Assembly (NCBI GenBank): GCA_048887225.1
Contig: JBHLJY010000007.1
Span: 32,001-96,000, forward strand
Origin: Candidatus Hodarchaeota archaeon
GTDB taxonomy: Archaea; Asgardarchaeota; Lokiarchaeia; Sigyniarchaeales; SOKP01
Length of the DNA stretch: 64,000 nucleotides
Reading direction: 5' to 3'
Shown: positions 1 through 64,000 of the stretch, piece by piece
Layout of the letters: the number at the start of each line of letters is the position of its first letter
Position numbering within the stretch: the first letter of the stretch is position 1
Program-made: the position numbers and the translations under genes
The notes under the pieces: model-generated
The model's database searches: none
Told to the model about the DNA's origin: nothing
The model's input: the letters and a program-made list of their open reading frames with translations, nothing else

Positions 1-1351
1 CTTTTACACTATAATCTCCACATAAGGGTCCGAATGACGCCACAGGTTCGTAACCACCATATTCTGCGTATTCTAAAAGAGGAAAGAGATAAGCAATCCA
101 ATCGTTGGCGTTTTGAAAAATAAAAGAATTACTCTTTCCTGTTGGAGATTTTCTTAACAGCGATTTACTAAAGTCTTCGAATAATTCACCAGGTACTGTT
201 AATATACTTAGTTCTTTCGATTTTGATTTTGAATTGACTTCAATTTTGATATATTGTAAAACGGAATGACAATATATTTTTAATCTTCGACGTCTAATTG
301 TAAAAGAAGGAAAGTTGGCTTGCTCAATTAGAATTTTAGCTATTGGTACTATTAAATATTTTTTTAAGGAGTAATATAGTTTATTTGTAAACCAAGTATT
401 TGAAAAATATTTAAGATCTTTCAATGGGACCCTTAAATTCCTTAAATAAGAAAAAAACTTTAATTCTTCAAAATATTCATTGTCTTCAATGGATTCTGCG
501 AGTTTTAAAGCTTCTTCGGCTATGATATATCCTATTTTTTTTGTATGTGTGTAAGTGCCTAATTGATCATATATAAGCTTTTTATTTAAATGCTCATAGT
601 CAGCACTACAAGTCGTAATAGGATTTAGATCTCCACTTGCGCCATTAAAATAAATACTTTTTATGTTGTTATTAGTTAATTCATTAATTCTATAAATTAT
701 TCGGCCAGGATAATCTGATGAGATTTTATTGTTCATAAAAGATAGGGTTGTTGGATGACAAGCGTAATTAATAATAAATCCAATAAGGTTATTATCATTT
801 AAACTTCGAAATGTAATTACTCCCAAATCTGGTTTTGATCTTTTCGTTGGATGCCTTCGATTTATAACGATATTTGGATTAAAGCTTTTCTTAATCCATG
901 CTATTTTACAAGGTGTTAATCCATTAAATAACTTCTTAACCATTTTAAGAATTTGATACACAAACCAGACAATATATTTGTCGTTTCTATTCACGCCAAA
1001 CATTATCCCTTTTACTACATTAAAAAATCCCCCTAGCCAATAAAATTCTCCCGTAAGATCTGGAGCTGAATGTGTATGGGTAGAATGAATCAGGATTTGA
1101 GATGGATCTATAAAAGAAATTTCGTCTCTTATTTTTCTCTTAATGTAATTTGCGATGCTTAGTGGTACTTTTAACAAATCTAAAGAAATCAATAATAAAT
1201 TGTTATTCCTATTAGTCGCTTCAATTAAAACTCCATGAGCATAAATATCATCTAATTTACCTAAGCAAGGATCTGGTCGGGTATAACCCGCCATTGCCAT
1301 GCCAATATAGTTCTTTGGTGTAATTTTGATTCTACTAAAAGCTACTCTCAT
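1..1351 (-). CDS. Neutral/alkaline non-lysosomal ceramidase family protein (3' end runs off the window; absent from the ORF track)
   Basis: Manual translation from ATG at 1351: MRVAFSRIKITPKNYIGMAMAGY..., with HSTHTHSAP, NYACHPT, NGASGD and GGYE motifs typical of the family. Confidence 0.8.
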   Translation of the reverse strand, partial: MRVAFSRIKITPKNYIGMAMAGYTRPDPCLGKLDDIYAHGVLIEATNRNNNLLLISLDLLKVPLSIANYIKRKIRDEISFIDPSQILIHSTHTHSAPDLTGEFYWLGGFFNVVKGIMFGVNRNDKYIVWFVYQILKMVKKLFNGLTPCKIAWIKKSFNPNIVINRRHPTKRSKPDLGVITFRSLNDNNLIGFIINYACHPTTLSFMNNKISSDYPGRIIYRINELTNNNIKSIYFNGASGDLNPITTCSADYEHLNKKLIYDQLGTYTHTKKIGYIIAEEALKLAESIEDNEYFEELKFFSYLRNLRVPLKDLKYFSNTWFTNKLYYSLKKYLIVPIAKILIEQANFPSFTIRRRRLKIYCHSVLQYIKIEVNSKSKSKELSILTVPGELFEDFSKSLLRKSPTGKSNSFIFQNANDWIAYLFPLLEYAEYGGYEPVASFGPLCGDYSVK

Positions 1352-1430
1352 CAATTTAAATAAACAGTAGTAAATTTTTAAATCTTTGATATAAAGAACA
1401 AAAAAACTGATAATTTTTTTTTTCTACTTA

Positions 1431-1676
1431 TTATCTTTTAGGATGACCACGACGGACTATCAAATAAACAATAAATCCTATTATGGGGGTCAGGATAAGA
1501 ATTATTAACCATAGTTCTCCATTTAAATCCCTTTTAACAGCGTCTTTGTAAACGTATTGAAGTATATAAATATACAGTATAAACAACGCAACAGCAACAA
1601 CGATAATGATAGCAATAAAAACAGGCCCTAATTCAGCCGCCATTTCTGCCCGATCGCTTCTATACATAAGAACCAT
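1431..1676 (-). CDS. Small two-TM membrane protein (PLDc_N-like)
   Basis: Two hydrophobic helices; W..I..L.PIIG.IVYL pattern. Confidence 0.6.
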   Translation of the reverse strand: MVLMYRSDRAEMAAELGPVFIAIIIVVAVALFILYIYILQYVYKDAVKRDLNGELWLIILILTPIIGFIVYLIVRRGHPKR

Positions 1677-1826
1677 TTTAAATTCCTCCTAATTTTTTTT
1701 TAATTTATAATTTAGTTTTATAATTGAGTAATTATGATCTTTTCCATTTATAGTTTATATAGTCCATTTTTTATAAAAAAATAGATGTCTTTAAGATAGT
1801 CGAGAGTCATACTCTTTTCCATTATA

Positions 1827-2570
1827 TTATTCAATCATTTTATTTAGCCAATTAGAATCTTCTTTTAGTTGTTCATAAACATTTATATCACCAAAATCCC
1901 CTCTAACCTGATTTTTTTCCATTTTCAATACTCTGACTTTCCAATTTCTTTCTTTAATACCAACACATATAGCTTCAGGGATTTCTATTTCGCCTCTTTC
2001 AGAGGGTTTTACCTTTTTTAATACTTCAAAAATCTCTTTAGAAAAAATAAACACGCCACAGTTATTAAGATTTGAAATGGACCTGCCGATAGGTGGTTTT
2101 TCGATAATGTCACAACAGAAATCCCCTACACAATAAACAGCCGCACCTTTAAAAGGATCATCCAGATAATTTGCAACAAGTATAAAATCATGCTTTTCGT
2201 GCTTATATATATCATACACTTTCTTGTAGACGCTATATGGTACAAGTATATCACCCCAAGTTAAAAAGAAGTGGGATGTGTTAATTAAATCTTCGCACAA
2301 TAACAACGCGCCTCCTGTACCATTTAAAATATTTTGATTAATATATTCAATATTTACATCCCATTTAGAGCCATCTTGAAAATAATTAATAACTTGCTCT
2401 TTAAGATAACCAACAACAATAATAAAATCATTAAAACCAGCAGCTTTAATGCCATTTAAAATATATTCTAATAAAGGCTTTCCTTGCAGGGGAATCATAG
2501 TCTTTTGGTAAATTTCGGTATAAGGTTTCATACGATTTCCAATTCCAGCACATAAAATAACAGCTTTCAA
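1827..2570 (-). CDS. Sugar-phosphate nucleotidyltransferase
   Basis: MKAVILCAGIGNRMKPYT...K motif, GTGGA, EKP; TTG start overlaps the upstream TGA stop (TTGA). Confidence 0.9.
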   Translation of the reverse strand: MKAVILCAGIGNRMKPYTEIYQKTMIPLQGKPLLEYILNGIKAAGFNDFIIVVGYLKEQVINYFQDGSKWDVNIEYINQNILNGTGGALLLCEDLINTSHFFLTWGDILVPYSVYKKVYDIYKHEKHDFILVANYLDDPFKGAAVYCVGDFCCDIIEKPPIGRSISNLNNCGVFIFSKEIFEVLKKVKPSERGEIEIPEAICVGIKERNWKVRVLKMEKNQVRGDFGDINVYEQLKEDSNWLNKMIE

Positions 2571-3661
2571 TATTTTTCAACTCCATTACTTGCTTTTATA
2601 ATATAAGCTATCCCCTCGGCTTCTTCAATTGCGTTTTTGAGAGGAATTTCATTTCCTGGGAGAGAGAGCGCAAACATAGTACCTCCAAATCCAGATCCGT
2701 TAATTTTTGCTCCCAAAGCGCCTGATTCTAAGCATTTTTTTACCATAAGTTCTATTTTTTCAGTATAAATTCCAATATTATTTTTTAATTGAAAGTGGTG
2801 CATATTCAATAGGTTGCCTAATTGTTGATAAAAATCTTTTACTTTAGTATCTTCGCATAGATAATCTTTAAAAATCAATTTTTTTGCTTTTACAGTTATA
2901 TCTCTATTTATAAGGTTTCCCACGACTTTTTTTTGGTATTTTTTTTCAAGATTAGATAAAAATGGTTTGACCTCTTCTAAAGATGTTTTATACTGATCAA
3001 ATGTAGGTAGAATTTCTTTTAAAGTTTTGAAGGCATTAAGTGCCAAATTTTTAACTTTCATAAGATTTTCTACTGTATCTTTCTTTTCTAACGAATTACC
3101 TAACACAAAACCATCAATTTTCTCTTTAATAGATACAATATTTGGTCTAGGAAATTTAGGCTCCAGATAAACTAAATTCCCATAAATTGAGCAATAATGG
3201 TCCATCATTCCTCCAGCTTCGTTAAATTCTTTTACTTCAGTATTGTAGCCTTCAATAGCTAATTTGGATTTTTTATTAATCGTTACACCACTAATTTGGT
3301 TAAGAAAATATAGCCAAGCAATTACTAAAGCAGAAGAACTGGCAACCCCAGCGTTAATTGGTATATCTCCTGTTATTTTTATTTTATATCCTTTATTAAA
3401 TTTAATTCCTTTTCTTAAAAACAGATTATATCCACTTTTCAAATAATCTCTTTTTGAATCGTATTCTAGTTCTCTATTATTTAATGAGATTTCTAAAGTT
3501 TCATCTAAATCGGGAAGCTCTATAATAAATTGTGTACTCGATATTCTTTCTGCTTCTAAATAAATATATCTTGATATAGCCATTGCTATTACGGGAAGAT
3601 TTAAATAATCCTGATGTTCTCCAAATAAACAAATTCGTCCAGGAGACTGAATTTTGATCAT
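2567..3661 (-). CDS. GHMP-family sugar kinase (galactokinase-like)
   Basis: PGRICLFGEHQDY, IPINAGVASSSA and GAKINGSGFGG motifs. Confidence 0.9.
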   Translation of the reverse strand: MIKIQSPGRICLFGEHQDYLNLPVIAMAISRYIYLEAERISSTQFIIELPDLDETLEISLNNRELEYDSKRDYLKSGYNLFLRKGIKFNKGYKIKITGDIPINAGVASSSALVIAWLYFLNQISGVTINKKSKLAIEGYNTEVKEFNEAGGMMDHYCSIYGNLVYLEPKFPRPNIVSIKEKIDGFVLGNSLEKKDTVENLMKVKNLALNAFKTLKEILPTFDQYKTSLEEVKPFLSNLEKKYQKKVVGNLINRDITVKAKKLIFKDYLCEDTKVKDFYQQLGNLLNMHHFQLKNNIGIYTEKIELMVKKCLESGALGAKINGSGFGGTMFALSLPGNEIPLKNAIEEAEGIAYIIKASNGVEKY

Positions 3662-4064
3662 TTTATTAAATTCTTTGATTCAACCAATATAGATATCCAA
3701 TATAATAATTATATTACTCTATCAAATTAAGATATTATTCCGATTTTATTTTTTTTCATAAGAAGTTCATATATTTGTTCTAAGATATAGGATTTTTTAA
3801 TGTTAAAAAAAAAGTTTTTCTTATGCTTAAGAATTATTTAGAAAAAGTACTATAGCTCATAATTTTCAAGTTCATAAAGCCATTGAAAACATAACTTAAA
3901 TCCCGATAAATTTATAAATAAATTTGGTTCTATTTTATTTATCTAAAATTATAGATTCTTGAATAATTATAGAAAAGGAATAAATAAATTAAGAATATAT
4001 TGATTCTCATTTTTTAATGAGATAGCTGTTATTTCTTATAATTTTAAAAAATAAATGATTTAAC

Positions 4065-5966
4065 TTGAATGATATAGAAACCAAGCTTAAGAAATTAAAT
4101 CAAAAATTAAAGGAATCCGAAGAAAAATATAAGAATTTAGTTGAAAAATCAGGACTGAGCATAATTATTTTTGATAAAGATGGAAAATCTCTGTTAGTAA
4201 ATAAATTAACTGCAGATAATTTAGGTAAAAAGCCAGAAGATTTAATTGGAAAATCTATATTTGAATTTCTTCCAAAAGATAAAGCAAAAAAATATTTAAA
4301 AATGATTAGAGATGTCATTGAGTCTAGAAAAGCGATTACAACTGAGGACATATTTAAATTACCAGACGGTATTAGAACTTTTTTTATAAATATACAACCA
4401 ATCTTCGATATAAATGGTAATGTTACAAGTACTCAGAATATTTCTATAGAGATTACCAAGCGCAAGAAAATCGAACAGAAATTAAAAGAATCTGAAACAA
4501 TATTCAGAGCTATTGCTGACCAATCTTTAATAGCTTTATGTATTATACAAAATAATTTAATAAAATATTGTAATCAACGATTGGGTGATATAACTGGATA
4601 TAATATCGAAGAAATGATGAATTGGACACCTGAAGAATTAATTAAATCAATTCTTCCAGCCTATCGTGACTTTGTTATAGAACAAATGAAAAAAAGACAA
4701 GAGGGTTCAGATGATGCGATAGATCAATACGAACTTCAATTCTTTAGAAAAAATGGTGAAAAAATTTGGATTGAGATTATTTCAAAGGGAATTAATTATA
4801 AAGGTGCACCTGCTGATTTAGGTATAATCCTTGATATTACCGAGCGCAAGAGAATCGAACAGATATTAAAAGATTCTGAAAAAAAATATAAAATTGAGCG
4901 GGATAATCTAATTAATATTTTAAATTCTATGGAAGATGGGGTTTACATCATCGACCAAAAACATAACCTTGAATATGCTAATCCAATACTTATAAAAGAT
5001 TTTGGTCCATTCGAAGGCAAGAAATGTTATTATTATTTTCATGGTCGTAAAGAAGTATGTCCTTTATGTAAAAATAAAGAGGTTTTTACTGGAAAAACAA
5101 TTAAATGGGAGTGGTTTTCCTCTGAATATCAAAAAACTTATGACCTAGTTGAAACTCCTGTAAAAAATCCTGATGGTAGCCAATCAAAATTAGTAATTTT
5201 TCACGATATAACTGAACGTAAAAAGATTGAACAAGAATTAATAAAACAAAATATTGAATTAACAAAATTAGATAGAGCTAAAAATAATTTTATAACAATG
5301 GCTACTCACGAATTAAAGACCCCTCTAATTTCTATTGCTGGATATACAGAGTACATTCTTACTAAGCATAAAGAAAATTTATCTATTGACATTAAAAATG
5401 ATTTATTGATCGTGCAAAGAAACATTGATCGTTTGCAGAATTTGATCAACCAACTATTAGATGTTATAAAAATGGAATCTGATAAAATGGAATTAAATTT
5501 AGAATTAATTAATATAACTGATATCATGTATAGATGTTTAAATGAATTGAGTTATTTAATTAAAGAAAAAGATCATGAAATGATTTTAAATATAGATAAT
5601 GAGATATTTTTAAACATTGATCCTGATCGAATTTTTCAAGTCTTTTCCAATCTAATTTCTAATGCGGCTAAATTTACTCCAAAAGGAGGCAGAATTGAAA
5701 TTTCTGCCAAAAAAGAGGACTCTCGATATTTGTTTGAGGTTAAGGATAATGGTATTGGATTATCCAAAAATGAACTTAAATGTGTGTTTGAAAAATTTGA
5801 AACCGTTAAACAAGATAAAAACGAAAATTTTCCCACAGGTACTGGACTTGGATTATACCTATCTAAAGGACTCGTAAAAGCCCATGGAGGAAAAATGTGG
5901 GGCACTTCAGAAGGTAGAAATAAGGGTTCTACATTTTACTTTTCTCTGCCTATCATTAAGAAATAG
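4065..5966 (+). CDS. Cytoplasmic multi-PAS sensor histidine kinase
   Basis: Three PAS/PAC units ending in DITERK-like motifs; H-box ATHELKTPL; N-box NLISNAAKF; G-boxes DNGIG and GTGLGL. Confidence 0.92.
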   Translation: MNDIETKLKKLNQKLKESEEKYKNLVEKSGLSIIIFDKDGKSLLVNKLTADNLGKKPEDLIGKSIFEFLPKDKAKKYLKMIRDVIESRKAITTEDIFKLPDGIRTFFINIQPIFDINGNVTSTQNISIEITKRKKIEQKLKESETIFRAIADQSLIALCIIQNNLIKYCNQRLGDITGYNIEEMMNWTPEELIKSILPAYRDFVIEQMKKRQEGSDDAIDQYELQFFRKNGEKIWIEIISKGINYKGAPADLGIILDITERKRIEQILKDSEKKYKIERDNLINILNSMEDGVYIIDQKHNLEYANPILIKDFGPFEGKKCYYYFHGRKEVCPLCKNKEVFTGKTIKWEWFSSEYQKTYDLVETPVKNPDGSQSKLVIFHDITERKKIEQELIKQNIELTKLDRAKNNFITMATHELKTPLISIAGYTEYILTKHKENLSIDIKNDLLIVQRNIDRLQNLINQLLDVIKMESDKMELNLELINITDIMYRCLNELSYLIKEKDHEMILNIDNEIFLNIDPDRIFQVFSNLISNAAKFTPKGGRIEISAKKEDSRYLFEVKDNGIGLSKNELKCVFEKFETVKQDKNENFPTGTGLGLYLSKGLVKAHGGKMWGTSEGRNKGSTFYFSLPIIKK

Positions 5967-6303
5967 TTTTAAATAAGACTTGTTTCTATAAAAATTATAA
6001 TACTTTTTCGATAGATTTCCTAGGCATTGAAAGTATTTACTTTCTGAAAAGCAGGAAAATATATATTTAGTTCAAGATATAAGATTCTCTAAGTTTAACC
6101 ATTCAAAAAAGCCAAAAAAAAGATTAATTTTAACCTTAGTGCTTATAAAAAACAATTTTAATTTTTTTTGTGTAAAGAAAATGCTTACATTTTCTCAATA
6201 TTATTCCGATATTACACTTGTTTTTTTTTTATATATATTTAGATAATATTGATTTTAATAGAATTTAAATGATTTTAGGATTAAGTCCTGATCTTTCAAA
6301 ATC

Positions 6304-7083
6304 ATGATAAGAGATATAGTAATTATAAAGGATGGAATGCCTTTATTATCAAAAAATTTTTCTAATTCTCAAGAGAGCATTTTTGCTCAAAAAGATGATC
6401 TTATTATGATATCGGGGTTTTTCTCGGCATTGAATTCTTTTTCAGATCAATTTGATGATTTAGGTTCGATTAGCGAATTAAAATTTGATTCTAAAAATAA
6501 CAACTTGAAATTGTCTTTTTTAAAAGATAAAAGCATACCAAATTTGATTTATTTGGCGAGTTTTGACGAAGAATCTAAGGGAGTAAATGTGCATCGTTAT
6601 TTAAGAAAAATGTCAAATACTTTTTTAAGAAAATATAACATCGATCAAATAACAAAATGGCGTGGAAGAGCTGACACATTTAAATCATTTGAAGATATTA
6701 TTAATCAATACGTTGATGACGAGAAAAAAGAAACAGAAGTAGAGTTTAAAGAAAAGGTGGTTAATCTTTTTAATTCTGTAAAAGAAAAAATTGACGAAGA
6801 AACTGTTATTTCTGAGTCTAAAAATTCACCAAATCTAAAAATTGAAAAAAATAAAGAAGAATTAGTTCCAGATTTTTTTAAATTTATTCCTTTTTTGAGA
6901 GTTACAAAACAAATTAATCCGAAATATTATCTAACGGGTGAAATTTCTCACAAAGTTTATAATCATATCGATGGGGAAAAACCAATTATACAGATTGCTA
7001 AAGAATTAGATGTGACTCCTGAAAATGTTCACAACATTTGTAAAAATTTAATTAAATTGGGATTTATTTCTATTAAATATTGA
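6304..7083 (+). CDS. Longin/roadblock-like N-terminal domain fused to a C-terminal winged HTH
   Basis: N-term IVIIKDGMPLL...LIMISGFFSALNSF is typical of Asgard longin-like proteins; C-term IDGEKPIIQIAKEL...ICKNLIKLGFI is wHTH-like. Confidence 0.6.
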   Translation: MIRDIVIIKDGMPLLSKNFSNSQESIFAQKDDLIMISGFFSALNSFSDQFDDLGSISELKFDSKNNNLKLSFLKDKSIPNLIYLASFDEESKGVNVHRYLRKMSNTFLRKYNIDQITKWRGRADTFKSFEDIINQYVDDEKKETEVEFKEKVVNLFNSVKEKIDEETVISESKNSPNLKIEKNKEELVPDFFKFIPFLRVTKQINPKYYLTGEISHKVYNHIDGEKPIIQIAKELDVTPENVHNICKNLIKLGFISIKY

Positions 7084-7091
7084 AGAGGAAG

Positions 7092-7397
7092 TTATTTGTG
7101 CTTTCTTCTTTCTTGTTGTTTCTTTCTTCTTTTTTCTTTTTCTTGGATTTCTTCTTCTAATTCCATTAATCCTAATTCATCCTTTCCAGTAAATTTAAAT
7201 TGTCCAGCAATTTTGCTTTCTTCTTTTTCACCAGATTTAGAGATCTTTTCAAAAGATAAAATAATTGGTTGTCCTTGATTTAATGCTAAATTTACAAAAT
7301 TTATAAAACCCAAATGTTTACTAGGAGCTATATTGAACTTCATACATACTTCATTGTTTTTCTTCGTTCTTGTTTTTAAGACCAAACGCAATCTCAT
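7092..7397 (-). CDS. Hypothetical protein with a basic C-terminal tail
   Basis: 101-aa ORF, ATG start, fills the intergenic space. Confidence 0.6.
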   Translation of the reverse strand: MRLRLVLKTRTKKNNEVCMKFNIAPSKHLGFINFVNLALNQGQPIILSFEKISKSGEKEESKIAGQFKFTGKDELGLMELEEEIQEKEKRRKKQQERRKHK

Positions 7398-7510
7398 GGA
7401 AAATTTTCTTAGATATTTGTTTTAACTATTTAATTAAAAGATTCAAAATAAAAAAATTATATTATAATTATAATTTACACTATATTATAATTTATATCAT
7501 ATAAGCAATC

Positions 7511-8146
7511 ATGCCTTCAAAGTTAAGAGTGCGATATATATTTCGACCGTTAGTAAATCTCGTAGCGAAAGGTCTAAGCAAAATAGGTGTAACACCTAAT
7601 ATCGCAACTCTTTTAATGCTCATCTTTGCTATATTAAGTTCTATTTCACTTTTATTTTTTAATAATCTCCTCTATTTTGCTATTTTTTTATTTATTACTG
7701 GTATTATGGATGGATGTGATGGTGCTATTGCTCGATTAACAAATAACTCAACGAAATTTGGCGGATTTTTTGATTCTATAATGGATCGAGTCTCAGAATT
7801 TTTTATTTTTCTTGGACTCCTTATTTTCTGTTGGAATCAATTACTTTGGAATCTAATTGATATGAGACTTCTCATTTTTATAAGCTTTTTAGCTACTATT
7901 ATGATAAGTTACACTAGGTCAAGAGCAGAGGATTTTTATAAAGGGGATAAAGGTGACTTCGATGTTGGACTTATGGCTCGTTCGGAACGATTATTTTTTT
8001 TGATGTTAACTTCGTTAATAGCCTTTTTTTACGGATTTTTTAACGAGTTTTTATTTCTCTTTATGTTGTTAGTAATTAGTACTGCATTATTCAGATATGC
8101 AAAAATTAGTCGAAAAATAAAAGGGCAAGAATTGAGTGAACATTGA
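7511..8146 (+). CDS. CDP-alcohol phosphatidyltransferase (archaetidylinositol-phosphate synthase-like)
   Basis: TPN..T and DGCDGAIAR...GGFFDSIMDR signature. Confidence 0.9.
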   Translation: MPSKLRVRYIFRPLVNLVAKGLSKIGVTPNIATLLMLIFAILSSISLLFFNNLLYFAIFLFITGIMDGCDGAIARLTNNSTKFGGFFDSIMDRVSEFFIFLGLLIFCWNQLLWNLIDMRLLIFISFLATIMISYTRSRAEDFYKGDKGDFDVGLMARSERLFFLMLTSLIAFFYGFFNEFLFLFMLLVISTALFRYAKISRKIKGQELSEH

Positions 8147-8234
8147 ATCTAATTATTGTAATTTAATATTGAAGTAAATATTATGATATTATATAGTAAT
8201 GATAAAAGATGAAGGTCAAAAAAGAATCATATAG

Positions 8235-8462
8235 ATGAAAGCAAAAAGTCTTAAATGTTATCTTTGTGGCGGGAATATTATATATAACGAAGAAACACAT
8301 AATTATATTTGTAGTGAATGCAATGCAGCTCACGATTCAGAAATGTTTAACCTTGATGATATGAAAAATAAGACTAAATATCATTTAACAAAAATCAAAA
8401 TATTAGTAGCTATTCTTGCGACTTTATATGTTTTATATTTCTTTTATAGACGCTTTTCTTAA
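8235..8462 (+). CDS. Small zinc-ribbon protein with a C-terminal TM anchor
   Basis: CYLC...CSEC, hydrophobic tail ending in RR. Confidence 0.65.
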   Translation: MKAKSLKCYLCGGNIIYNEETHNYICSECNAAHDSEMFNLDDMKNKTKYHLTKIKILVAILATLYVLYFFYRRFS

Positions 8463-8508
8463 AACTTTTTAAAGAAAATCAAATGTTTTTCCCATCTTGA
8501 AAAAGAAT

Positions 8509-9222
8509 TCAATCTCTATGTTTATTTAATTCAATTATAACTTTATCCCCATCTTTTAAATTTAACTTATCCCTCAAATATGGTTCAGCCAAGATTTCAA
8601 TAATGTTTTTTTTATGATGCGTTCTTGCAATATCTAATATTGTTGCAAAGATTTTGTGTTCTCGGTCATCTAAATGAGATATATAACAATTGTAACAACG
8701 AACTGATCCATATGTTCTTTCTGAATTTTCATCTTTAAATCCATTAATTATAATTGGAATGCTATTTTCTAAATTTTCCCTTAAGAGTGAAATATTGAGA
8801 TCATTCATCTCTAAATTTAAAGTTCCTAAATATGGTTTAAATCCTAATTTTTCTTGAAACTGATGATAATAACCTTTGATTGCAACATAATAAGCACCTT
8901 CTCTCATTCCTTCTGTAACTTCACCTACAATTAAAATATTTTCAAGAATATTCTTCAATTCCTTGTAGACATTAAGCATAATATCTGCCCCCGTTTTTGG
9001 AATTCTTATAATTTGTGTCTTCCCCTCAATTTTTCTTTCAATCCATCCCAGTTCTTCTAAATCTTGAATTCGCCGAGATGCGGTTTGCTGACTGACGCCC
9101 ATAATTTCACCAAGCTCAACGCTACTAATATGAATAGATTTTTGATTTCCTATTTGTTGGCAAAGATGATATAATGCAAACCAATTTGCGTAATTATCAG
9201 GCCTTAGTTCTTCTTTTGACAC
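8509..9222 (-). CDS. ribK: CTP-dependent riboflavin kinase with N-terminal wHTH (RbkR type)
   Basis: SQQTASRRIQDLE HTH; G.V..G..EG.YY, PYLGTLNL, EILA..YLRDKLNLKDGD; GTG start with AGGTGA SD. Confidence 0.92.
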   Translation of the reverse strand: MSKEELRPDNYANWFALYHLCQQIGNQKSIHISSVELGEIMGVSQQTASRRIQDLEELGWIERKIEGKTQIIRIPKTGADIMLNVYKELKNILENILIVGEVTEGMREGAYYVAIKGYYHQFQEKLGFKPYLGTLNLEMNDLNISLLRENLENSIPIIINGFKDENSERTYGSVRCYNCYISHLDDREHKIFATILDIARTHHKKNIIEILAEPYLRDKLNLKDGDKVIIELNKHRD

Positions 9223-9234
9223 AAATTCACCTTT

Positions 9235-9681
9235 TTATGAATGATCTTTTTTATATCTTTCAATGATTTTCTTCTTTATTAGGCTTGAGCTATGCAGTTT
9301 GTATTTATCGTAAAATTCTTCTATTCTTTTTACTTTAATATGGTTCATCCCTTTCATTTTAAGGGCGTTTTGAAGTCTTTCAAGGCTAAACTTTTGGTCT
9401 GGGCCTAAAAGTATTATATCGGGATTTAATTCTTCCACTGTTTTAAGAGTGTCGTTATCATGCCTTCCTAATTTTGCATCTTTCACATTTTTAATACTTT
9501 TCATTACTTCCAATCTTTGTTGTTCTGGAATAATTGGCATCTCTCCAGAATATAATTCTCTATTTTTATCTGTAGCAACTATAATATAGACGTCTCCTAA
9601 TTTTGCAGCCTCATTTATCAAAAAAATGTGTCCAGGATGTAAAATATCAAATGTTCCAGCTATTAGAACTCTTTTCCGTAT
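9235..9681 (-). CDS. ribL: FAD synthase (cytidyltransferase family); true N-terminus lies upstream of the ORF-track start
   Basis: The in-frame extension encodes RKRVLIAGTFDILHPGHIFL (HxGH motif). The only candidate start in this frame is ATA at 9681, unless there is a 1-nt slip in an A6 run. Adjacent to ribK. Confidence 0.85.
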   Translation of the reverse strand: MRKRVLIAGTFDILHPGHIFLINEAAKLGDVYIIVATDKNRELYSGEMPIIPEQQRLEVMKSIKNVKDAKLGRHDNDTLKTVEELNPDIILLGPDQKFSLERLQNALKMKGMNHIKVKRIEEFYDKYKLHSSSLIKKKIIERYKKDHS

Positions 9682-9713
9682 TTTTTATCATCTCACATTT
9701 AATTTTCATTCAG

Positions 9714-11273
9714 TTAATTTACAACTTTAAAGGAAAGCCCGAGGAAAATCGGACCTCTTATATCAATCTTTTTTTGTTTGGAATGAATAAACTCTTGAAT
9801 GATATCGTCGAGTTCAATATTAACTTCTGAGGCTCGATAACACATCTTTACTCTATGATCATAAGAATTTTTACCTTGCTCAAGCATAATTTCAATATTA
9901 TATGCCATTTCTGAAGCAATCCCTTCCAAATAAGTCATTCCAGTATCAAAGCCATTGCCGGGACTTTCTTCTGGTGATAAACCTAAAATGCTTCCATCCT
10001 TTACCCAAATTTTATTTAAAGTGGCTGGACCAAGAAGTTGAACACCTTCATCTTTTTCCCAAATAGTCACATCAATATTTTTATTCTTGATTATACCATT
10101 CCATACCTTTATTTCTACTGGGGAGGAATCGTTCTTATGTTTAATAGATTTCTCAATTATAGCTTTTTTAATTTCAATTCCTATTTCAGTTAATGGAATG
10201 TATTTGTATTTAATTCCTTTACTTATTTCCTCGTCAGTAAATGAAATGTCTTCATAGAAATATGGGTACACGAGCTTTCTGATATCCTCAATTTCAGTCT
10301 TTATCATACAAATTCTTTCTACTCCGAAACCAACATTAAAAACTGGATATCCAATATTATATTGAGCAAGACTAACGGGACTATAAAATCCGCCATCACC
10401 AATCTCAATCCATTCTTTAGTTTTTGGATGCTCTACAAAAATTTCAAATTCTGTTTGGGGAGCGTAATATTTTGAAGTAGCTTTTTTTATTTCAGATTTA
10501 TTATTATTGAAACCCATTTGCTCACATATTGAAGAAACTATGTTTTGACAATCTTCTAAAGATATATTCTCCGCCATTATTACTAAAGATAAAGTATGAG
10601 AATCATATAAATGAGTGGCATCTATTTTCTGTTCTCTACGAAATTTAGGGCCAATTGTAAAATATTGAAGTGGTAAATTCTTTCTCTTACTCAAATTACT
10701 CAATACTTTAAACCATAATGCTGTTGTATGGCTTCTAAGGGTATTTTTAGTAGGAATTGGTTTAAGATTTTTTAATTCTGGAAATATTTTATCAATGATT
10801 TCAGAGGCTTCGCTTTCTTTTATTTTTAATTCATTTAAAAAAATCTCAATTAAATCATCCGCTTCAATATCCCCTTTTTTATATTTTCTAAAAATATCTT
10901 GTAATGAATCGATTTTATCGAAATTGGGGATTATAGATTGAATCTTTTCGATTTTCTCTTTTGAAATCCCGATATCCGGACGGGGAAGCCCCGCTAAATA
11001 AAATAATCGGTCGAGGATTAATGCGGCTTCTGGACCATATTGTTTATATATCTCATTCTCTTCAACGAACATTGGTAATACTAATTCTTCAAATCCTAAC
11101 CCAATCATTTTGCGTCTGGCTTCTGCGATAAATTCATAAACAGGGTGAGCCAGACCTTTTTTTTCTAAATTAAAAAGATTTCCTTTTAAATTTAGAAGAT
11201 TTCTAGATTCTAACCAAGCTCTCTCATAATTCTTTTTTGCATCTCTTTTTATTTTTTCAATGTCAAAAGGCAT
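9714..11273 (-). CDS. sepS: O-phosphoseryl-tRNA(Cys) synthetase (SepRS)
   Basis: NYERAWLES, YKQYGPEAALILDRLFYLAGLPRPDIG, TLRSHTTA, FRREQ..DATHL, YSPVSLAQY. Confidence 0.92.
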   Translation of the reverse strand: MPFDIEKIKRDAKKNYERAWLESRNLLNLKGNLFNLEKKGLAHPVYEFIAEARRKMIGLGFEELVLPMFVEENEIYKQYGPEAALILDRLFYLAGLPRPDIGISKEKIEKIQSIIPNFDKIDSLQDIFRKYKKGDIEADDLIEIFLNELKIKESEASEIIDKIFPELKNLKPIPTKNTLRSHTTALWFKVLSNLSKRKNLPLQYFTIGPKFRREQKIDATHLYDSHTLSLVIMAENISLEDCQNIVSSICEQMGFNNNKSEIKKATSKYYAPQTEFEIFVEHPKTKEWIEIGDGGFYSPVSLAQYNIGYPVFNVGFGVERICMIKTEIEDIRKLVYPYFYEDISFTDEEISKGIKYKYIPLTEIGIEIKKAIIEKSIKHKNDSSPVEIKVWNGIIKNKNIDVTIWEKDEGVQLLGPATLNKIWVKDGSILGLSPEESPGNGFDTGMTYLEGIASEMAYNIEIMLEQGKNSYDHRVKMCYRASEVNIELDDIIQEFIHSKQKKIDIRGPIFLGLSFKVVN

Positions 11274-11300
11274 TATTTCTCTTTAACTTTTTTAATTATG

Positions 11301-11921
11301 TTAATCGAATTTTATTTTATCATCAATACACTCTTTTAACTCAGATATTCTAAGTGTTAATGAAATGTCTCCTCTTGTTTTTTCAATAATATTTCTTCCC
11401 ACATCAATTTTATGCCTTAAATCTTGAGTTATTCCTGAAGGGTAATCTAAAGAAAATAAGTTTGTATAAATTTCGTCCATATCTTCTAAAATATTATTTA
11501 AATCATCAATTCGAGAATTCCTAATGTTATCTAATGCGTACCGCCGTAATTCTCCTATTACATCTGCTAAGCCTAATAAATAATGAAGAGAGTTTACATT
11601 TAATTCATTAGAGGTTGGCAAGGATAAATTATTGACAATTGAATAAAAGCAAACTGCTTCTGCATATTCTTGTTCAGGAGTTTTTAAGTATTTAAAAAAA
11701 ATTCCAGGATTTTTATTGACCAAATTTGTGAGAGCTTTCAATTTTAATTTAACTTGGTCAATTTTTTCTTTATAAATATTAAATTCCTTTCTATGAATTG
11801 ATTTAATCGCAATGCTACAATTTCGTATTATTTTGCGAGAAATTCTTAATATCTCCTCTCGATCTTTATCAAGTTCATCTAAACCTTTCGTAATTTCTGA
11901 AAAAATATTTTTAAGATTCAT
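11301..11921 (-). CDS. Translin/TRAX-family RNA-binding nuclease
   Basis: REEILRISR, QEYAEA, YLLGLADVIGELRR, LRHKID motifs. Confidence 0.88.
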   Translation of the reverse strand: MNLKNIFSEITKGLDELDKDREEILRISRKIIRNCSIAIKSIHRKEFNIYKEKIDQVKLKLKALTNLVNKNPGIFFKYLKTPEQEYAEAVCFYSIVNNLSLPTSNELNVNSLHYLLGLADVIGELRRYALDNIRNSRIDDLNNILEDMDEIYTNLFSLDYPSGITQDLRHKIDVGRNIIEKTRGDISLTLRISELKECIDDKIKFD

Positions 11922-12045
11922 ATGAATAACTAGATAACTTGGAAATTATTAAAATTTTTAATTAATATAATTAATTAACAAAAGTAAGTAAAATATTTAG
12001 AATTTATCAAAAATATAGTTTAACAAATAAACTAAAGAGATAATC

Positions 12046-12114
12046 GTGAAAATCTTATTAATTCATTCCGATGGAGTGTTCCTTATCTCGAATATATTTA
12101 TAAGCGATTTTTAA
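12046..12114 (+). pseudogene. Duplicated 5' fragment of thrS (first 11 codons, then unrelated sequence)
   Basis: GTG AAA ATC TTA TTA ATT CAT TCC GAT GGA GTG (MKILLIHSDGV) versus thrS 13907-13939 (MKMLLIHSDGV); 28/33 nt identical. Confidence 0.8.
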
Positions 12115-13906
12115 CCTTAATCTTCTTTATAAATCAATTATTTTATTAGGTGTTCACATTTTTAATATTAATTTAATATTACATAACCCTGTGTAATGTT
12201 TTCTCTAAAGTAGTAAGAAGTAAAATTATATATAGACATAATCATAAAATATATTCGGTGGTTAAGGTGTTTGAAAAACCACAAAAAAAATTATTTTGTT
12301 CAAATCCGAATATATGCCAGAAGAAAAAAAAAAGAAAACAGAATGTGCAGATGATCCTTTTTTATTAAGTAAAGCTAACGAAATTTGTAATGCGAGCGAC
12401 CATATTGATGAATATCCAAGTTCCCCAATCCAAACCTCTAAAGATTTTATTGAGGGTACCCCTTATATTAACTTGGGAAAACCAATTGAGGATTTAACAC
12501 CGAAGGAATTCAAGGAATCTTATAAGGGCGTATATTCTAACCTCTTTAAGTTCGTAAAAGATCGCCATAATATCGATTTAGGTATCATGACTCGAGATGG
12601 TTTAACTAAGTTAATAAGAAAAATGAATTATTATGGTATAATTTATAATTTTACTCAGATAAAAGATGGAGAAGGGAACGATATTCATTATGGCCCCAGT
12701 TGGGTAAAAGATGATAAAAAAGTTATCGCTGGATTTCATCGAATTGGTCGAGCAATTAATATAGAGGATCGGAAAACTTTATATAAGAGAGAAAAAACTG
12801 GAAAACATTTTGAGAATACATTCCAAAAATTAGGTCCTAGAGCATTTAATTTTAATTTTTTAGCGGTTTGTAAAAATGAACAAGAATATAAAGCTACTGA
12901 ATATTTTTGGCAATTATATTTTAATAGAGAGGAAAATGAAGATGGTTATGATTTACGAAATAATGGCAATTTTAATAATAGATTAGGAAGTATGTATGAT
13001 AATATTTCAAATCTAATTTTACCCAAATATTATTTAGTAAGAGATATCTTATATGGCTTAGACAAATTCGAATTAGATGAGAGATATAAAAATTTAAAGG
13101 GTATAATCTCCGTTAAACAAGCATTAATACATAATTTTGGGATAGAGTCTATTTTTAAAATAAGGGCTATGTTAGTCGCTCCTTTATTAGATTATAATCT
13201 TAAAAGAGGGTTAACCGAGCAAGAAAATATTGAAAAATTGATAGAGTCTGGTTTTGGAATGTTTGATAAAAATCTAATACAGGAGAGGAGTAGAGAGTAT
13301 GGTCCATCCTCAACAAGGACAAATCCCAAGAATCTTTTTCAAAGAATACTCGTATATACGTACGGTCCCCCTAGAATCCGACCTAGTAGAGTCTTTACTC
13401 ATTATGAGCAACTTAGAAAAGAGAATTTCTTTGAACCATTCATAGAGTATCTTAAAGATTTAAATATTGCCGAAATAATTGGTGAATCACAAAACGATCA
13501 AAATACGCTTTCTATTGTAGATTATTTATTTGAAAAATGTCTTTCACCTACTTATATAGTTAAATATTTAGGATACAAAGGGAGTGAGGCAGAATTATTA
13601 ATAAATAAAATAAACAATTACTTGAATAGGAGATGGAGACCTTTGATAGAGCAGTTTTCTTGGGATAAACTCAGATTATTCCTTAAATTCCATCCATTAA
13701 TAATTTCCACACATAAAGTATACTCTAAATATTTATAAAAAGTTTATAGATGATATTGCATTTCATTTTAGAGTTAATTATGATTCAATTGCTCAAATAA
13801 ACAGAATCCTTACTTAATACTTTTTTATTTAAAATTCAATATTAAAAAAATTTATCATTTATATTAGATTCATAGGATATATATAATTATTTGGTGTTTG
13901 TTGCAT
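12079..13906 (+). mobile_element. Putative selfish insertion (nuclease cassette) between the two copies of the thrS 5' end
   Basis: Bounded by the imperfect 33-nt direct repeat 12046-12078 / 13907-13939; carries only the GIY-YIG-like gene. Confidence 0.5.
12296..13738 (+). CDS. Divergent GIY-YIG endonuclease-like protein (homing-endonuclease-like), 480 aa
   Basis: YGIIY...RIGRA...R...HFENTFQKLGPRAFNF..L..C....E...TEYFW...GYDL resembles intron-type GIY-YIG catalytic domains; long unrecognised C-terminus. Confidence 0.6.
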   Translation: MFKSEYMPEEKKKKTECADDPFLLSKANEICNASDHIDEYPSSPIQTSKDFIEGTPYINLGKPIEDLTPKEFKESYKGVYSNLFKFVKDRHNIDLGIMTRDGLTKLIRKMNYYGIIYNFTQIKDGEGNDIHYGPSWVKDDKKVIAGFHRIGRAINIEDRKTLYKREKTGKHFENTFQKLGPRAFNFNFLAVCKNEQEYKATEYFWQLYFNREENEDGYDLRNNGNFNNRLGSMYDNISNLILPKYYLVRDILYGLDKFELDERYKNLKGIISVKQALIHNFGIESIFKIRAMLVAPLLDYNLKRGLTEQENIEKLIESGFGMFDKNLIQERSREYGPSSTRTNPKNLFQRILVYTYGPPRIRPSRVFTHYEQLRKENFFEPFIEYLKDLNIAEIIGESQNDQNTLSIVDYLFEKCLSPTYIVKYLGYKGSEAELLINKINNYLNRRWRPLIEQFSWDKLRLFLKFHPLIISTHKVYSKYL

Positions 13907-15964
13907 ATGAAAATGTTATTAATTCATTCAGATGGCGTAGAAGTAAGGAAACACAAAGAGGCAACAAGCAATCCTCAAGAGTTTTCTGAAGATTTCATAA
14001 AATTGGATGGTTTAATACTTATAGCTTATGTTTCTATCGAAGACCAAGATACATATGACACAGATATAATAGCTAAACAAGGAGCTGATGTTATAGAAGA
14101 AGCAATTTTCCTTATTACAGGGTTCCCTGAAAAAATACGTCAAAGGAATGAAGAAATAAGAGAACATAACCGAAAAGTAGAAGAAGGTAAAATAAAAGGA
14201 AAACCAAGAAAATATCTTGAATTAATCGCTGGAAGGGATAAATACATTGTTGACAAAGTATTAGTTTATCCATGGGCACATTTAAGTAAATTTTTAAGTC
14301 AAGATCCAAATGCGGCGGAAGTATGCCCAAAAATAGCTAAAATCTTAGAATCTAAAGGAATTAAGTCAAAATTCTCTCCATTTGGATGGTATAAATCTTT
14401 TAAAATTAATTGTATCGGGCATGAAGTAGCTGAAATGTATAGAGATGTAAAGCTTTATATTCAGCCAGAAGAACATTTGCAAAAGGCTCAATTTTTTGTA
14501 ATTACTCCAGAAGGAAAAGAAATAAAAATTCAAATAGATGACAATAAAGAAGTTTTGCCAATAAAAGAAGTCGATGAGGATTTTAATTTATTTATTAAAT
14601 CAGAATTAGGTGTTAGAAGAGCTGATCTCGGAGAAGAACCACCGCATATTAAGATAATGAAAAAGTTTGAGCTAATTGATTTCGAAAAAAATTCTGATAG
14701 TGGGAACTTGCGTTGGTATCCTAAGGGTGTAATTATGAAGAACCTTATCAAAAATTATTTAGATGAGAAGTTAATTGATTTTGGAGCAATTCTAGTTGAT
14801 ACACCTATTATGTATACCGTAAAAAGCAAGAAATTAACTGCCCAAACTGCGAGATTTCCAGCCAGAACATATTGGGTTGAATCAGGAAATAATCGATTTT
14901 TACTAAGATTTGCTGGGGATTTCCTCCAATTTGATATGTTTAGTGGAATGAACTTGAAACCTTCCTATTTCCCTCTAAAATTATATGAATATGAGCAGTA
15001 TGATTTCAGGAGGGAGAAAGAAGGAGAATTAACTGGTTTAAGGCGATTAAGAGGCTTTGTCATGCCAGATTTTCATACTCTGTGCAAGGATTTGGATTCA
15101 TCTGTTGAAGAATTTAAGAAACAATATGACTTAGATCAACAAGTTGCCGAGGATTTAGGAATTAAAGATCACTTAATTTTCAGGACAACACACGATTTTT
15201 ACAAAAAAAATAAAGGTTGGATTAAGGAATTAGTAAAAAAAGAAAACAAACCTGCTTTATTGGAACTCTGGGATGATAGGTATTATTATTTTGTTTTGAA
15301 GTTTGAAAGAGGAGTACTTTCCGCTCAAGATAAAAGCGGTACTCTCGCAACAATTCAAATTGATGTTGAAAGTACTTTAGAATATTTAGAAGATAAAGAT
15401 GGCAAAAAGAGACAAAAATATAATATTTACTTTACTGATGATGATGGGATTAAAAAGCATCCAATTATTCTTCACAATTCACCTTCAGGAGGTTTGGAGA
15501 GAGTGTTATGGGGGCTAATTGAAACAGCAATCAGAGAAAAGGATAAAATAGTTCCAGGGTTTAAAACGTGGTTATCTCCAATCCAAATAAGAGTAATAAC
15601 TGTCAGTAATAATCAGAACGAATACGCTGGAAAAATAATGCAAATTCTTAATGATCAAGGTTATAGAGCGGATTTCGATGATCGCGAAGAAAAAATAGGA
15701 AAAAAAATAAGACTAGCAGAAATTGAATGGATTCCTTATATAGTAATTGTAGGTAAAACAGAACAAGAGAATGAAACTATTTCTCTTCGTAAAAGATTAA
15801 TCGGACAACCGTTTGGCCCAAAAGGGAATACATCAGAGCAGTTAAAGAATATTCAACTAGAAAAGTTTTTAGAACTCCTTGAAAAAGATACGAAAGGATT
15901 TCCTAAATACAAGCTTCCGATACCATTTAGAAGGACTTCAACTAAAATATTCTTTCGTCGCTAG
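13907..15964 (+). CDS. thrS: Threonyl-tRNA synthetase, archaeal type with N-terminal editing domain
   Basis: MKMLLIHSD, VYPWAHLS, PFGWYKSFKINCIGH, FRRE..GEL.GL.RLR.F.MPD.HT, GGLER. Confidence 0.96.
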   Translation: MKMLLIHSDGVEVRKHKEATSNPQEFSEDFIKLDGLILIAYVSIEDQDTYDTDIIAKQGADVIEEAIFLITGFPEKIRQRNEEIREHNRKVEEGKIKGKPRKYLELIAGRDKYIVDKVLVYPWAHLSKFLSQDPNAAEVCPKIAKILESKGIKSKFSPFGWYKSFKINCIGHEVAEMYRDVKLYIQPEEHLQKAQFFVITPEGKEIKIQIDDNKEVLPIKEVDEDFNLFIKSELGVRRADLGEEPPHIKIMKKFELIDFEKNSDSGNLRWYPKGVIMKNLIKNYLDEKLIDFGAILVDTPIMYTVKSKKLTAQTARFPARTYWVESGNNRFLLRFAGDFLQFDMFSGMNLKPSYFPLKLYEYEQYDFRREKEGELTGLRRLRGFVMPDFHTLCKDLDSSVEEFKKQYDLDQQVAEDLGIKDHLIFRTTHDFYKKNKGWIKELVKKENKPALLELWDDRYYYFVLKFERGVLSAQDKSGTLATIQIDVESTLEYLEDKDGKKRQKYNIYFTDDDGIKKHPIILHNSPSGGLERVLWGLIETAIREKDKIVPGFKTWLSPIQIRVITVSNNQNEYAGKIMQILNDQGYRADFDDREEKIGKKIRLAEIEWIPYIVIVGKTEQENETISLRKRLIGQPFGPKGNTSEQLKNIQLEKFLELLEKDTKGFPKYKLPIPFRRTSTKIFFRR

Positions 15965-15974
15965 GTTAAGTTTA

Positions 15975-16598
15975 ATGACAATTAAAGTTATTATATTTGA
16001 TTTAGGAGGAGTTATTATTGAATTAGATTACTTAAACTTTTACAATAAAATAATAACGTTATCACCTTCAGAAAATCCCCGTACTCGAACTATGTTAGAA
16101 TTCTTTCGGCAATCTGACTTATACCATCAAGGAAAAATGTCTGACGAGGATTTTTACCATCTTGCTTGTAATCTGCTACAAGTTTGTATGTTAAATCAAT
16201 CTGAATTTTACAAAGCTTTTAATAGCATCGTTTCGCATCCTATTCCTGAAGCTATTGATTTGCTGAAAAAATTAAAAAAATTAAATAAATATAAACTAAT
16301 AGCTATGTCAAACGTCAATGCTAGCCATTGGGATTATATTTTAAGAAAAAATTGGGATTTTTTAGATTATTTTGATGAATTAATTCTTTCCCATGAAGTG
16401 AAAATAACTAAACCTGATCCTAAAATCTTCACATATGCAATAAAAAAAGCCAAATGTAAACCCAAAGAAATTGTATTTGTAGATGATGGGTCTAATAATG
16501 TGCGTTCAGCTGAAAAGTTAGGAATTATAGGAATTCATTTTATAAACATAGAAAAATTGATAAAGGACTTTGAAAAATTAAATATAAAATTTAATTAG
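15975..16598 (+). CDS. HAD-superfamily phosphatase
   Basis: IIFDLGGVI, SN, KPDPKIF, FVDD motifs; ATG at 15975. Confidence 0.9.
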   Translation: MTIKVIIFDLGGVIIELDYLNFYNKIITLSPSENPRTRTMLEFFRQSDLYHQGKMSDEDFYHLACNLLQVCMLNQSEFYKAFNSIVSHPIPEAIDLLKKLKKLNKYKLIAMSNVNASHWDYILRKNWDFLDYFDELILSHEVKITKPDPKIFTYAIKKAKCKPKEIVFVDDGSNNVRSAEKLGIIGIHFINIEKLIKDFEKLNIKFN

Positions 16599-17116
16599 AT
16601 CTCCATACATACTACGCATGCTTTTGCGATATAGTTGAAAGCTTTCTCAACATTATCTCCTGTCTTTGCTGAAGTTTCTAAATAATCGCAGCCCAATCTT
16701 TTTGCTAAATCCTCTGCTTCCGTTCTATCCACCTGACGTTTCAAATCACTTTTATTCCCTAATAAAATCATCGGTATGGTTTTTTTAACTGTCTTTTTTA
16801 TTGATGACACCCACCCTGGGATTTTTAAGAGAGATTGTGGACTAGTTAAGTCATAAACTCCTAGAGCTGCATTGCTTCCTTTGAAATAAATAGTTCGGAG
16901 TTTATGGAATTGTGGTTGCCCACCAATATCCCAAAGAAGTAATCTTACTTGCTTTCCTTCAATTTCAACATCCTTTATTAAAAAATTTGATCCAATAGTC
17001 TTTTTCAAATCCTCACTGAAGTGATCTTTTACAAAACGAAGTAAAAGAGAGGTCTTACCGACGCCTCCTGGTCCAAAGAGAGTAATTTTGAATTTAAATT
17101 CGCTTGATTCGCTGAT
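16595..17116 (-). CDS. Rab/Ras-like small GTPase; N-terminus extends upstream of the ORF-track start
   Basis: In-frame upstream FKITLFGPGGVGKTSL (G1), then TIG, WDIGGQ, NKSD, ETSAK; probable ATC start at 17116. Confidence 0.92.
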   Translation of the reverse strand: MSESSEFKFKITLFGPGGVGKTSLLLRFVKDHFSEDLKKTIGSNFLIKDVEIEGKQVRLLLWDIGGQPQFHKLRTIYFKGSNAALGVYDLTSPQSLLKIPGWVSSIKKTVKKTIPMILLGNKSDLKRQVDRTEAEDLAKRLGCDYLETSAKTGDNVEKAFNYIAKACVVCMEI

Positions 17117-17255
17117 TTCAATAACCTTTTTCGAGTTATTTTAAGTCGATTTTGTTTTACTTCTAGTACTAATATTGATATAATTGTTCTAAAATATTTA
17201 TATATTTATAATAACTTTTAGCCAAAAATTATTTTTAATCTCATTTGAATAATTT

Positions 17256-18617
17256 CTATCTTTCAATAACTTTTTCAATTTTTTTCTTTTTTTTAAAGGT
17301 TTCCTTAATTTTTTCAGTTTCTTTTATTACAATCTCTTCAATTTTTTTTTCAATCTTCTTAGCTTCCTTTTTCACGGTTTCTCCCGTCTTTTGCCCTATT
17401 CTACTAATTTGTATCATTATCCATTCGGGTGAGCCTACTCCATTGCCATATTCGTTCCAAATATAAAGAAGGAATCCTAAAAAACCTAGGTAGGCGAGAC
17501 AGACAAATGGAAAAACCACGATGCTAAATTGACCTATATATAAAAGAAGAAAAACATATTCAACTAAAAATAGACTCAAAGATATTTTTCCGTAATATTC
17601 TATCATACTGGTAAATTTATTATCGTGATTCTTAATATCTATGAGATAGAAACAAATAGCAATAAGTAGGAGCGCAGCACCTAAGTTATAAAACATATTT
17701 CCCATTGTACCCCTTATTAAGAATTCAGGCATACCCGGAAAGTTATAATAGTTTTGTTGATTCATAATTGAGTATAATCGTAAATGAGGGTATTCAGATT
17801 CTACCATAGTCTCAGGAGTTTGCAATCGCAGACCTAATATTACTCCAAGTACGACAAAAATTATTCCCCAAATCATAAACAGCCTAAATAAGCGGAAATA
17901 AGCATCTTCAGTTCCTAATATCATTGTATCGTAAAGATATTCACCAAATATACTTGAAATGAAGCAAACTGAGAGCCAAGGGAAAAGCGTTATTTCGGGA
18001 GTTGGTGATGTGACGATAAAATGCGTAAGCCATATTAATGGATTGGAATCCTTTTCTAAATAAAGAAATTCTCTAAAAATTGGTGAAATCAGAATAATTA
18101 TAATCCCAATGACAGCACGAAACCATTTTTTCAATTTTACTGCGTAATATGAGAAAATCTGAGAAAATCCAATAAACATAAGAATGTTCCAACCCCATAG
18201 GTTGAGAGGAAATGGAATATCAGGACGAACCACGCTTAAACCTATTAAATTAAAGATCATTCCCATTACTATAATTGTAAATCCTCTCGAAAAGATTCTG
18301 TTTCGAATCACTTTATCAGGTAATTTTCCTTTTTTTCTCCTAATGCTGAAAATTACGCTAAGCGCAGAAAGGAAAATGAATAGCGATGGTCCCAATATAT
18401 CAAGCGCAGCGTATGCCATACCGTGTATGTATATCCAATCGTCATCAAACCATACACTAGATGTATGGGCAATAATTATAAATATAATCGCAAAACCCTT
18501 GACGAAGTCTATGGATCTAATACGTTGAGGAGACGCGTAATCTCGGATATCTTCAATAGGGATCTCTTCTTTCAAATAACTTACGAGGTCAGGTTTTTTT
18601 TCTTCTTTTGACGACAT
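17256..18617 (-). CDS. Multi-TM acyltransferase (HGSNAT/DUF1624-like)
   Basis: RIRSIDFVKGFAIIFIIIAH, NILMFIG, PWL motifs; many TM helices. Confidence 0.75.
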   Translation of the reverse strand: MSSKEEKKPDLVSYLKEEIPIEDIRDYASPQRIRSIDFVKGFAIIFIIIAHTSSVWFDDDWIYIHGMAYAALDILGPSLFIFLSALSVIFSIRRKKGKLPDKVIRNRIFSRGFTIIVMGMIFNLIGLSVVRPDIPFPLNLWGWNILMFIGFSQIFSYYAVKLKKWFRAVIGIIIILISPIFREFLYLEKDSNPLIWLTHFIVTSPTPEITLFPWLSVCFISSIFGEYLYDTMILGTEDAYFRLFRLFMIWGIIFVVLGVILGLRLQTPETMVESEYPHLRLYSIMNQQNYYNFPGMPEFLIRGTMGNMFYNLGAALLLIAICFYLIDIKNHDNKFTSMIEYYGKISLSLFLVEYVFLLLYIGQFSIVVFPFVCLAYLGFLGFLLYIWNEYGNGVGSPEWIMIQISRIGQKTGETVKKEAKKIEKKIEEIVIKETEKIKETFKKKKKIEKVIER

Positions 18618-18740
18618 TCTTACTATTAATAATAAAACATATTTCCTTAAAAATTTAAAAAACAAATTAATATTTTTAGATATATTTTAATATTAGTTTA
18701 TTTAGTTTTTATGATTTGAACATTTGCATTAAACAAAAAC

Positions 18741-19157
18741 ATGTCTCTAAAAGAAAAATTTAAGACACACATTGATTACAGAATAATAGGATTGGTTGGT
18801 TCAATATTACTGATTATATCTGAATTTTTACCTTGGTTTTCAGGATTCTCATGTTTTGATATTTATATTTTATATACTATCGTAGCTGTAGAAGAATCAT
18901 TTCTATATTTATTTCCACTAATAAGTGGAATCATTTGTTTAATAGCCAGTATTTTAATTATTTTTGACCAATCATATAAAATTAATTCTGTTCTTATTAA
19001 TTTCATTGGTTTGGGTTTTCTAATATTATTTCTTTTTGAAATAATTCCTGGTGAACTGTTTTATCTTCCAAGTGCAGGTATAGGATTTTATTTATGTATA
19101 AGTGGCACTCTTATAACCTTGATTGGAATAATTATGATATTATTATCAAAAGAATAA
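18741..19157 (+). CDS. Four-TM membrane protein
   Basis: FLPWFS and GIGFYL patterns; hydrophobic. Confidence 0.65.
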   Translation: MSLKEKFKTHIDYRIIGLVGSILLIISEFLPWFSGFSCFDIYILYTIVAVEESFLYLFPLISGIICLIASILIIFDQSYKINSVLINFIGLGFLILFLFEIIPGELFYLPSAGIGFYLCISGTLITLIGIIMILLSKE

Positions 19158-19178
19158 ATATTAAGAAGGTAATAAATT

Positions 19179-20078
19179 ATTAGCAAAAAAAATGAAGATC
19201 TTTTAAAAAAGGATCAGAATCAAGGCATTGAATCTAGTTTTTATTATGCCTTAAGTCACGACATTCGCAGAAAAATTATCAAAATCATTGGTGATGATAG
19301 ATTTTCGTCATTTACGAATCTCAAAAAAATTTTAAAAGTAAGTACTGGTACGATTTATCATCATCTAGATTCATTATCTCAATTGATTGAACAGAAAGAG
19401 GACAAAAAGTATTATTTGACTGACTTAGGAATGTACGCATATAATTCTTTAAAAGAAAATATTGAGATAATAGAATCGCCAGATATTTCAAAACGGGAAT
19501 TTAATTCGCCTTTTTTGAGATTTTTAATGTTTTTAACTCCTAAAAAATTTATTTCATTTGAAGAAAAAGATAAAGTTTATAATTCCATAGTTTCTCTTAG
19601 TATTTTAATGATAGGCGCGATACTTTGTGGATTAAACGCATTTTACACATTTTTTATATTTCATATAGAAACTACAGAAGATATTTATAAGTTAGAAATT
19701 ATTTCTCACGTATATTTTTCTATATTATATATACTTAATTTCATAATTTCTTTTTTGCTCGTAGAAGGAAGTTGTCGTTTATTTTACAAGAAAAAAGAGA
19801 GAACCCTCGATTTCCTCTTTACCTTACCGATTATATTTTATCCGATGGTAATTTACTTATTAATACATTTCATTTTATTATCTTCAGAATTACTTATTAA
19901 AATAACATTTTTCCGTATTATAGATGTCTTTCTACTCATTTTTTTTCAAGTTTTATCCCTGTGGTTGTTAACCTATAGTATTAGTGTGAATAAAGGATTA
20001 AAAATCGAAAATGGATTAATAGTTTCTTTATTTCTACATTGGGGTAGTTTTACAATTGTTTTGTTTTTACTTATTTGA
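19179..20078 (+). CDS. ArsR-type wHTH fused to a multi-TM (Yip1-like) domain; start upstream of the ORF-track call
   Basis: In-frame extension YALSHDIRRKII...SFTNLKKILKVSTGTIYHHLDSL followed by YYLTDLG; probable ATT start at 19179 (or 19176). Confidence 0.75.
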   Translation: MSKKNEDLLKKDQNQGIESSFYYALSHDIRRKIIKIIGDDRFSSFTNLKKILKVSTGTIYHHLDSLSQLIEQKEDKKYYLTDLGMYAYNSLKENIEIIESPDISKREFNSPFLRFLMFLTPKKFISFEEKDKVYNSIVSLSILMIGAILCGLNAFYTFFIFHIETTEDIYKLEIISHVYFSILYILNFIISFLLVEGSCRLFYKKKERTLDFLFTLPIIFYPMVIYLLIHFILLSSELLIKITFFRIIDVFLLIFFQVLSLWLLTYSISVNKGLKIENGLIVSLFLHWGSFTIVLFLLI

Positions 20079-20083
20079 ATGTT

Positions 20084-21385
20084 TCATAAATTAATTGAAT
20101 AAAAATCTAATTTTTTGAAGGTTTCCATAATTTTAGTCAATCTTATTCGTGAAGATTCGTAATTTTTCTCTTTTGTAGCTATAAAACATGAATATCGAAT
20201 ATTTCTATTTTGATTTGAGTTATTAAACGAAATTGGGGGAGTAACAAGTTCAGGTATTTCTTTAACCAATTTAGGGATTATTTCTTCCTTAATTTCAATA
20301 GCAGTTTTATTACCATTATAATCCAATTCTATTCTTGAAAATTGTGAAAAATTCCTAAAATGTATTTCAGAGGAACTCAAAGACTTCATTTTAGTATCCC
20401 AGATTAATTCAGCGAGATTCTTATCAACAATATTTCTTATTCCAATATACGAGGTAGTTAATCTTGGATTTATTTCTATGAAATATATTGATTTATCTTT
20501 TTTTCTTATAAAATCAATTCCGTAGTAGCTTGAAAATTTTGAAAGATCCATATTTTCTAAAATTTTGACTAAATTTTTTGTTATTTCTTCATAATTTTCT
20601 GCGGGAGTGGTTCCACCGAGATATTCAGATTCCCCGTTATGATTCTTTATATTAAGATTTTGAGTGTTAACACTTAAAATAATTGGGTTACTCGAAGTTC
20701 CTATCAACGATACACTCAAATCTCTCCCCTCTATAAATTCTTGGAGAATATAATTTCTATTAATATCAAGTTTTTCAGTTAGATCTTTAAAAAACTCTCT
20801 TATTTGTTTTTCATTTTCAAAATAAAAGATATTCCCCGCTCCTACACCATCTTCTGGTTTAATTATTACTGGACAAGTTAATTGATTAAATTTTTGAATA
20901 ATAGAGTTTGCATTAAAATTTTGTTTTTTTCTAGAAATCAGAAATGATAGTGGAGTATTTGCCTTAAAAGTTTTAAAAAATTCATATGTATCTAATTTAT
21001 AAGTGCCTAAAGTTATACCATCTAAATCCTCGCTTAAAATTTCCTTATTATTATTTTTTACGATTTTAGTAAGTTTATAAAGAATATCTGAAAATTCTGG
21101 AGCAATGAGAAAGCAAAATTCGCAATTTTTAACTTCCTTTTCAAACTTTACGAGATAATCATCATTTGCATTAACTTGTTTTATAATATCAGCTTGTAAA
21201 AATTTCTTGTAAGAGATTCCTCTATAATCTAAAAGTATGCTAATTTCAAAATCTAATGATTTAAAATCCTCTATGATTGATCTTAACATCCCAAATCCTT
21301 CGCAAAATAACGAAGTAGGGATGTTAACTTGATTAAATCCACCACCTGAGGCAAATTCAAATAAAAAGATTTTTTTTTTACTCAT
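20084..21385 (-). CDS. ATP-grasp ligase (tyramine-L-glutamate ligase MfnD-like)
   Basis: FEFASGG, EGFGML, IAPE, IIKPEDGVG, QEFIEG, YGIDF, IEINPRLTTSY. Confidence 0.8.
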   Translation of the reverse strand: MSKKKIFLFEFASGGGFNQVNIPTSLFCEGFGMLRSIIEDFKSLDFEISILLDYRGISYKKFLQADIIKQVNANDDYLVKFEKEVKNCEFCFLIAPEFSDILYKLTKIVKNNNKEILSEDLDGITLGTYKLDTYEFFKTFKANTPLSFLISRKKQNFNANSIIQKFNQLTCPVIIKPEDGVGAGNIFYFENEKQIREFFKDLTEKLDINRNYILQEFIEGRDLSVSLIGTSSNPIILSVNTQNLNIKNHNGESEYLGGTTPAENYEEITKNLVKILENMDLSKFSSYYGIDFIRKKDKSIYFIEINPRLTTSYIGIRNIVDKNLAELIWDTKMKSLSSSEIHFRNFSQFSRIELDYNGNKTAIEIKEEIIPKLVKEIPELVTPPISFNNSNQNRNIRYSCFIATKEKNYESSRIRLTKIMETFKKLDFYSINL

Positions 21386-21518
21386 ATCACTTATTATAAT
21401 TTCATTTTTCTGATTTTTAAAGATGAGTCTTTCATACAGTTTATTTAATTAAGTTTAAAAAAAAATGATGAATATCTTATTTAACTCAAATTTAATAAAA
21501 AAACTTTAAGGTTATAAT

Positions 21519-22757
21519 ATGTCATCTTTTTTTCCAGAAGAGACAATGCAGAGAATAAGATTTCTGCATTATAAAATTAAACAACTAGGAGACGCTTTAG
21601 AAAACGACGAAGATTTTAGCTTAGACGATCTTAACTTAGTTTTTGAATATACAATGATTTTAAATGTAATTTATAAAAAAGAAGATCACAAAAAGATTTT
21701 AAAAGAATTAGATATAATTCCATCTTTTCATGATCCTATCGAGGACAAAGAGATAGAAATAAATGATTTGATTTTTGAATGCGCTCGTGCTTTATGGATA
21801 TTGGCAAGAGCTTATTCAAAACTTTCAGATAATTTTGAGGATGAGGAAGATTTTGAGAATGCTATAATTGCAATGGTAGAATGTAGCAAGATTTACAAAG
21901 CAGCGGCCTATTTCAGCGCAGCCGCTATTAATCAAAAAGAAAAAAGCAGTACGCTACTCCCTGATAATTTAGAATTAACTTCTGAAGAAGCTCGCGGGTT
22001 GGCTCAAAGTATTGCTGCCGCAAAGGAAGAAGATAATAATAATTTATATTTTTCCTCAAAATTGTATTCAGGACTCTCATTACTATCAAAAAGATTATTT
22101 TACCTAAAAAAACACAATGAAATAAAAAAACAACAAATAAGAGCCCAATTTCATTATGATATGGGGAAAGCGTGTCACCTAAAAGCCCGTGCATCCTTAG
22201 AATCTTCGATAACAGATATTAATCTAGAAAAAGTAAAGAAATTAAAACAAAAAGCTCAATTTTACTATTTAAAGGCTAAAGATATCTGGGAAAATATGCT
22301 TAACAATTTAAAGGATCTTACAAAAAAGGAAGAAGAGAATTTAGATAACAACATATCTGTAGTTAAGGAGCATCTAAATGAAATCGATGAAGAGATTTTA
22401 GATTACGAAGAGATAAAGAGAATTCAGGATCCTGAGCCAGTTATAGTAGTTCCTGAAAATTTAGCGCCTTTTGTACCGAAATCGACAGTATATTTAACTA
22501 AATTCGTACCGAAAGATTTAAATGTAAAAAGATTTAAGAATTTCCAACGCAAGAAATTGGAACAAAAAATACCTTATAGTAGAAAAGAGAAACTAATAGA
22601 TAAAAAGGCAGGAATCGTTAGAACCTTAAATGAATTAAAACAATTGAAGGATAATAAGGAGATCGCCATAGAGAAATTCGCTGAACTTATGGAAAAATAC
22701 TCTACAAAACTTAAAATGGTAGATACGGCTATAGAAAAACTAAATTCTAAGTCTTAA
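21519..22757 (+). CDS. Hypothetical all-helical (TPR-like) protein
   Basis: 412-aa ORF with Ala/Tyr-patterned amphipathic helices; AAGGT SD. Confidence 0.6.
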   Translation: MSSFFPEETMQRIRFLHYKIKQLGDALENDEDFSLDDLNLVFEYTMILNVIYKKEDHKKILKELDIIPSFHDPIEDKEIEINDLIFECARALWILARAYSKLSDNFEDEEDFENAIIAMVECSKIYKAAAYFSAAAINQKEKSSTLLPDNLELTSEEARGLAQSIAAAKEEDNNNLYFSSKLYSGLSLLSKRLFYLKKHNEIKKQQIRAQFHYDMGKACHLKARASLESSITDINLEKVKKLKQKAQFYYLKAKDIWENMLNNLKDLTKKEEENLDNNISVVKEHLNEIDEEILDYEEIKRIQDPEPVIVVPENLAPFVPKSTVYLTKFVPKDLNVKRFKNFQRKKLEQKIPYSRKEKLIDKKAGIVRTLNELKQLKDNKEIAIEKFAELMEKYSTKLKMVDTAIEKLNSKS

Positions 22758-22823
22758 TTTTTTCTGAAAACTTTAATTTTTTAAATTATTTTCATTTTTA
22801 TTTTAAGAACTCTTTATTTAATC

Positions 22824-23093
22824 ATGTCTGATCAATTGGCATTATTAAAAAATATAAAAAGCATATTATCGGATTTAGTTTATATTAATGGAGTAATCGC
22901 AACAGAAATAATAAGAATTACAGAAAATACTGCTGTTATTCGCCGTGGAGAAGAATTCCTGAATAAAAGTACATGTATTCAAGAACATAATCAACTAAAT
23001 AAACGAATTATAGATATAGTAAAAAAAAACTGTCTTAATTTAGAAGACACCACAAGTTTAAAAAATCATGTTTTAAAACACGGAGACCAATAA
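22824..23093 (+). CDS. Hypothetical protein
   Basis: 89-aa ATG ORF, co-oriented with neighbours. Confidence 0.6.
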   Translation: MSDQLALLKNIKSILSDLVYINGVIATEIIRITENTAVIRRGEEFLNKSTCIQEHNQLNKRIIDIVKKNCLNLEDTTSLKNHVLKHGDQ

Positions 23094-23161
23094 AAATAAT
23101 TCAATTTAAAGCATTTAATTTAAAAGAATAAAAACAATTTAAATTAGCTTAGGGTAATATA

Positions 23162-23884
23162 ATGGATAAGATTAATATAGAAAATATTAATATTCCAATA
23201 AAAAAGGATAACATTTGCCTTAAGGGGTCTATATATTTTTCTTCAAATACTCCCACTAAGGCTCCTTGGATTATAGTTTTAGCTGGTTTATTATATCACA
23301 GAGGTAGTAAATTCGTCAAATCCTACATTGAAAGATTTGCTTACGCAGGATATTATGTTTTATCTTATGATTATCGTGGTCATGGTGAAACCGTTAAAGA
23401 AACGGGAAAATTTAAATATATTGAAATGATACCAAAAATTTATTTGGATATTCATGAAGCTATAAGTTGGATATTAGATAAACAATCTAATAGGATTTTG
23501 AACGACAAAATTGTATTATTTGGAAGAAGTGTAGGAGGAGCAATTATATTAACTAATGGTTTTATAGATGAAAGAGCGAAAATCTTAATTCCTCTTTGTA
23601 CAAGATATGACTATGCATCTATTGGAATTAAATACCCTCAAAATCTAATTGAAAAAATTAGTCCTAAGTATTTTTTAAAAGAAGATCCGTCAAATAATCA
23701 TAGAATTTTAATAGGGCATTGCAAAGATGATCAGAGAATGCCTTTTGAAAATGTTATACAAATAAAAGAGCATCTTGCTTTAAGTGATGAAAATGTTATG
23801 ATATTTGATGAAGGGGGACATTCCTTCAAAGGACATCGAGAGGAAGTATTTGAACGCTCTATCAATTTTTTAAAAAAATTATAA
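23162..23884 (+). CDS. Alpha/beta hydrolase
   Basis: YDYRGHGE, GRSVGG nucleophile elbow, catalytic D and GGH. Confidence 0.88.
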   Translation: MDKINIENINIPIKKDNICLKGSIYFSSNTPTKAPWIIVLAGLLYHRGSKFVKSYIERFAYAGYYVLSYDYRGHGETVKETGKFKYIEMIPKIYLDIHEAISWILDKQSNRILNDKIVLFGRSVGGAIILTNGFIDERAKILIPLCTRYDYASIGIKYPQNLIEKISPKYFLKEDPSNNHRILIGHCKDDQRMPFENVIQIKEHLALSDENVMIFDEGGHSFKGHREEVFERSINFLKKL

Positions 23885-23933
23885 GAAAAGAATTAATAAA
23901 TTAAATATCAAATTATAAAAAAGTGTAAATTTA

Positions 23934-24836
23934 ATGGACAAAATTCTGATTGTAGGACCTGCATCTCAAATTCTTGGGGTAAAAATCGCTCAAGAATTAG
24001 GCATCGAAAGCCTGAATACTGAATTTAAAACTTTCCCCGACGGAGAAAACTATTTAAGAATCAATATTGAAGATGAAACAGAAATAAAAGGAAAAGAAGT
24101 TATAATTGTTCAATCATCTGGACCAAGTTCTAGTGGTAATCAAAATACCAGATTATTTGAACTTTTTATGATGATAGACTCCGTAAAGCGCATTGGAGCA
24201 GCAAAAATCATTGTAGTAATCCCTTATTTTGCTTATGGTCGTCAAGATAAAATATTTAGACCCGGTGAGAGCCAATTTGCTAATCTAATTATAAGAATTA
24301 TAGATTCTATGGGCATCGATGAACTTTATATAGTGGATATTCATGCTCCAGAAGTTTTAGAAGAAACTTTTTGCAAAACTATAAATATTGATTCCATGAA
24401 AGTATTAGCTGATTATATTAAGTCAAAAGGTGCTAAAGATATTGTAGTTGTCGCTCCAGATAAAGGTGCTGTCGAAAGATCGAAAGCTTTTGCGAAATAT
24501 TTTGGAAAAAATGTGCCTGTAGATTGTTTTGAAAAGAAAAGAGATTTTAAAACAGGTGAAATAACAATGTCGGGTAATTTAAGTCTTGAAGATAAAGATG
24601 TAGTAATTTCTGATGATATTATTGCAACAGGCGGTACTATGGCCACAGCAATAAAATTGTCTAAAGAAAGTGGAGCAAATAAAATCTATGCTGTTGCTAC
24701 TCACGCATTGTTATTACAAAATGCAAAATATAGGATATTGAATGCGGGTGCAGATGAAATAATTGGGACAGATTCTATAGATAACGAAGCTGCCAAAGTT
24801 TCATTAGCAAAAACAATCGCAAACTTCCTAATATAA
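23934..24836 (+). CDS. prs: Ribose-phosphate pyrophosphokinase
   Basis: FPDGE, PYFAYGRQDK, VDIHA, APDKGA, DDIIATGGT. Confidence 0.95.
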   Translation: MDKILIVGPASQILGVKIAQELGIESLNTEFKTFPDGENYLRINIEDETEIKGKEVIIVQSSGPSSSGNQNTRLFELFMMIDSVKRIGAAKIIVVIPYFAYGRQDKIFRPGESQFANLIIRIIDSMGIDELYIVDIHAPEVLEETFCKTINIDSMKVLADYIKSKGAKDIVVVAPDKGAVERSKAFAKYFGKNVPVDCFEKKRDFKTGEITMSGNLSLEDKDVVISDDIIATGGTMATAIKLSKESGANKIYAVATHALLLQNAKYRILNAGADEIIGTDSIDNEAAKVSLAKTIANFLI

Positions 24837-24848
24837 GAACTAAAATGA

Positions 24849-25391
24849 TTAATAATTATTTATTATTCCCAAAACTATTCTTCTGGTTTTGTTTTTTAAA
24901 TCCTCAATAGTAGAGCTATTTTCTATTTTATATTCAGCTTTCTTAATAACATCCTTTAATCCGAAATGAATTTCCCTTTTGTCCCTTTCTCTTAATTCAC
25001 TAATAGTCTTAGGATCATCGCGACGTCCTCTTTCATAAAGTCTTTTGAATCGTATATTTTCATCAATAACCGTTGCTATTAAAGGGAATTTCCAACTCTT
25101 TCTAAATATATTTATTTCTGCGATTGATCTCACACCATCTACAAAGATAACATCGCACTTTAAATTATTAATTAATTCAACGCACATTTTAGCAATAATT
25201 TCTTGTCCACCTTCGTTTCTTAAATTATTTGCAATCTTTCCTAAATTTACGTCTGTAGGTTCGATACCCCTTATTTTTGCTTCGTTCCGTATTACATCTC
25301 CCATTGTGATTATTGTCCCTAAATCGCTTATTGCTTCCATTGCAGTTGATTTACCGGAACCAGGAAGACCACAGAATCCTATTACTTTCAA
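24849..25391 (-). CDS. Archaeal dephospho-CoA kinase-like P-loop kinase (UPF0200)
   Basis: GLPGSGKS, MGDVIR, DGVRS, RGRRDD, RDKRE. Confidence 0.8.
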   Translation of the reverse strand: MKVIGFCGLPGSGKSTAMEAISDLGTIITMGDVIRNEAKIRGIEPTDVNLGKIANNLRNEGGQEIIAKMCVELINNLKCDVIFVDGVRSIAEINIFRKSWKFPLIATVIDENIRFKRLYERGRRDDPKTISELRERDKREIHFGLKDVIKKAEYKIENSSTIEDLKNKTRRIVLGIINNY

Positions 25392-25498
25392 TTTGGTAAA
25401 ATTAAATTTTTAAATATAATTTATATATTAAGTTTATATTTAAATTCTATATAGTCTTAATGAAGAAATGATTAAAAACCGTATAAAAAAATTCATTT

Positions 25499-26611
25499 AT
25501 GAATGTAGATCCAATTTCAGATCCTATTTCTGCTCCTGTTTTTCTTTCATATAAAGCATATAGGAGAATCGTTGGATATGCAACTAGGTATGCTAATAAT
25601 CATATTGATGAGAAAGACTGGAAGGAAGTTTATGGAATATTAATAGGATCCGTAGAAAAAAATAAAAAAGTAGTTATAAAAGACGCCGTTCCTGTTTGTA
25701 CTGGTTTGAGAACAGGAGTAGAATTAGAACCTATACATTATGTAGATTTATCACAAATTGATGCCTCTTTATATGAAAGATTTATTAAAAATAAAACAAC
25801 AGATTTTTTTATCGGATGGTGGCATTCACATCCAGGATTAGGTTTTTTCTTTTCAGAAATAGATTGCAAGACGCATTTAGGATATCAAGATAAAAATCCT
25901 TTCGCTATTGGTTTAGTTTTTGACCATACTAAGATGAGTCCAAATTCTTTGGGTATAGCTGCTTTAAGATTAGATAATCCAGAAAAAGGTATATTTAGTA
26001 AATATGTATTAGTAAAATTAAATTATAAGGGAAAAAAAAAAGCTATAAATCAAAAGATAAAAAAATTAAGAGGTGCTATTCAAAACAACATAAAGATGGT
26101 GCTTAAAGAACTCGATTATATAGATGATATTTTAGTAAGAAGGGAATTAATCAATCTACAGAAAAATTATGGGTTAATTCTAGTTTCAAAAGACAACAAT
26201 TTAGATATTAAAAAGCAAGACAAGGGTAAAATACAGGATGAGAATAAACTATATGTAGGACAGCCAAAAGATTATAAGAAGTCTTATAAAATACCAAGAT
26301 TTAGAAACGAGATCGAAGGAGATTTATTAATGTATTCAACAATTTTAAAACATTTTTCAGAAAGGGGAAATACAATAAAATTTGAAAAGAAATTGACTAA
26401 GTATAAAAAAAAATTAAGAAAAAGGTTAAAAAAACCTAATCAATGGTATAACCGGTTAATGAATGATTTTACAAAAAGAATTGAGATTATAAATCCCTAT
26501 AAAGATTATTTAGACACCAATGAAAGAAAGATCATAGAAGTTTTTAAAAAAACCATAACAGAATATTATAAAATCTTAAATAATCTAAACAAAAAAGCAG
26601 AGTTAAATTAA
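25499..26611 (+). CDS. JAB1/MPN (JAMM) metalloprotease domain with a helical C-terminus
   Basis: KEVYGILIG and IGWWHSHPGLGFFFSEID: intact E-HxH-S-D motif. Confidence 0.88.
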   Translation: MNVDPISDPISAPVFLSYKAYRRIVGYATRYANNHIDEKDWKEVYGILIGSVEKNKKVVIKDAVPVCTGLRTGVELEPIHYVDLSQIDASLYERFIKNKTTDFFIGWWHSHPGLGFFFSEIDCKTHLGYQDKNPFAIGLVFDHTKMSPNSLGIAALRLDNPEKGIFSKYVLVKLNYKGKKKAINQKIKKLRGAIQNNIKMVLKELDYIDDILVRRELINLQKNYGLILVSKDNNLDIKKQDKGKIQDENKLYVGQPKDYKKSYKIPRFRNEIEGDLLMYSTILKHFSERGNTIKFEKKLTKYKKKLRKRLKKPNQWYNRLMNDFTKRIEIINPYKDYLDTNERKIIEVFKKTITEYYKILNNLNKKAELN

Positions 26612-26625
26612 AATGCCTAGTTAAT

Positions 26626-26698
26626 GCAATATAGAAATTTATCAGATGTGCTTTATTGAGAGATAATAAAAACTGTCTGATTTTAGTATTTGCTTTTT
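26626..26698 (+). terminator. Stem-loop followed by an oligo-T tract downstream of the MPN gene
   Basis: ATCAGATG (26641-48) / TGTCTGAT (26674-81), inner TTTATT/AATAAA, outer GCAA/TTGC, then T5. Confidence 0.4.
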
Positions 26699-26825
26699 AA
26701 TACATTTAAATATTTAAAAACTAATAACAAATTAAGAAGTTTTAAAAAATTTTATATTCATAAAAATATACTATTTATTGTATAACTTCTTTTTAATCAA
26801 CAACGTAAAATTTTTATGGTTTTAT

Positions 26826-27143
26826 ATGGCTAACGCAAATACGATTTTTATTAAAAATCGACGAGATAAAAGTAAGATCATTAAAGACGCGATTTTTGCT
26901 TTCTCTGGTGGGCGAAAATCTATTTTAATCAAAGGTGAAGGTGAAGAAATATCAACTGCGGTTGAAATTGCCGAGATTCTAAAAAATCGATTATATCCTG
27001 GTATAGAAATAGAAAATGTGTCTTTGGGAAGTCGTCCCTTTTATGAACGCAAGCATAGAGGCTATAATTATAGAAATAAATCTAATCAAAATAAAAAAGA
27101 TATAATTTCTAAAATCGAAATTTTACTTAAAACTAAATCTTAA
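26826..27143 (+). CDS. Divergent Alba-family nucleic-acid-binding protein
   Basis: NTIFI...ILIKGEGEEISTAVEIAEILKNR...IENVSLGS...ISKIEILL matches the Alba pattern; ATG at 26826. Confidence 0.8.
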   Translation: MANANTIFIKNRRDKSKIIKDAIFAFSGGRKSILIKGEGEEISTAVEIAEILKNRLYPGIEIENVSLGSRPFYERKHRGYNYRNKSNQNKKDIISKIEILLKTKS

Positions 27144-27182
27144 ATGTAATTCTATGACATTTAAAAAATTTTGTTGTGATTT

Positions 27183-27356
27183 ATGACAATTGGCTTTAAG
27201 AATTTAGGACCTATGATTAAGGAGTTAAGATTACCTGTTGTATGTGAAAAATGTGGTAATTATATATATAAGATGTGGTTTTACGATGAAAATTCTAAAC
27301 ATAAGGAAAAAATCGTTTTTGTTTGTAAAAACTGCCATAATAATTCAAAAAAATAG
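27183..27356 (+). CDS. 57-aa zinc-finger microprotein (below the ORF-track cutoff)
   Basis: MTIGFKNLGPMIKELRLPVVCEKCGNYIYKMWFYDENSKHKEKIVFVCKNCHNNSKK; two CxxC motifs. Confidence 0.7.
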   Translation: MTIGFKNLGPMIKELRLPVVCEKCGNYIYKMWFYDENSKHKEKIVFVCKNCHNNSKK

Positions 27357-27362
27357 GAAATT

Positions 27363-28214
27363 CTAAATTTTATAGTTATTAGTTTTATCCAATTTTTTAG
27401 CTACTTTTTTCTGTTTTTTGTTTTCTAAGTACTTGTTCCAATCGAAAGCAAAGATAATGTACATCATAGTTAACGTCACTAACAGCATTATACTTTCAGT
27501 AACAACGCTTTGGATGTCGTCAGAATTAACCCCAAATGCAGAAAAACCTAATAATAATAGAATGGGGAGTAAAACATAAAAAATGGTAGTAATATTTTTT
27601 CCTAACCACCCAGATATTAAACATTTTGAAAAATTAAACTCTTTTTTTTCCAACATTCCTAAAGCTATCCATAATGGATCATCAGGAATAGGTAAGGCAG
27701 CAGCAAGAAATATATATAAATACGTGCGATTGGGGTGATCAAGAATTAATTTACCAAAACCTTTGACATTTTCAAGGGTTCTAGAATCTTTGCTTTCTGT
27801 AAATTTTCTTGCGCCTCTTCCCAGTAAGAAACTAGTAAGTTCACCTAACGCGCAACCTAGACCAGCAGCAATTGCAATCCCTATGATCTCGAACCAGAAG
27901 GGTGCTGTCAATAATATTTCTTCCATTCTTAACCCATTATTCCTATATCTTAAATAAATAGAATTAGATAAAGAAAATAGTACAAAAGGGAAAGGTATTG
28001 GAAATCCTATACTTGCACTTCCAATGAAACAGATAATGAGCGAAATTAAAAGCGCCCATAAATAATTTGGTCCTTTAGTAAGATTTGCAATTTCTTGCCT
28101 TCCTTTTATTATGGTGTTTTGAATATCTGGCACTAGAAAAAATAATACAAGATAAATTACTACTGCTAAATAAAAGAATGTAAAAACAATAGTTAAATTC
28201 TTTCCTATCCCCAT
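27363..28214 (-). CDS. DedA/VTT (SNARE-associated) family membrane protein
   Basis: IGFPIPF, GLGCALGELTSFLLGRG, AALPIPDDPLWIALG. Confidence 0.8.
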   Translation of the reverse strand: MGIGKNLTIVFTFFYLAVVIYLVLFFLVPDIQNTIIKGRQEIANLTKGPNYLWALLISLIICFIGSASIGFPIPFPFVLFSLSNSIYLRYRNNGLRMEEILLTAPFWFEIIGIAIAAGLGCALGELTSFLLGRGARKFTESKDSRTLENVKGFGKLILDHPNRTYLYIFLAAALPIPDDPLWIALGMLEKKEFNFSKCLISGWLGKNITTIFYVLLPILLLLGFSAFGVNSDDIQSVVTESIMLLVTLTMMYIIFAFDWNKYLENKKQKKVAKKLDKTNNYKI

Positions 28215-28250
28215 TCTTAGAATTAACTCTTTTATTTTTTATCTTAGTTT

Positions 28251-28640
28251 TTATTTGATCTTAAATATTTTGGTGTTCAATCCATTCCTTGCGTACAAAA
28301 TTTCTTCAGTAATAATAACTTTACCAACTTTATTTACCTTATTTGGCATTTCAAGATTTTCAATAACTATAATCAATTCATCTGTTTTCGGATTATAAAC
28401 CAAATCGCCTTTTTCAACATCTTTGATAGATTTTGGATTTATACCTTCTCTTAAACCCAAACCAGGAAGCGTCCAATATTTCTTCGATCCAAAACTAAAA
28501 CGTCCTCTTAGTACAAATGGCATCTTATCAAGTATTGCATCAGCAGAAATCGGAGCAAAAATACGGTCAATATAACCGTTTAAAGGTGTTATCCCGAAAA
28601 TTTCAATCTTGATAGGGATATCTCCACCTGATTCTGACAT
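28251..28640 (-). CDS. Cyclophilin-like fold protein (DUF369/TM1367 type)
   Basis: APISADAILDKMPF, VEKGDLVYNP, VNKVGKV. Confidence 0.75.
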   Translation of the reverse strand: MSESGGDIPIKIEIFGITPLNGYIDRIFAPISADAILDKMPFVLRGRFSFGSKKYWTLPGLGLREGINPKSIKDVEKGDLVYNPKTDELIIVIENLEMPNKVNKVGKVIITEEILYARNGLNTKIFKIK

Positions 28641-28766
28641 ATTCTATAAATAAAGTAAATAAATATTTATATTATTTCAAAAAAGTAAAATTTTTAAATG
28701 TTTTATTTTAGCGAGGAATTTTGTATAATAGGAAGATTTAAATAACTAAAAAAAGATACTATATGT

Positions 28767-29208
28767 GGACAATAGAAGATATGCAATGGTTAAAAAACGT
28801 AAACACAGTCTGAGCTGTTGAGCTGTATTACGAATATTTTTAATCGGTTCTTAATTCTCGACAATTTTTTATTAATAACCTTAGCACATATTAACAGAAA
28901 AAATACTTATATATTCCTTTATTACTCTTGTACAAAAGTACATTTTAATAAAGAATTACACAAAATTAACTAAATACGTTCCTTATAACTTTAAAGATTA
29001 GAGACAAAGCAACTTTTCTACTTTGATCTCTTGTCGATTTAAATAGTTATTTCTAATACCCGAGACAATTAAACCATAAAAATCGTTCTTATGAAAAAAC
29101 AAAAATAGAAGCTTTGATTTCGTAGGATAATTGTCAGATCTTAAAAAAATAACGATCTAAATTCCTTCGAAACAATAATTCTTTAAATTATCGGAGCTTC
29201 TATTGTCC
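28767..29208 (-). ncRNA. Candidate large structured non-coding RNA of unknown family (~442 nt)
   Basis: Perfect 12-bp terminal inverted repeat plus at least 8 nested helices; most mismatches become G-U pairs on the minus strand; T7 tract just downstream on the minus strand. Confidence 0.6.
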
Positions 29209-30041
29209 TCTTTTTTTCTCCTTTTTAAAAGATTATTAAATATATTTAAATCCGTTTCATAATCAATATCGTGAAAATTGATTTTTTTTTCTATTTCCAT
29301 GGCAATTATTTCACTTCCATTTCTTATCATATGATTTATAATTTCTCTAATTGTATTTACCGAAAATTTATTCTCAAATTTTTTAATCCGTTTAATAAAA
29401 TCAAACGAAAATATAAAAACAGGTATTATTTGTTTTATAAAATCTGAATCAGAAAAGTCCTGTAATTTATATTTTTTAATTTGTCTTATAAAGCATTTAG
29501 AGTCTTTCTTCTCTATATCAGCGATTGAAATTGTTTTAGATTCTTGTTGTTCTTTTAGAGCGCTAATTATCATTTCTCTGTAAAAGATTAAAGGATATTT
29601 TTGAATGAGATTAAAATTATTAACAATAATGCTAAAAATTTGATTTAGTAGATTAAATTGAAAAATTGTGTCTCCAGGAATCACAATATATATAGAATTT
29701 CTCTTAAATACATTTTTACTTGTAGTAATGGTTAAAAATGAATATAAGGGTCCTAATTTATATTGATTGCCAGAATCTATTATTATCAGTTTTTCTTCAA
29801 AATTAGAATTATAATTCTTTATTGAGGAAACACATTCATCAATCTTCATTCCCAAATGGCCTTTTACTATAGCGATTCGATGAATTCCTAATTCAATTAA
29901 ACTAGAAATCGTATGCTCTAAAATTGAAATATTATTTAATTCTTTAATTTTTATCAATGGTTTTGGGATGTTCTTGGTAATTTCTTTAAGTCTGATTCCT
30001 TCTCCAGCACATAGAATTATTGCTATAATTTTATTTTTCAA
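29157..30041 (-). CDS. NTP-transferase family protein (divergent)
   Basis: IILCAGEGIRL...IPKPLI, PGD, DID; the last ~17 codons overlap the structured element. Confidence 0.75.
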   Translation of the reverse strand: MKNKIIAIILCAGEGIRLKEITKNIPKPLIKIKELNNISILEHTISSLIELGIHRIAIVKGHLGMKIDECVSSIKNYNSNFEEKLIIIDSGNQYKLGPLYSFLTITTSKNVFKRNSIYIVIPGDTIFQFNLLNQIFSIIVNNFNLIQKYPLIFYREMIISALKEQQESKTISIADIEKKDSKCFIRQIKKYKLQDFSDSDFIKQIIPVFIFSFDFIKRIKKFENKFSVNTIREIINHMIRNGSEIIAMEIEKKINFHDIDYETDLNIFNNLLKRRKKEDNRSSDNLKNYCFEGI

Positions 30042-30043
30042 AA

Positions 30044-30961
30044 CTATTCTCTCGTCGTGACTATAGTTTTGCCGTCCAAATCAATTACAATAGTGTGTTC
30101 TTCTTGAGCTACAGGAGCTCCAGTTCTTTCCACTAAAATTGGATAATGATCAAGTATTTTTTTTCTTAGAAATGAATCTATTATTCTATTAATTTTAGTT
30201 TTAGGGATGAGATTATGATTTTCGAGGAAACGAGGTGAGAATGGAAGATGTTTACAGTATTTCTCAATATTATTCATAAATCCTTGTTCTTCGTAAGGTA
30301 TATTTTTCTTAATTTTTTTAACAAATCGATAAATGTAAGAGCGTTGTCCATTGTCAACTCTTCCTACTCCAGAAGTTGCGAATGGTTCACACGCATAGGC
30401 ATCGCCAGGCTTTAAAACTTGATTATGAATTTTTTCTTTGTAATTTGGGATAAATGGTCCTGCGTGTAAAATGTATTGCTTTAATTCATGACCCCCTAAA
30501 TTTACAATTGGTCTTAAACCATGAGCGATAATTCTATTTGCAATAGCTTCACCCATTTCATATAATTTGATACCCGGCTTAAAAATCTCAATCGCAGCTT
30601 CAAGACCTTCTTTTGCTGCATCGACATAATTTTGAAGTTCAGGGTCATTATCAATATTAATTGTAAAAGCCGAATCCGCTATATACCCATTAAAGTGAGC
30701 CCCAATATCGATTTTTAATAAACCATTCTCGGGAACGACCGTATTATCATCTATAGGAGGGCTATAGTGAGCAGCAATTTCATTTAAAGAGATATTTATG
30801 GGAAAAGCCAATTCACATCCATTATTTAATATCTTAGCCTCACATCTATTGGCAATTTCTAAAAATGAGGCACCTGATTTTGCAATTTCACGAGCTAGCT
30901 TTTTAGCAGCGATTACAGCTTTTCCAGCTTTTATATAATCTTGGAGATAATCTTCACTCAT
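30044..30961 (-). CDS. map: Methionine aminopeptidase type II
   Basis: AFPINIS...AAHYSP, KIDIGAH..GYIADSA, NLGGH, EPFAT, AQEEHT. Confidence 0.95.
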   Translation of the reverse strand: MSEDYLQDYIKAGKAVIAAKKLAREIAKSGASFLEIANRCEAKILNNGCELAFPINISLNEIAAHYSPPIDDNTVVPENGLLKIDIGAHFNGYIADSAFTINIDNDPELQNYVDAAKEGLEAAIEIFKPGIKLYEMGEAIANRIIAHGLRPIVNLGGHELKQYILHAGPFIPNYKEKIHNQVLKPGDAYACEPFATSGVGRVDNGQRSYIYRFVKKIKKNIPYEEQGFMNNIEKYCKHLPFSPRFLENHNLIPKTKINRIIDSFLRKKILDHYPILVERTGAPVAQEEHTIVIDLDGKTIVTTRE

Positions 30962-30993
30962 TTTTGAATAAATATTAAAGTAATTAAAATGGA

Positions 30994-32325
30994 TTAAGGA
31001 GTTAATCTATCTGGAGTTCGCGGATACATCACGCTTTCTCTGATATCTTCCAATCCACACAAAAATGTGACCCATCTTGCTATACCAAGACCAAAACCAG
31101 CGTGAGGTGGCATACCAAAATCAAATGTTCGAAGATGCGACTCAAATGAAGCAGAATTTAGCCCCTTTGCTTCAAGCGTCGCAGTTAATTGTGCTTTATT
31201 ATGAACCCTTGTCCCACCTGACGTTAATTCTAACCATCCCATTTGTAGATCGAATGATTCACTATATTTTGGGTCTTTTGATGGCATAATGTAAAATGGT
31301 TTAATTGACATGGGCCAATGAGTGATGTAATAATATCCTGTTAATTCTTCTCCTAATTTTCGATAAGCTTCTGTCGAAATATCCTCACCCCATTCAATTT
31401 CTATTCTAAATTTAGTATTTATTAATTCCAAAATCTCGTCGTAAGTATATCGAGGGAAAGGAATTTCTGGTACTGTTGTCTTGTTTTCCATTTTTAAAAA
31501 CTTTAACGCATCCATTTTATTCTTTCTAATATCTTTGATAACATTATGAATTAATTCTTCTAAAATCTTGAGGATATCACTCATATCTGCAAAGGCCATT
31601 TCGATATCTAGGACAAAAATCTCACATAAATGCCTTTTTGTACGACTCTTCTCAGCTCTGAAACATGGGCTAATTTCAAAAACACGTTCATATACACCAC
31701 TTAATTGTTCTTTATATAATTGGGCTGACTGTGTTAAAAAGGCTTCTCTCTCAAAATACATAATCGGAAATAATTCAGTCCCTCCTTCTGTTGCTGATCC
31801 GATAATTTTCGGTGTTGTCATTTCTGTAAAATCGTTTGCAAATAGAAATTTTCGAATAGCTCTTAGTAATTCTCCTCTTATTTCAAAAATTGCCTGATTT
31901 CTTAGAGATCTCAAATCTAAAGCTCTATTATTTAGTCTAAGATCCAATTCTGAAAGAGTCTCTCCAGTCATATCTATTGGTAGCTTTTCTGGAGTTTTAT
32001 TAAGAATTTTTATCTCAATGGGAATAATTTCAATACGACCAGGAGCTTTATCAAAAGCTTTTACTTTTCCTTTTACCATAATACAATATTGATACCCTAA
32101 TTTAGCTTTTTCAAAAACTTCGTTGGAAACGATACCTTTTTTTAAGGTTATTTGTCGCTCGCCATATTTGTCTTGAAGGTTTATAAACTTTAAACCTCCA
32201 AGATCTCTATAATTGCGAACCCAGCCGCCAAGTATCACTTCTTGATCAACTAATTCAGGAGTAACATCTTTTGTATAATGTGTTTTTCTCCATTCACCAA
32301 TTTCATCTAGCATATTTTGTGGCAA
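30994..32325 (-). CDS. aspS: Aspartyl-tRNA synthetase, archaeal type
   Basis: OB-fold GWVR..RDLGG, ATEGGTELF, QSAQLYK, FRAEKS, GMPPHAGFGLG, PRTPDRLTP. Confidence 0.95.
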   Translation of the reverse strand: MPQNMLDEIGEWRKTHYTKDVTPELVDQEVILGGWVRNYRDLGGLKFINLQDKYGERQITLKKGIVSNEVFEKAKLGYQYCIMVKGKVKAFDKAPGRIEIIPIEIKILNKTPEKLPIDMTGETLSELDLRLNNRALDLRSLRNQAIFEIRGELLRAIRKFLFANDFTEMTTPKIIGSATEGGTELFPIMYFEREAFLTQSAQLYKEQLSGVYERVFEISPCFRAEKSRTKRHLCEIFVLDIEMAFADMSDILKILEELIHNVIKDIRKNKMDALKFLKMENKTTVPEIPFPRYTYDEILELINTKFRIEIEWGEDISTEAYRKLGEELTGYYYITHWPMSIKPFYIMPSKDPKYSESFDLQMGWLELTSGGTRVHNKAQLTATLEAKGLNSASFESHLRTFDFGMPPHAGFGLGIARWVTFLCGLEDIRESVMYPRTPDRLTP

Positions 32326-32400
32326 ACAATAATTTTTTTTAAAAATTAAAATTTGAAATGTAGAATAACAATAAAATTTTTTGTCTTCTTATTCTAAATT

Positions 32401-33912
32401 ATGGTAAATTTAAATTGGAAAGGGAAACCTGAAAATAAAAGAATTTCGTCAGAAAATCAAAAAGAGTTTCCTTTTCAAATTATAGAAATTCATCACCTCA
32501 TTCAACAACAGATAGTAAATAGAAAATTTAATAAAAGTTGGGAAAATCTCTTGATCTGGGGTGATAATCTTCCTATTATGTCGCATTTATTAAAAGATTT
32601 TAAAGGAAAAATAAATCTCATTTATATTGATCCCCCTTTTTATACAGGAGGGGATTTTAATTATAAAATTCAAATAGGAGAGAAAGAGATTTCTAAAAAA
32701 TCGAAACATTGGATAAGAATAAAAGCGTATAGTGATTGTTGGAAAAACGGCCTCGAGTCTTATCTTAATTTCATTTACGAAAGATTACTTTTAATGAAAG
32801 AATTATTAGCACATAATGGTTCAATTTACATTCATTTAGACTGGCACGTATCTCATTACGTTAAAATTATGCTTGATGAGATATTTGGAATTGAAAATTT
32901 TAGAAATGAAATCATTTGGGCGTATCCTGCAGCATCTGTACAAACAAGAAGATTTTTTATGCGATCATTTGATATCTTACTATTTTATTCAAAATCAGAT
33001 GATTATATTTTCAACGACGATCCAAATATCTATATGGAGTATTCTGATCGCGTTAAAATGGCATTAAAAGAAGATAATAAAGGGATTTATTATTATCGTG
33101 GTGGTAGTCACAATGGCAAAAAATTATCACGAAAAGTATACATTAAAAATCAAGGAATTTTTCCAAGAGATGTATGGAATGATATTCCTTATGTGAGAGC
33201 CAATACTTTAGAATATCAAGGTTTTTCAACTCAAAAACCAGAACGCCTTTTAAAACGGATTATTTTAGCATCTACTAATGAGAATAATTTAGTAGCAGAT
33301 TTTTTTTGTGGATCTGGAACGACTTTAACTGTTGCGGAGAAGCTAGGAAGGCGATGGATCGGCTCTGATTTAAGTCAACAAGCAATTCATATGACCAGAA
33401 AAAGACTGCTCGATATCCATAATAGCAACGATATTTATAAATGGAACGAGAACTTTAATAAAAAGCCTCAATATTTTAAAATTTTAAAGTTAATAGAAAT
33501 TGTTGATGAGCCAATTATTCCAATTGATTTTTTAACAGAAAACGCCAAAGAAATAGATTTTTTAAAAATGGCGGGAAATATCACATTTAATATTAAAATT
33601 AAAAAAAAAGAAAAAAAGATATTAATAGTATTATGTAATTACACTATTCCTTTTATAAATTTCATCTCTGAAAATGTTAAACAATTTATATCATCATTCT
33701 CAGATTGGATCGATTATTGGTCAATAGATTTTAATTTTCAAGATAATAGTTTTAATAATATGTGGGCCTCTTATAGAACTCCAAAAAAAAGAAGACTGTC
33801 TCTTATCGCGTCATTTAATTATAAAAAACCTGGAGATTATCAAATATTAGTAAAAGTTATTGACATTTTTGGAATAGAAACAATTCAAAGTTATACTGTA
33901 AAAATTATTTAA
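32401..33912 (+). CDS. Adenine DNA methyltransferase (beta class, type III Mod-like), orphan
   Basis: LIWGDNL, IYIDPPF, TQKPERLL, DFFCGSGTT, C-term DWIDYWSIDF...VKVIDIFG. Confidence 0.9.
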   Translation: MVNLNWKGKPENKRISSENQKEFPFQIIEIHHLIQQQIVNRKFNKSWENLLIWGDNLPIMSHLLKDFKGKINLIYIDPPFYTGGDFNYKIQIGEKEISKKSKHWIRIKAYSDCWKNGLESYLNFIYERLLLMKELLAHNGSIYIHLDWHVSHYVKIMLDEIFGIENFRNEIIWAYPAASVQTRRFFMRSFDILLFYSKSDDYIFNDDPNIYMEYSDRVKMALKEDNKGIYYYRGGSHNGKKLSRKVYIKNQGIFPRDVWNDIPYVRANTLEYQGFSTQKPERLLKRIILASTNENNLVADFFCGSGTTLTVAEKLGRRWIGSDLSQQAIHMTRKRLLDIHNSNDIYKWNENFNKKPQYFKILKLIEIVDEPIIPIDFLTENAKEIDFLKMAGNITFNIKIKKKEKKILIVLCNYTIPFINFISENVKQFISSFSDWIDYWSIDFNFQDNSFNNMWASYRTPKKRRLSLIASFNYKKPGDYQILVKVIDIFGIETIQSYTVKII

Positions 33913-33916
33913 TTAT

Positions 33917-35275
33917 TTATTTCATTAATTCTCTAAGAAGCATTGTAGCATAGGATCCTTTTGGGAGTGAAAATTCAATTTTTATTTTTTTTTTACCTGG
34001 AAAAAGATCATCATCGTTTAGTTCAACGATATTTAATCCAGTAGGTTTGGCAATCATAGCTCTAAATGAACCTTTAAATCCAAACTCATATAATAAATCG
34101 CTTTTGTAAATGTTCTTATCAATATGTTCTTCTTTAATGATTACTTCAAAAAGATTTTTCATAAGGAGAAAGTGATCTAAATTAGTGTTATATCCTACAA
34201 TAGGAACAACTATCGTAGCCCTATTGACTTTTATTGCTTCGTCCAAATATTCATCATAAAGCCCCCCAAGCCTACCATATATATATTTTATTTGAGTAAC
34301 ATTTCCATTATCATCATCTAAAATACTAATAGTATCTCCTTTAACCGGTTTTAAGGGTATTCCCATTTTGACTCGTAGAGAAATCATTTTATTAAAAATG
34401 TAAGATTGAAACGAGCTAATTAATAAATTTTTTAAGTCTGGAGGGATTGCATTAAAGCAACCTTTATAATCTCCAGGAAAGTCTATTAAATGTTTAATCA
34501 TAGACCTTTCATAAGAGAGGCTTTTTGGAAAGGTTTCATAAATCTTTTCAAGGTCAATATTATTCTTTACATTACTACGAATAGACTGCAATTGAGGACT
34601 TTCGGAAGAGTATTTCACTGAAACAAACTCATCGAACGCTTTTTCAAAATTTCCTTCTAACAAATACCTTCCTATTTTATGAGAATTAGGTCTATACTTT
34701 CCGAATCTTTGAAGTCCAAAATAATTTGGGAATCCTTGCTTTTCTAAAAGTTCAATTAAATAATCAATATTTTTCTCTAAATTCTCTTTATTATCAATAT
34801 TTCTTATTACTATTGTAAAATTATTACCCCAATTAACTCCTAATTTTACTGGCTTTTTGGTTGGTTCAATACATCTAAAAAACAAATCCCTTATCTTTAA
34901 TCTTTTTAATTGTTCAATAAAATTTCCTCTAATAGAAAGCTTTTGAACGCTAATTGAACATTTATCTTTTAATCCAGAATAATATACAAAATTCGGTGAG
35001 ATCTTTAAAGCTTGACTAATTTCATTTATAGCTTCAAAAGTGTCTTTATTAATCTTAATCAAATTAAATGTGGTATATTTATCTTTTGAATCTTCTAAAA
35101 AAGGTGTATAGGTGAAATCGTCTTTAATTTCGAGGATTTTCCCTTTAGTGGTTATTTCTTTTACTATAAAATCTTTATAAGTGTTTTTGTATACGCCACC
35201 AATGCCACCTATTTCTGCTGTGCTGTATATCTCAATTCCTACAAATTTTTCAACATCCGTGTTGTTATTCTTTAT
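33917..35275 (-). CDS. truD: tRNA pseudouridine(13) synthase TruD; N-terminus extends 71 codons beyond the ORF-track start
   Basis: Extension encodes VGIEIY...GIGGVYK...DFIVKE; core [34 protein letters not shown]; probable ATA start at 35275. Confidence 0.93.
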
Positions 35276-35628
35276 AATAATTGCAAATCTCCCGTTATTT
35301 TATCAATTTCAGTTGATAAAGCAGGACCTATCCCCAAAGCAGTCATAGTACCAGGATCTAATTGAGTTAAACCTGCATCCTTAACAAGAAAACATGGAAT
35401 TCTATTTTTAAGTACCTTCTTATATATTTCATTAATTTCTTCCATACTACTAACCTTTAATATAACTTTTTTTTGTCCTGAATTTTTCCATTTTTTCCAT
35501 TCTTTTTTAGTTTTTACTCTTGCTAAATCGGAGGCAGAAACACTAGCATGACATGCTTGAGCACATTTCTTCCCAGCACTCATCTTTAAATCTATTCTAA
35601 TTAAAATAACTTGTTTAAATTTATACAT
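35272..35628 (-). CDS. pth2: Peptidyl-tRNA hydrolase Pth2
   Basis: [41 protein letters not shown]. Confidence 0.95.
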
Positions 35629-35669
35629 AGACGAATACCAAGGTTATTCTTAGGAAATTATTTTATCGA

Positions 35670-36185
35670 TTATAAGTATTCAATCCTTGTAGTATTTCCA
35701 GTCAATTCATAAATTAATTCTTCAAGCTCGTTACTGGTGAATAGTATATTATTTTTGTCCGATTTACGAATTACAGCTTTGAATTCTATATCCCCAGTAG
35801 CAAGGAAAATTTCATTTAAAGAAACTAGTTTGCTTGGAGCAATTAAACTTTCAACCACGGGTCTAGGTTTGTTAGTCTTCTCGATTAAAATTATCTTGTC
35901 GATCTTATATGATTCTCTTATCCATTCCATTAATTCTTTAGTAAATTTTAATTTATCTTTATATCCGACTTCAAGGATGACGACATCCTCATAATCTATT
36001 GCCTTATAAAAAGATACCTCTTTTAAGAAGCCAAATTGTTCGTGATCATTTTCCTCCAGCTCAACCAAATCTTTTGCTAAATCTAATTCGAATTCTGTCA
36101 ATTTTCCTGTATCTAATCTTTTTTGACAGCTATTACATAAAAATCCTGAATTAACGCAAGTAAGACAGGCTGGAAGAACTTTCAT
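35670..36185 (-). CDS. Archaeal NusA-like protein with N-terminal Cys4 zinc site
   Basis: LPACLTCVNSGFLCNSC followed by a KH-like region. Confidence 0.7.
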   Translation of the reverse strand: MKVLPACLTCVNSGFLCNSCQKRLDTGKLTEFELDLAKDLVELEENDHEQFGFLKEVSFYKAIDYEDVVILEVGYKDKLKFTKELMEWIRESYKIDKIILIEKTNKPRPVVESLIAPSKLVSLNEIFLATGDIEFKAVIRKSDKNNILFTSNELEELIYELTGNTTRIEYL

Positions 36186-36210
36186 TACCTAATTGAATAC
36201 TTATTTTTTT

Positions 36211-36405
36211 TTATAATTCAATTATATCGCAACTAATTTGCTTAATTAGTCGTTCAGCTGAGCTTGGGTCAGTTTTGAATGTATAAAGTATTTTTTTTGT
36301 GCGAAGTTTCAATTTAACTACATCTTTTATTCGTTTTACCCGACAGTGGAAAGCGTTCTCAGCTAACTCAAGGAATTTTTCTTCGTCAAATATTTCTCTT
36401 GGCAA
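36211..36405 (-). CDS. rpl38e: 50S ribosomal protein L38e
   Basis: MPREI...FL..A...RVKR....VKLKLRTKKILYT. Confidence 0.9.
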   Translation of the reverse strand: MPREIFDEEKFLELAENAFHCRVKRIKDVVKLKLRTKKILYTFKTDPSSAERLIKQISCDIIEL

Positions 36406-36609
36406 ACCTAATTACACTATAACAAAATCAATTATTTATTAAATCAATTATTTATTTTCTATACTTAATAAAATTTTAATTTTTTTATTACATAAAACAA
36501 CCATCTAGCCATAAAACTTATTTGAAATCTCTTTTTTTACAAATCATTCATATTTATTTATTATCAAGACAATTTTAGTGGAAAAAAAAGAAATATAAAT
36601 TGATTTAAT

Positions 36610-36774
36610 ATGAGCCCGCTTGACGATCCAGTGAAGAGAAAAATAGCACAATACCATCTTTTATTAAAGAGTGTCTGCCGCAGATGCGGTGCTCTTAACC
36701 CACCAAGAGCTACTAAATGCCGACGTTGTCACGGTAAAGATTTACGTGAGAAAAAAAAAGATTTGCAAAAGTAA
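36610..36774 (+). CDS. rpl40e: 50S ribosomal protein L40e (54 aa; not in the ORF track)
   Basis: [54 protein letters not shown]. Confidence 0.95.
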
Positions 36775-36879
36775 CTCTTAATTTTCGTTTTAAAGATAAA
36801 ATTTTCGTAAACTTTTTTAATTTTATGACTTAGAGATCTATATAAAGAACTTAAATTATAAAAATAGAGTGAAATAAGT

Positions 36880-38568
36880 ATGGCACAATTAGGCGGACAA
36901 CCTATATTATTATTGAAGGAAGGCACTGAAAGAACTCGTGGGAAGGATGCTATGACGAATAATATCGCAGCAGCAAAAGCTATAGCAGAGGCAGTAAGAA
37001 CATCATTAGGGCCTAAAGGTATGGATAAAATGTTGGTAGATCAATTTGGTGATGTCGTAATCACTAATGATGGAGCTACAATCTTAAAAGAGATTGATGT
37101 ACAACATCCAGCGGCTAAAATGATGGTAGAGGTGGCAAAAACTCAAGATAGTGAAGTCGGAGATGGGACAACAACCTCTGTAGTTCTGGCAGGGGAATTA
37201 TTAAAGAGAGCAGAAAAGCTCATTTTGCAAAAAATCCATCCAACCGTAATAACAGAAGGATTTCGAAAAGCTGCTGAAAAATCTATTGAGATTCTTGATA
37301 AAATGTCAATAAAAAGCGGTATAGACGACGAAACGCAACTTAAAAACGCTGCAATGACCTGTATGTCTAGCAAAATTGTATCCGAATCAAGGGAACAATT
37401 AGCAGCAATTTGTATGGAAGCGATTAAATCAATTGCTGAAAAGGATGATAACGGAAATTGGGTAGCGGATATTGATAAGGTTCAAATTCAGAAAAAAGAA
37501 GGCGAGTCAATGGATGACACACGCCTCATTAAAGGTATCATTTTGGATAAAGAAGTAGTAAGCCCAAGCATGCCTAAATCTGTAAAAGATGCTAAAATCC
37601 TTTTACTACAAAGTGCTATTGAGATTGAGAAGACGGAATTTGATAGTAAGCTTCAAATAACCTCTCCAGAACAAATTCAGCAATTCTTAGACGAAGAGGA
37701 AAAAATGCTTCGAACTATGGTTGAAAAAATTATTAATTCTGGTGCGAATGTTGTTATTTGTCAGAAAGGAATAGATGATATGGCACAACATTTTCTATCT
37801 AAAGCTGGAATTATGGCAGTAAGACGGGTAAAAAAATCTGACCTTGAGAAACTGTCAAAAGCAACTGGTGGAATGATTTTTACGAATTTTGATGATGCAA
37901 CAGGAGATAAACTTGGATGGGCAGGATTGGTGGAAGAACGAAAAATTATGAAAGATAGTTGGATTTTTATTGAAGAATGTAAGGATCCTAAATCCGTAGT
38001 AATTTTAATCAGAGGAGGTACCGAACTTATAGTAGACGAAGTTGATAGGGCTATTCACGATGCATTATGCGTAATTCGGGATGTCGTAGAAGATCAAAAA
38101 ATTGTAGGCGGGGGAGGTGCTCCAGAACTAGAAACAGCAATTCAATTAAGAAAATTTGCATCAACTTTAGGTGGGCGGGAACAATTGGCTGTTGAAGTAT
38201 TTGCTGATAGTCTTGACATTGTACCAAAAACCTTAGCTGAAAACGCAGGGCTAGATCAAATCGAAATACTAATGAAATTGAGAGCAACTCATCAGCAAGG
38301 AAATAAATTTGCTGGTCACGATTTAGATACTGGTGAAATCATTAAAGACATGATGGAAGTTGGAGTTGTTGAGCCTACAGCTGTTAAAGTACAAGCAATT
38401 AAAAGCTCAGTTGAGGCTGCATCAATGATATTAAGTATTGATGATGTAATCGCAGGAGCCAAGAGTGCAATGCCCCCAATGCCTCCAGGAGGAGGAATGC
38501 CTCCAGGCATGGGAGGTATGGGAGGTATGCCTCCAGGTATGGGTGGGATGCCTCCAGACATGATGTAA
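36880..38568 (+). CDS. ths: Thermosome (group II chaperonin) subunit
   Basis: [34 protein letters not shown]-rich tail. Confidence 0.97.
38470..38562 (+). repeat. Coding low-complexity repeat (ATGCCTCCAGG / ATGGGAGGT units) encoding the MPPGGM tail
   Basis: Repeated codon blocks at the thermosome 3' end. Confidence 0.8.
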
Positions 38569-38725
38569 GAATTTTTATTTTTTTTTCTATTATTTTTATT
38601 TCTTTATTGATACTACATTGGCTACTTTAAAATTTATTTTTCCTTTCTAATAGATTTGTTTTCAATTTCTTTTTCTTTTTCATTATAAATTAAACTTTTA
38701 ATTGGATTGTATCATTGTGAGTATT

Positions 38726-39529
38726 ATGAAATTTATTGATTTATCTATACCTATTATAAATCCAGATGAGATGATTTTTGATCCTCCAGCAACTCAACCT
38801 CACATCGATTATAGCGATCACGATATGGGAGCAGAGCAAATGATGGGTTTATTTATGAAAATTAACCCAAAAGAACATTTACCTAATGGAAAAGGATGGG
38901 CTACAGAATTAATTCAACTAAGTACTCACAGTGGTACACACATGGATGCACCTTGGCATTTTTCATCTATTCAAGATAAGGAAATTGGACAAAAGGTGGC
39001 GAAGACCATTGATGAGTTCCCTTTGGAATGGGGTATTGGACCTCTTATAGTAATAGATTGCACTGATTATGAAGATGGATATGTATTGAAACCAGTAGAT
39101 ATTGATAAAAAATTAGATAATATTAATCATAAATTAAAAGAGGGAGATATTATGTGTGTCCATACTAATGCTTCAAAATATGCTGGCACCAAGGAATATA
39201 CGAGCCGAGGGGCTGGGATTGGAAGAGAAGCAACGCTTCATATAATTAGACAAGGTGTTCATGTCGTAGGAACTGATGCCTGGAGCTGGGATGCCCCTTT
39301 TATGTATACTTCAAATAAATGGAAGAAAATGGTAAGAGCTAAAGCACCAGATCCCTCTATCATCTGGGAAGGACATTTTGCTGGTATAGAGCTTGGTTAT
39401 TTTCAGATGGAAAAAATGGTAAATTTAGATAAAGTACCACCCGTTGGGGCAACAATTTATTGCTTTCCAATAAAGATTGCTCGAGCGAGTGCTGGTTGGG
39501 TTCGAGCAGTAGCAACTGTTCTAGACTAA
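38726..39529 (+). CDS. Cyclase / kynurenine formamidase family metal hydrolase
   Basis: HSGTHMDAPWHF, VGTDAWSWD, EKMVNLD. Confidence 0.9.
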   Translation: MKFIDLSIPIINPDEMIFDPPATQPHIDYSDHDMGAEQMMGLFMKINPKEHLPNGKGWATELIQLSTHSGTHMDAPWHFSSIQDKEIGQKVAKTIDEFPLEWGIGPLIVIDCTDYEDGYVLKPVDIDKKLDNINHKLKEGDIMCVHTNASKYAGTKEYTSRGAGIGREATLHIIRQGVHVVGTDAWSWDAPFMYTSNKWKKMVRAKAPDPSIIWEGHFAGIELGYFQMEKMVNLDKVPPVGATIYCFPIKIARASAGWVRAVATVLD

Positions 39530-39599
39530 TCTTTGTAAAATAATTGAGCTTAAGAATTAATATTTATTTAAAACATATGTACTTTAATATATTGGATTC

Positions 39600-40703
39600 T
39601 TGATTATGACGAACAATAAAAAAATTGGTATAATTGTTGATAACGATTTTGCTTCCATGAATAATCCTCCTTATCCTCATCCTATGTTTGTTTCCTATGA
39701 GAATCCTAATCGAATTAAATTTATAATTAATTATTTCGATAAAATACATCTTTTTGAAGATGAAAGAATAATTAAACTGTCTCCTATGTTAATAAACGAA
39801 GAGATTATTGAATTAGGTCATTCAAGATATTATATTGATTCTATTAAGCGACTTTCAAATTACGGAGGCGGACTGTTAGGGGATGAAATCTTCATTACAA
39901 ATGATACGTTTTATTTAGCGAAAAAAGCTATCGGTGGAGCTATAAGTGCCGTTGAAAATGTAATTAAGCAAGAAGTAAATCAATCATTTGCTCTTATTAG
40001 ACCTCCTGGGCACCATGCTTTACGAGAAATGAGTTCTGGACTTAGTATTTTTAATAATATTGCGAGTACAGTTCTTTACTTGAGAAAGATTTTAAAATAT
40101 GAGAAAAAAATTGCTATAATAGATATAGACGATCACTTTGGAGATGGAATTGTTCAATATTTTTATAATGATCCGAGTGTACTCTATTTTTCTGTCCATG
40201 AGTTTGATTTTGTAGAGGGAGAATTAGGATTTCCTGATGAATTAGGCAAAGGTGAAGGACTTGGTAAAAGTATCAATTTTCCGATTCCAGTCGGTCTAAG
40301 TGATGGAGAATTCTTGGAATTTATGGACATTCTTGAACCTATTTTAAAAGAATATCAACCAGACCTTATCCTAATCGCTGCTGGATTTGATATGTATTTC
40401 GCTGATCCAGTTGGAAATTGCAATTTAACTAGCATATCTTATTTCAGATTCGCCGAAAAAATTTTAAAAATAGCAGAAAAAGTCTGTAAAGGCAAATTAT
40501 CGTTCATATTAGAAGGAGGATATGATTTAATAGGGTTGCCTTACTGCGTTCACTCTGTTATAAAAGCTCTATTAAATGAAAAATATGAACGCCCATTATT
40601 TGAAAATTTGGATTTCCAATATGAAACTAAAATGGATGAATTAATTAAAATTAAAAATTCCTTAAAGGAATTATTGAAAAATTATTGGAATTCAATAGAA
40701 TAA
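39600..40703 (+). CDS. Histone deacetylase (class I/II) superfamily protein
   Basis: ENPNR, RPPGHHA, FNN, DIDDHFGDG, AAGFD...DP, LEGGY. Confidence 0.92.
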   Translation: MIMTNNKKIGIIVDNDFASMNNPPYPHPMFVSYENPNRIKFIINYFDKIHLFEDERIIKLSPMLINEEIIELGHSRYYIDSIKRLSNYGGGLLGDEIFITNDTFYLAKKAIGGAISAVENVIKQEVNQSFALIRPPGHHALREMSSGLSIFNNIASTVLYLRKILKYEKKIAIIDIDDHFGDGIVQYFYNDPSVLYFSVHEFDFVEGELGFPDELGKGEGLGKSINFPIPVGLSDGEFLEFMDILEPILKEYQPDLILIAAGFDMYFADPVGNCNLTSISYFRFAEKILKIAEKVCKGKLSFILEGGYDLIGLPYCVHSVIKALLNEKYERPLFENLDFQYETKMDELIKIKNSLKELLKNYWNSIE

Positions 40704-40723
40704 TAAAAAAAATTTTTAATTTT

Positions 40724-41125
40724 TTATAAAAGGCTAGTTAATTTTAATGCGTAAGATTGTACAGCAAATAATGCATCTCTTGGTCCTACTTGAGGATTTA
40801 TATAACAGATTAAGGCGCCATTACCTCCGATAGGAACAGGAGCAATAATAATATGTCCCTGACCGGTAATATTTGTCCCAATTTTTCTCTCTTCCGTGTT
40901 TTCCACGACCATGTATTTAATTCCTTGTATTGTTATACTTGTAATGCCTTTTTGACCTAGATCGGGATTATTTTGGATTAATTCATTAATAGGACCTAAA
41001 TCATTTGAAATATCCCAATTTTCGGTCTGTGTAACGAGTGAACCATCCAGACCGATTATAGCAACGCCATGAACATTTTGTTCCTCATCTAACAGATCGT
41101 TAATTAAACTCTCTATTGTTGACAT
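40724..41125 (-). CDS. Profilin (Asgard type)
   Basis: GVAIIG.DGSLVTQTENW, SITIQGIKYMVVENTEERKIGTNITGQGHII resemble Lokiarchaeal profilins. Confidence 0.88.
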   Translation of the reverse strand: MSTIESLINDLLDEEQNVHGVAIIGLDGSLVTQTENWDISNDLGPINELIQNNPDLGQKGITSITIQGIKYMVVENTEERKIGTNITGQGHIIIAPVPIGGNGALICYINPQVGPRDALFAVQSYALKLTSLL

Positions 41126-41225
41126 TTTTTACAAAACATTTTATTATAATCTTATTATATGTAATACAACTAAAATTTATATTTAAATACTTTTCATATA
41201 AAGTGGTGACAAAATTATTTTTAGA

Positions 41226-41765
41226 TTGATGAAGAAAGCTGTAAAAATGACACTTCGGGAGAAAAAAATGTTTGTCGTTTTTATGCTTATATATACAATA
41301 TTAATTTTTTTAACAAGTTTTTTTATTCAGATAGCAACAACTCCTAATGGTGGTGGCGGAGAACTTACAACTTTTTTTATAATAATTTTCTTTTCTACAT
41401 CGCTAGTTCTTTCTCTTTTATATGCATGGATAATTGTTGCCAGAAATAGAAGAACATTTGCAACATTAAAGTGTATAGGTTGGACCAATGGAAATATTAA
41501 TAGGTTAGTTACAGGAATTATTTTATATACGACTCTTATGGGTTTTATCATTGTAATAGAAGTGTTATTTCATTATGCGGCTATAGTTACATACCTGCAA
41601 TCAGCAAATATATCAGCAAACATACCTGCAATATTAATTAGCTTAGTTCCAGTTGCTTTAACATTTGTAGTTTTTTTAGTTGTTCAATTAGTCGCAATTC
41701 TTTTAGCAAATAGGAAAGTTTTAAAGGTAAGACCAATGTTAGCACTAAAAAGGGTAGGTGAATAA
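41226..41765 (+). CDS. Minimal FtsX/MacB-like ABC permease (four TM)
   Basis: RNRRTFATLKCIGWT..I and LKVRPMLALK motifs; overlaps the ATPase gene. Confidence 0.8.
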   Translation: MMKKAVKMTLREKKMFVVFMLIYTILIFLTSFFIQIATTPNGGGGELTTFFIIIFFSTSLVLSLLYAWIIVARNRRTFATLKCIGWTNGNINRLVTGIILYTTLMGFIIVIEVLFHYAAIVTYLQSANISANIPAILISLVPVALTFVVFLVVQLVAILLANRKVLKVRPMLALKRVGE

Positions 41766-42453
41766 AAAGATGCCAGTAGTTAAAGACGTTATAATTGATG
41801 CTATTGATGTAAATAAAGAATATAGACGAGCTGGGGCAATAATAAGAGCGTTAGTAGATATTAATCTTACAATTAAATCGGGTGAATTTGTTATAATTCA
41901 AGGACCAACTGGATGCGGAAAGTCAACATTACTTAATGTGTTATCAGGTTTGGATTTACCAGACTCAGGTAAAATAATTTTTGATGGTGAAAATATAGCA
42001 AGGGCTACGGAAACACGCTTAGCTAAAATTAGACGTCAAAAAGTTGGTATGGTTTTTCAAGACTTCAATCTAATTAAAACTCTGACAGCAATGGAAAATG
42101 TCGAATCAATGTTATGGCCTACAGTATTAAGTAATAAGGAGATCGAAAATAGAGGTATTGTAGCTCTACGAGATGTAAATATGCTTGAAAGAAAAGACCA
42201 TTTCCCTGTTGAAATGAGTGGAGGCGAAAAACAACGGGTAGCAATTGCAAGAGCAATAGTGGGGAAACCGAGAGTCGTCTTCGCTGACGAGCCCTCGGGT
42301 AATTTAGATCCTGATTCAGAAAATCAAATTATGGAACTTTTAAAAAATATAAATCGCGATTATGAAACAACAATTCTATGTGTTTCACATCGAGATTCCG
42401 TAGCTAAACATGGTGATAGAATAGTTAAAATGGATAACGGAAAAATTATTTAA
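41758..42453 (+). CDS. ABC ATP-binding protein (LolD/MacB family)
   Basis: GPTGCGKST, VFQDFNL, MSGGEKQRVAIARA, ADEPSGNLD. Confidence 0.93.
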   Translation: MNKKMPVVKDVIIDAIDVNKEYRRAGAIIRALVDINLTIKSGEFVIIQGPTGCGKSTLLNVLSGLDLPDSGKIIFDGENIARATETRLAKIRRQKVGMVFQDFNLIKTLTAMENVESMLWPTVLSNKEIENRGIVALRDVNMLERKDHFPVEMSGGEKQRVAIARAIVGKPRVVFADEPSGNLDPDSENQIMELLKNINRDYETTILCVSHRDSVAKHGDRIVKMDNGKII

Positions 42454-42629
42454 GTTAAATATTAAAAATTTCTTTTAATTTTTTTTGAGTTTTTGTCGTT
42501 TTGATAATTATTGGACTAAAGATCATTTTAATACTAGTAATTTTGATTTAATCAAGATAAATATAAATATCTTAAGAATATAAAAATATTATAAAATTAA
42601 ATAATAAGATAAATAAAGAGGTTTTAAAT

Positions 42630-43268
42630 ATCGGATTTTTACGGATTTTTGGATCGGGCATCGTTGGAATGATATTAATGATTCCAATAGCTTATATTTG
42701 TTTTGTTTCATTTGATACGCTAAGCTTAATTACTGGCGGTTTAATTCAAAATATACTTGGGTTGGTAAGTGGTTATGGAGAAATTGTTATGTTTATTTTC
42801 GGTGCGTTCTTAGGAGTAGGTTTAGTTTGTATATTTCCGATTCATTGGGCTCTTATAAATCATCCTGATAATATATTGTTATTATTAGCACTTGTACTTC
42901 CTTGGATTATTACTTGCTCTATAGCTTCGTTTTTGTTTGCTCATAGTCCCCGAGGAGGTATACATACGAGTTTAGCTATTGGACTTGGCTATTTCATTCT
43001 GATGACGATTCCTTACCTTCTATTCTCGTTTTTTTTAAGTCAAGCTGGTCTTGCAGGAGTTAGTATAATTGATGGTATCACAATAGGATTAACTGGGATG
43101 CCATGGGTACTTTCAGCTCTTACTGCTACAATGGAAGGAGCTGGCATTGGAGCAGTTTTTGGAGCGCTTGTTGGTAGTTTTAAATATAAACCAGAAGGAA
43201 AAGAAAAAAAGAAGTCAAAAAAATCTAAAAAAGAGTTAGAATCCATAGTGGAGCCCACTTTTGATTAA
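42630..43268 (+). CDS. Gly-rich multi-TM membrane protein
   Basis: Hydrophobic ORF; the first TM extends upstream to an ATC at 42630 preceded by GAGGT. Confidence 0.65.
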   Translation: MGFLRIFGSGIVGMILMIPIAYICFVSFDTLSLITGGLIQNILGLVSGYGEIVMFIFGAFLGVGLVCIFPIHWALINHPDNILLLLALVLPWIITCSIASFLFAHSPRGGIHTSLAIGLGYFILMTIPYLLFSFFLSQAGLAGVSIIDGITIGLTGMPWVLSALTATMEGAGIGAVFGALVGSFKYKPEGKEKKKSKKSKKELESIVEPTFD

Positions 43269-43483
43269 TAATTTAGTATAACTGCTACAACCAAATTTAT
43301 TGATGAATATTACACCAATTATGGAGAAAAACTAATTCTAGGAAATGACTTCTTACTAATTGTGGAGCTAAAAGAAAGTAATTTGTTTATCTTAAGAAAA
43401 GTTATTAAATTTTTAAATTTTAAAAATAAATATATTTTATATAAGAAAAATAGGTATAAAAATTAAGTTAGAGATGGCATATT

Positions 43484-44509
43484 ATGCCTAAGGAAATTAG
43501 AGGTATTATCGTAAGTCGATTAGTTGTTTTAATATCTATAATAGTGCTTCCAATAATTATATTTTTGATTTTTATTTTTGCGGATTTTAAACTTTGGTTT
43601 TCTGACAATCTGGCTTTAAATTTTTGGATAATAAAAATTCTCTGTCCTTTAATATTTAGCATATCATGGATTTTTTTTTTAATTCTATTTTCAACAAGAT
43701 TTTCAATAGCTATTGAATCTATGGATAAAACCGTTGCGGTTGTTCCTATTAGATTGAAACTATTTTTTGGAGCAAATGCGCTCTTTATTCTTTTTATATT
43801 TGTGTTTCCAATAATCACACCAATAATATCTGTTTTAAGTTTCTGCAGTATAGCTTGGAGGTTAACTTTTAGAAAGGAAGCATGGGAGGAACAAAAAACT
43901 CCCATGTTCACAAAGATTTTAATGGTAATTTTTTCAGTACTGCCAATCATTTGTTCAATAATCATATTACCACAATATTTAATTTTAGCACTCTTCTTAT
44001 GGGAGGATTTATGGGTTCCTCTATTGCCTTATCTTTTTAAAATTTCATACGCAATATATACAGCATTGGCAATTGGTTCATTATTTTTCTTGATTGCAAA
44101 TAGAGGTATTAGTGAATATGAACAAATCTTTGCTGAGCCTAAATCAGAAGCAACAATTTGGTATATTAGAATTCTTGAACTATTTTTATTTATTTTCTTT
44201 TTGTTTTTAGAAGGATTTTTTACTGGATTTCAAAGATTTGAAATCATTGATTTATTCTATTATAGCGGTTTTTTCATTGGAATCATCGTAGCTTTTATTA
44301 ATTTTATTAACGGTAAAAGGAAAGACGTTAGTTTTAAAAGTTATTTTTTCGGGTATCTTTTAGCAGGAGTTTTTATGGGAGCAAATCTGCTTATATTTAA
44401 TGCCGAATTATCATTTTGGATTCAAATGTGGAGTTTGATAATTTCTGCTGTTTTATTCATTTTTATCTTCTTTTTTACGTTTATACGAGTAGAAGAATCT
44501 GAATTTTAG
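43484..44509 (+). CDS. Polytopic membrane protein of unknown function
   Basis: About 10 hydrophobic segments. Confidence 0.7.
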   Translation: MPKEIRGIIVSRLVVLISIIVLPIIIFLIFIFADFKLWFSDNLALNFWIIKILCPLIFSISWIFFLILFSTRFSIAIESMDKTVAVVPIRLKLFFGANALFILFIFVFPIITPIISVLSFCSIAWRLTFRKEAWEEQKTPMFTKILMVIFSVLPIICSIIILPQYLILALFLWEDLWVPLLPYLFKISYAIYTALAIGSLFFLIANRGISEYEQIFAEPKSEATIWYIRILELFLFIFFLFLEGFFTGFQRFEIIDLFYYSGFFIGIIVAFINFINGKRKDVSFKSYFFGYLLAGVFMGANLLIFNAELSFWIQMWSLIISAVLFIFIFFFTFIRVEESEF

Positions 44510-44819
44510 TACTAATAATTAATAATTCTTTTTTTTTAAGCTTTTATCTTTCTAATCAATAATTAGAAAGATTTATTTTTTATATTTAGAAGAGAGAGGT
44601 GACCACTTTAACTATGGTAAATTTTTTCTTTAAAATATAATTTAAGTGAAAAATTGAGATTTATATTAATAATTGAACTATATATAGTTAAGCTATTAAC
44701 TATAATTCAAAGAATTTAAAGATTCTACTGCAATCGAACAATAATTATTATATAGTTGATTTAAAATTATAAATTTAAGAATATTTATTTTTTAAAACTT
44801 GTTTATAAGAAAAGATGTG

Positions 44820-47006
44820 ATGAAAGAAATGAATTTTAAGGCTTTAATGATTATTGCATTTTTCGTTGTTTCGATGATTTCAATTCCAACAATGGTTTTT
44901 GGACAAGAAGATGAAGACTCTGATGAAGAAGATCAGGCTGGTAATTTTAAGGATTTCCGTGGAGGTTTTGGTGGAATTTTTAGCGAGAACATGGGTTATG
45001 GTGGAGATTTAATTGGGAGATTGTTTGAAATTCTTCTTCTCGACGGAGTAGATCTTGAAGATGATGAAGAAGGAGATGGAATTTATGTATTATCTGCCAG
45101 TGATACAGAAACTTATACGGGCGAATATGATTTTGCAAAGGAAGGAGATACTGAGGAGATCCATTATTTACCATTTGTAGACTATTTAAGTCATAACGAA
45201 ACCTTCGGGACACAAAAATGGCATTCTCCTGACGGAATAAATGATTATAATGAAACTCATATAGACGGATTTGCCTATTGCAGAATTGAAAAATCGGGAG
45301 GATTCGATTATGATTTACTCGTTGGTGCTGCTCTCACTCTTATTATCTGGGACTATGATGGATCCTTTATTGAGGCTGCTCAAAAAGTGCTTTCTTGGGC
45401 AGAAAAATTCGATGAAGATGAGGATGATCCAGAAGTAATTGCTGAGGGAATTGAAGTATTGACATGGCTCTTAGTTCATATAAATGATATTTTTACTGGT
45501 GATGAATTATTTGTATTTAATCCAATTGTTTGGCAACAATTAGATATAACACCTTGGAATAGCAGTTTAGGGAAACCATCCGATTTCAATATTACTAAAA
45601 CTTGGTATGATACTGGTGATGATAATGAAATTGATGGTGATGACATAAAAATCAAAGATAAAACTTATCCTCCTATTGATGGTCAGGATATTTTAGATGA
45701 TTGGTTAGCTAATGCAACTGGTCCATTAAGAGATAGTTACATGCAGTGGTTATTGAATGATACTATTCCTGCTGAGGATGTGATAGAAACTATCTGGACT
45801 CAATTTTCATTTGATATTGCTCAATTATGGATGAAAGAGTTCTACATTGAAATAGATATGAGCAAAGTAGATGAAATTAACGACGATGATGATGTTGAGG
45901 AAGTTTTTGGTGGATGTGAAATCGAATTTTTTCTCTTCACACATCATTTAGCTGGCGTTTTTCTATATAATGATGATAATGAGGATGAAAAAATTACGGT
46001 TGCATATGATTATCTCAGAAACGAATCCGCAGATTTAGGGCCTGATGGGAAGCATCCAATAATATATACGAATGGAACAGCAGCAATGATACCCACCTCT
46101 AACGAAGTTACCCATCAATTAATATTAGGAACTGTCGGGGGGTTTAGTTTTGATGAACCAGATGTTAAGGATGATACTGTAAAATGGGGATTAAGCTTGA
46201 GCAATGCAAATGTTTCGGCTGTACCAGTGGGTGTCGATCTAAATTCTTATCTTAATGCACCTCAGGAACAACTTGATACAATATTTTTTGGTTTAGAATT
46301 TGAAACCGATATGGAAGATCCTGATGATGAAGGTGAAATAGAAGCAGAAGGAAAATTAAAACTAGATACTTACTGGGCTGAATGGAATGATGGGAATGGC
46401 CCTAATAACCAAGATGTCGAGCAATATGCATTAGATATGGCAATCATCTATGTATCAACCGTTTTACACTTTGAACTAGACATGGATAAGGATGATGAAC
46501 CTGATGATCCTGATGATGAGTATTTGGATGAACAAGATTACTCCTCAACAACACATACTTTAAAAGTTGGAGATTATATTGAAGAAGATGCTGAGGATAA
46601 GCTTGATTTTGTCGACATTGCTGGTCCATATTATTCTCTTATCAATAGTAGTGGGAGTAATATTATTGATCAAGCAACTACAAGTATTATCCCTGTTGCA
46701 TTATGGGAAGGAGAACACGTTTCGCATGGTAAATATGCAGGTGAAGAAGAAACACCCGAGGATGAAAATTCTAGTGATATTGATACTGTAATAAATGCTA
46801 AATGGAGTATCGTTCTCTATGCTGTTTGTTATCCTGGCTTTAATGGTACAGGTATGGGTATCTTGCATGACCCTATTTTCAATGTTTACATGGTTTTTAC
46901 ACCTGAAACTGCTGGTTTCTGGGCTTTAATTCTTTTAATAGCTGGCATCGGATTGGCAGGAGTAGCAACGATTTTAATTAAAAGAAGAAAGGATAGGAAA
47001 TTCTAA
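44820..47006 (+). CDS. Large acidic secreted/cell-surface glycoprotein with a C-terminal membrane anchor
   Basis: N-terminal signal peptide, Asp/Glu-rich body, many N-x-S/T sequons, C-terminal TM plus KRRKDRKF. Confidence 0.75.
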   Translation: MKEMNFKALMIIAFFVVSMISIPTMVFGQEDEDSDEEDQAGNFKDFRGGFGGIFSENMGYGGDLIGRLFEILLLDGVDLEDDEEGDGIYVLSASDTETYTGEYDFAKEGDTEEIHYLPFVDYLSHNETFGTQKWHSPDGINDYNETHIDGFAYCRIEKSGGFDYDLLVGAALTLIIWDYDGSFIEAAQKVLSWAEKFDEDEDDPEVIAEGIEVLTWLLVHINDIFTGDELFVFNPIVWQQLDITPWNSSLGKPSDFNITKTWYDTGDDNEIDGDDIKIKDKTYPPIDGQDILDDWLANATGPLRDSYMQWLLNDTIPAEDVIETIWTQFSFDIAQLWMKEFYIEIDMSKVDEINDDDDVEEVFGGCEIEFFLFTHHLAGVFLYNDDNEDEKITVAYDYLRNESADLGPDGKHPIIYTNGTAAMIPTSNEVTHQLILGTVGGFSFDEPDVKDDTVKWGLSLSNANVSAVPVGVDLNSYLNAPQEQLDTIFFGLEFETDMEDPDDEGEIEAEGKLKLDTYWAEWNDGNGPNNQDVEQYALDMAIIYVSTVLHFELDMDKDDEPDDPDDEYLDEQDYSSTTHTLKVGDYIEEDAEDKLDFVDIAGPYYSLINSSGSNIIDQATTSIIPVALWEGEHVSHGKYAGEEETPEDENSSDIDTVINAKWSIVLYAVCYPGFNGTGMGILHDPIFNVYMVFTPETAGFWALILLIAGIGLAGVATILIKRRKDRKF

Positions 47007-47277
47007 ATCTAATACAATATTTTTTTAAATTTTTTTTTAATTTTAATTTTTAACTTAAGAATTCTACTCTATTATTAATTATATTGTTTTTTAATGTAAA
47101 TAAAAACCTATTTTCAAGAGATTTATCATTAGGAACAATTTTAAGTGTTTTACAACAAAGACTTGCGATATATATTTAAATTTTATAAAATATTTATACA
47201 AAAAATACTTAAATTTTTGATAATAAAAGACTTTTTTTAAAGAACTTAGAAATAATTATTGAAGAGGTTTCTCAAAT

Positions 47278-49068
47278 ATGAGTCCAATTAAAATGGACGA
47301 TACTTATCAAGTAAATGAGAACAAGCGATGGTTTCAAAAATGGTGGCCAGAAAATGTGCCGAAAAATGTAACTTTTAAAGAAATGACAATGAATGATATG
47401 TTAGACGAACAAGTAGAAAAATATAGGCGCGATAATTTTATCTATTTTTTAGAAACTTGGATGACCTATGGAGAATTTCATCAATATGTTTTAGCATTGG
47501 CTACGGCTCTGGCTAATTTAGGTGTTAAAAAAGGTGATGTTGTTGCATTTCATTTACCAAATTGCTTCCAATATATTATTAGTTATTTTGCCACAACAAG
47601 AATAGGTGCTATTTCTTCTGGTATAAATCCTACATATCAACCTTTGGAAATTCTTCATCAATTAGACATTATTAAACCTAAAGTTTTAATCGTGTTAGAT
47701 GCATTGTACGAAAATTACATCATGCCAATAATAGCCAAATCAAGAATAGAAAAACTAATTTACACTAATGTTGCGGATATGGCGCATGGATTAGGGATTA
47801 AAAGAGCTCTCGGAAAACTTTTAAAAAAGATACCTAAAGGAAAAGTAGATCGCCCTGGGGCAATTAACTTTATGGATCTCTTAGATACTATACCAAACGT
47901 TCCTAAAGTGGATATAGACGTTAAAACTCATCCTGTAACTTACATAATGACGGGAGGGACGACTGGATTACCAAAAGCAGCAGTAATAACGCATTTTAAT
48001 GCTGTATCGAACGCTAAACAATGCATGTATTGGTTAGGAGGAGAAAAACCTGGTATTGGAAGTGTAGGGATACTGCCTTTATTCCACAGCTTTGCTCATA
48101 CTGTAATTATGAATGCCTCTATTGCGTTTGGAGGTTGGATCATGCTATTTCCAAGACCACCAACAGTAGAAGATTTATGCAAACTTATAGAAGAGATTCC
48201 TTGTCCAGAAGGTTTAGTGTATGCGGGAGCAGAAATTTTATTCAAAAATTTAGCAGAATTTAGAGCCATTAAAAAGTATCCAAAAGTTATGGGAAAATTA
48301 ATATTATGCGTATCTGGGGCAGGACCACTACACAGACCAGTTCGAGATGCGTTTATCAAAAATACTGGAGGAAATATTGTTGAAGGGTATGGATTGACCG
48401 AGACATCGCCCGTTGTGAGTGCAGGAAATCTGTTCAGTGAGAGCCCAATTGGCGTAATCGGTATGCCTGTCCCAGGAACTAAATGGGGTATCTGGCCCAT
48501 AGAGGACTTTTCTAAAGGTCCAATTTGCTTAGGCAACCCAGACGATACAAATTTCAGTGAGGAGCACTCAGGTGAGATATGTGTTTATGGTCCACAAGTA
48601 ATGTTAGAATACTTAAACGAGCCCAAAGAAACTGCTAAAACCATCAAAGAATATAAGGGGCAACTATGGCTTTTAACTGGAGATATCGGATTTATGAATG
48701 AAGATGGGACAATCGAAATTAGAGACCGAAAGAAACAACTTATTAAATATAAAGGTTATTCTGTGTATCCCAAAGAAGTAGAGGAGCTTCTAATGAAGCA
48801 TCCAGAAATTTCTGAGGCTGCTGTAGCTGGTCTACCGCATGAAGAATTTGGAGAGGCTGTAAAAGCTTGGGTTGAAGTTATTTCAGGCTCTATGTTAACC
48901 CCTGATGATATTAAAGCTTGGGCTGAACAGAACATGACACATTATAAAAGGCCACTTTACATCGAAATACTTGAAGAGGTTCCTAAAAATTTGATAGGAA
49001 AAGTTCAAAGAAGGATTTTACAAATTAATGACCCTCTTTGGAGAGCAAAGTATGGAGATACTCAGTAA
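47278..49068 (+). CDS. Long-chain fatty acid-CoA ligase
   Basis: TGGTTGLPK, EGYGLTETSP, TGDIG, DRKKQLI, GKVQRR. Confidence 0.92.
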   Translation: MSPIKMDDTYQVNENKRWFQKWWPENVPKNVTFKEMTMNDMLDEQVEKYRRDNFIYFLETWMTYGEFHQYVLALATALANLGVKKGDVVAFHLPNCFQYIISYFATTRIGAISSGINPTYQPLEILHQLDIIKPKVLIVLDALYENYIMPIIAKSRIEKLIYTNVADMAHGLGIKRALGKLLKKIPKGKVDRPGAINFMDLLDTIPNVPKVDIDVKTHPVTYIMTGGTTGLPKAAVITHFNAVSNAKQCMYWLGGEKPGIGSVGILPLFHSFAHTVIMNASIAFGGWIMLFPRPPTVEDLCKLIEEIPCPEGLVYAGAEILFKNLAEFRAIKKYPKVMGKLILCVSGAGPLHRPVRDAFIKNTGGNIVEGYGLTETSPVVSAGNLFSESPIGVIGMPVPGTKWGIWPIEDFSKGPICLGNPDDTNFSEEHSGEICVYGPQVMLEYLNEPKETAKTIKEYKGQLWLLTGDIGFMNEDGTIEIRDRKKQLIKYKGYSVYPKEVEELLMKHPEISEAAVAGLPHEEFGEAVKAWVEVISGSMLTPDDIKAWAEQNMTHYKRPLYIEILEEVPKNLIGKVQRRILQINDPLWRAKYGDTQ

Positions 49069-49144
49069 AGTTGTATTATAATTATTATTTTATTCAAGTT
49101 TTATATTTTCTTTATTTCATAAGAGTTAAATCAATTATTAAAAA

Positions 49145-49669
49145 TTAGTAAAAACCTGAATCTTCCATCATTAATCTAGTTAATGCTTCGAAAGTTGTTT
49201 CTACATTCTCCCCTGTTTTCGCACTGCATTCTATAAATGCAGCAACATCCCTTGATTTGGCCATTTTTATACCCTCTTCACCTGTTACTTCTCGCTCGAC
49301 AGCAAGATCGGCTTTCCCACCGACTACAATTATTGGAAATAATTTATTCATTTCTTTTTGAATTACAAGCAACCAATCGTCAATATGAGCTAAAGATGAA
49401 TAATTTGTTATGTCGTACATAAAAATTCCTCCGGCTGCGCCTCTGACATAAGTTGGTAATATAAATCTAAATCTTTCTTCTCCACCAAAATCCCAAATTT
49501 GCAATTTAATTTTTTTATCATCAATTTCTAGACTCTTTACTTCAAATTCTACTCCAATAGTCATTCTGGAATCGGATTTAAAAAGATTAGTCATGTATCT
49601 CTGAGTTAATGTGGTTTTTCCAGTACCTGCATCACCAAAGATGACTATTTTATAAGTCGCGTCGTACAT
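49145..49669 (-). CDS. Rab-like small GTPase
   Basis: GDAGTGKT, TIGVEF, LQIWDFGGEERF, GGKAD, ECSAK. Confidence 0.93.
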   Translation of the reverse strand: MYDATYKIVIFGDAGTGKTTLTQRYMTNLFKSDSRMTIGVEFEVKSLEIDDKKIKLQIWDFGGEERFRFILPTYVRGAAGGIFMYDITNYSSLAHIDDWLLVIQKEMNKLFPIIVVGGKADLAVEREVTGEEGIKMAKSRDVAAFIECSAKTGENVETTFEALTRLMMEDSGFY

Positions 49670-49881
49670 CTTGAATATAGGATTTTTTTTCTTAGCTCAA
49701 TAGATAGATTTTTCAATAATTTATAAATTCCTCAAACTTATAAATAATTTTATATTATTTAGACGTTTTTGAATTTAAATTTAATTCAATCAATACATAT
49801 AAAATATGTAAAAAACTGATAAAATTTAACAAATTTTCATTATTATTGAACTTTGAATAAATTATTGTTTAATTAACTTCT

Positions 49882-51600
49882 ATGAAAGTAATTAATAAAA
49901 ATACTATTGCGAAATATCTAAATAATTACATATCTGACTATTCAATAGAGGATCTCGAAAGTTTTATTGAAATTCCACCAGCAGGAATTAATTTTTCATA
50001 TGCTTTCCCAGCTTTTCCATTAGTTAAATATAAAAAAAAGGATCCTACGTTTATAGCTAAGAATTTGGAGAAGAAATTTATCTTACCGGATTTTCTAGAT
50101 AAAATTGAGGCAAATGGACCATATTTGAATTTTAGAGTTAACGCAAAATTAGTTTTAGAGAATATTTTTAAACTTCAAAATGATTATGGAAAGATTAAAG
50201 AAGTTATTAAAAAAAGCGAATTAAATCCTCAAAAAATTATTATAGAGTATCCATCACCTAATACAAATAAACCGCTTCATTTAGGCCACATACGAAACAT
50301 GCTAATAGGGAATGCCCTTTCAAATCTTCTAAAATATAAAGGTCATAATGTATTCAAAGTTAATTTAAACAATGACCGAGGCATTCATATCTGTAAAAGT
50401 ATTCTCGCGTATAAGAAATGGGGAAATAATCAGGAACCTATAGATAAAAAAACAGACCATTTTGTTGGCGATTTTTATGTCAAATATAATCTAATGGAAC
50501 AAAAAAATAAAAAGCTAATCAATGAAGCAAAAGAACTTTTAAAATTATGGGAACAAGAAGATTCCGAAACAAGAGCAATGTGGAAAAAATTAAATTCATG
50601 GGCCTTGAAGGGTTTCAAAGAAACTTACGCTAAATTCGATATTTCATTTGATAAAGAATATTACGAATCAGATTTCTATTTGAAAGGAAAATATAAGGTT
50701 ATTGAGGGCTTAAATAAGGGTATTTTTGAAAAAAGAGATGATGGAGCTATATTTGCTAAATTAAAAGATAAATTTGATCTTCCAGATAAAATTTTACTTA
50801 GAAGTGATGAAACCTCAATTTACATAACTCAAGAGATTTACTTAGCTTCCTTGAAAAAACAAGATTTTGATTATGATAAATCAATTTATATCGTTGGAAA
50901 TGAACAAGACCTTTATTTTAAACAATTTTTTGCAGTTTTAGACATGATGGGCTTTAAAGAGGAGATGTATCATTTATCTTACGGAATGATTAGTCTACCT
51001 GAAGGAAAAATGAAAAGTAGAGAAGGAACTGTTGTTGACGCTGACGATATTGTTGAGGAAATGGAAAATCTGGCTTTCGAGGAGGTTAATAAAAGATATC
51101 CAGAACTTTCAAATGAAGAAAAATCGCATCGAGCGAAAATTATTGGAATGGCAGCTTTGAAATTTTTTATATTAAAATATAATCCAAAGTCAGATTTTAT
51201 ATTCAATCCAAAAGAAAGCATTTCGTTTGAGGGAGAAACAGGACCCTATATTCAATATTGTTTTGCGAGAATTCAATCAATAATTAATAAATCAAAAGAA
51301 AACATTAGTTTAGATATAAACTTTGAATTATTGAATCATGAAAAGGAAATAAATTTAATAAAGCAATTAAATTATTTTCCAGAAATATTAGATTCTACAA
51401 TCAATACATATGGAATACATCTAATACCTCAATATCTTTTAACTTTAGGTCAAATATTTAATTCTTTTTATGGCGAATGTCAAGTTATTTCAGAAAATAA
51501 GGAATTAGAAAAAGCAAGATTATTATTAATAAAATGCGTTCAGATTATAATAAAAATTGGCTTAAATATTTTAGGTATTGATATATTAAACGAGATGTGA
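49882..51600 (+). CDS. argS: Arginyl-tRNA synthetase
   Basis: SPNTNKPLHLGHIRN, KMKSREG, GETGPYIQY. Confidence 0.96.
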   Translation: MKVINKNTIAKYLNNYISDYSIEDLESFIEIPPAGINFSYAFPAFPLVKYKKKDPTFIAKNLEKKFILPDFLDKIEANGPYLNFRVNAKLVLENIFKLQNDYGKIKEVIKKSELNPQKIIIEYPSPNTNKPLHLGHIRNMLIGNALSNLLKYKGHNVFKVNLNNDRGIHICKSILAYKKWGNNQEPIDKKTDHFVGDFYVKYNLMEQKNKKLINEAKELLKLWEQEDSETRAMWKKLNSWALKGFKETYAKFDISFDKEYYESDFYLKGKYKVIEGLNKGIFEKRDDGAIFAKLKDKFDLPDKILLRSDETSIYITQEIYLASLKKQDFDYDKSIYIVGNEQDLYFKQFFAVLDMMGFKEEMYHLSYGMISLPEGKMKSREGTVVDADDIVEEMENLAFEEVNKRYPELSNEEKSHRAKIIGMAALKFFILKYNPKSDFIFNPKESISFEGETGPYIQYCFARIQSIINKSKENISLDINFELLNHEKEINLIKQLNYFPEILDSTINTYGIHLIPQYLLTLGQIFNSFYGECQVISENKELEKARLLLIKCVQIIIKIGLNILGIDILNEM

Positions 51601-51632
51601 AAATTAAATAATTAAAGAGATTAATTTCTATC

Positions 51633-52541
51633 ATGAAATTTTTTGATTTTGGAGAAGTCATCGATTCTAATACTGAATTCGTAATATTTGGCATCCCTTG
51701 GGATTATTTATCGTCTAATAAAGCACCTAACTCAGCAATGGCACCAAATAAAATACGTGAAATTACAGAAAATTTGGCACTTACTACTGAAATGGGTTTT
51801 AAGATACCTAATTTAAAAGTGGTAGATTTTGGAAATATAAACATTATATCGACGAATGTTAATAAAAATCTAAAGGAGATCAAAAACTTCGTTAAGAAAA
51901 TTTATAAACAAAAGAAAAATGTTATTCTCGTAATGATTGGAGGAGACCATTTTTGCACTTTTCCTGTTATAAAAGCTATTGGTAATAATTTTAATAATAG
52001 AAGTGAATTTGGTGTAATTATATTTGATTCTCATATGGATTTCTACGAACAATGGGATAAAAATATTTATTCACATGCCACAATCTCTCATAGAATTTAC
52101 GATTTAGATTACATAAATAATAAAAATCTCATAATTGTGGGAACGAGAGACATTGATATTCCAGAGTTAACCATAGCAAATAAGGAGAATATTGTACATC
52201 TTGATGCTTATATGTTAATTGATGATGGTTTAGAAAAATTTATAGAACGCATCGTCGACTTTTTTAAACAATCAAATATCAATTACATTTATGTTTCGAT
52301 CGATATAGACGTATTAGATCCTTCTATTGCACCAGGCACAGGTTACGCTATCCCTGGAGGATTGTCTTATCGAGAAATGTGGCAAATTCTAAAAGAATTA
52401 GCAAAACAATTTAATATTGTAGGATTTGATTTAGTAGAACTCGCACCAAATTTAGATCTCTCCAATAATATGACCTGTAATTTAGCTGCCAAGTTAGTAA
52501 TTGAATTAATATCTTTCATCGCGAATAATAAAAAAATTTAA
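51633..52541 (+). CDS. speB: Agmatinase (ureohydrolase family)
   Basis: GGDH, DSHMD, SHAT, SIDIDVLDPSIAPGTG. Confidence 0.88.
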   Translation: MKFFDFGEVIDSNTEFVIFGIPWDYLSSNKAPNSAMAPNKIREITENLALTTEMGFKIPNLKVVDFGNINIISTNVNKNLKEIKNFVKKIYKQKKNVILVMIGGDHFCTFPVIKAIGNNFNNRSEFGVIIFDSHMDFYEQWDKNIYSHATISHRIYDLDYINNKNLIIVGTRDIDIPELTIANKENIVHLDAYMLIDDGLEKFIERIVDFFKQSNINYIYVSIDIDVLDPSIAPGTGYAIPGGLSYREMWQILKELAKQFNIVGFDLVELAPNLDLSNNMTCNLAAKLVIELISFIANNKKI

Positions 52542-52550
52542 TTGATTTAA

Positions 52551-53501
52551 ATGCCCGTTGAAGATTTTAAAGAAAAATTGAAGAATGTAAAACAGCTTAA
52601 AATATCGGAAAATACAAAAATTGATGAATTAATTAAATCTTTTAAAGATACGGGATTTAACGCCAAACGTTTAGCTTTAGCATGTAAAATTTATAAAGAA
52701 ATGGTTGATGATAAAGATTGCGTTAAATTTTTTGGATTAGCAGGCGCCCTAGTACCTGCAGGAATGCGAGGAATCATACATGATTTTATTAAGGAAGGTT
52801 TTATTAATGTATTTGTTACAACGGGCGCAACCTTAACGCACGATATTGCTGAAACTCTAGGTTATCATCATCTTCAAGGAGATGTTAATATTAGTGAGAT
52901 TGATGATTCAAATTTGCGTGAAATAGAGATAAATAGAATTTACGACGTTTTTCTGCCTAATAATGTTTATGAAGGGATTGAAAATTTTATTTCGCAATTA
53001 AAAATTCCCGATAACAATATGTCTGTTAGTGCATTTTTAAAATATTTAGGAGAGCAAATATACGATAATACAAATTCAATTTTAAAGATCTGTGCGGAGA
53101 AGAACGTGCCTATATTTTGTCCAGCTTTTACAGACTCAGGACTAGCGCTACAATTGGGATTTCATAATCAAACATTGAATCTTAACCATTTTAAAGACAT
53201 GCTCGAAATGGTTAATTTAGCTTGGGAAGCAAAGAAAGCTGGTGTATGTATTGTTGGAGGTGGAGTGCCTAAAAATTTTATTATGCAATCGCTTCAATTT
53301 TGTCCAAACGCAGCTTCTTATGCTATTCAAATAACTATGGATCGACCGGAAACTGGCGGCCTTAGTGGTGCTACATTGCAAGAAGCAATTTCATGGGGAA
53401 AAGTAAGCAAGAAAGCTAAATATTCTACAGTTATTTCAGACGCAACAATTGTGCTACCCTTAATCTTTTGGTATCTAAAAACATTAAAAAAAGCTCATTA
53501 G
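52551..53501 (+). CDS. dys: Deoxyhypusine synthase
   Basis: TGFNA, AGALVPAG, GGGVPKN, GGLSGATLQEAISWGK (catalytic Lys), DATI. Confidence 0.93.
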   Translation: MPVEDFKEKLKNVKQLKISENTKIDELIKSFKDTGFNAKRLALACKIYKEMVDDKDCVKFFGLAGALVPAGMRGIIHDFIKEGFINVFVTTGATLTHDIAETLGYHHLQGDVNISEIDDSNLREIEINRIYDVFLPNNVYEGIENFISQLKIPDNNMSVSAFLKYLGEQIYDNTNSILKICAEKNVPIFCPAFTDSGLALQLGFHNQTLNLNHFKDMLEMVNLAWEAKKAGVCIVGGGVPKNFIMQSLQFCPNAASYAIQITMDRPETGGLSGATLQEAISWGKVSKKAKYSTVISDATIVLPLIFWYLKTLKKAH

Positions 53502-53535
53502 ATATATATATTACTCAAAATAAGAAAAGGTTTAA

Positions 53536-54000
53536 TTAATAAAAAGTACCTTTTAATTTTTGTTCGATTGTTTTTGTATCTGAACCAAATATTTCATCAA
53601 GATTTCTCCTAAAATTTTTAAATTGAGATATTTCAGACAAATTTTTTCCATCGTATTTTGCTTTAAATTGACCTATCACTTTCTTTAATGAAGGTTGAAC
53701 AATTTTGTGAATAGCTTTATCTATTTTTTTCTCTTTATCTAATATAGCGTAAGAAATTATACTTTCTGGATCTGGACTGTCAGAAGGTTTGATTTGGTCA
53801 TCAATAAAAGCGATAATATACTTTTTCATTTCAAAATATTCCACTAGATCTGTTGAAAATGAGATTTCAGCGAAATCTTTGAGTGCCATTAATAAACTAG
53901 CACGAAGATCAGCATCGATTTGTTCTACTGAAGTTTTATGATAGCTCGCATTTGCTAAAGTAAATCCTCTGAATAATATTCCAGCTTCGCGAATGACCAT
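53536..54000 (-). CDS. Longin/roadblock-like small protein
   Basis: IREAGILFRG...DADLRASLLMAL..FAE...F pattern. Confidence 0.55.
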   Translation of the reverse strand: MVIREAGILFRGFTLANASYHKTSVEQIDADLRASLLMALKDFAEISFSTDLVEYFEMKKYIIAFIDDQIKPSDSPDPESIISYAILDKEKKIDKAIHKIVQPSLKKVIGQFKAKYDGKNLSEISQFKNFRRNLDEIFGSDTKTIEQKLKGTFY

Positions 54001-54153
54001 TTTAAAATTATAATTTCTATATTTTTGGAAAGAAATTATATTATATATTATTATATATAGCTTGATAATAAATTTAATTGGTTCTAAAAGAATTTCTTTT
54101 TATATGAATTATAAAATAGATAATTAGAAAAAATTCAATTTTTATATCATCAG

Positions 54154-54783
54154 ATGAAAAATAAGAACCAAATAAATCCTTATGATATTTGTACGTGGCG
54201 TCCTATATCTGAGTGTAATAATTGCACGCTAAAAGGTTATCTAAAATGTCATTTTAAAAAAAAAAATTTGTTAAATTTTATAGGATTATTTCTATTATTC
54301 GCCATACCCGCTTTTGCTGGAGTAATTATTGCAGATTATGGATGGTATCTTTTAGGATGGATTGCGTTTTGGATATTTTTTTTTGAGTTCTGGGAAATTC
54401 GAATCCTGTGCAGTCATTGCCCGTTTTATGCAGAAAAAGGAAGATTTATTCATTGTTTTGGTAATTACAAAAGTTTAAAAGTATGGAAATATCACCCTGA
54501 ACCCATCAGCCGTAGCGAGAAGATACAGCTTTTAATAGGATTTCTAATCTTTTTTGGATACCCGTACATCTTTATGATACTTGGGAAGCAATATGTCTTT
54601 ATAATACTTACTTCGATTGGGTTAATTATCTTTCTTGGAGTTTTAATTAAACGAAGATGTGCTAAATGTATTAATTTTTCTTGTATTTTTAATCGAGTTC
54701 CCAAAGAAGTCGTTGATGAATTTCTCAATAAAAATCCGATAATGAAAGAAGCTTGGGAAAAAGCAGGTTATCGATTGAGTTGA
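54154..54783 (+). CDS. Four-TM membrane protein with Cys clusters
   Basis: CxxC..C, CSHCPFY and CAKCINFSC motifs around TM pairs. Confidence 0.7.
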   Translation: MKNKNQINPYDICTWRPISECNNCTLKGYLKCHFKKKNLLNFIGLFLLFAIPAFAGVIIADYGWYLLGWIAFWIFFFEFWEIRILCSHCPFYAEKGRFIHCFGNYKSLKVWKYHPEPISRSEKIQLLIGFLIFFGYPYIFMILGKQYVFIILTSIGLIIFLGVLIKRRCAKCINFSCIFNRVPKEVVDEFLNKNPIMKEAWEKAGYRLS

Positions 54784-54924
54784 TTGTCTAAATATTTCCC
54801 ATATAATTTCATCAATTAAGAGGCTGTAAATTAGAATAAATTATCTCAGAAAATTAAATGTTTATATAAGATTAGGGGCAATTTTAATATATTAAGTCTT
54901 TAAATTACAAATGAGGTATATACA

Positions 54925-55188
54925 ATGGCGAGAGATTTTACAGTTGCAGATGTATTAGGAATAATAGCTATAATAGTAGCTATAATAGGATTAATCTTTG
55001 AACCTTTAATACTAGGCGTTGTTGCTATAATCTTAGCGTTAATAGGATTGTATCTAGTTAGAGGTTCTGATAGAAAAAACATTTTTTGCATAATAGGATT
55101 AATTCTCGGTATAATTTCTGTGATTTATGGCATAATTATACTTATTATGCGTTTAACGCATGTACCTCCAGGTCAAGCAAAAAAATAA
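54925..55188 (+). CDS. Small membrane protein (DUF4190-like)
   Basis: LGVVAIILALIG...IIGLILGIIS; GAGGT SD; T-tract after the stop. Confidence 0.7.
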   Translation: MARDFTVADVLGIIAIIVAIIGLIFEPLILGVVAIILALIGLYLVRGSDRKNIFCIIGLILGIISVIYGIIILIMRLTHVPPGQAKK

Positions 55189-55328
55189 ATTCTTTTTTTT
55201 TTTCTTATTTTAAATCAAAATTATCATTAAAATATCTTAATTTTCCAATGGAAACCAACCAAGAAATCGAAGAGTTTTTAAATGAACTCGATCGAGAGAA
55301 AGTAAAGAAACAGAAATAAGATGTTGAA

Positions 55329-56513
55329 ATGATCGATAAAAAAAAAATTAAATCTTGTGCAGAGAATATAACAAAATGTGTCAATATTAAGGAAGGTGAA
55401 TGTGTCTATATTAAGGGTGGTGTTTATTGCCAAGAACTTCTAGAAGAGGTTGCTTTAGAAGTTTTAAGAAAGGGAGGTCTTCCTCATATAAGTTCAACCA
55501 CAGATTATTTTTCAGAAATGATTTATAGTGAAGAGCAGATAAAAATAGAGACATTGGAAAAGACTCCAATTCACATTCTAAAACTTATTGAACATCTCGA
55601 TGTTTATATCGTTATTGAACCTTTCGAGGATCCTTCATTACGAAATAAATTTCCCAGAGACAAATTATTTGCATCATCAAAAGCATCAGCACCAATAAAG
55701 GATATTTTATATGGAAGTAAAAAGGAGTACGCTCCCGGAAAAAAATGGTGTTACGCAGGTTTTCCGTCTAAAAAAGCAGCAGAATTTTATAATATCAATT
55801 ATGACTTATATGAAAAATTTATTGTTGATGGAATGAGTGTTCCTATTGAAGATTTAATGAAGATTACCAGAAATTTAGGAAAAAACTTTGAAAATGCAAA
55901 AAATGTTCATATTAAAGATGAATTAGGAACTGATTGCTGGGTTTCAATTGAAAATCGCAGGATTAATTATGATGCGGGTATGTTAACGGATGAAATGATT
56001 GCTGTAGGAGATTTAGGTGGAAATCTGCCCGCGGGAGAAATCTTTATTGCTCCAAATGAAAATTTGGGCGAAGGTAAGCTTTTTTGTCCATTAACGATTG
56101 ATAGATATAGTAATAAGATCTTGAAAAATGTAGAATTATATTTTAAAGATGGAGTACTACAAGTTGATAAGGTTTTAGCTGATAATGATTTGAAAGATTT
56201 AATATCAAGCTTTAAAGAGTGTGAGGAAATTGATAAAACCAAAGATCTTGCTGAAATAAGAACATATAATGTAGCAGAGCTCGGAATTGGGTGTAATCCG
56301 AAGATAACTCAAGCAATTGGTTATATCCTAACCGATGAAAAAATTACAGGTAGCGTTCATATAGCCTTTGGATCAAATAAAATGTATGGTGGTACATCCA
56401 TATCTCAAATGCATTGGGATTTTGTAACAGCACCTAAAGCGAATATTACAATTGAATATAAAAATGGGGCAAAAAGAATTATAATGGAAGAGGGTAACTT
56501 AATCGAAGAGTAA
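55329..56513 (+). CDS. Aminopeptidase, M29 family
   Basis: NLPAGEIFIAP, AELGIG, DEK..GSVHIAFG, S.MHWD. Confidence 0.92.
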   Translation: MIDKKKIKSCAENITKCVNIKEGECVYIKGGVYCQELLEEVALEVLRKGGLPHISSTTDYFSEMIYSEEQIKIETLEKTPIHILKLIEHLDVYIVIEPFEDPSLRNKFPRDKLFASSKASAPIKDILYGSKKEYAPGKKWCYAGFPSKKAAEFYNINYDLYEKFIVDGMSVPIEDLMKITRNLGKNFENAKNVHIKDELGTDCWVSIENRRINYDAGMLTDEMIAVGDLGGNLPAGEIFIAPNENLGEGKLFCPLTIDRYSNKILKNVELYFKDGVLQVDKVLADNDLKDLISSFKECEEIDKTKDLAEIRTYNVAELGIGCNPKITQAIGYILTDEKITGSVHIAFGSNKMYGGTSISQMHWDFVTAPKANITIEYKNGAKRIIMEEGNLIEE

Positions 56514-56557
56514 ATTCATATTTCTTTATATTATTAATTAAAAAACTACTTTCCGTT

Positions 56558-57052
56558 TTATAAAGAGTAATTTTCCAAAAATTGTACAATTTCTTCTAGC
56601 ACTAATTTTTTAAATGTTATTCTGTCTGCTTTAAAGTTATGTTTTTTAACCATTGTTTCTTTCATTGTTGAATAACTAATATACACTAAACCAACAGGTT
56701 TTTCTGGACTCCCTCCTTTTGGGCCAGCAATGCCCGTAATTCCAATACCTATATCACATGGTTTCGACATTATTCTAACGTTATAAGCCATTTGTATTGC
56801 TACTTCTTCTGATACAGCACCATATTCTTCAATATATTTAGGATTTATTTTTAGGATATCAATTTTAGCTTGATTTCCATAAGAAACGATTCCTCTTTCA
56901 AAAGTTTTTGATGCTCCCGATATGCTTGTAAACATATGTGATACATACCCTCCAGTACAAGATTCAGCAATAGCAATCCAAATATTATTCTCAGAAAATT
57001 TATGGATAATTTTTTTAATTCTTTCATTAAGATCTTGGGACATTATTCTCAA
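56558..57052 (-). CDS. cinA: CinA/PncC-family NMN deamidase
   Basis: AESCTGG, GAVSEEVA..MA, ITGIAGPKGG..EKPVGLV. Confidence 0.9.
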   Translation of the reverse strand: MRIMSQDLNERIKKIIHKFSENNIWIAIAESCTGGYVSHMFTSISGASKTFERGIVSYGNQAKIDILKINPKYIEEYGAVSEEVAIQMAYNVRIMSKPCDIGIGITGIAGPKGGSPEKPVGLVYISYSTMKETMVKKHNFKADRITFKKLVLEEIVQFLENYSL

Positions 57053-57190
57053 ATTAAATGTATAAACTTTTTTAATATCAATTTTTTATAAAACTACAAC
57101 TAATAAAAATTAATAAACACTAGAAATAACATAATTCTGAATTTAAAAATTAATAATTATAATCGGAAAAAAATTTAACAGAGTGATTGA

Positions 57191-57724
57191 ATGAGTCAAA
57201 ATGAGAACGCATTTGTATTCAAAATAACTGTAATTGGAGATGGAGCTGTAGGAAAAACTTCTTTAATTAAGAAATACACCCAAGGTTCATTTCAAAAAGA
57301 TTATATTAAAACTTTAGGAGCACAGTTTTCTAAATATGACGAGGAAATAGATGGCGATAATGTCAAATTATTTTTTTGGGATATTGCCGGTCAGGCGGAA
57401 TTTATGTTTATGCGCCCTACTTTTTATAAAGGGTCAAAAGCAGCTATCATTGTATTTTCTCACGCCCCTGGAGAAGAAGAAAGTTATGAACACGTTGTTC
57501 AGTGGCATGATGATATCAAAAATTTCTGTGGAGATTTACCTATAGTATTATTTGGAAATAAACTTGATTTAGTTAACGAGAAGAATTTAGATGATAAAAA
57601 AGTACAAGATTTAATAAAAGACCGAAATTTCCTTGGATATTATAAAACTAGTGCAAAAACTGGTAGTGGAGTGTATAAAGCTTTTCAAGCAATAATAAGG
57701 GAATTATATAATAAATATAAATAA
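57191..57724 (+). CDS. Rab-like small GTPase
   Basis: GDGAVGKT, TLG, WDIAGQ, NKLD, TSAK. Confidence 0.93.
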   Translation: MSQNENAFVFKITVIGDGAVGKTSLIKKYTQGSFQKDYIKTLGAQFSKYDEEIDGDNVKLFFWDIAGQAEFMFMRPTFYKGSKAAIIVFSHAPGEEESYEHVVQWHDDIKNFCGDLPIVLFGNKLDLVNEKNLDDKKVQDLIKDRNFLGYYKTSAKTGSGVYKAFQAIIRELYNKYK

Positions 57725-57754
57725 AGGCGCCTAATACCTATTTTGACGATATAG

Positions 57755-58048
57755 ATGTATACTGACCAAGAATATCCTAAGATCCTATTTTTTTCATCTA
57801 ATCATTGCGCACCTTGTAAACCTGTTGAAGAAATAATAAAAAGAATTAATATTTCAATGTTCGGAAAAAAATTATATATAGAAAAAATTGATATTGAAGA
57901 GAGTGCAAACAGAAATGTCATACAAAAACACCGAATAACGACAATACCCACAATAATTATTGCAGACAGAAGACTCACCAAAAACATTCAAGAGGAAGAA
58001 ATTATTGATGCTATTCTCTACGGCTTCATTTCGTCAGTTAAAATATGA
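57755..58048 (+). CDS. Thioredoxin-like protein
   Basis: HCAPCK active site; cis-Pro motif TIPT. Confidence 0.85.
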   Translation: MYTDQEYPKILFFSSNHCAPCKPVEEIIKRINISMFGKKLYIEKIDIEESANRNVIQKHRITTIPTIIIADRRLTKNIQEEEIIDAILYGFISSVKI

Positions 58049-58100
58049 ATAAAATCAAAAAAAGTAAAATGAATATTAAATATAAAATAATTTACAAAAA

Positions 58101-58589
58101 GTGAAAAATATGGACCGCCAATTATTATCAAAAATATTGTCACAAATGAAAAAACATCTCAAAGAAAAGAAGGAAATAGGGGATATGAAAGTTGGAGCTT
58201 TACTAGCTTTGGGACACCAATTAGAAGCTATATTTTATTATTTAGGCCACGAATTAGGAACTATTCTAAGTGTTAAACGAGTTAAAGATGTAAAACATAT
58301 TCCCGAAGCGTTAAAAAAAATAATTTCGGAATATAATATTGGAGATATTACAATTACGGAAAGTAAAGAAGAAATAGTTTCATTAAAATTGAAAGGGCAC
58401 TCTTCTAGTAAAGATTTAATTGGAAAAGGTATAAAAGCAGAAGGAAATTTTTGTTCTTTTGAAGCAGGGATGCTAGCTGGGATTGTCGAACGAATGAGTA
58501 ATATCCACTGCTTTGCTCAAGAGTTAAATTGTAGTTTACAATCCGGAGAAGGTGCATGCGAATTCATGATAGTATTTCAGAAAGATTAA
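58101..58589 (+). CDS. V4R-domain protein (H-NOX/Bet3-related fold)
   Basis: YYLGHELG, CSFEAGMLAG, ELNCSLQSGEGACEF. Confidence 0.85.
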   Translation: MKNMDRQLLSKILSQMKKHLKEKKEIGDMKVGALLALGHQLEAIFYYLGHELGTILSVKRVKDVKHIPEALKKIISEYNIGDITITESKEEIVSLKLKGHSSSKDLIGKGIKAEGNFCSFEAGMLAGIVERMSNIHCFAQELNCSLQSGEGACEFMIVFQKD

Positions 58590-58681
58590 TTATTTTTAAT
58601 CTCTCAAATATCATAAAATTATTAATAATCGCGCGAATATTATAACGATATATAGAAAGTAAATTATCTTATTGATCGAAA

Positions 58682-59212
58682 ATGACTGAAAGAAATTATG
58701 TTGTTAAAATTTGTTTGTTAGGGGAAGCAAATGTGGGAAAAACTTCATTGGTGTATAGATTTATTGAAAATAAATTCAGAGACAACTATAAAAGTACTCT
58801 GGGAGTTAATCTTTTAAAGAAAGATCTCGATATTGATAATTACACGGGAGTTTCGGCTCAAATATGGGATCTTGGAGGGCAAGAATCTTTTAAAAGTCTA
58901 AGGAAATTATATTTAGAGGGAGCCAATGGTGCTCTTATAGTTTACGATACAACAAAAAGAAAGACCTTTGATAGCCTCAGCGATTGGGTTCAAAGCTTTC
59001 GAGAATCAAGGGGAGATCAACCGTTATTATTAATAGGAAATAAAATTGATTTAAAAAATAAGATAAAAATCGACGAAAAAGAAGCTAAAGAATATGCGGA
59101 AAAAAATCAAATGGCGTTCCTTCTAACATCGGCAAAAACTGGTAATAACGTTGAAACAGCATTTAAAGAATTAATAAAGACTATCCTCGATAAAGCTATG
59201 TCGAATAAATAA
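58682..59212 (+). CDS. Rab-like small GTPase
   Basis: GEANVGKT, STLG, WDLGGQ, NKID, TSAK. Confidence 0.93.
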   Translation: MTERNYVVKICLLGEANVGKTSLVYRFIENKFRDNYKSTLGVNLLKKDLDIDNYTGVSAQIWDLGGQESFKSLRKLYLEGANGALIVYDTTKRKTFDSLSDWVQSFRESRGDQPLLLIGNKIDLKNKIKIDEKEAKEYAEKNQMAFLLTSAKTGNNVETAFKELIKTILDKAMSNK

Positions 59213-59423
59213 CTAGTAAATCATTTTATTTCATATTTCCATTTTTAACAAATAAAAAAAATATGTTTAAAAATACTCTTCAAATTTGATGTTTTAAGGT
59301 TTATTTATTTTTAAAACAATTCCTTTATAAAGGATACTTTACTTTATAAAAAATATAAAAAAAAAACCCATACTTTTTTCTTAATAAAACTCAATTTATC
59401 AAATATCTGCTTTAGATGTAATA

Positions 59424-60074
59424 ATGTCAGAGGAAGAAGAAGAGGAAGAGGGCGAAGAAGAGGAAGAGAAGTATGATTATGAAACTGACTTAGATTATAA
59501 AATAGAGAATGTTGTAGCAACTGTAAGCGTTGAGATTACTGAAAAGATCGACCTTAACCAAATTGCCCGAAAACATGCAGAAGTAGAATATAATCCAGAG
59601 AGATTTCCAGGATTAGTGATGAGAATCGAAAAGCCACGTGCAACTATTCTTATTTTCTCTACTGGAAAAATGGTAGTTACCGGATTAAGAAGAGCAGCTG
59701 AGGCTCAAAGAGTTGTAGAAAAAGTAGTAAAAAATATTAGAAAAGCTGGAATTAAATTAGCTAATCCTGAAATTACAATTCAAAATATTGTCGCTTCTGG
59801 AGATCTTCATACAAACATTGACTTAAATATGGCAGCGATTGTTATGGAATATGCAATGTACGAGCCTGAAGTATTCCCTGGTTTAATTTATCGGATGCAA
59901 GATCCTAAAACAGTATTTTTAATTTTTAGTACTGGGCGCATTGTGTGCACAGGTGCTAAACAAAAAGAAATTGTTAGGGACGCCGTTTTAAAATTAAACC
60001 AACAAGTCCGTGAACTGGGCGTTGCTAAAAAAGATATTGCCGAATCTGAATATCAAGATATAACTTTTATCTAA
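59424..60074 (+). CDS. tbp: TATA-box binding protein
   Basis: Two repeats NVVAT...YNPERFPGL...LIFSTGK and NIVAS...YEPEVFPGL...LIFSTGR. Confidence 0.97.
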   Translation: MSEEEEEEEGEEEEEKYDYETDLDYKIENVVATVSVEITEKIDLNQIARKHAEVEYNPERFPGLVMRIEKPRATILIFSTGKMVVTGLRRAAEAQRVVEKVVKNIRKAGIKLANPEITIQNIVASGDLHTNIDLNMAAIVMEYAMYEPEVFPGLIYRMQDPKTVFLIFSTGRIVCTGAKQKEIVRDAVLKLNQQVRELGVAKKDIAESEYQDITFI

Positions 60075-60108
60075 TTTTTTATTTTTTCCCCTTATTTTTA
60101 CAATATTT

Positions 60109-60390
60109 CTATAAAGAACCGCAAAATTTACGTTTAATAACATTTTGAAATTCTTTAAGAACCCTCTTATTGACTATTCCATCACCATTGTTATTATAAA
60201 GAAGCACTATTTCTCCTGAACTTAAATCTTTAAATCCCGCAACTTCAAAATGATTATGACTATTAGCGCAAGAAATATATACCGAATCTTTTTGATTGTC
60301 GAAATTTAACTCTGAATCACATGTAGGACAATGATTTAGTTCAATTGATTGAATACTCCGCAATAATTTGTTCATTTCATCGCAGTACAT
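60109..60390 (-). CDS. Small zinc-ribbon-like hypothetical protein
   Basis: CPTC...C...H pattern. Confidence 0.55.
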   Translation of the reverse strand: MYCDEMNKLLRSIQSIELNHCPTCDSELNFDNQKDSVYISCANSHNHFEVAGFKDLSSGEIVLLYNNNGDGIVNKRVLKEFQNVIKRKFCGSL

Positions 60391-60455
60391 AACAGGAAAA
60401 ATTACTAAATCGTTAAAGAAAGAAAGTATTATTTGAATAATACTAAATTCAAATT

Positions 60456-60728
60456 TTAAAAGGAATAGTCAAAGTTTTTAAATTTATTTTGAGGCTCTTT
60501 AATTTCGTAATCAACTTTATCAACATGTGCATATTTTGGACCTTTTTTAGAAAACTCAAGTAATTCAAGCAATTTTTCACGGGGTCCTTCTGCTTCAATA
60601 TATACACTACCATCTGGCATATTTTTAACGTAACCAGTTAAACCTAATTTTCTAGCAACTTTTCGAGTCGTATAACGAAAAAAAACTCCTTGAACTAGTC
60701 CATAAACGTTAATAATAATTCGCTTCAT
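60456..60728 (-). CDS. acyP: Acylphosphatase
   Basis: GLVQGVFFR, GYVKNMPDGSV. Confidence 0.95.
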   Translation of the reverse strand: MKRIIINVYGLVQGVFFRYTTRKVARKLGLTGYVKNMPDGSVYIEAEGPREKLLELLEFSKKGPKYAHVDKVDYEIKEPQNKFKNFDYSF

Positions 60729-60753
60729 TTCAAATAATTAATTTCTTATTTAA

Positions 60754-61887
60754 TTATTTACTCACTAGCTTTTTCATAATATTAATATATTCATCTAAAT
60801 CTTCTTTTAATATTTCAGGATGAATATCCAGAGCAAAAACCTCCTCTGTTACTTTTTCTACGACTGGTAGATTAATCTTTGAATATTCAATATCTTTTCC
60901 ATAAAAGGGACAAGACCATGGACAACCCTTAGGATATGCTATTTTTTCTTGAAATAATTTAGTCTGATATAATGGAATGGGATATAGTACTTTGCTCTGA
61001 GGAAATTTTTCTATGAAATGTTGTTTGTTTAATCCAATTATATTAGGTTGAATTCTTCCAATCCAATAATTAAAGGCGGGTTCACAATATTCTGGAACAT
61101 AAGGAGGATCAATTCCATTGATATCATTTACTTTATCTGTTAAATATTGTGCATTTTTATTTCGCGCCTTTACGTAATCATCTAACTTCCTTAATTGAAC
61201 TCTTCCGATTGCTCCTTGAATTTCAGTCATTCTATAATTCCAACCTAAACGATTATAAACATACCAAGAAGGTTCACCATGATGCCTGATTAATCTACAT
61301 AACTCAGCTAATTTGTCATTATTGGTGGTGATCATTCCCCCTTCTCCCGTAGTCATATTTTTAGAAGGATAAAAACTAAAAGCACTAAAATTTCCTAATG
61401 ATCCTACTTTTTTGCCTTTATATTTTGCTCCATGTGCTTGACATGCATCTTCAATAATATACAAATTATTCTCTTTAGCAATTTCCAAAAGAGGGTCCAT
61501 ATCAGCTGTTAATCCAGCTAAATGTACAGGAATTATTGCCTTGGTTTTATTTGTTATCCGTTTACTTATTGAATCTGGATCTAAGGTATAGGTTTTGTTG
61601 TCTATATCAGCAAATATAGGAATTGCGTTATTTTGCAAAATTGAGCTTGCCGTAGCTATAAAAGTAAAAGGAGGAACAATTATTTCATCACCAGGTCCAA
61701 TTCCCAATGCTGCAATAGCAATATGGAGGGCCGCAGTTCCAGAATTAACTCCAATAGCATGTTTTACACCAATATAATTTGCAAATTCTTTTTCAAAATT
61801 TTTTACGACATTTCCAGCTAATAAGGTTAGCATCTGAGATTCAATTACCTTAATAACTTCTTTTTTTTCTTCCTCAGTAAGATTCAT
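60754..61887 (-). CDS. DegT/DnrJ/EryC1/StrS PLP-dependent aminotransferase
   Basis: NSGTAALH, TFIATA, IEDACQAHGA, SFYPSKNMTTGEGG, GWNYRM. Confidence 0.93.
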   Translation of the reverse strand: MNLTEEEKKEVIKVIESQMLTLLAGNVVKNFEKEFANYIGVKHAIGVNSGTAALHIAIAALGIGPGDEIIVPPFTFIATASSILQNNAIPIFADIDNKTYTLDPDSISKRITNKTKAIIPVHLAGLTADMDPLLEIAKENNLYIIEDACQAHGAKYKGKKVGSLGNFSAFSFYPSKNMTTGEGGMITTNNDKLAELCRLIRHHGEPSWYVYNRLGWNYRMTEIQGAIGRVQLRKLDDYVKARNKNAQYLTDKVNDINGIDPPYVPEYCEPAFNYWIGRIQPNIIGLNKQHFIEKFPQSKVLYPIPLYQTKLFQEKIAYPKGCPWSCPFYGKDIEYSKINLPVVEKVTEEVFALDIHPEILKEDLDEYINIMKKLVSK

Positions 61888-61999
61888 TTTAGCCTCTTAA
61901 ATCTTTATTTTTTTAAGATTTGATTATAGCACATATAAATAAAAAAAAGAATAGCCATCTTAAGAATGTGCTTATTAAAAAATAGAAAGGAAAGGCTTT

Positions 62000-62635
62000 T
62001 TAGTATAATATAAAATATGTGTTATTTGTACTATTGTAAGCAACTATTTTATCTTTAAGAAGACTTTTTATAACGCTCTCTAACCAACGCTCACTAGTTT
62101 TTACTTGTTTTTTAATATCGTTATAACTTAGTTGATCATTCGTAGCTAATAAGAATAAGATTCTGCTTTTAATAGTTAATTGGTTTGAACTTAGTACTCT
62201 ATCAATTCTTTTTTCTAAATCATAGAGTCTCATCTTCAAATCTGCGACCTCATTACTTAATTTAGCAATGACCTCATCTCTAGTTCTAAAGACATTTAAA
62301 CTGAATTTAAATCTCCTTTCTAATTGTTCCTTTAAATCCTCTTCATTTTCATATTTATCAAGATCTTTGTTGAATTCTTCAAGAACGATTAGATAATCGT
62401 TGCCTTCATCAAATTTGTCTAATACAAGAACAATCACTATTTCTTTTTTGGAATTATAAAAGGAAACTGAATTCCATTCTTTCTCTTCCGTTATGATATA
62501 CGATTCCGTAAAATTATGAGAAATTTGAATTTGTTGTACTACGCTATCAGGAATATTGAGATCCCCTGGAAACTTCAAATAAATTGTTCCACCAATTACC
62601 TCATCCCACTTTATTAGGAAGATTCCTTTAGGTAT
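62000..62635 (-). CDS. Longin/uDENN-like N-terminus, coiled coil and C-terminal wHTH; start upstream of the ORF-track call
   Basis: In-frame extension (M)PKGIFLIKWDEVIGGTIYLKFP from ATA at 62635, with GGTGA SD; heptad region; wHTH tail. Confidence 0.65.
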   Translation of the reverse strand: MPKGIFLIKWDEVIGGTIYLKFPGDLNIPDSVVQQIQISHNFTESYIITEEKEWNSVSFYNSKKEIVIVLVLDKFDEGNDYLIVLEEFNKDLDKYENEEDLKEQLERRFKFSLNVFRTRDEVIAKLSNEVADLKMRLYDLEKRIDRVLSSNQLTIKSRILFLLATNDQLSYNDIKKQVKTSERWLESVIKSLLKDKIVAYNSTNNTYFILY

Positions 62636-62815
62636 TATCTTTCACCAATAAATTTAATATATAATTTTAAAAATAAACTTTTATGACTTAATAATAATCG
62701 TATTGTATTTTCTTTATATTTTTATTTGAAATTTTTTAAGAAAAATAGTTCATTAAGTAAGATTATCTAAAAAAATATATATGACAAATTCGATTTCTTA
62801 AATAGAGGATTCTTT

Positions 62816-63085
62816 ATGTCTGTTTATTACGTCTATATCTTAGAAACAGTAACTAATAACGGTAAAAAAGGCTATTATACTGGATATACTAATGATTTAT
62901 TTAGAAGATGGAATCAACATCGAAATGGGACTGGGGCTAAATATTGTCGAGGTAAAAAAAAAGTTGAATTAAAGTATTTTGAAACCTATACAAATAGAAA
63001 AGAAGCTATGAGACGTGAATTAGAAATTAAGTCTTTTTCAAGGCAAAAGAAATCAGAATTAATTAAGAACTTCATTTATAGCTGA
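62816..63085 (+). CDS. Small GIY-YIG nuclease (UPF0213/YazA, SLX1-like)
   Basis: YYVYIL...YYTGYTNDL.RR..QH..G.GAKY...A.RRE..IK. Confidence 0.9.
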   Translation: MSVYYVYILETVTNNGKKGYYTGYTNDLFRRWNQHRNGTGAKYCRGKKKVELKYFETYTNRKEAMRRELEIKSFSRQKKSELIKNFIYS

Positions 63086-63093
63086 TTTAATCG

Positions 63094-63894
63094 TTGGAAA
63101 AAGATAACTTTTTGATTTGTTTAGCTGGGTTACCAGCATCGGGTAAATCTAATTTTGCTAATAAGTTGAGAGAATTATTAGAGAAAAGATTTAATAATTT
63201 GAAGGTAAAAATTATAGATCCAGATAAGATTAGGGAGAATATAGTTCCAGGTGAATTTGATTATAATAAAGAACAAATAGTTCGAAACAAAAACTTAGAA
63301 TCTGTAAAAAAGGAACTGGATTCAGGTTTCATCGTTATTAACGATGATTTAAATTATTACACCAGTATGAGACACGATTTGAAAGAAATTGCTGAAAATT
63401 TGGGTCTGAAATATTTCATAATTCATATATCGACACCACTTGAAATTTGCATAAAATGGAATGAAGAGAGAGGTAAACCAATTCCAAACAGCGTGATTCT
63501 TAATATAAGTCAAAAATTTGACGAATTTGGTAAATATAATTGGGATATTCCTATAGCAAATTACGATCTCTCTAAATTGAAAGATTTAAATCAATCAATT
63601 GAAAAATTGATTAATACCTTTATTCAAAACTTAAAACTCTTGAAAATTAGAACAGAAAAAAAAGAAATTGTTCAGCAAAGTTTAAGTCTGGATAATGAAA
63701 AATTAGATAGAATAACGAGAAAGATAGTTGGAGATTTATTAAGAACTCCTAAATATCGCTCTTTAAAGAATAAAATTATAAAATATCGAAAAATGTATGT
63801 GAAAAAGAGAGCAAATACAGTTTTAAGTGAATCTGATATTATAAAAACTTTTAAGCAATATTTAGAGAAGAGTTTAAACATTAAAATTTCCTAA
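63094..63894 (+). CDS. pstK: L-seryl-tRNA(Sec) kinase (PSTK/KTI12 family)
   Basis: GLPASGKS, DKIR, DDLNYYTSMRHDL, N..R...IP, WD.P, helical C-terminal domain. Confidence 0.8.
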   Translation: MEKDNFLICLAGLPASGKSNFANKLRELLEKRFNNLKVKIIDPDKIRENIVPGEFDYNKEQIVRNKNLESVKKELDSGFIVINDDLNYYTSMRHDLKEIAENLGLKYFIIHISTPLEICIKWNEERGKPIPNSVILNISQKFDEFGKYNWDIPIANYDLSKLKDLNQSIEKLINTFIQNLKLLKIRTEKKEIVQQSLSLDNEKLDRITRKIVGDLLRTPKYRSLKNKIIKYRKMYVKKRANTVLSESDIIKTFKQYLEKSLNIKIS

Positions 63895-64000
63895 GAATTC
63901 TTTGAGTAGAATGTTATTAAAAATAAAGAAAAAGAAAATAAACCATTAATTCCTTTAAATACTTGGATTAAAATATTTTATATATTAGTACATCAAATTT

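Follow-up and report, generated by a model that had tools for sequence, protein, structure and literature searches.

Do genes of an Asgard archaeon begin at codons other than ATG, GTG and TTG, and if so, how often? The question was raised by a 64,000-nt stretch of DNA, in the following termed the window (assembly GCA_048887225.1, contig JBHLJY010000007.1, positions 32,001-96,000 of the forward strand), from a Candidatus Hodarchaeota archaeon, an uncultured Asgard archaeon of the Loki type. Its genome is AT-rich (30% GC) and available as a metagenome-assembled genome of 49 contigs. An earlier note on this DNA had flagged six genes with N-terminal sequence 5' of the first ATG, GTG or TTG, here called canonical starts, and had proposed initiation at ATT, ATA or ATC, here summarized as ATH.

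Model bacteria use AUU starts in a handful of genes (infC, pcnB), far below 1% of the total. NCBI table 11 counts ATT, ATC and ATA among its alternative initiators, table 4 has alternative initiators too, and mitochondria start at ATA, ATT or ATC. The comparisons with related genomes described below support the view that start use beyond ATG, GTG and TTG is real and frequent in the host genome.

Six genes with coding sequence 5' of their first canonical codon

In all six genes (Table 1) the frame is open 5' of the first canonical codon, holds no canonical start in this part, and has an in-frame stop near the proposed codon; orthologues conserve the extension. Each gene has an ATT, ATA or ATC 6-8 nt downstream of an SD-like motif, with motifs and spacers (in nt) of AAGGT/7, AAGGT/8, GGGAG/7, GGTGA/6, GAGGT/7 and, in imperfect form at the ribL-like gene, GAGATGA/6. 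Four such motifs had been noticed before; all six genes carry one. The Pfam domains of the Rab-like, truD and ribL-like products begin 5' of the first canonical codon. At the position of the homologous Met in aligned orthologues, ATH and canonical starts share one column, which, depending on the genome, reads ATG, GTG or TTG, or else ATT, ATA or ATC, and ATH is kept across genera. For five of the six genes ATH was retained in about 5-11 independent assemblies per gene, and for the membrane protein in one relative.

Table 1 Coordinates of the six genes and their SD-like motifs in the window.
Feature	Coordinates	Strand	Remarks
ribL-like cytidylyltransferase gene	9235..9681	-	start ATA 9681
Imperfect SD GAGATGA	9688..9694	-	6 nt before ATA 9681; GAGATGA or GAGCTGA in relatives
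Ras/Rab-like small GTPase gene	16595..17116	-	start ATC 17116
SD AAGGT	17124..17128	-	7 nt before ATC 17116
ArsR-type HTH + transmembrane protein (ArsR-TM) gene	19179..20078	+	start ATT 19179 (or ATT 19176)
SD AAGGT	19166..19170	+	8 nt before ATT 19179, 5 nt before ATT 19176
truD (tRNA pseudouridine-13 synthase) gene	33917..35281	-	start within ATT-ATT-ATA (35281/35278/35275)
SD-like GGGAG	35289..35293	-	7 nt before ATT 35281; AGGAG in relatives
Conserved polytopic membrane protein gene	42630..43268	+	start ATC 42630
SD GAGGT	42618..42622	+	7 nt before ATC 42630
Conserved protein gene, termed longin-like earlier	62000..62635	-	start ATA 62635
SD GGTGA	62642..62646	-	6 nt before ATA 62635; its TGA is the in-frame stop

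The sequence 5' of the upstream stops is AT-rich and lacks protein-level conservation (ArsR-TM, Rab-like, longin-like and ribL-like relatives); no conserved protein frame was found there, as an altered genetic code or stop read-through would entail. An SD motif precedes all six putative starts, which argues against leaderless initiation, where the start would lie at the mRNA 5' end without SD. A start overlapping or abutting an upstream stop, the geometry of termination-reinitiation, was seen at truD only, the other five genes being preceded by intergenic gaps. The frames are intact, the Pfam domains complete and, in five of six genes, ATH is shared between genomes, which speaks against pseudogenes and artefacts.

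With the exception of truD, the individual codons named in the earlier note are compatible with these comparisons. For the Rab-like gene, the frame check, Pfam and the orthologues agree with the proposed ATC, with a P-loop encoded 5' of the first TTG in an extension of 44 codons, and with a TAA 8 codons before ATC 17116. Pfam Ras covers residues 10-166 of its product (profile 1-159), and the arrangement A(A/G)GGTT, 6 nt, ATH is common to several genera; no canonical start is available in 11 of 24 orthologues, and ATG or GTG stands in the same column in others. For the ribL-like gene, where ATA had been named as a possibility, the extension of 21 codons includes the HxGH motif, no canonical start precedes this motif, and Pfam CTP_transf_like spans residues 7-137. 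Its start column holds ATA or ATT in several relatives and ATG in others; by an anchor test 6 of 22 genomes offer ATH only, and overall ATH is kept in 6-8 of the 22. An ATG start restored by a one-base error in an A-run, with the out-of-frame ATG just 5', was considered and rejected, as in relatives this ATG is either absent or followed by a stop.

The ArsR-TM extension of 69 codons includes the whole HTH. ATT 19176 and ATT 19179 directly follow a TAA; the former is an alternative to the latter, which had been proposed. The sequence GGAAGGTAA TTA ACT ATT is present in three congeners and in another genus, distant relatives have ATG or TTG, and ATH is kept in 4-7 independent assemblies. Pfam returned only DUF7347, below the cut-off, and did not confirm the name ArsR. 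The membrane protein gene has an extension of 31 codons, in which ATC GGA TTT is aligned to ATG GGA TTC of the congener, consistent with the proposed ATC; in another genus, ATT stands against ATG of its neighbour. In the longin-like gene, extended by 21 codons, the in-frame TGA sits within GGTGA, and no start 5' of ATA 62635 is therefore possible. In the start column of 22 orthologues no codons other than ATA, ATT, ATG, GTG and TTG occur, the next codon almost always encodes Pro, and 9 of the 22 keep ATH, in line with the proposed ATA. The Pfam search gave no match to confirm the name longin-like.

For truD a non-canonical start was upheld, but not the exact codon, which had been given as ATA 35275. 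The most likely start, judged from the sequence, is ATT 35281, because of its SD spacing and the NCBI calls in relatives: the TruD records of two relatives start at ATT (proteins beginning MIIK/MIID). The extension amounts to 79 codons, and Pfam TruD covers residues 14-452 (profile 2-412). ATT ATT ATA without a canonical start is found in five congeneric genomes. ATA 35275 shares nucleotides with the stop of the preceding gene (ATAA), and such an overlap, as ATAA or ATAG, is present in five genomes. Several adjacent ATH codons, and with them more than one possible exact start, were observed in truD, ArsR-TM and the longin-like gene.

Frequency of probable ATH starts and competing explanations

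The genome-wide rate was determined from orthologue pairs between the host genome and 1.2 Mb of one congener. A gene was scored as needing ATH when at least 10 conserved residues lay 5' of its first canonical codon, and an SD was scored as a match of at least 5 nt to the anti-SD complement, 3-10 nt before the ATH. In total 39 of 502 genes (7.8%) need an ATH start, or about 10% after correction for a detection power of 0.77, and the congener shows a comparable rate of 6.7%. Identity to the congener amounts to 64% in the sequence 5' of the first canonical codon, compared to 16% for the in-frame translation 5' of verified ATG starts. Besides aIF1 (see below), ordinary housekeeping genes are concerned, namely TFB, rubrerythrin, CdhD and an ABC ATPase. 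Within the window, the orthologue check returned 6 of 58 genes, precisely the flagged ones, where 5-6 of about 60 had been claimed. The frequent use of ATH in this lineage, put forward in the earlier note as relaxed start-codon selection, was thus found again in the window, the genome and the congener; the relaxation of selection is what we infer from these sequences.

An SD of at least 5 nt precedes ATH in 20 of the 39 genes (51%), against 14% of 197 verified ATG starts and 4.6% in internal control windows. The enrichment is specific to ATH codons at the 5' end, and ATH starts thus appear to depend on a ribosome-binding site. In about 11 of the 39 genes no SD-ATH pair was seen; these may use another start mechanism or be mis-assigned. 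Taken together, it is very probable that the six genes, and about 8-10% of the genes in the genome, are intact and translated from ATT, ATA or ATC.

Some measures did not discriminate. ATH makes up 30% of the non-ATG replacements at ATG start columns and 28% at internal Met, a test that is uninformative because Met to Ile exchanges are common everywhere. A raw 4-mer SD scan of the 5' extensions of all ORFs gave only weak enrichment for ATT, since most such codons are not starts. A comparison between genomes of the lengths of start-less extensions was dropped, because GC content and shadow ORFs act as confounders.

Some of the genes could be initiated by another route, i.e., termination-reinitiation, leaderless initiation, other near-cognates such as ACG, or read-through of selenocysteine TGA. 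The truD overlap described above fits this reading, as do the genes without an SD-ATH pair and the observation that ACG has the highest SD rate in 5' extensions (7/50). In distant genomes, some apparent extensions of HdrA/MvhD-like genes follow an in-frame TGA resembling Sec-TGA. However, in the six window genes an SD lies 6-8 nt before ATH, the stop further 5' being either TAA or located in non-coding AT-rich sequence, and SD enrichment is limited to ATH codons at the 5' end. We regard this explanation as unlikely.

Equally improbable is that ATH starts are real but of ordinary frequency for AT-rich prokaryotes, without special relaxation. NCBI table 11 does list these codons, and the outgroup comparisons, in which a second family (G032) and another of high GC content (G033) were set against the partner genome G000, were underpowered at about 40% identity, with matches that were mostly gene fragments or possible Sec-TGA cases. 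Against an ordinary frequency stands the rate of about 8-10%, the gene of the proofreading factor included, compared to far below 1% in model bacteria. In addition, the SD ratio at ATH is 1.1 in a GC-rich member of the same order versus 2.0-2.3 in the host genome, a weak contrast which tentatively suggests that the SD-ATH signal is missing from that relative.

Initiation at the first downstream canonical codon, with shortened proteins and an untranslated or regulatory role of the conserved upstream sequence, is the call of standard gene finders, and Prodigal-type database entries for TruD measure 412-415 aa. Such starts would delete the P-loop of the Rab-like protein, the whole HTH, about 60 TruD profile positions, HxGH, the zinc ribbon of TFB and the zinc knuckle of aIF1, and the upstream sequence is conserved as protein, at the identity given above and without stops, across genera; the reading is highly improbable. 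Errors of sequencing or assembly might be suspected in a single 49-contig metagenome assembly, as might pseudogenes that recently lost their start, but both are effectively refuted, since for five of six genes the same ATH is conserved in about 5-11 independent genomes at 50-97% protein identity, and single-copy essential genes (aIF1, truD, TFB) are affected with intact frames.

Initiation machinery and comparison with known systems

With translation from ATH as the preferred reading, we inspected the initiation machinery. The 3' end of the 16S rRNA was read directly as ...GGAUCACCUCCU. One initiator tRNA only was found; it has A1:U72, the GGG/CCC anticodon stem and a normal CAU anticodon, so that no change was seen in this molecule, which the earlier note had named as a place to look. 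Two tRNA-Ile(UAU) calls by ARAGORN look spurious, one having 29% GC and the other a doubtful intron model, and were left aside. The aIF1 gene, also named there, itself starts at a weak codon: of the 21 genomes examined from the family, 18 offer only ATC or ATT as a start 5' of the zinc knuckle, after a conserved AAGGTTGTGA.

ATH as initiator is shared with other AT-rich systems, as listed in NCBI tables 11 and 4 and known from mitochondria; unlike there, the nuclear-type archaeal machinery (aIF1/aIF1A/aIF2) is kept, and elongation follows an unchanged code. As for bacterial infC and E. coli pcnB, AUH stands behind an SD, differs from AUG in the third base only and has no canonical in-frame start 5' of it, and a normal initiator tRNA is the predicted reader. 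The gene of bacterial IF3, infC, has an AUU start with translational autocontrol (PMC4705826), and in both cases the gene of a fidelity factor uses the weak start, here that of aIF1. In bacteria, however, few genes are concerned, in contrast to about 8-10% in this archaeon, where the factor is the homologue of eIF1 and autoregulation is only conjectured.

A second parallel is eukaryotic eIF1, which is autoregulated through an AUG in poor context that is used according to eIF1 abundance (PMC4705826): a homologous SUI1-family factor lies behind a weak start signal, and aIF1 abundance might act likewise. Unlike in eukaryotes, the weakness lies in a non-AUG codon, which has an SD instead of Kozak context, and scanning is not involved. 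In vitro, aIF1 discriminates against AUU in Saccharolobus, and its proofreading has also been studied in Pyrococcus (both as summarized in PMC4705826, PMC6237735). These systems have the same factors and SD-led mRNA; whereas AUU is rejected there with aIF1 present, the Loki-type lineage appears to accept it in many genes.

The following mechanism would account for these observations. The SD would pair with the 16S 3' end and place the small subunit with the near-cognate codon in the P site, where the ordinary CAU initiator tRNA would pair with the first two bases and tolerate the third-base mismatch; Met would presumably be the first residue. In an AT-rich lineage, ATH might be accepted often enough for ATG and ATH to swap at starts during evolution. 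Because aIF1, which rejects non-AUG complexes, itself starts at ATC or ATT, we propose an infC-like feedback in which low aIF1 would lower stringency and thereby raise aIF1 synthesis. It is conceivable, though we hold it for somewhat less than an even chance, that lokiarchaeial translation is constitutively of low stringency and tuned by aIF1, which sets its own level, and that the genes with AUH, roughly 10% of the total and among them TFB and Ras-like GTPases, form a regulon that rises as aIF1 falls.

Consequences for Asgard protein annotation

If ATH is the start of roughly every tenth gene, gene finders restricted to ATG, GTG and TTG truncate Asgard protein N-termini systematically, and the predicted losses include P-loops, zinc ribbons and HTH domains. 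This would bear on structure prediction, on phylogenies of eukaryotic signature proteins and on expression constructs. The data also suggest that eIF1-type proofreading is of low stringency in the lineage of archaea closest to eukaryotes, in which the synthesis of aIF1 may be controlled via its weak start codon, and the evolution of start-codon fidelity becomes testable in cultured Lokiarchaeia.

Our literature search found a single, anecdotal ATT start, which had been put forward for atubA, an Asgard tubulin gene of Kariarchaeaceae, and was called 'rare' in the Methods of that study (PMC13394414). As in our genes, the database protein was too short, and an upstream ATT plausibly spaced from a ribosome-binding site restored an N-terminal strand (PMC13394414). 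This is one published Asgard case already in need of manual correction; unlike this single gene, the present set comes with a genome-wide count and conservation. The systematic truncation by automated annotation expected in the earlier note applies to Prodigal-type calls, as seen in the TruD entries; in NCBI records, TruD of two relatives is already annotated from ATT.

Start codons of the six flagged genes and their orthologues

The six flagged genes in the window (G000:C7:32001-96000 of the source genome G000; 3.27 Mb, 30% GC) were each traced in frame 5' from the first canonical codon (ATG, GTG or TTG) to the next in-frame stop. The resulting extensions are listed in the table; the start coordinates and upstream stops in the earlier note were correct. 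Pfam matches extend N-terminally beyond the first canonical codon in the Rab-like protein (Ras, residues 10–166, profile 1–159), the truD product (TruD, residues 14–452, profile 2–412) and the ribL-like product (CTP_transf_like, residues 7–137). Ras-family GTPase matches number about 51 in G000, which together with its nearest TruD homologues identifies it as a Loki-type Asgard archaeon.

Location of the features and open start-less extensions of the flagged genes (G, genome; C, contig; L, segments of relatives)
Feature	Location	Strand	Extension (codons)	Remarks
Rab-like gene	window		44	includes P-loop
ArsR-TM gene	window		69	includes HTH
truD	window		79	includes TruD N-terminus
Longin-like gene	window		21	
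Membrane protein gene	window		31	
ribL-like gene	window		21	includes HxGH motif
truD overlap with upstream gene	window 35272-35281	-		
aIF1 gene (Pfam SUI1)	G000:C26:21104-21427	-		outside window
Initiator tRNA gene	G000:C34:11007-11133			outside window; 48-nt intron, position 40/41
HdrA/MvhD-like ORFs	G032 segment (L200-L219) 55876-58183			G032, second family; partner G000:C8 ~59747-61576

Each flagged protein was searched in 25–40 related genomes, and the stretch from the upstream stop to the conserved block was read codon by codon. ATT, ATC or ATA (ATH) aligned with the ATG/GTG/TTG columns of relatives and was kept in multiple assemblies. Sequencing error and recent pseudogenization are excluded, because the pattern is conserved across independent assemblies. 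The observation of recurrent apparent ATH starts is confirmed.

Five congeners keep ATT ATT ATA in truD without a canonical start, the ATA overlapping the stop of the upstream gene; other genera use ATG, GTG or TTG a few codons off. Here the stop of the upstream 118-aa gene overlaps the third candidate start of truD, reading ATAA here and ATAG in three congeners, a coupling-type arrangement with ATA in place of ATG. In the truD orthologue L018 (G010:C19), no canonical or ATH codon precedes the conserved block in this frame. An ATG lies immediately 5' but out of frame, pointing to a frameshift or to a single-base indel within an A-run.

For the ArsR-TM gene, GGAAGGTAA TTA ACT ATT is common to three congeners and another genus, two further genera show a Shine-Dalgarno (SD) motif followed by ATT, and distant relatives carry ATG or TTG. 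No canonical start is present in 11 of 24 Rab-like orthologues, where the consensus reads A(A/G)GGTT, six bases, AT(C/T/A) and a Ser/Thr codon; elsewhere ATG or GTG occupies the same column. In the Rab-like orthologue L060 (G006:C161) the KFKV strand is separated from the P-loop by about ten added codons that include an in-frame stop; an assembly error, a small insertion or an intron-like element may account for them. Across 22 genomes the longin-like start column contains only ATA, ATT, ATG, GTG or TTG, with Pro as the next codon in nearly all cases, and GGTGA lies 6 nt upstream, its TGA being the in-frame stop. The ribL start column holds ATA or ATT in several genomes and ATG in others, and six genomes are without any canonical start (anchor test). 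In the membrane protein gene, ATC GGA TTT aligns to ATG GGA TTC of a congener.

ATH-only starts were counted in 30 of 44 orthologues of the same genus, 5 of 38 from other genera of the family (a further one lacks canonical and ATH codons alike), 2 of 21 from the second family and 0 of 12 from the GC-rich family, a tally that is biased as the gene families were picked from G000.

Genome-wide frequency and ribosome-binding sites

Reciprocal best hits between G000 and the congener G001 (1.2 Mb) were determined on stop-to-stop ORFs with shadow ORFs removed. A gene was taken to need a non-canonical start if at least 10 residues upstream of the first canonical codon aligned at ≥40% identity. This applied to 39 G000 genes, or 7.8% of the 502 pairs with both N-termini aligned; at a 30% identity threshold the values were 8.3% for G000 and 6.7% for G001 (565 pairs). 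Identity of the extensions averages 64%, the genome-wide median being 67%. As a control, the 12 codons preceding 197 verified ATG=ATG starts were translated in frame and proved only 16% identical. The detection power, taken as the verified genes without a canonical codon in codons 2–11, is 77%, and the true share of non-canonical starts is therefore near 10%. Among 58 window genes with an orthologue, a non-canonical start is needed in six, exactly the flagged ones.

The 16S rRNA 3' end reads ...GGATCACCTCCT, giving AGGAGGTGATCC as the full SD. In 20 of the 39 genes a contiguous SD match of at least 5 nt was found 3–10 nt before a 5'-end ATH, compared with 4.6% in internal windows of equal size from these genes and 14% at verified ATG starts. 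The codons in SD-supported cases (ATT 18, ATA 9, ATC 1) roughly follow codon usage, and the in-frame stop is often the TGA or TAA inside GGTGA or GGTGATAA. Roughly one in four candidates across the genome lacks a clear SD-ATH pair; these genes may initiate by a different route.

An orthologue-free count of SD rates before codons in the 5' extensions of all ORFs gave 5.9% before ATH versus 3.0% before other codons in G000, 8.4% versus 3.6% in G001, and 6.4% versus 6.1% in another member of the order (54% GC). The highest SD rate of a non-canonical codon in the G000 extensions belongs to ACG (7/50), at which a few genes may start.

Among the other SD-ATH genes are those for TFB (zinc ribbon at residues 26–65, first canonical codon at 41), a rubrerythrin (first canonical codon at 112), CdhD, an ABC ATPase, a ferredoxin, a pterin-binding protein and a family-2 glycosyltransferase, all of them ordinary housekeeping genes.

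TTG starts had also been called frequent, and 560 of the 2708 ORFs in the genome (21%) indeed have TTG as their first canonical codon; in verified start columns it stands opposite ATG at 16 of 451. The HdrA/MvhD-like ORFs are conserved up to in-frame TGAs, which are likely selenocysteine codons and not odd starts.

Initiator tRNA and the aIF1 gene

ARAGORN and BLAST identified one initiator-type tRNA, with A1:U72, an anticodon stem containing three G:C pairs and an ordinary CAU anticodon; reading of ATH would therefore entail a mismatch at the third position. ARAGORN detected only 32 tRNAs genome-wide, so that many tRNA genes probably contain unusual introns.

The gene for the initiation factor aIF1 is itself without a canonical start. 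Its frame opens after a TGA, with no ATG, GTG or TTG ahead of the zinc knuckle, and the start region reads AAGGTTGTGA AAA GAC AAA ATC, with ATC as the predicted start codon and the stop being the TGA of the family-wide conserved AAGGTTGTGA. Only ATT or ATC is available behind this motif in 18 of 21 family genomes; in the three exceptions a GTG belongs to the motif itself. In the second family a canonical start, mainly TTG or GTG, is present in 8 of 9 genomes.

Archaeal aIF1 destabilizes complexes on AUU and other non-AUG mRNAs in vitro, and a weak start lets bacterial IF3 and eukaryotic eIF1 regulate their own production (summarized in PMC4705826, PMC6237735). The anatomy of the aIF1 gene would fit such an autocontrol loop. 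Initiation at AUH behind an SD is already known from infC, which the G000 starts appear to resemble; in G000 the scale and the place are unusual, and the gene of the proofreading factor is itself involved. Judged from sequence, these data support the proposed relaxed start-codon selection.

Annotation of genes with probable ATH starts

Full-text literature searches retrieved no systematic description of such starts; the single relevant passage, in the Methods of PMC13394414, describes a "rare ATT start codon" as "likely" for a tubulin gene from an Asgard archaeon. The nearest homologues of TruD are NCBI records labelled Promethearchaeota, plus one Thorarchaeota. Truncation by automated annotation, as anticipated in the earlier note, holds in part: TruD entries from other sources are shortened to 412–415 aa, whereas the NCBI proteins of two relatives begin with MIIK or MIID, corresponding to the first ATT.

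What the first reader, a model, noticed from the sequence alone, without database searches (positions are those of the whole stretch)
12046..13939. Nuclease cassette inserted at the thrS 5' end, leaving a recoded duplicate of the first 11 codons
Seen: 12046-12078 (GTGAAAATCTTATTAATTCATTCCGATGGAGTG) matches the thrS start 13907-13939 (ATGAAAATGTTATTAATTCATTCAGATGGCGTA) at 28/33 nt. Four of the five differences are at third codon positions (three synonymous, one Ile/Met) and the fifth is GTG versus ATG. Both copies therefore diverged under coding constraint and are not a fresh target-site duplication. Only one gene, the GIY-YIG-like ORF, lies between them; there is no integrase or transposase. 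Inference: a selfish element entered an essential gene, orphaned the native 5' end, and supplied a replacement promoter and N-terminus from a related lineage. Recoding could make the repaired allele immune to cleavage, as in intronless homing by free-standing phage endonucleases. I do not know of this being described for an Asgard chromosome.
Basis: partly seen in the sequence, partly recalled or inferred. Interest (0 to 1): 0.8.

Follow-up and report, generated by a model that had tools for sequence, protein, structure and literature searches.

The report
Homing-nuclease cassette replacing the thrS start
A selfish DNA-cutting-enzyme gene has lodged in the first codons of the essential threonyl-tRNA synthetase gene of a Loki-type Asgard archaeon and keeps it intact by bringing its own upstream region and start codon, a splicing-free way of spreading known from fungal mitochondria and yeast that I found no paper describing for archaeal chromosomes.

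Summary
The repeat is real (28/33 nt). It brackets a 1,861-bp insertion that a sister genome lacks (thrS 96.5% identical) and that 79 of 80 related thrS loci show no sign of. Both copies are hybrids joined in a 14-bp core (nt 10-23). The three synonymous differences sit in the orphan copy. The working thrS is native from nt 10; the element supplies only the upstream region, ATG and Ile3Met. The ORF is a GIY-YIG nuclease (best fold match I-TevI; YIG is RIG) with HTH-like domains, from a Lokiarchaeia family. Relatives sit beside duplicated ends of rps27ae, fwdA and a Rag-like GTPase (working end recoded); one moved laterally between species at the same site. A second genome carries an unrelated nuclease-like gene at the same thrS codons, with a 375-nt foreign tract. 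Best reading: a splicing-free homing element like fungal mitochondrial mORFs and yeast WHO elements, here replacing a 5' end. Cleavage is untested; recombinase-driven integration is not excluded for this locus. This scan noted similar cassettes before on other archaeal DNA (unchecked notes).

The parts
11301..11921 (-). Host translin gene (left flank, divergent from thrS)
   Evidence: Pfam Translin E 1.8e-13; 95.8% nt identical to G002; 83-178 bp from thrS in 71 of 76 relatives where adjacent
11922..12045 (+). Native translin-thrS spacer, now leading into the orphan start
   Evidence: 122/124 nt identical to the 124-bp spacer of the empty allele
12046..12068 (+). Orphaned native thrS start, nt 1-23; opens a 22-codon ORF ending at 12114
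   Evidence: Identical to the empty allele at nt 2-23; ORF
12055..12068 (+). 14-bp core (nt 10-23), left copy: the left junction lies here
   Evidence: Identical in left copy, right copy and empty allele; joint with 14 shared letters
12069..12078 (+). Element-borne remnant of a foreign thrS start (codons 8-11, three synonymous differences); also closes a weak hairpin 12064-12078
   Evidence: 7/10 match to the empty allele, all mismatches at third positions; hairpin, no folding signal
12296..13738 (+). GIY-YIG (GIIY-RIG) nuclease ORF, 480 aa from TTG (474 from ATG 12314): disordered 1-50, nuclease about 113-230, AraC-like double HTH 241-380, HTH 401-469
12258..12368 (+). Short overlapping upstream frame with an A10 run at 12324-12333; could join the main ORF by slippage (speculative)
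   Evidence: no indel in the run contig
13739..13906 (+). Element-supplied upstream region of thrS (AT-rich TATA-like runs about 13858-13887; GGTG 10-13 nt before ATG); promoter function inferred
   Evidence: No similarity to the native spacer; no clear source among 400 Asgard genomes
13907..13915 (+). Element-supplied codons 1-3 of the working thrS (ATG start; Met at codon 3)
   Evidence: Differs from the empty allele at nt 1 and 9; Met3 in 1 of 80 relatives
13916..13929 (+). 14-bp core, right copy: the right junction
13907..15964 (+). Intact archaeal-type threonyl-tRNA synthetase gene (685 aa), native from nt 10
   Evidence: Pfam tRNA-Thr_ED, tRNA-synt_2b, HGTP_anticodon; 96.5% nt identical to G002

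Best explanation
A splicing-free homing element of the mORF/WHO type, in a 5'-end version. SHOWN: 1,861 bp are inserted with both junctions in thrS nt 10-23; the element consists of a remnant of a foreign thrS start, a GIY-YIG/HTH gene, a new upstream region and codons 1-3; thrS is intact. INFERRED: the nuclease cut the empty allele in or next to codons 4-8. The break was repaired from donor DNA of another Lokiarchaeia lineage, with the left end pairing on the element's left thrS remnant and the right end on its replacement start. A cut inside the core explains why both junctions fall in the same 14 bp. The filled allele escapes re-cutting because a long site is split: the left copy lacks everything beyond nt 23, and the right copy lacks the native upstream DNA and carries C9->G (Ile3Met). 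No RNA or protein splicing is needed, because the element's upstream region drives thrS.
For: Hybrid anatomy against the empty allele. Nuclease fold and motifs: best match I-TevI catalytic domain, Z 6.8, rmsd 2.9, 85 of 92 residues, with GIY-YIG enzymes such as T4 EndoII and UvrC next; Y117, G151, R159, E202 nearly invariant. The YIG Tyr is replaced by Arg; active Hpy188I has Lys there (PMC3045582). Relatives form site-specific clades beside conserved genes. Duplicated gene ends flank them at rps27ae, fwdA and a Rag-like GTPase, where the working end has 7 synonymous changes including the stop and the native end is displaced. At rps27ae most of the nuclease part is 97-99% identical between two species whose neighbouring kae1 is 92% identical and whose sister species are empty; the spacer beyond the right copy is donor-type. 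In JAZGEW010000086.1 an unrelated phage-HEG-like ORF (DUF723/DUF4379/CapR clusters, score 0.95) sits at thrS nt 26 with a foreign tract of about 375 nt in the working gene. A single crossover cannot make that tract.
Against: No cleavage or expression data. At this locus no conversion tract extends beyond the 33 bp, so a single crossover of a circle gives the same sequence. The working copy differs from the empty site at only two coding bases, so immunity is not evident. Only one genome holds this element at thrS, and no donor allele was found. Most other family loci show no detectable duplication (many are contig-truncated). Fold Z is under 8, and this protein has no Pfam hit of its own.
Confidence: 0.68

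Rival explanations
1. Integrase-type event: a 1.86-kb circle (or the remnant of a larger integrative element) with an attP resembling the thrS start integrated by one crossover in the 14-bp core, using a tyrosine recombinase in trans. The nuclease is cargo.
For: Both junctions lie in one core with about 10 bp of partial similarity on each side, like attB x attP. The host has three tyrosine recombinase genes. A 2.6-kb circularising element nested in an Atabeyarchaeia ICE is on record, with no integrase among its listed genes (PMC11529989).
Against: No integrase in the element or in the Pfam neighbour lists of homologue loci. Family members use unrelated target sequences. Two related loci show two-crossover conversion tracts. 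The source-run contig shows no circle or empty joint (contigs drop rare forms).
Confidence: 0.15
2. Passive arrival: foreign DNA recombined in at microhomology without targeted cleavage. The nuclease aims elsewhere, is inactive, or is a toxin or defence module, as the giant N-terminal fusions and small partner ORFs of relatives might suggest.
For: Relatives are fused to 700-2,460-aa proteins and often carry a homologous 90-aa coiled-coil neighbour. Most family loci lack a visible duplication. A possible 5' frameshift at the A10 run.
Against: Two unrelated nuclease-like genes sit at the same thrS codons, each leaving an orphan start. There are site-specific clades and lateral transfer at a cognate site. 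The catalytic residues are intact.
Confidence: 0.12
3. A plain 33-bp target duplication followed by drift, or a fold-back (quasi-palindrome) at the left junction that only looks like synonymous recoding.
For: All three left-copy changes (nt 24, 30, 33) improve a 6-bp hairpin at 12064-12078.
Against: Three changes in 10 nt at the 3.5% divergence to the sister genome has P about 0.004, and all three at third positions about 0.03. Fold-back predicts A at nt 31, but the coding G is kept. The hairpin is no more stable than shuffles. The three codons occur naturally in relatives.
Confidence: 0.04
4. Assembly chimera of two strains.
For: The genome is a metagenome bin (4% contamination); filled and empty alleles occur in samples of one study.
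Against: One contig at even depth 29 spans both junctions with no differences, and both flanks match the same sister species. The run may be the source sample, so this is a re-assembly, not an independent sample.
Confidence: 0.01

Closest known systems
Mobile endonuclease ORFs (mORFs) of fungal mitochondria carrying a foreign gene terminus: Allomyces macrogynus atp6; Glomus atp6, atp9 (GIY-YIG), cox2, nad3 (PMC3630166); free GIY-YIG genes at atp9, some duplicated with its N-terminus (PMC7487136)
   Same: Free-standing endonuclease between two copies of a gene end; the displaced copy matches the sister species; the replacement is of foreign origin; no splicing; GIY-YIG members exist.
   Different: Archaeal chromosome rather than mitochondrion; 5' end with a new upstream region; here only 9 coding nt are replaced; new nuclease family (GIIY-RIG with AraC-like and HTH domains).
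WHO elements of Torulaspora and Lachancea yeasts at FBA1 (PMC7282813)
   Same: Chromosomal homing element using a duplicated host-gene fragment as second homology arm; host gene stays functional without splicing; occasional retargeting to other genes.
   Different: WHO proteins are intein-derived LAGLIDADG/zinc-finger fusions, replace the 3' end, build clusters and were shown to cut allele-specifically; none of this is shown or seen here.
Phage GIY-YIG homing endonucleases: I-TevI (intron-encoded) and the free-standing T4 Seg family (intronless homing; PMC1564403)
   Same: N-terminal GIY-YIG catalytic domain plus C-terminal DNA-binding modules; placed next to essential genes.
   Different: No intron; Seg genes do not duplicate a target fragment (own knowledge); YIG Tyr is Arg and motif-E Asn is Asp; no relative found in viral contigs.
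Integrative elements that restore their target gene through attP (e.g. Atabeyarchaeia Yucahu-i and mini-Yucahu-i, PMC11529989)
   Same: Short direct repeat with a common core; hybrid left and right ends; target restored.
   Different: No integrase, replication or cargo genes; related loci show conversion tracts; no circle seen.

Membership tests
GIY-YIG nuclease superfamily | GIY-YIG fold | tested here: met
   Domain model pTM 0.81; best match I-TevI Z 6.8, rmsd 2.9, 85/92 aligned, followed by EndoII, UvrC, Eco29kI; Pfam GIY-YIG in 6 of 14 homologues, best E 3.7e-4. Z is under 8 and Foldseek gave no E<0.001.
GIY-YIG nuclease superfamily | Catalytic Tyr (GIY), Arg and Glu | tested here: met
   Y117, R159, E202 nearly invariant; assignment by motif spacing to I-TevI (own knowledge)
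GIY-YIG nuclease superfamily | YIG tyrosine and motif-E asparagine | tested here: inconclusive
   Arg149 and Asp219 family-wide; Lys for Tyr (Hpy188I, PMC3045582) and Asp for Asn (PMC1564403) have precedent, Arg was not found in the papers read
mORF/WHO-type splicing-free homing elements | Endonuclease gene between two copies of a host-gene terminus, host gene intact | tested here: met
mORF/WHO-type splicing-free homing elements | Empty cognate alleles in relatives; displaced copy is the native one | tested here: met
   G002 and run X9 empty; orphan nt 2-23 native; 71 of 76 spacers of normal length
mORF/WHO-type splicing-free homing elements | Working gene carries a diverged replacement terminus that confers resistance | tested here: inconclusive
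   Only nt 1, nt 9 and upstream DNA differ at this locus; extensive replacement at L092 and L243; resistance untested
mORF/WHO-type splicing-free homing elements | Enzyme cleaves the empty allele and drives gene conversion | not testable with these tools
   Only indirect signs: lateral transfer at a cognate site and conversion tracts at related loci
mORF/WHO-type splicing-free homing elements | No intron or intein | tested here: met
   No Rfam match to E 1; thrS ORF complete with own start; ORF separated from thrS by a stop and 168 bp. RT-PCR not possible.
Tyrosine-recombinase integrative elements | Encoded integrase next to an att site | tested here: not met
   host recombinase genes lie elsewhere
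Tyrosine-recombinase integrative elements | Hybrid attL/attR with common core | tested here: met
Tyrosine-recombinase integrative elements | Excised circular form | tested here: inconclusive
   No back-joint in contigs of four runs; contigs drop rare forms

The most novel reading that the evidence does not exclude
Lokiarchaeia chromosomes carry an undescribed guild of splicing-free homing elements. A GIY-RIG nuclease family, and unrelated nucleases competing for the same sites, repeatedly overwrite the 5' or 3' ends of conserved genes (thrS, rps27ae, fwdA, a Rag-like GTPase) with DNA from other species. This would be direct evidence of break-driven interspecies gene conversion in Asgard archaea, with thrS codons 4-9 as a contested hotspot.
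Probability: 0.55. Interest if true: 0.75.

Novelty: new variant of a known kind. Interest (0 to 1): 0.62.

Why it matters
Homing needs a filled and an empty allele in one cell and repair by recombination. Its footprints in Lokiarchaeia therefore imply DNA exchange and gene conversion between species of the closest prokaryotic relatives of eukaryotes, and each locus records a donor and a recipient. [quoted passage not shown] The element defines its own test, because the predicted cut lies within 14 bp and empty and filled alleles are both on record. The family also offers new long-site nucleases, and it warns that ends of marker genes in Asgard genomes can be foreign.

Tried and rejected
Pfam, PDB sequence search and Foldseek on the full protein gave nothing; VIA-align and the domain-only model did. 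No paralogue in the own genome. No relatives in viral contigs. No donor allele: an exact 25-mer of the element-type start was absent from GTDB contigs, and the insert had only short AT-rich or ORF-internal hits in 400 Asgard genomes; the nearest natural start matches 31/33 (L267). Other genomes with two thrS-start pattern hits were contig overlaps, second bin copies or chance. No tRNA targets next to close homologues. No Rfam RNA. The hairpin explanation is weak. The sigma-70 scan does not suit archaeal promoters. No RNA holder listed. Runs X2 and X3 hold short identical pieces of the ORF at low depth, which show no junction. The L087 fwdA duplicate ends at an N gap and the L121 one at a contig end with an internal repeat, so both are weaker examples. 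The repeat scans found nothing clear at most of about 36 loci, and the gene-end scan missed rps27ae because its ORF is interrupted. Literature searches for Asgard/Lokiarchaeia/Promethearchaeota with GIY-YIG or homing endonuclease found no description; the library lacks most subscription papers.
Full report
Observation. Their 14-bp identical core (nt 10-23) occurs twice in the window against 0.02 expected and nowhere else in the genome. The flanks are translin (minus strand) and an intact archaeal-type thrS. Relatives are titled mostly Promethearchaeota/Promethearchaeia, i.e. Lokiarchaeia.

It is an insertion, and a recent one. In the sister genome G002 (thrS 96.5%, translin 95.8% nt identity) the two genes are 124 bp apart. 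Among 80 GTDB thrS loci, 76 have translin adjacent and 71 of these have a spacer of 83-178 bp. Only this genome of 161 has two nearby matches to my start pattern (the second case below falls outside that pattern). A contig of the probable source run spans the whole insertion at even depth, and another sample of the same study carries the empty joint, skipping 1,861 bp with 14 shared letters. A chimera is very unlikely.

The empty allele changes the reading. The left copy equals it at nt 2-23 and differs at 24, 30 and 33. The right, working copy differs at nt 1 and 9 and equals it from nt 10 on. Both copies are therefore hybrids joined in the core. The element consists of 10 nt of foreign thrS codons (12069-12078), a spacer, the ORF, a new upstream region and codons 1-3. 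The synonymous differences are in the orphan, not in the repaired gene. They are unlikely to be drift after a plain duplication (P about 0.004 for three changes in 10 nt at the sister divergence, times 0.03 for all third positions). They most likely come from an earlier host. They also close a weak hairpin, but a fold-back would not keep the G at nt 31. Met at codon 3 is rare (1 of 80) and is the only internal change that could protect the working copy; that is inference.

The protein. P0001 has no Pfam hit, but 6 of 14 homologues hit GIY-YIG weakly. The domain model matches the I-TevI catalytic domain best (Z 6.8, rmsd 2.9, 85/92), with other GIY-YIG enzymes next. The rest resembles an AraC-like double HTH and an HTH. 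The Atlas neighbours with a family are GIY-YIG and GIY-YIG+HTH clusters, many of them phage, with scores under 0.9. Y117, G151, R159 and E202 are conserved, while YIG reads RIG and motif-E Asn is Asp across the family. Hpy188I is active with Lys at the YIG position, and the GIY tyrosine is the proposed general base (PMC3045582). Activity is plausible but untested. The family is small (30 proteins at E<=0.001) and patchy (26 of 161 genomes of the class), and I found none in viral contigs.

What relatives do. They sit singly beside conserved genes and group by site in a tree: rps27ae/kae1, a zinc-finger gene, fwdA, an aminoacyl-tRNA-synthetase-like gene. (i) L092 (distant member; 58% identity over 45 catalytic residues) lies after a Gtr1/RagA-type GTPase. 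The working end has seven synonymous changes including the stop codon, and the native end lies beyond the element and runs into the native spacer of two empty relatives. (ii) L081/L082 have a 25-27-bp duplicate of the rps27ae end. Most of the nuclease part is 97-99% identical between G152 and G116, whose kae1 is 92% identical, while their sister species G141 and G135 are empty. The spacer after the right copy is foreign. This is lateral transfer to a cognate site with co-conversion. (iii) L121 and L087 have displaced fwdA 3' parts at 89% and 81% identity (both near assembly breaks). Most other loci show no clear duplication.

A second invader of the same site. In JAZGEW010000086.1 (L243) an insertion of about 1.1 kb leaves an orphan thrS start matching the empty sister L266 for 26 nt. 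Its ORF is unrelated to P0001 and resembles phage proteins with DUF723/DUF4379/CapR zinc fingers; PMC10055350 describes these as DNA-binding domains of homing endonucleases. The working thrS there is 68-82% identical to the sister over the first 375 nt or so, and mostly 90-100% after that. A short orphan with a long foreign tract needs two exchange points, as in break repair, and not one crossover.

Mechanism. Shown: insertion, junctions, hybrid copies, intact thrS, nuclease fold, and family behaviour at other sites. Inferred: the enzyme cuts the empty allele in or near codons 4-8; repair copies the element from a foreign donor using the two short thrS arms; the split site and the replaced nt 1-9 and upstream DNA stop re-cutting; the element's upstream region drives thrS. 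I put this at 0.68. For this locus alone, recombinase-driven integration of a small circle gives the same sequence (0.15; the host has three tyrosine recombinases). Passive capture of an off-target or inactive nuclease gets 0.12.

Comparison. It works like fungal mitochondrial mORFs, which carry a foreign gene terminus and displace the native one (PMC3630166; GIY-YIG genes at atp9 in PMC7487136). It also works like yeast WHO elements, which home using a duplicated host fragment and need no splicing (PMC7282813). It differs in host (archaeal chromosome), polarity (5' end plus upstream region), the minimal replaced stretch and the nuclease family. Published Asgard mobile-element studies list one homing-endonuclease-like gene beside a 16S rRNA gene and PacI-like viral proteins, not this design, and my searches found no description. 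Earlier unchecked notes of this scan report similar cassettes, mostly LAGLIDADG, in DPANN, Bathyarchaeia and another Loki-type genome. I read them after reaching this view and do not count them as support.

Verdict. Real feature; first reading partly supported; new variant of a known kind; interest 0.62.

Noticed in passing
L243:2866-4375 (JAZGEW010000086.1): Independent insertion at the thrS start with an unrelated zinc-finger/nuclease-like ORF (2882-3574, possibly truncated) and a foreign tract of about 375 nt in the working thrS.
   Followed up: yes
L082:7824-7853 (approx.); also L081, L193, L169-L171: A 30-nt insert with in-frame stops in rps27ae that folds like a bulge-helix-bulge intron. 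It co-occurs with the nuclease element in three genomes and without it in three others; synonymous changes cluster around it. Possible collaborative homing.
   Followed up: partly
G113:C20, G088:C7, G123:C46, G145:C17, G146:C47: fwdA-like genes with one internal stop or a break, perhaps the same kind of mini-intron.
   Followed up: no
L175:3-3383: Large acidic-repeat ORF facing the fwdA 3' end, where GIY-YIG members sit in other genomes; its C-terminus has two LAGLIDADG-like motifs by eye (Pfam E 0.044 only).
   Followed up: partly
L042:1060-1323, L044:1612-1887, L046:9375-9656, L117:7524-7838: Small coiled-coil ORFs of about 90 aa beside family members are homologous to one another; absent from the thrS element; function unknown.
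   Followed up: partly
L117:1-7383, L081:9587-13498, L084, L091, L093, L195: The nuclease module forms the C-terminus of 700-2,460-aa proteins, one with a ubiquitin-like domain just before it (Pfam E 7e-6).
   Followed up: partly
window 12256-12368: GGTGG 6 nt before GTG 12267 opens a short frame that would join the nuclease ORF by a one-base slip in the A10 run at 12324-12333; possible expression control or damage.
   Followed up: no
L249:2269-3912: A bacterial-type threonyl-tRNA synthetase gene lies between translin and the archaeal-type thrS.
   Followed up: no
L174:12684-13358 and L176:3820-4461: Second, 3'-only fwdA copies (from about residue 350) in genomes that also have a full gene on another contig.
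   Followed up: partly
window about 4400-4850: A second near-identical repeat pair (at least 28/33) 384 bp apart turned up in the control scan.
   Followed up: no

What the first reader, a model, noticed from the sequence alone, without database searches (positions are those of the whole stretch)
28767..29208. Unannotated ~440-nt multi-helix element: candidate new large structured ncRNA on the minus strand
Seen in sequence (plus-strand coordinates): the ends pair perfectly, GGACAATAGAAG 28767-78 with CTTCTATTGTCC 29197-208. Nested helices: 28788-96/28837-45, 28798-802/28828-32, 28858-64/29031-37, 28876-82/28994-29000, 28886-92/28973-79, 28907-13/28957-63, 28915-24/28946-55, 28929-33/28938-42, 29001-12/29018-30, 29064-71/29128-35, 29136-40/29154-58, 29173-80/29186-93. 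In at least six helices the plus-strand A.C mismatches become G-U wobbles on the minus strand (e.g. UUGUGUA/UAUAUAA, UAAUCUU/AAGGUUA, ACGUAUU/AAUAUGU). One helix (28788-96) favours the plus strand. A T7 tract follows about 12 nt downstream on the minus strand, and a TATA-like TTTAATAA lies at about -25 to -32. It lacks RNase P and SRP hallmark motifs. Inference: a functional RNA folded from the minus strand and missed because it is as AT-rich as the genome. Alternatives are a large cis-regulatory leader for the downstream cyclophilin-like gene, or a MITE (no target-site duplication seen).
Basis: partly seen in the sequence, partly recalled or inferred. Interest (0 to 1): 0.85.

Follow-up and report, generated by a model that had tools for sequence, protein, structure and literature searches.

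The report
New large Lokiarchaeal RNA gene

Summary
Window 28767-29208 is a real, conserved, structured non-coding RNA gene.

Homologues with paired ends GGAYAAUAG...CUAUURUCC, 358-632 nt long in the 57 genome-derived copies, lie at the same site next to a 129-aa gene. They occur in at least 10 of the 13 genera of one Promethearchaeota (Lokiarchaeia) family and in 71 metagenome contigs. There is one copy per genome and no conserved ORF. No Rfam family matches in the window or in 13 diverse homologues. RNase P and SRP RNAs are encoded elsewhere in this genome.

The strand is most likely plus, not minus. In 98 homologues with flanks:
- a forward TTTAWATA box is present in 95, usually 22-23 nt before the first G;
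- a run of five or more T follows the last C in 95.

In the conserved helices, G.U pairs outnumber A.C mismatches 194 to 39 when read on the plus strand. Helix P2 has two near-invariant tandem U.G pairs.

It is not a MITE and not a leader of the neighbouring gene, from which it is transcribed divergently.

Function is unknown; a stable RNP scaffold RNA is my best guess. This scan had already found the same family in two other genomes. No expression data could be tested here.

The parts
28767..29208 (+). The RNA gene (442 nt), read on the plus strand: it starts GGACAAUAGAAG and ends CUUCUAUUGUCC.
   Evidence: The ends are conserved in 99 unique homologues. The start lies 22 nt after the TATA box, and an oligo-T run begins 3 nt after the end.
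28737..28744 (+). TATA box TTTAAATA, preceded by the purine-rich AGGAAGA (28730-28736). A 22-nt spacer separates it from G28767.
   Evidence: A forward-oriented TTTAWATA is present in 95 of 98 homologues, against 9 of 98 for the reverse orientation. Of 102 boxes counted, 84 lie 22-23 nt before the first G, and the start is T|G in 85 of 98. The spacing matches that of this genome's own RNase P and SRP RNA genes.
29211..29226 (+). Oligo-T terminator: T7 at 29211-29217 and T5 at 29222-29226, beginning 3 nt after the closing helix.
   Evidence: A run of T>=5 lies within 25 nt of the 3' end in 95 of 98 homologues, and T>=7 in 88. The run is kept where the upstream ORF ends earlier and the tract is non-coding (L110, L114).
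28767..28777 (+). P1, 5' strand of the closing helix. It pairs with 29198-29208.
   Evidence: 98.1% of cells are paired in 44 homologues, with 3 covarying pairs. In 57 genome-derived copies, position 4 is C-G 43, U.G 9, U-A 5. In 99 copies, position 10 is U-A 57, G-C 22, A-U 10.
29198..29208 (+). P1, 3' strand.
28782..28789 (+). Near-invariant 5' motif, UGCAUUGG in the family and UGCAAUGG in this copy. It forms the 5' side of a possible hairpin Ha.
   Evidence: Alignments. GGAYARTAG-N3-16-GCATTGG matches exactly in 75 of 134 other family genomes, against 2 control hits.
28865..28870 (+). Internal T6 tract at +99 to +104. Relatives carry T6-T12 here.
   Evidence: A T>=6 tract lies between +73 and +109 of the plus RNA in 39 of 48 homologues. 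Its role is unexplained: an early terminator, or a U-rich protein site.
29032..29035 (+). Helix D/E, 5' strand (UGUC). It pairs with GACA at 29064-29067 and closes a hairpin that carries a U-rich loop in relatives.
   Evidence: 92.5% of cells are paired. The last pair alternates U.G (20) with C-G (18) on the plus strand.
29064..29067 (+). Helix D/E, 3' strand (GACA).
29111..29118 (+). P2, 5' strand GCUUUGAU. It pairs with AUCGGAGC at 29190-29197.
   Evidence: Read on the plus strand this is a continuous helix with two tandem U.G pairs, present in 42 and 37 of 44 homologues. On the minus strand these would be C.A/C.A mismatches.
29190..29197 (+). P2, 3' strand AUCGGAGC.
29119..29171 (+). P3 hairpin: UUCG/CGAA at 29119-22/29168-71 and GGA/UCC at 29125-27/29163-65. 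An inner hairpin at 29136-40/29154-58 is specific to this copy.
   Evidence: The covariance-model alignment of 48 sense copies shows G-C/A-U exchanges. 77% of cells are paired on the MAFFT alignment.
29103..29112 (+). Internal copy of the 5' end (AAUAGAAGC). It can pair with the 3' end in place of P1, giving 15 continuous base pairs together with P2 in this copy.
   Evidence: (inverted repeat I6). Support is weaker than for P1: at the distinguishing pair, 30 of 48 copies pair, against 55 of 57 in P1.
29157..30041 (-). Convergent neighbour: a 294-aa NTP-transferase-like ORF whose last 52 nt overlap the 3' end of the RNA gene.
   Evidence: Pfam PF00483, E 1.3e-9. In several other genera the stop codon is the TAG inside GGACAAUAG.
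28251..28640 (-). Divergent neighbour: a 129-aa gene with weak cyclophilin-like matches and its own TATA box at about 28664-28671.
   Evidence: PF18050, E 0.017; a weak PF04126 hit in a relative. The gene is found in 77 of 81 family genomes.

Best explanation
Window 28767-29208 is a stand-alone gene for a roughly 440-nt structured non-coding RNA, transcribed from the plus strand. An archaeal TATA box at 28737-28744 places the start at G28767. The two ends pair in an 11-bp closing helix (P1), and transcription ends at the T7/T5 run just after it. The 3' module holds helices P2 and P3, and the 5' part carries a near-invariant UGCAUUGG-type motif. The centre is variable in sequence and length. 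The gene is single-copy and confined, among the genomes searched, to one family of Promethearchaeota (Lokiarchaeia). There it always sits head-to-head with a 129-aa cyclophilin-like gene.

Shown here: conservation, synteny, the transcription signals, base-pair conservation with covariation, the strand asymmetry, and the absence of coding potential or any Rfam relative.

Inferred, at about even odds: it acts in trans as a stable RNA, probably the scaffold of a ribonucleoprotein. On this reading the invariant helices and single-stranded motifs (UGCAUUGG, the U tract, three GGAGC sites) serve as protein or RNA contact points.
For: Conservation:
- nhmmer finds the element upstream of the 129-aa gene in loci from several genera.
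- 57 genome copies (358-632 nt) and 71 metagenome contigs were collected.
- The exact 5' motif occurs in 75 of 134 other family genomes, against 2 control hits.
- There is one copy per genome.

Structure (44 homologues):
- 84.9% of cells are paired, against 37-49% when the partners are slid.
- The covariation score is 0.133 against 0.083 for shuffles (0 of 500 reach it).
- P1 position 10 is U-A 57, G-C 22, A-U 10.

Strand:
- A forward TTTAWATA box is present in 95 of 98 homologues; 84 of 102 boxes counted lie 22-23 nt from the first G.
- The start is T|G in 85 of 98, and a run of T>=5 follows the 3' end in 95 of 98.
- The T tract is kept where it is non-coding.
- G.U-type pairs outnumber A.C-type 194 to 39 on a strand-neutral alignment, and 16 to 2 in P1.
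- P2 has near-invariant tandem U.G pairs.
- The plus strand has the lower MFE in 39 of 48 copies and the more negative z-score in 10 of 12.

Non-coding: no ORF is conserved in position or length on either strand.

Not a known RNA: Rfam finds nothing in the element or in 13 homologue loci. RNase P and SRP RNAs are encoded elsewhere in this genome.
Against: - No expression data were available, so the transcript, its ends and its strand are inferred from sequence alone.
- A conserved internal T6-T12 tract near +100 could end many transcripts early. However, this genome's own SRP RNA gene also holds an internal T6.
- In the window copy, six central helices carry G.U pairs on the minus strand against one on plus, and its MFE is lower on minus.
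- Covariation outside P1 is modest, because most conserved helices hardly vary.
- The central third could not be aligned reliably.
- R-scape was not run.
- The 5' module alone does not fold better than shuffles in most copies.
- Nothing tested bears on what the RNA does.
Confidence: 0.75

Rival explanations
1. One reading: the functional RNA is the minus strand, either as its own transcript or as a structured 3' UTR of the NTP-transferase mRNA.
For: In the window copy, six helices have G.U pairs on minus where plus has A.C. The minus strand has the lower MFE (-103.5 against -83.4 kcal/mol) and a z-score of -4.74. The upstream ORF runs into the element on that strand. Hairpin Ha has one more pair on minus.
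Against: - No promoter is conserved upstream on minus, and a T>=5 run follows the minus-sense end in only 15 of 98 homologues.
- Family-wide wobble counts favour plus 194 to 39.
- P1 position 4 would be a C.A mismatch in 9 of 57 copies.
- P2 would carry a conserved double C.A mismatch.
- Plus has the lower MFE in 39 of 48 copies.
- The element and its flanking T/A tract persist where the upstream ORF ends earlier (L110, L114).
Confidence: 0.08
2. The main product is a short plus-strand RNA of about 100 nt that ends at the conserved internal T tract. The full-length form arises only by regulated read-through, as in an attenuator, or the downstream 340 nt have a separate role.
For: A T6-T12 tract lies between +73 and +109 in 39 of 48 homologues, including diverged genera. 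The first roughly 30 nt are the most conserved part of the RNA. Oligo-T tracts are the archaeal termination signal (established knowledge; PMC8716108 appeared in the search but was not read).
Against: P1 joins nucleotide 1 to the far 3' end and covaries at three positions. The 3' module P2/P3 and a second terminator are conserved in 95 of 98 homologues. The SRP RNA gene of the same genome contains an internal T6. The 5' module alone is not unusually stable.
Confidence: 0.1
3. It acts in cis on a neighbour: as an antisense RNA against the 3' end of the convergent NTP-transferase mRNA, or by promoter interference with the divergent 129-aa gene.
For: The overlap with the NTP-transferase ORF is 52 nt here and 9 nt or more in relatives. 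The head-to-head pairing with the 129-aa gene holds in every genus examined, including one where that protein is only about 42% identical.
Against: A simple antisense or interference role would not need 360-630 nt of conserved helices. The overlap varies, and in L110 and L114 the upstream ORF stops before the RNA gene. The RNA does not overlap the 129-aa transcript, which has its own proximal TATA box.
Confidence: 0.05
4. It is a DNA-level element: a MITE, an invertible segment flanked by inverted repeats, or a replication origin.
For: There are perfect 12-bp terminal inverted repeats, and both strands fold well.
Against: There is one copy per genome. Every homologue recovered shows one orientation relative to the neighbouring 129-aa gene. 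Internal helices are conserved with strand-asymmetric wobble pairs. No recombinase, transposase or orc1/cdc6 gene is adjacent. GC skew merely follows gene strand.
Confidence: 0.02

Closest known systems
Archaeal RNase P RNA (Rfam RF00373)
   Same: Both are stand-alone archaeal ncRNA genes of several hundred nt. Each has a TATA box about 23 nt before the 5' end, a closing helix between the 5' and 3' ends, and a multi-helix fold.
   Different: There is no Rfam match even at E<=10, and no CR-I or CR-V sequences are apparent. P2 closes directly after P3 rather than near the 3' end. The genome already has a canonical RNase P RNA (131.8 bits) on another contig.
Archaeal SRP (7S) RNA (Rfam RF01857)
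   Same: Both have paired ends, end in oligo-T, are single-copy, and tolerate an internal T tract.
   Different: There is no match to the model. An SRP RNA candidate lies elsewhere (C14:2802-3039, 64.9 bits). This RNA is confined to one family rather than being universal.
Large ornate bacterial ncRNAs of unknown or newly found function (OLE, ROOL, GOLLD)
   Same: All are large (over 350 nt), have many helices, are lineage-restricted, were found by comparative genomics, and have no obvious function from sequence.
   Different: Those RNAs are bacterial or phage-borne. None of their Rfam models matches. This RNA has an archaeal promoter and terminator and a fixed chromosomal site.
The same RNA family in two other genomes of this scan (e1-5498200 and e1-5498211; e1-5425599)
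   Same: The 554-nt copy (locus L107) and the 522-nt copy (locus L112) are in my homologue set. They share the ends, promoter and terminator.
   Different: Those copies belong to more diverged lineages, and their interiors do not align with the window copy.

Membership tests
RNase P RNA, archaeal (RF00373) | Scores above the Rfam gathering threshold; has the P4 pseudoknot with CR-I and CR-V | tested here: not met
   No hit at E<=10 in the element on either strand, and none in 13 homologue loci. The genome's RNase P RNA is at C25:24540-24861.
SRP RNA, archaeal (RF01857) | Matches the SRP covariance model (helices 5, 6 and 8) | tested here: not met
   No hit in the element. The SRP candidate lies at C14:2802-3039.
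MITE or other dispersed repeat | Many dispersed copies per genome | tested here: not met
   BLAST finds one full-length copy and only chance fragments of 38 nt or less. The covariance model R1 gives one significant hit.
MITE or other dispersed repeat | Target-site duplication flanking the terminal inverted repeats | tested here: not met
   The flanks are ...TATATGT and TCTTTTT..., with no direct repeat. The flanks are instead a conserved promoter and terminator.
5' leader or riboswitch of the downstream gene | Lies on the same strand as the regulated ORF, between its promoter and the ORF | tested here: not met
   The transcription signals point away from the 129-aa gene, which has its own TATA box about 25-30 nt before its ATG.
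Stand-alone archaeal ncRNA gene (generic class) | BRE/TATA promoter about 22-27 nt before a purine start, and an oligo-T terminator | tested here: met
   A forward TATA box in 95 of 98 homologues, usually 22-23 nt before the first G; a T|G start in 85 of 98; a T>=5 run after the end in 95 of 98.
Stand-alone archaeal ncRNA gene (generic class) | Conserved secondary structure with compensatory changes, and no ORF | tested here: met
   for structure; for the absence of ORFs.
Stand-alone archaeal ncRNA gene (generic class) | A discrete transcript is detected | not testable with these tools
   No RNA-seq data could be reached. Look-ups of spurious ORFs returned only genomic contigs.
BHB-processed or circularised archaeal RNA | A bulge-helix-bulge motif at the base of the closing helix | tested here: not met
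   P1 is a continuous 10-12 bp helix without 3-nt bulges in every copy inspected. This rests on inspection only.

The most novel reading that the evidence does not exclude
This RNA is the core of a ribonucleoprotein machine not yet described and specific to one lineage of Asgard archaea. It could, for example, be a catalytic or guide RNA whose invariant UGCAUUGG and GGAGC elements recognise a cellular RNA. That would add a new class of large functional RNA to the group of archaea closest to eukaryotes.
Probability: 0.2. Interest if true: 0.9.

Novelty: categorically new. Interest (0 to 1): 0.72.

Why it matters
Large, conserved, highly structured RNAs are rare. Most that are understood (rRNA, RNase P, SRP, group I and II introns, and recently ROOL, GOLLD and OLE) turned out to be ribozymes or cores of large RNPs.

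Beyond the universal ones, I know of no large structured RNA described for Asgard archaea, the closest known prokaryotic relatives of eukaryotes, and my paper searches found none. This locus gives about 170 natural sequence variants, a defined promoter and defined ends. That is enough to start structure determination, pull-downs and metatranscriptome mapping.

It is also a methods lesson. A single copy can point to the wrong strand, and only the family-wide signals settled it.

Tried and rejected
- RNase P or SRP identity: rejected.
- MITE: rejected.
- Small protein gene: no ORF is conserved on either strand.
- Replication origin or inverton: skew follows gene strand, the orientation is fixed, and no recombinase is nearby.
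- Homologues outside the family: the covariance model of the 3' module found nothing in 26 genomes of six other families, though only about 147 candidates per genome were scored. The site upstream of 129-aa orthologues there holds a protein gene. Two motif hits outside the family (G030, G098) lack a 3' partner.
- Second motif hits in G042, G048, G058 and G118 are chance matches with no 3' partner.
It served only to name the phylum, from two record titles.
- RNAalifold on family-wide MAFFT alignments gave little or nothing, because the centre misaligns.
- A strand test using GU-free RNAalifold helices within subgroups was uninformative, 23 against 30.
- A tRNA-based promoter matrix was abandoned: aragorn found only 18 tRNA genes, and their upstream regions are heterogeneous.
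- Complementarity of the invariant motif to rRNA could not be tested, because this MAG has no rRNA genes assembled.
- Transcript evidence through spurious-ORF look-ups gave nothing or only genomic contigs.
- Three literature searches found no description of such an RNA.

Full report
**What is in the window.** The 516-nt gap between a 294-aa NTP-transferase-like ORF (29157-30041, minus) and a 129-aa ORF (28251-28640, minus) holds the element 28767-29208. The ends form 12 perfect base pairs, and that 12-mer occurs nowhere else in the window. The sequence folds better than dinucleotide shuffles on both strands: z = -4.74 on minus and -3.91 on plus. Rfam 15 finds nothing in the window at gathering thresholds. 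In the 1-kb region at E<=10 it finds only a chance snoRNA hit outside the element.

**Not a repeat, not RNase P, not SRP.** BLAST of the element against the 3.27-Mb genome returns itself plus chance fragments. A covariance model of its 3' module returns one significant hit, on the plus strand. The genome's RNase P RNA (131.8 bits) and an SRP RNA candidate (64.9 bits) lie on other contigs.

**Conservation.** The 129-aa gene is present in 77 of 81 sampled genomes of the same family. Upstream of it, a 500-650 nt ORF-free stretch recurs. nhmmer detects the element there in loci from several genera.
- Even where the interior no longer aligns, the ends persist. Read on the window's plus strand they are GGAYAAUAG, then 3-16 nt, then (U)GCAUUGG at the start, and CUAUURUCC at the finish.
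- The exact 5' motif occurs in 75 of 134 other genomes of the family, almost always once, against 2 hits for a reversed control.
- The four extra hits I checked lack a 3' partner.
- One metagenome scan gave 71 more contigs.
- In all I collected 99 unique full-length copies. The 57 genome-derived ones span 358-632 nt.
- Two record titles name the organisms as Promethearchaeota MAGs.
- In six other families of the class, the model found nothing (0 of 26 genomes; few candidates were scored). There the site upstream of the 129-aa orthologue is occupied by a protein gene.
- No ORF is conserved in position or length on either strand.
- Rfam finds nothing in 13 diverse homologue loci.

**Strand.** The evidence falls into four groups.
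- *Transcription signals (98 homologues with flanks).* A forward-oriented TTTAWATA lies upstream on the plus strand in 95; the reverse orientation is seen in 9. Of 102 boxes counted, 84 lie 22-23 nt before the first G. That spacing matches this genome's RNase P and SRP RNA genes. The start dinucleotide is T|G in 85. A run of T>=5 follows within 25 nt of the last C in 95, and T>=7 in 88.
- *The terminator is not just coding sequence.* On the minus strand this T run encodes the Lys-rich tail of the NTP-transferase. It persists where that ORF stops earlier and the tract is non-coding (L110, L114).
A T>=5 run follows the minus-sense end in only 15 of 98 homologues.
- *Wobble asymmetry.* On a MAFFT alignment of 44 full-length copies, which knows nothing of strand, the conserved helices show 194 G.U-type cells against 39 A.C-type cells when read on plus. 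P1 position 4 runs C-G (43), U.G (9), U-A (5), with no C.A. P2 (GCUUUGAU/AUCGGAGC) has two near-invariant tandem U.G pairs that would be C.A/C.A mismatches on minus. The last pair of helix D/E alternates U.G with C-G.
- *Folding energies.* MFE is lower on plus in 39 of 48 copies. RNAalifold energy is lower on plus in all five subgroups. The z-score is more negative on plus in 10 of 12 representatives, from only 22 shuffles each.

The window copy and its closest relative are exceptions: their variable centre has six G.U pairs on minus. That is why reading one sequence pointed the wrong way.

**Structure.** On alignment A7, 44 pairs in six helices are 84.9% paired, against 37-49% when the 3' partners are slid by 1-3 columns. 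The covariation score is 0.133 against 0.083 for shuffles, and 0 of 500 shuffles reach it.
- P1 is 98% paired and covaries at positions 4, 10 and 11. In 99 copies position 10 is U-A 57, G-C 22, A-U 10, G.U or U.G 8, A.C 2.
- P2, P3 and D/E are conserved, with a few exchanges.
- The central third differs between genera in length and sequence and could not be aligned.
- An internal copy of the 5' end (AAUAG-NN-GC, window 29103-29112) can pair with the 3' end instead of P1. P1 is better supported: at the distinguishing pair, 55 of 57 copies pair in P1 against 30 of 48 in the alternative. A conformational switch is possible but not shown.
- A T6-T12 tract lies between +73 and +109 in 39 of 48 homologues and is unexplained. 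It may end some transcripts early, or it may be a U-rich protein site. The SRP RNA gene of this genome also carries an internal T6, so such tracts do not preclude a full-length RNA here.

**Function.** Nothing tested here bears directly on function. The RNA gene is always head-to-head with the 129-aa gene, which has weak cyclophilin-like matches (PF18050 E 0.017; PF04126 weak). The whole neighbourhood is syntenic across the family, however, so this linkage may be inherited rather than functional. The size, the closing helix, the near-invariant helices and motifs, and the variable centre all resemble RNP scaffold RNAs, and that is my best guess at about even odds.

**Earlier findings of this scan.** Two of my homologues, L107 (554 nt) and L112 (522 nt), are the subjects of earlier reports (e1-5498200 and e1-5498211; e1-5425599). 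Those reports reached the same general conclusion. Two of them say the RNA is abundant in environmental RNA libraries. I could not test that here: look-ups through spurious ORFs gave nothing or only genomic contigs. I therefore do not count it as evidence.

**Verdict.** It matches no described family. Its biological role is open.

Noticed in passing
window 29157-29226: The 3' end of the NTP-transferase ORF is written on the complement of the RNA gene's closing helix and terminator. The oligo-T run encodes its Lys-rich tail. In several other genera the stop codon is the TAG inside GGA-CAA-TAG. In this genus the ORF is in another frame and reads 52 nt into the RNA gene, and the differences between relatives there are almost all non-synonymous.
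   Followed up: partly
window 29136-29158: A hairpin found in this copy and its closest relative (AGAUC...GAUCU) carries a T7 run in its loop on the minus strand, about 10 nt after the NTP-transferase stop codon. It could serve as that mRNA's terminator.
   Followed up: no
G000:C14:2802-3039 (locus L033): The genome's only SRP RNA candidate scores 64.9 bits, below the Rfam gathering score of 96.5. It covers model positions 67-307 only and contains an internal T6. It is either a diverged SRP RNA or one with an unusual 5' domain.
   Followed up: no
whole genome G000: No SSU or LSU rRNA gene is found in this MAG, which is estimated 98% complete. aragorn finds only 18 tRNA genes, so many tRNA genes are probably intron-bearing or unassembled.
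   Followed up: no
window 28660-28680: A second conserved TATA-like box (minus-sense AAUAUAAAUAU) lies about 25-35 nt before the ATG of the 129-aa gene. The 125-nt spacer therefore holds two back-to-back promoters.
   Followed up: partly
locus L067 (genome G051): Here the RNA gene lies about 550 nt further from the 129-aa gene than usual. The spacer holds an extra 107-aa ORF on the opposite strand, which suggests an insertion between the two promoters.
   Followed up: no
loci L246, L248, L250 (genus g8): In this genus the RNA is 622-632 nt, about 40% longer than the window copy, yet it has the same ends, promoter spacing and terminator. The extra length lies in the interior.
   Followed up: no
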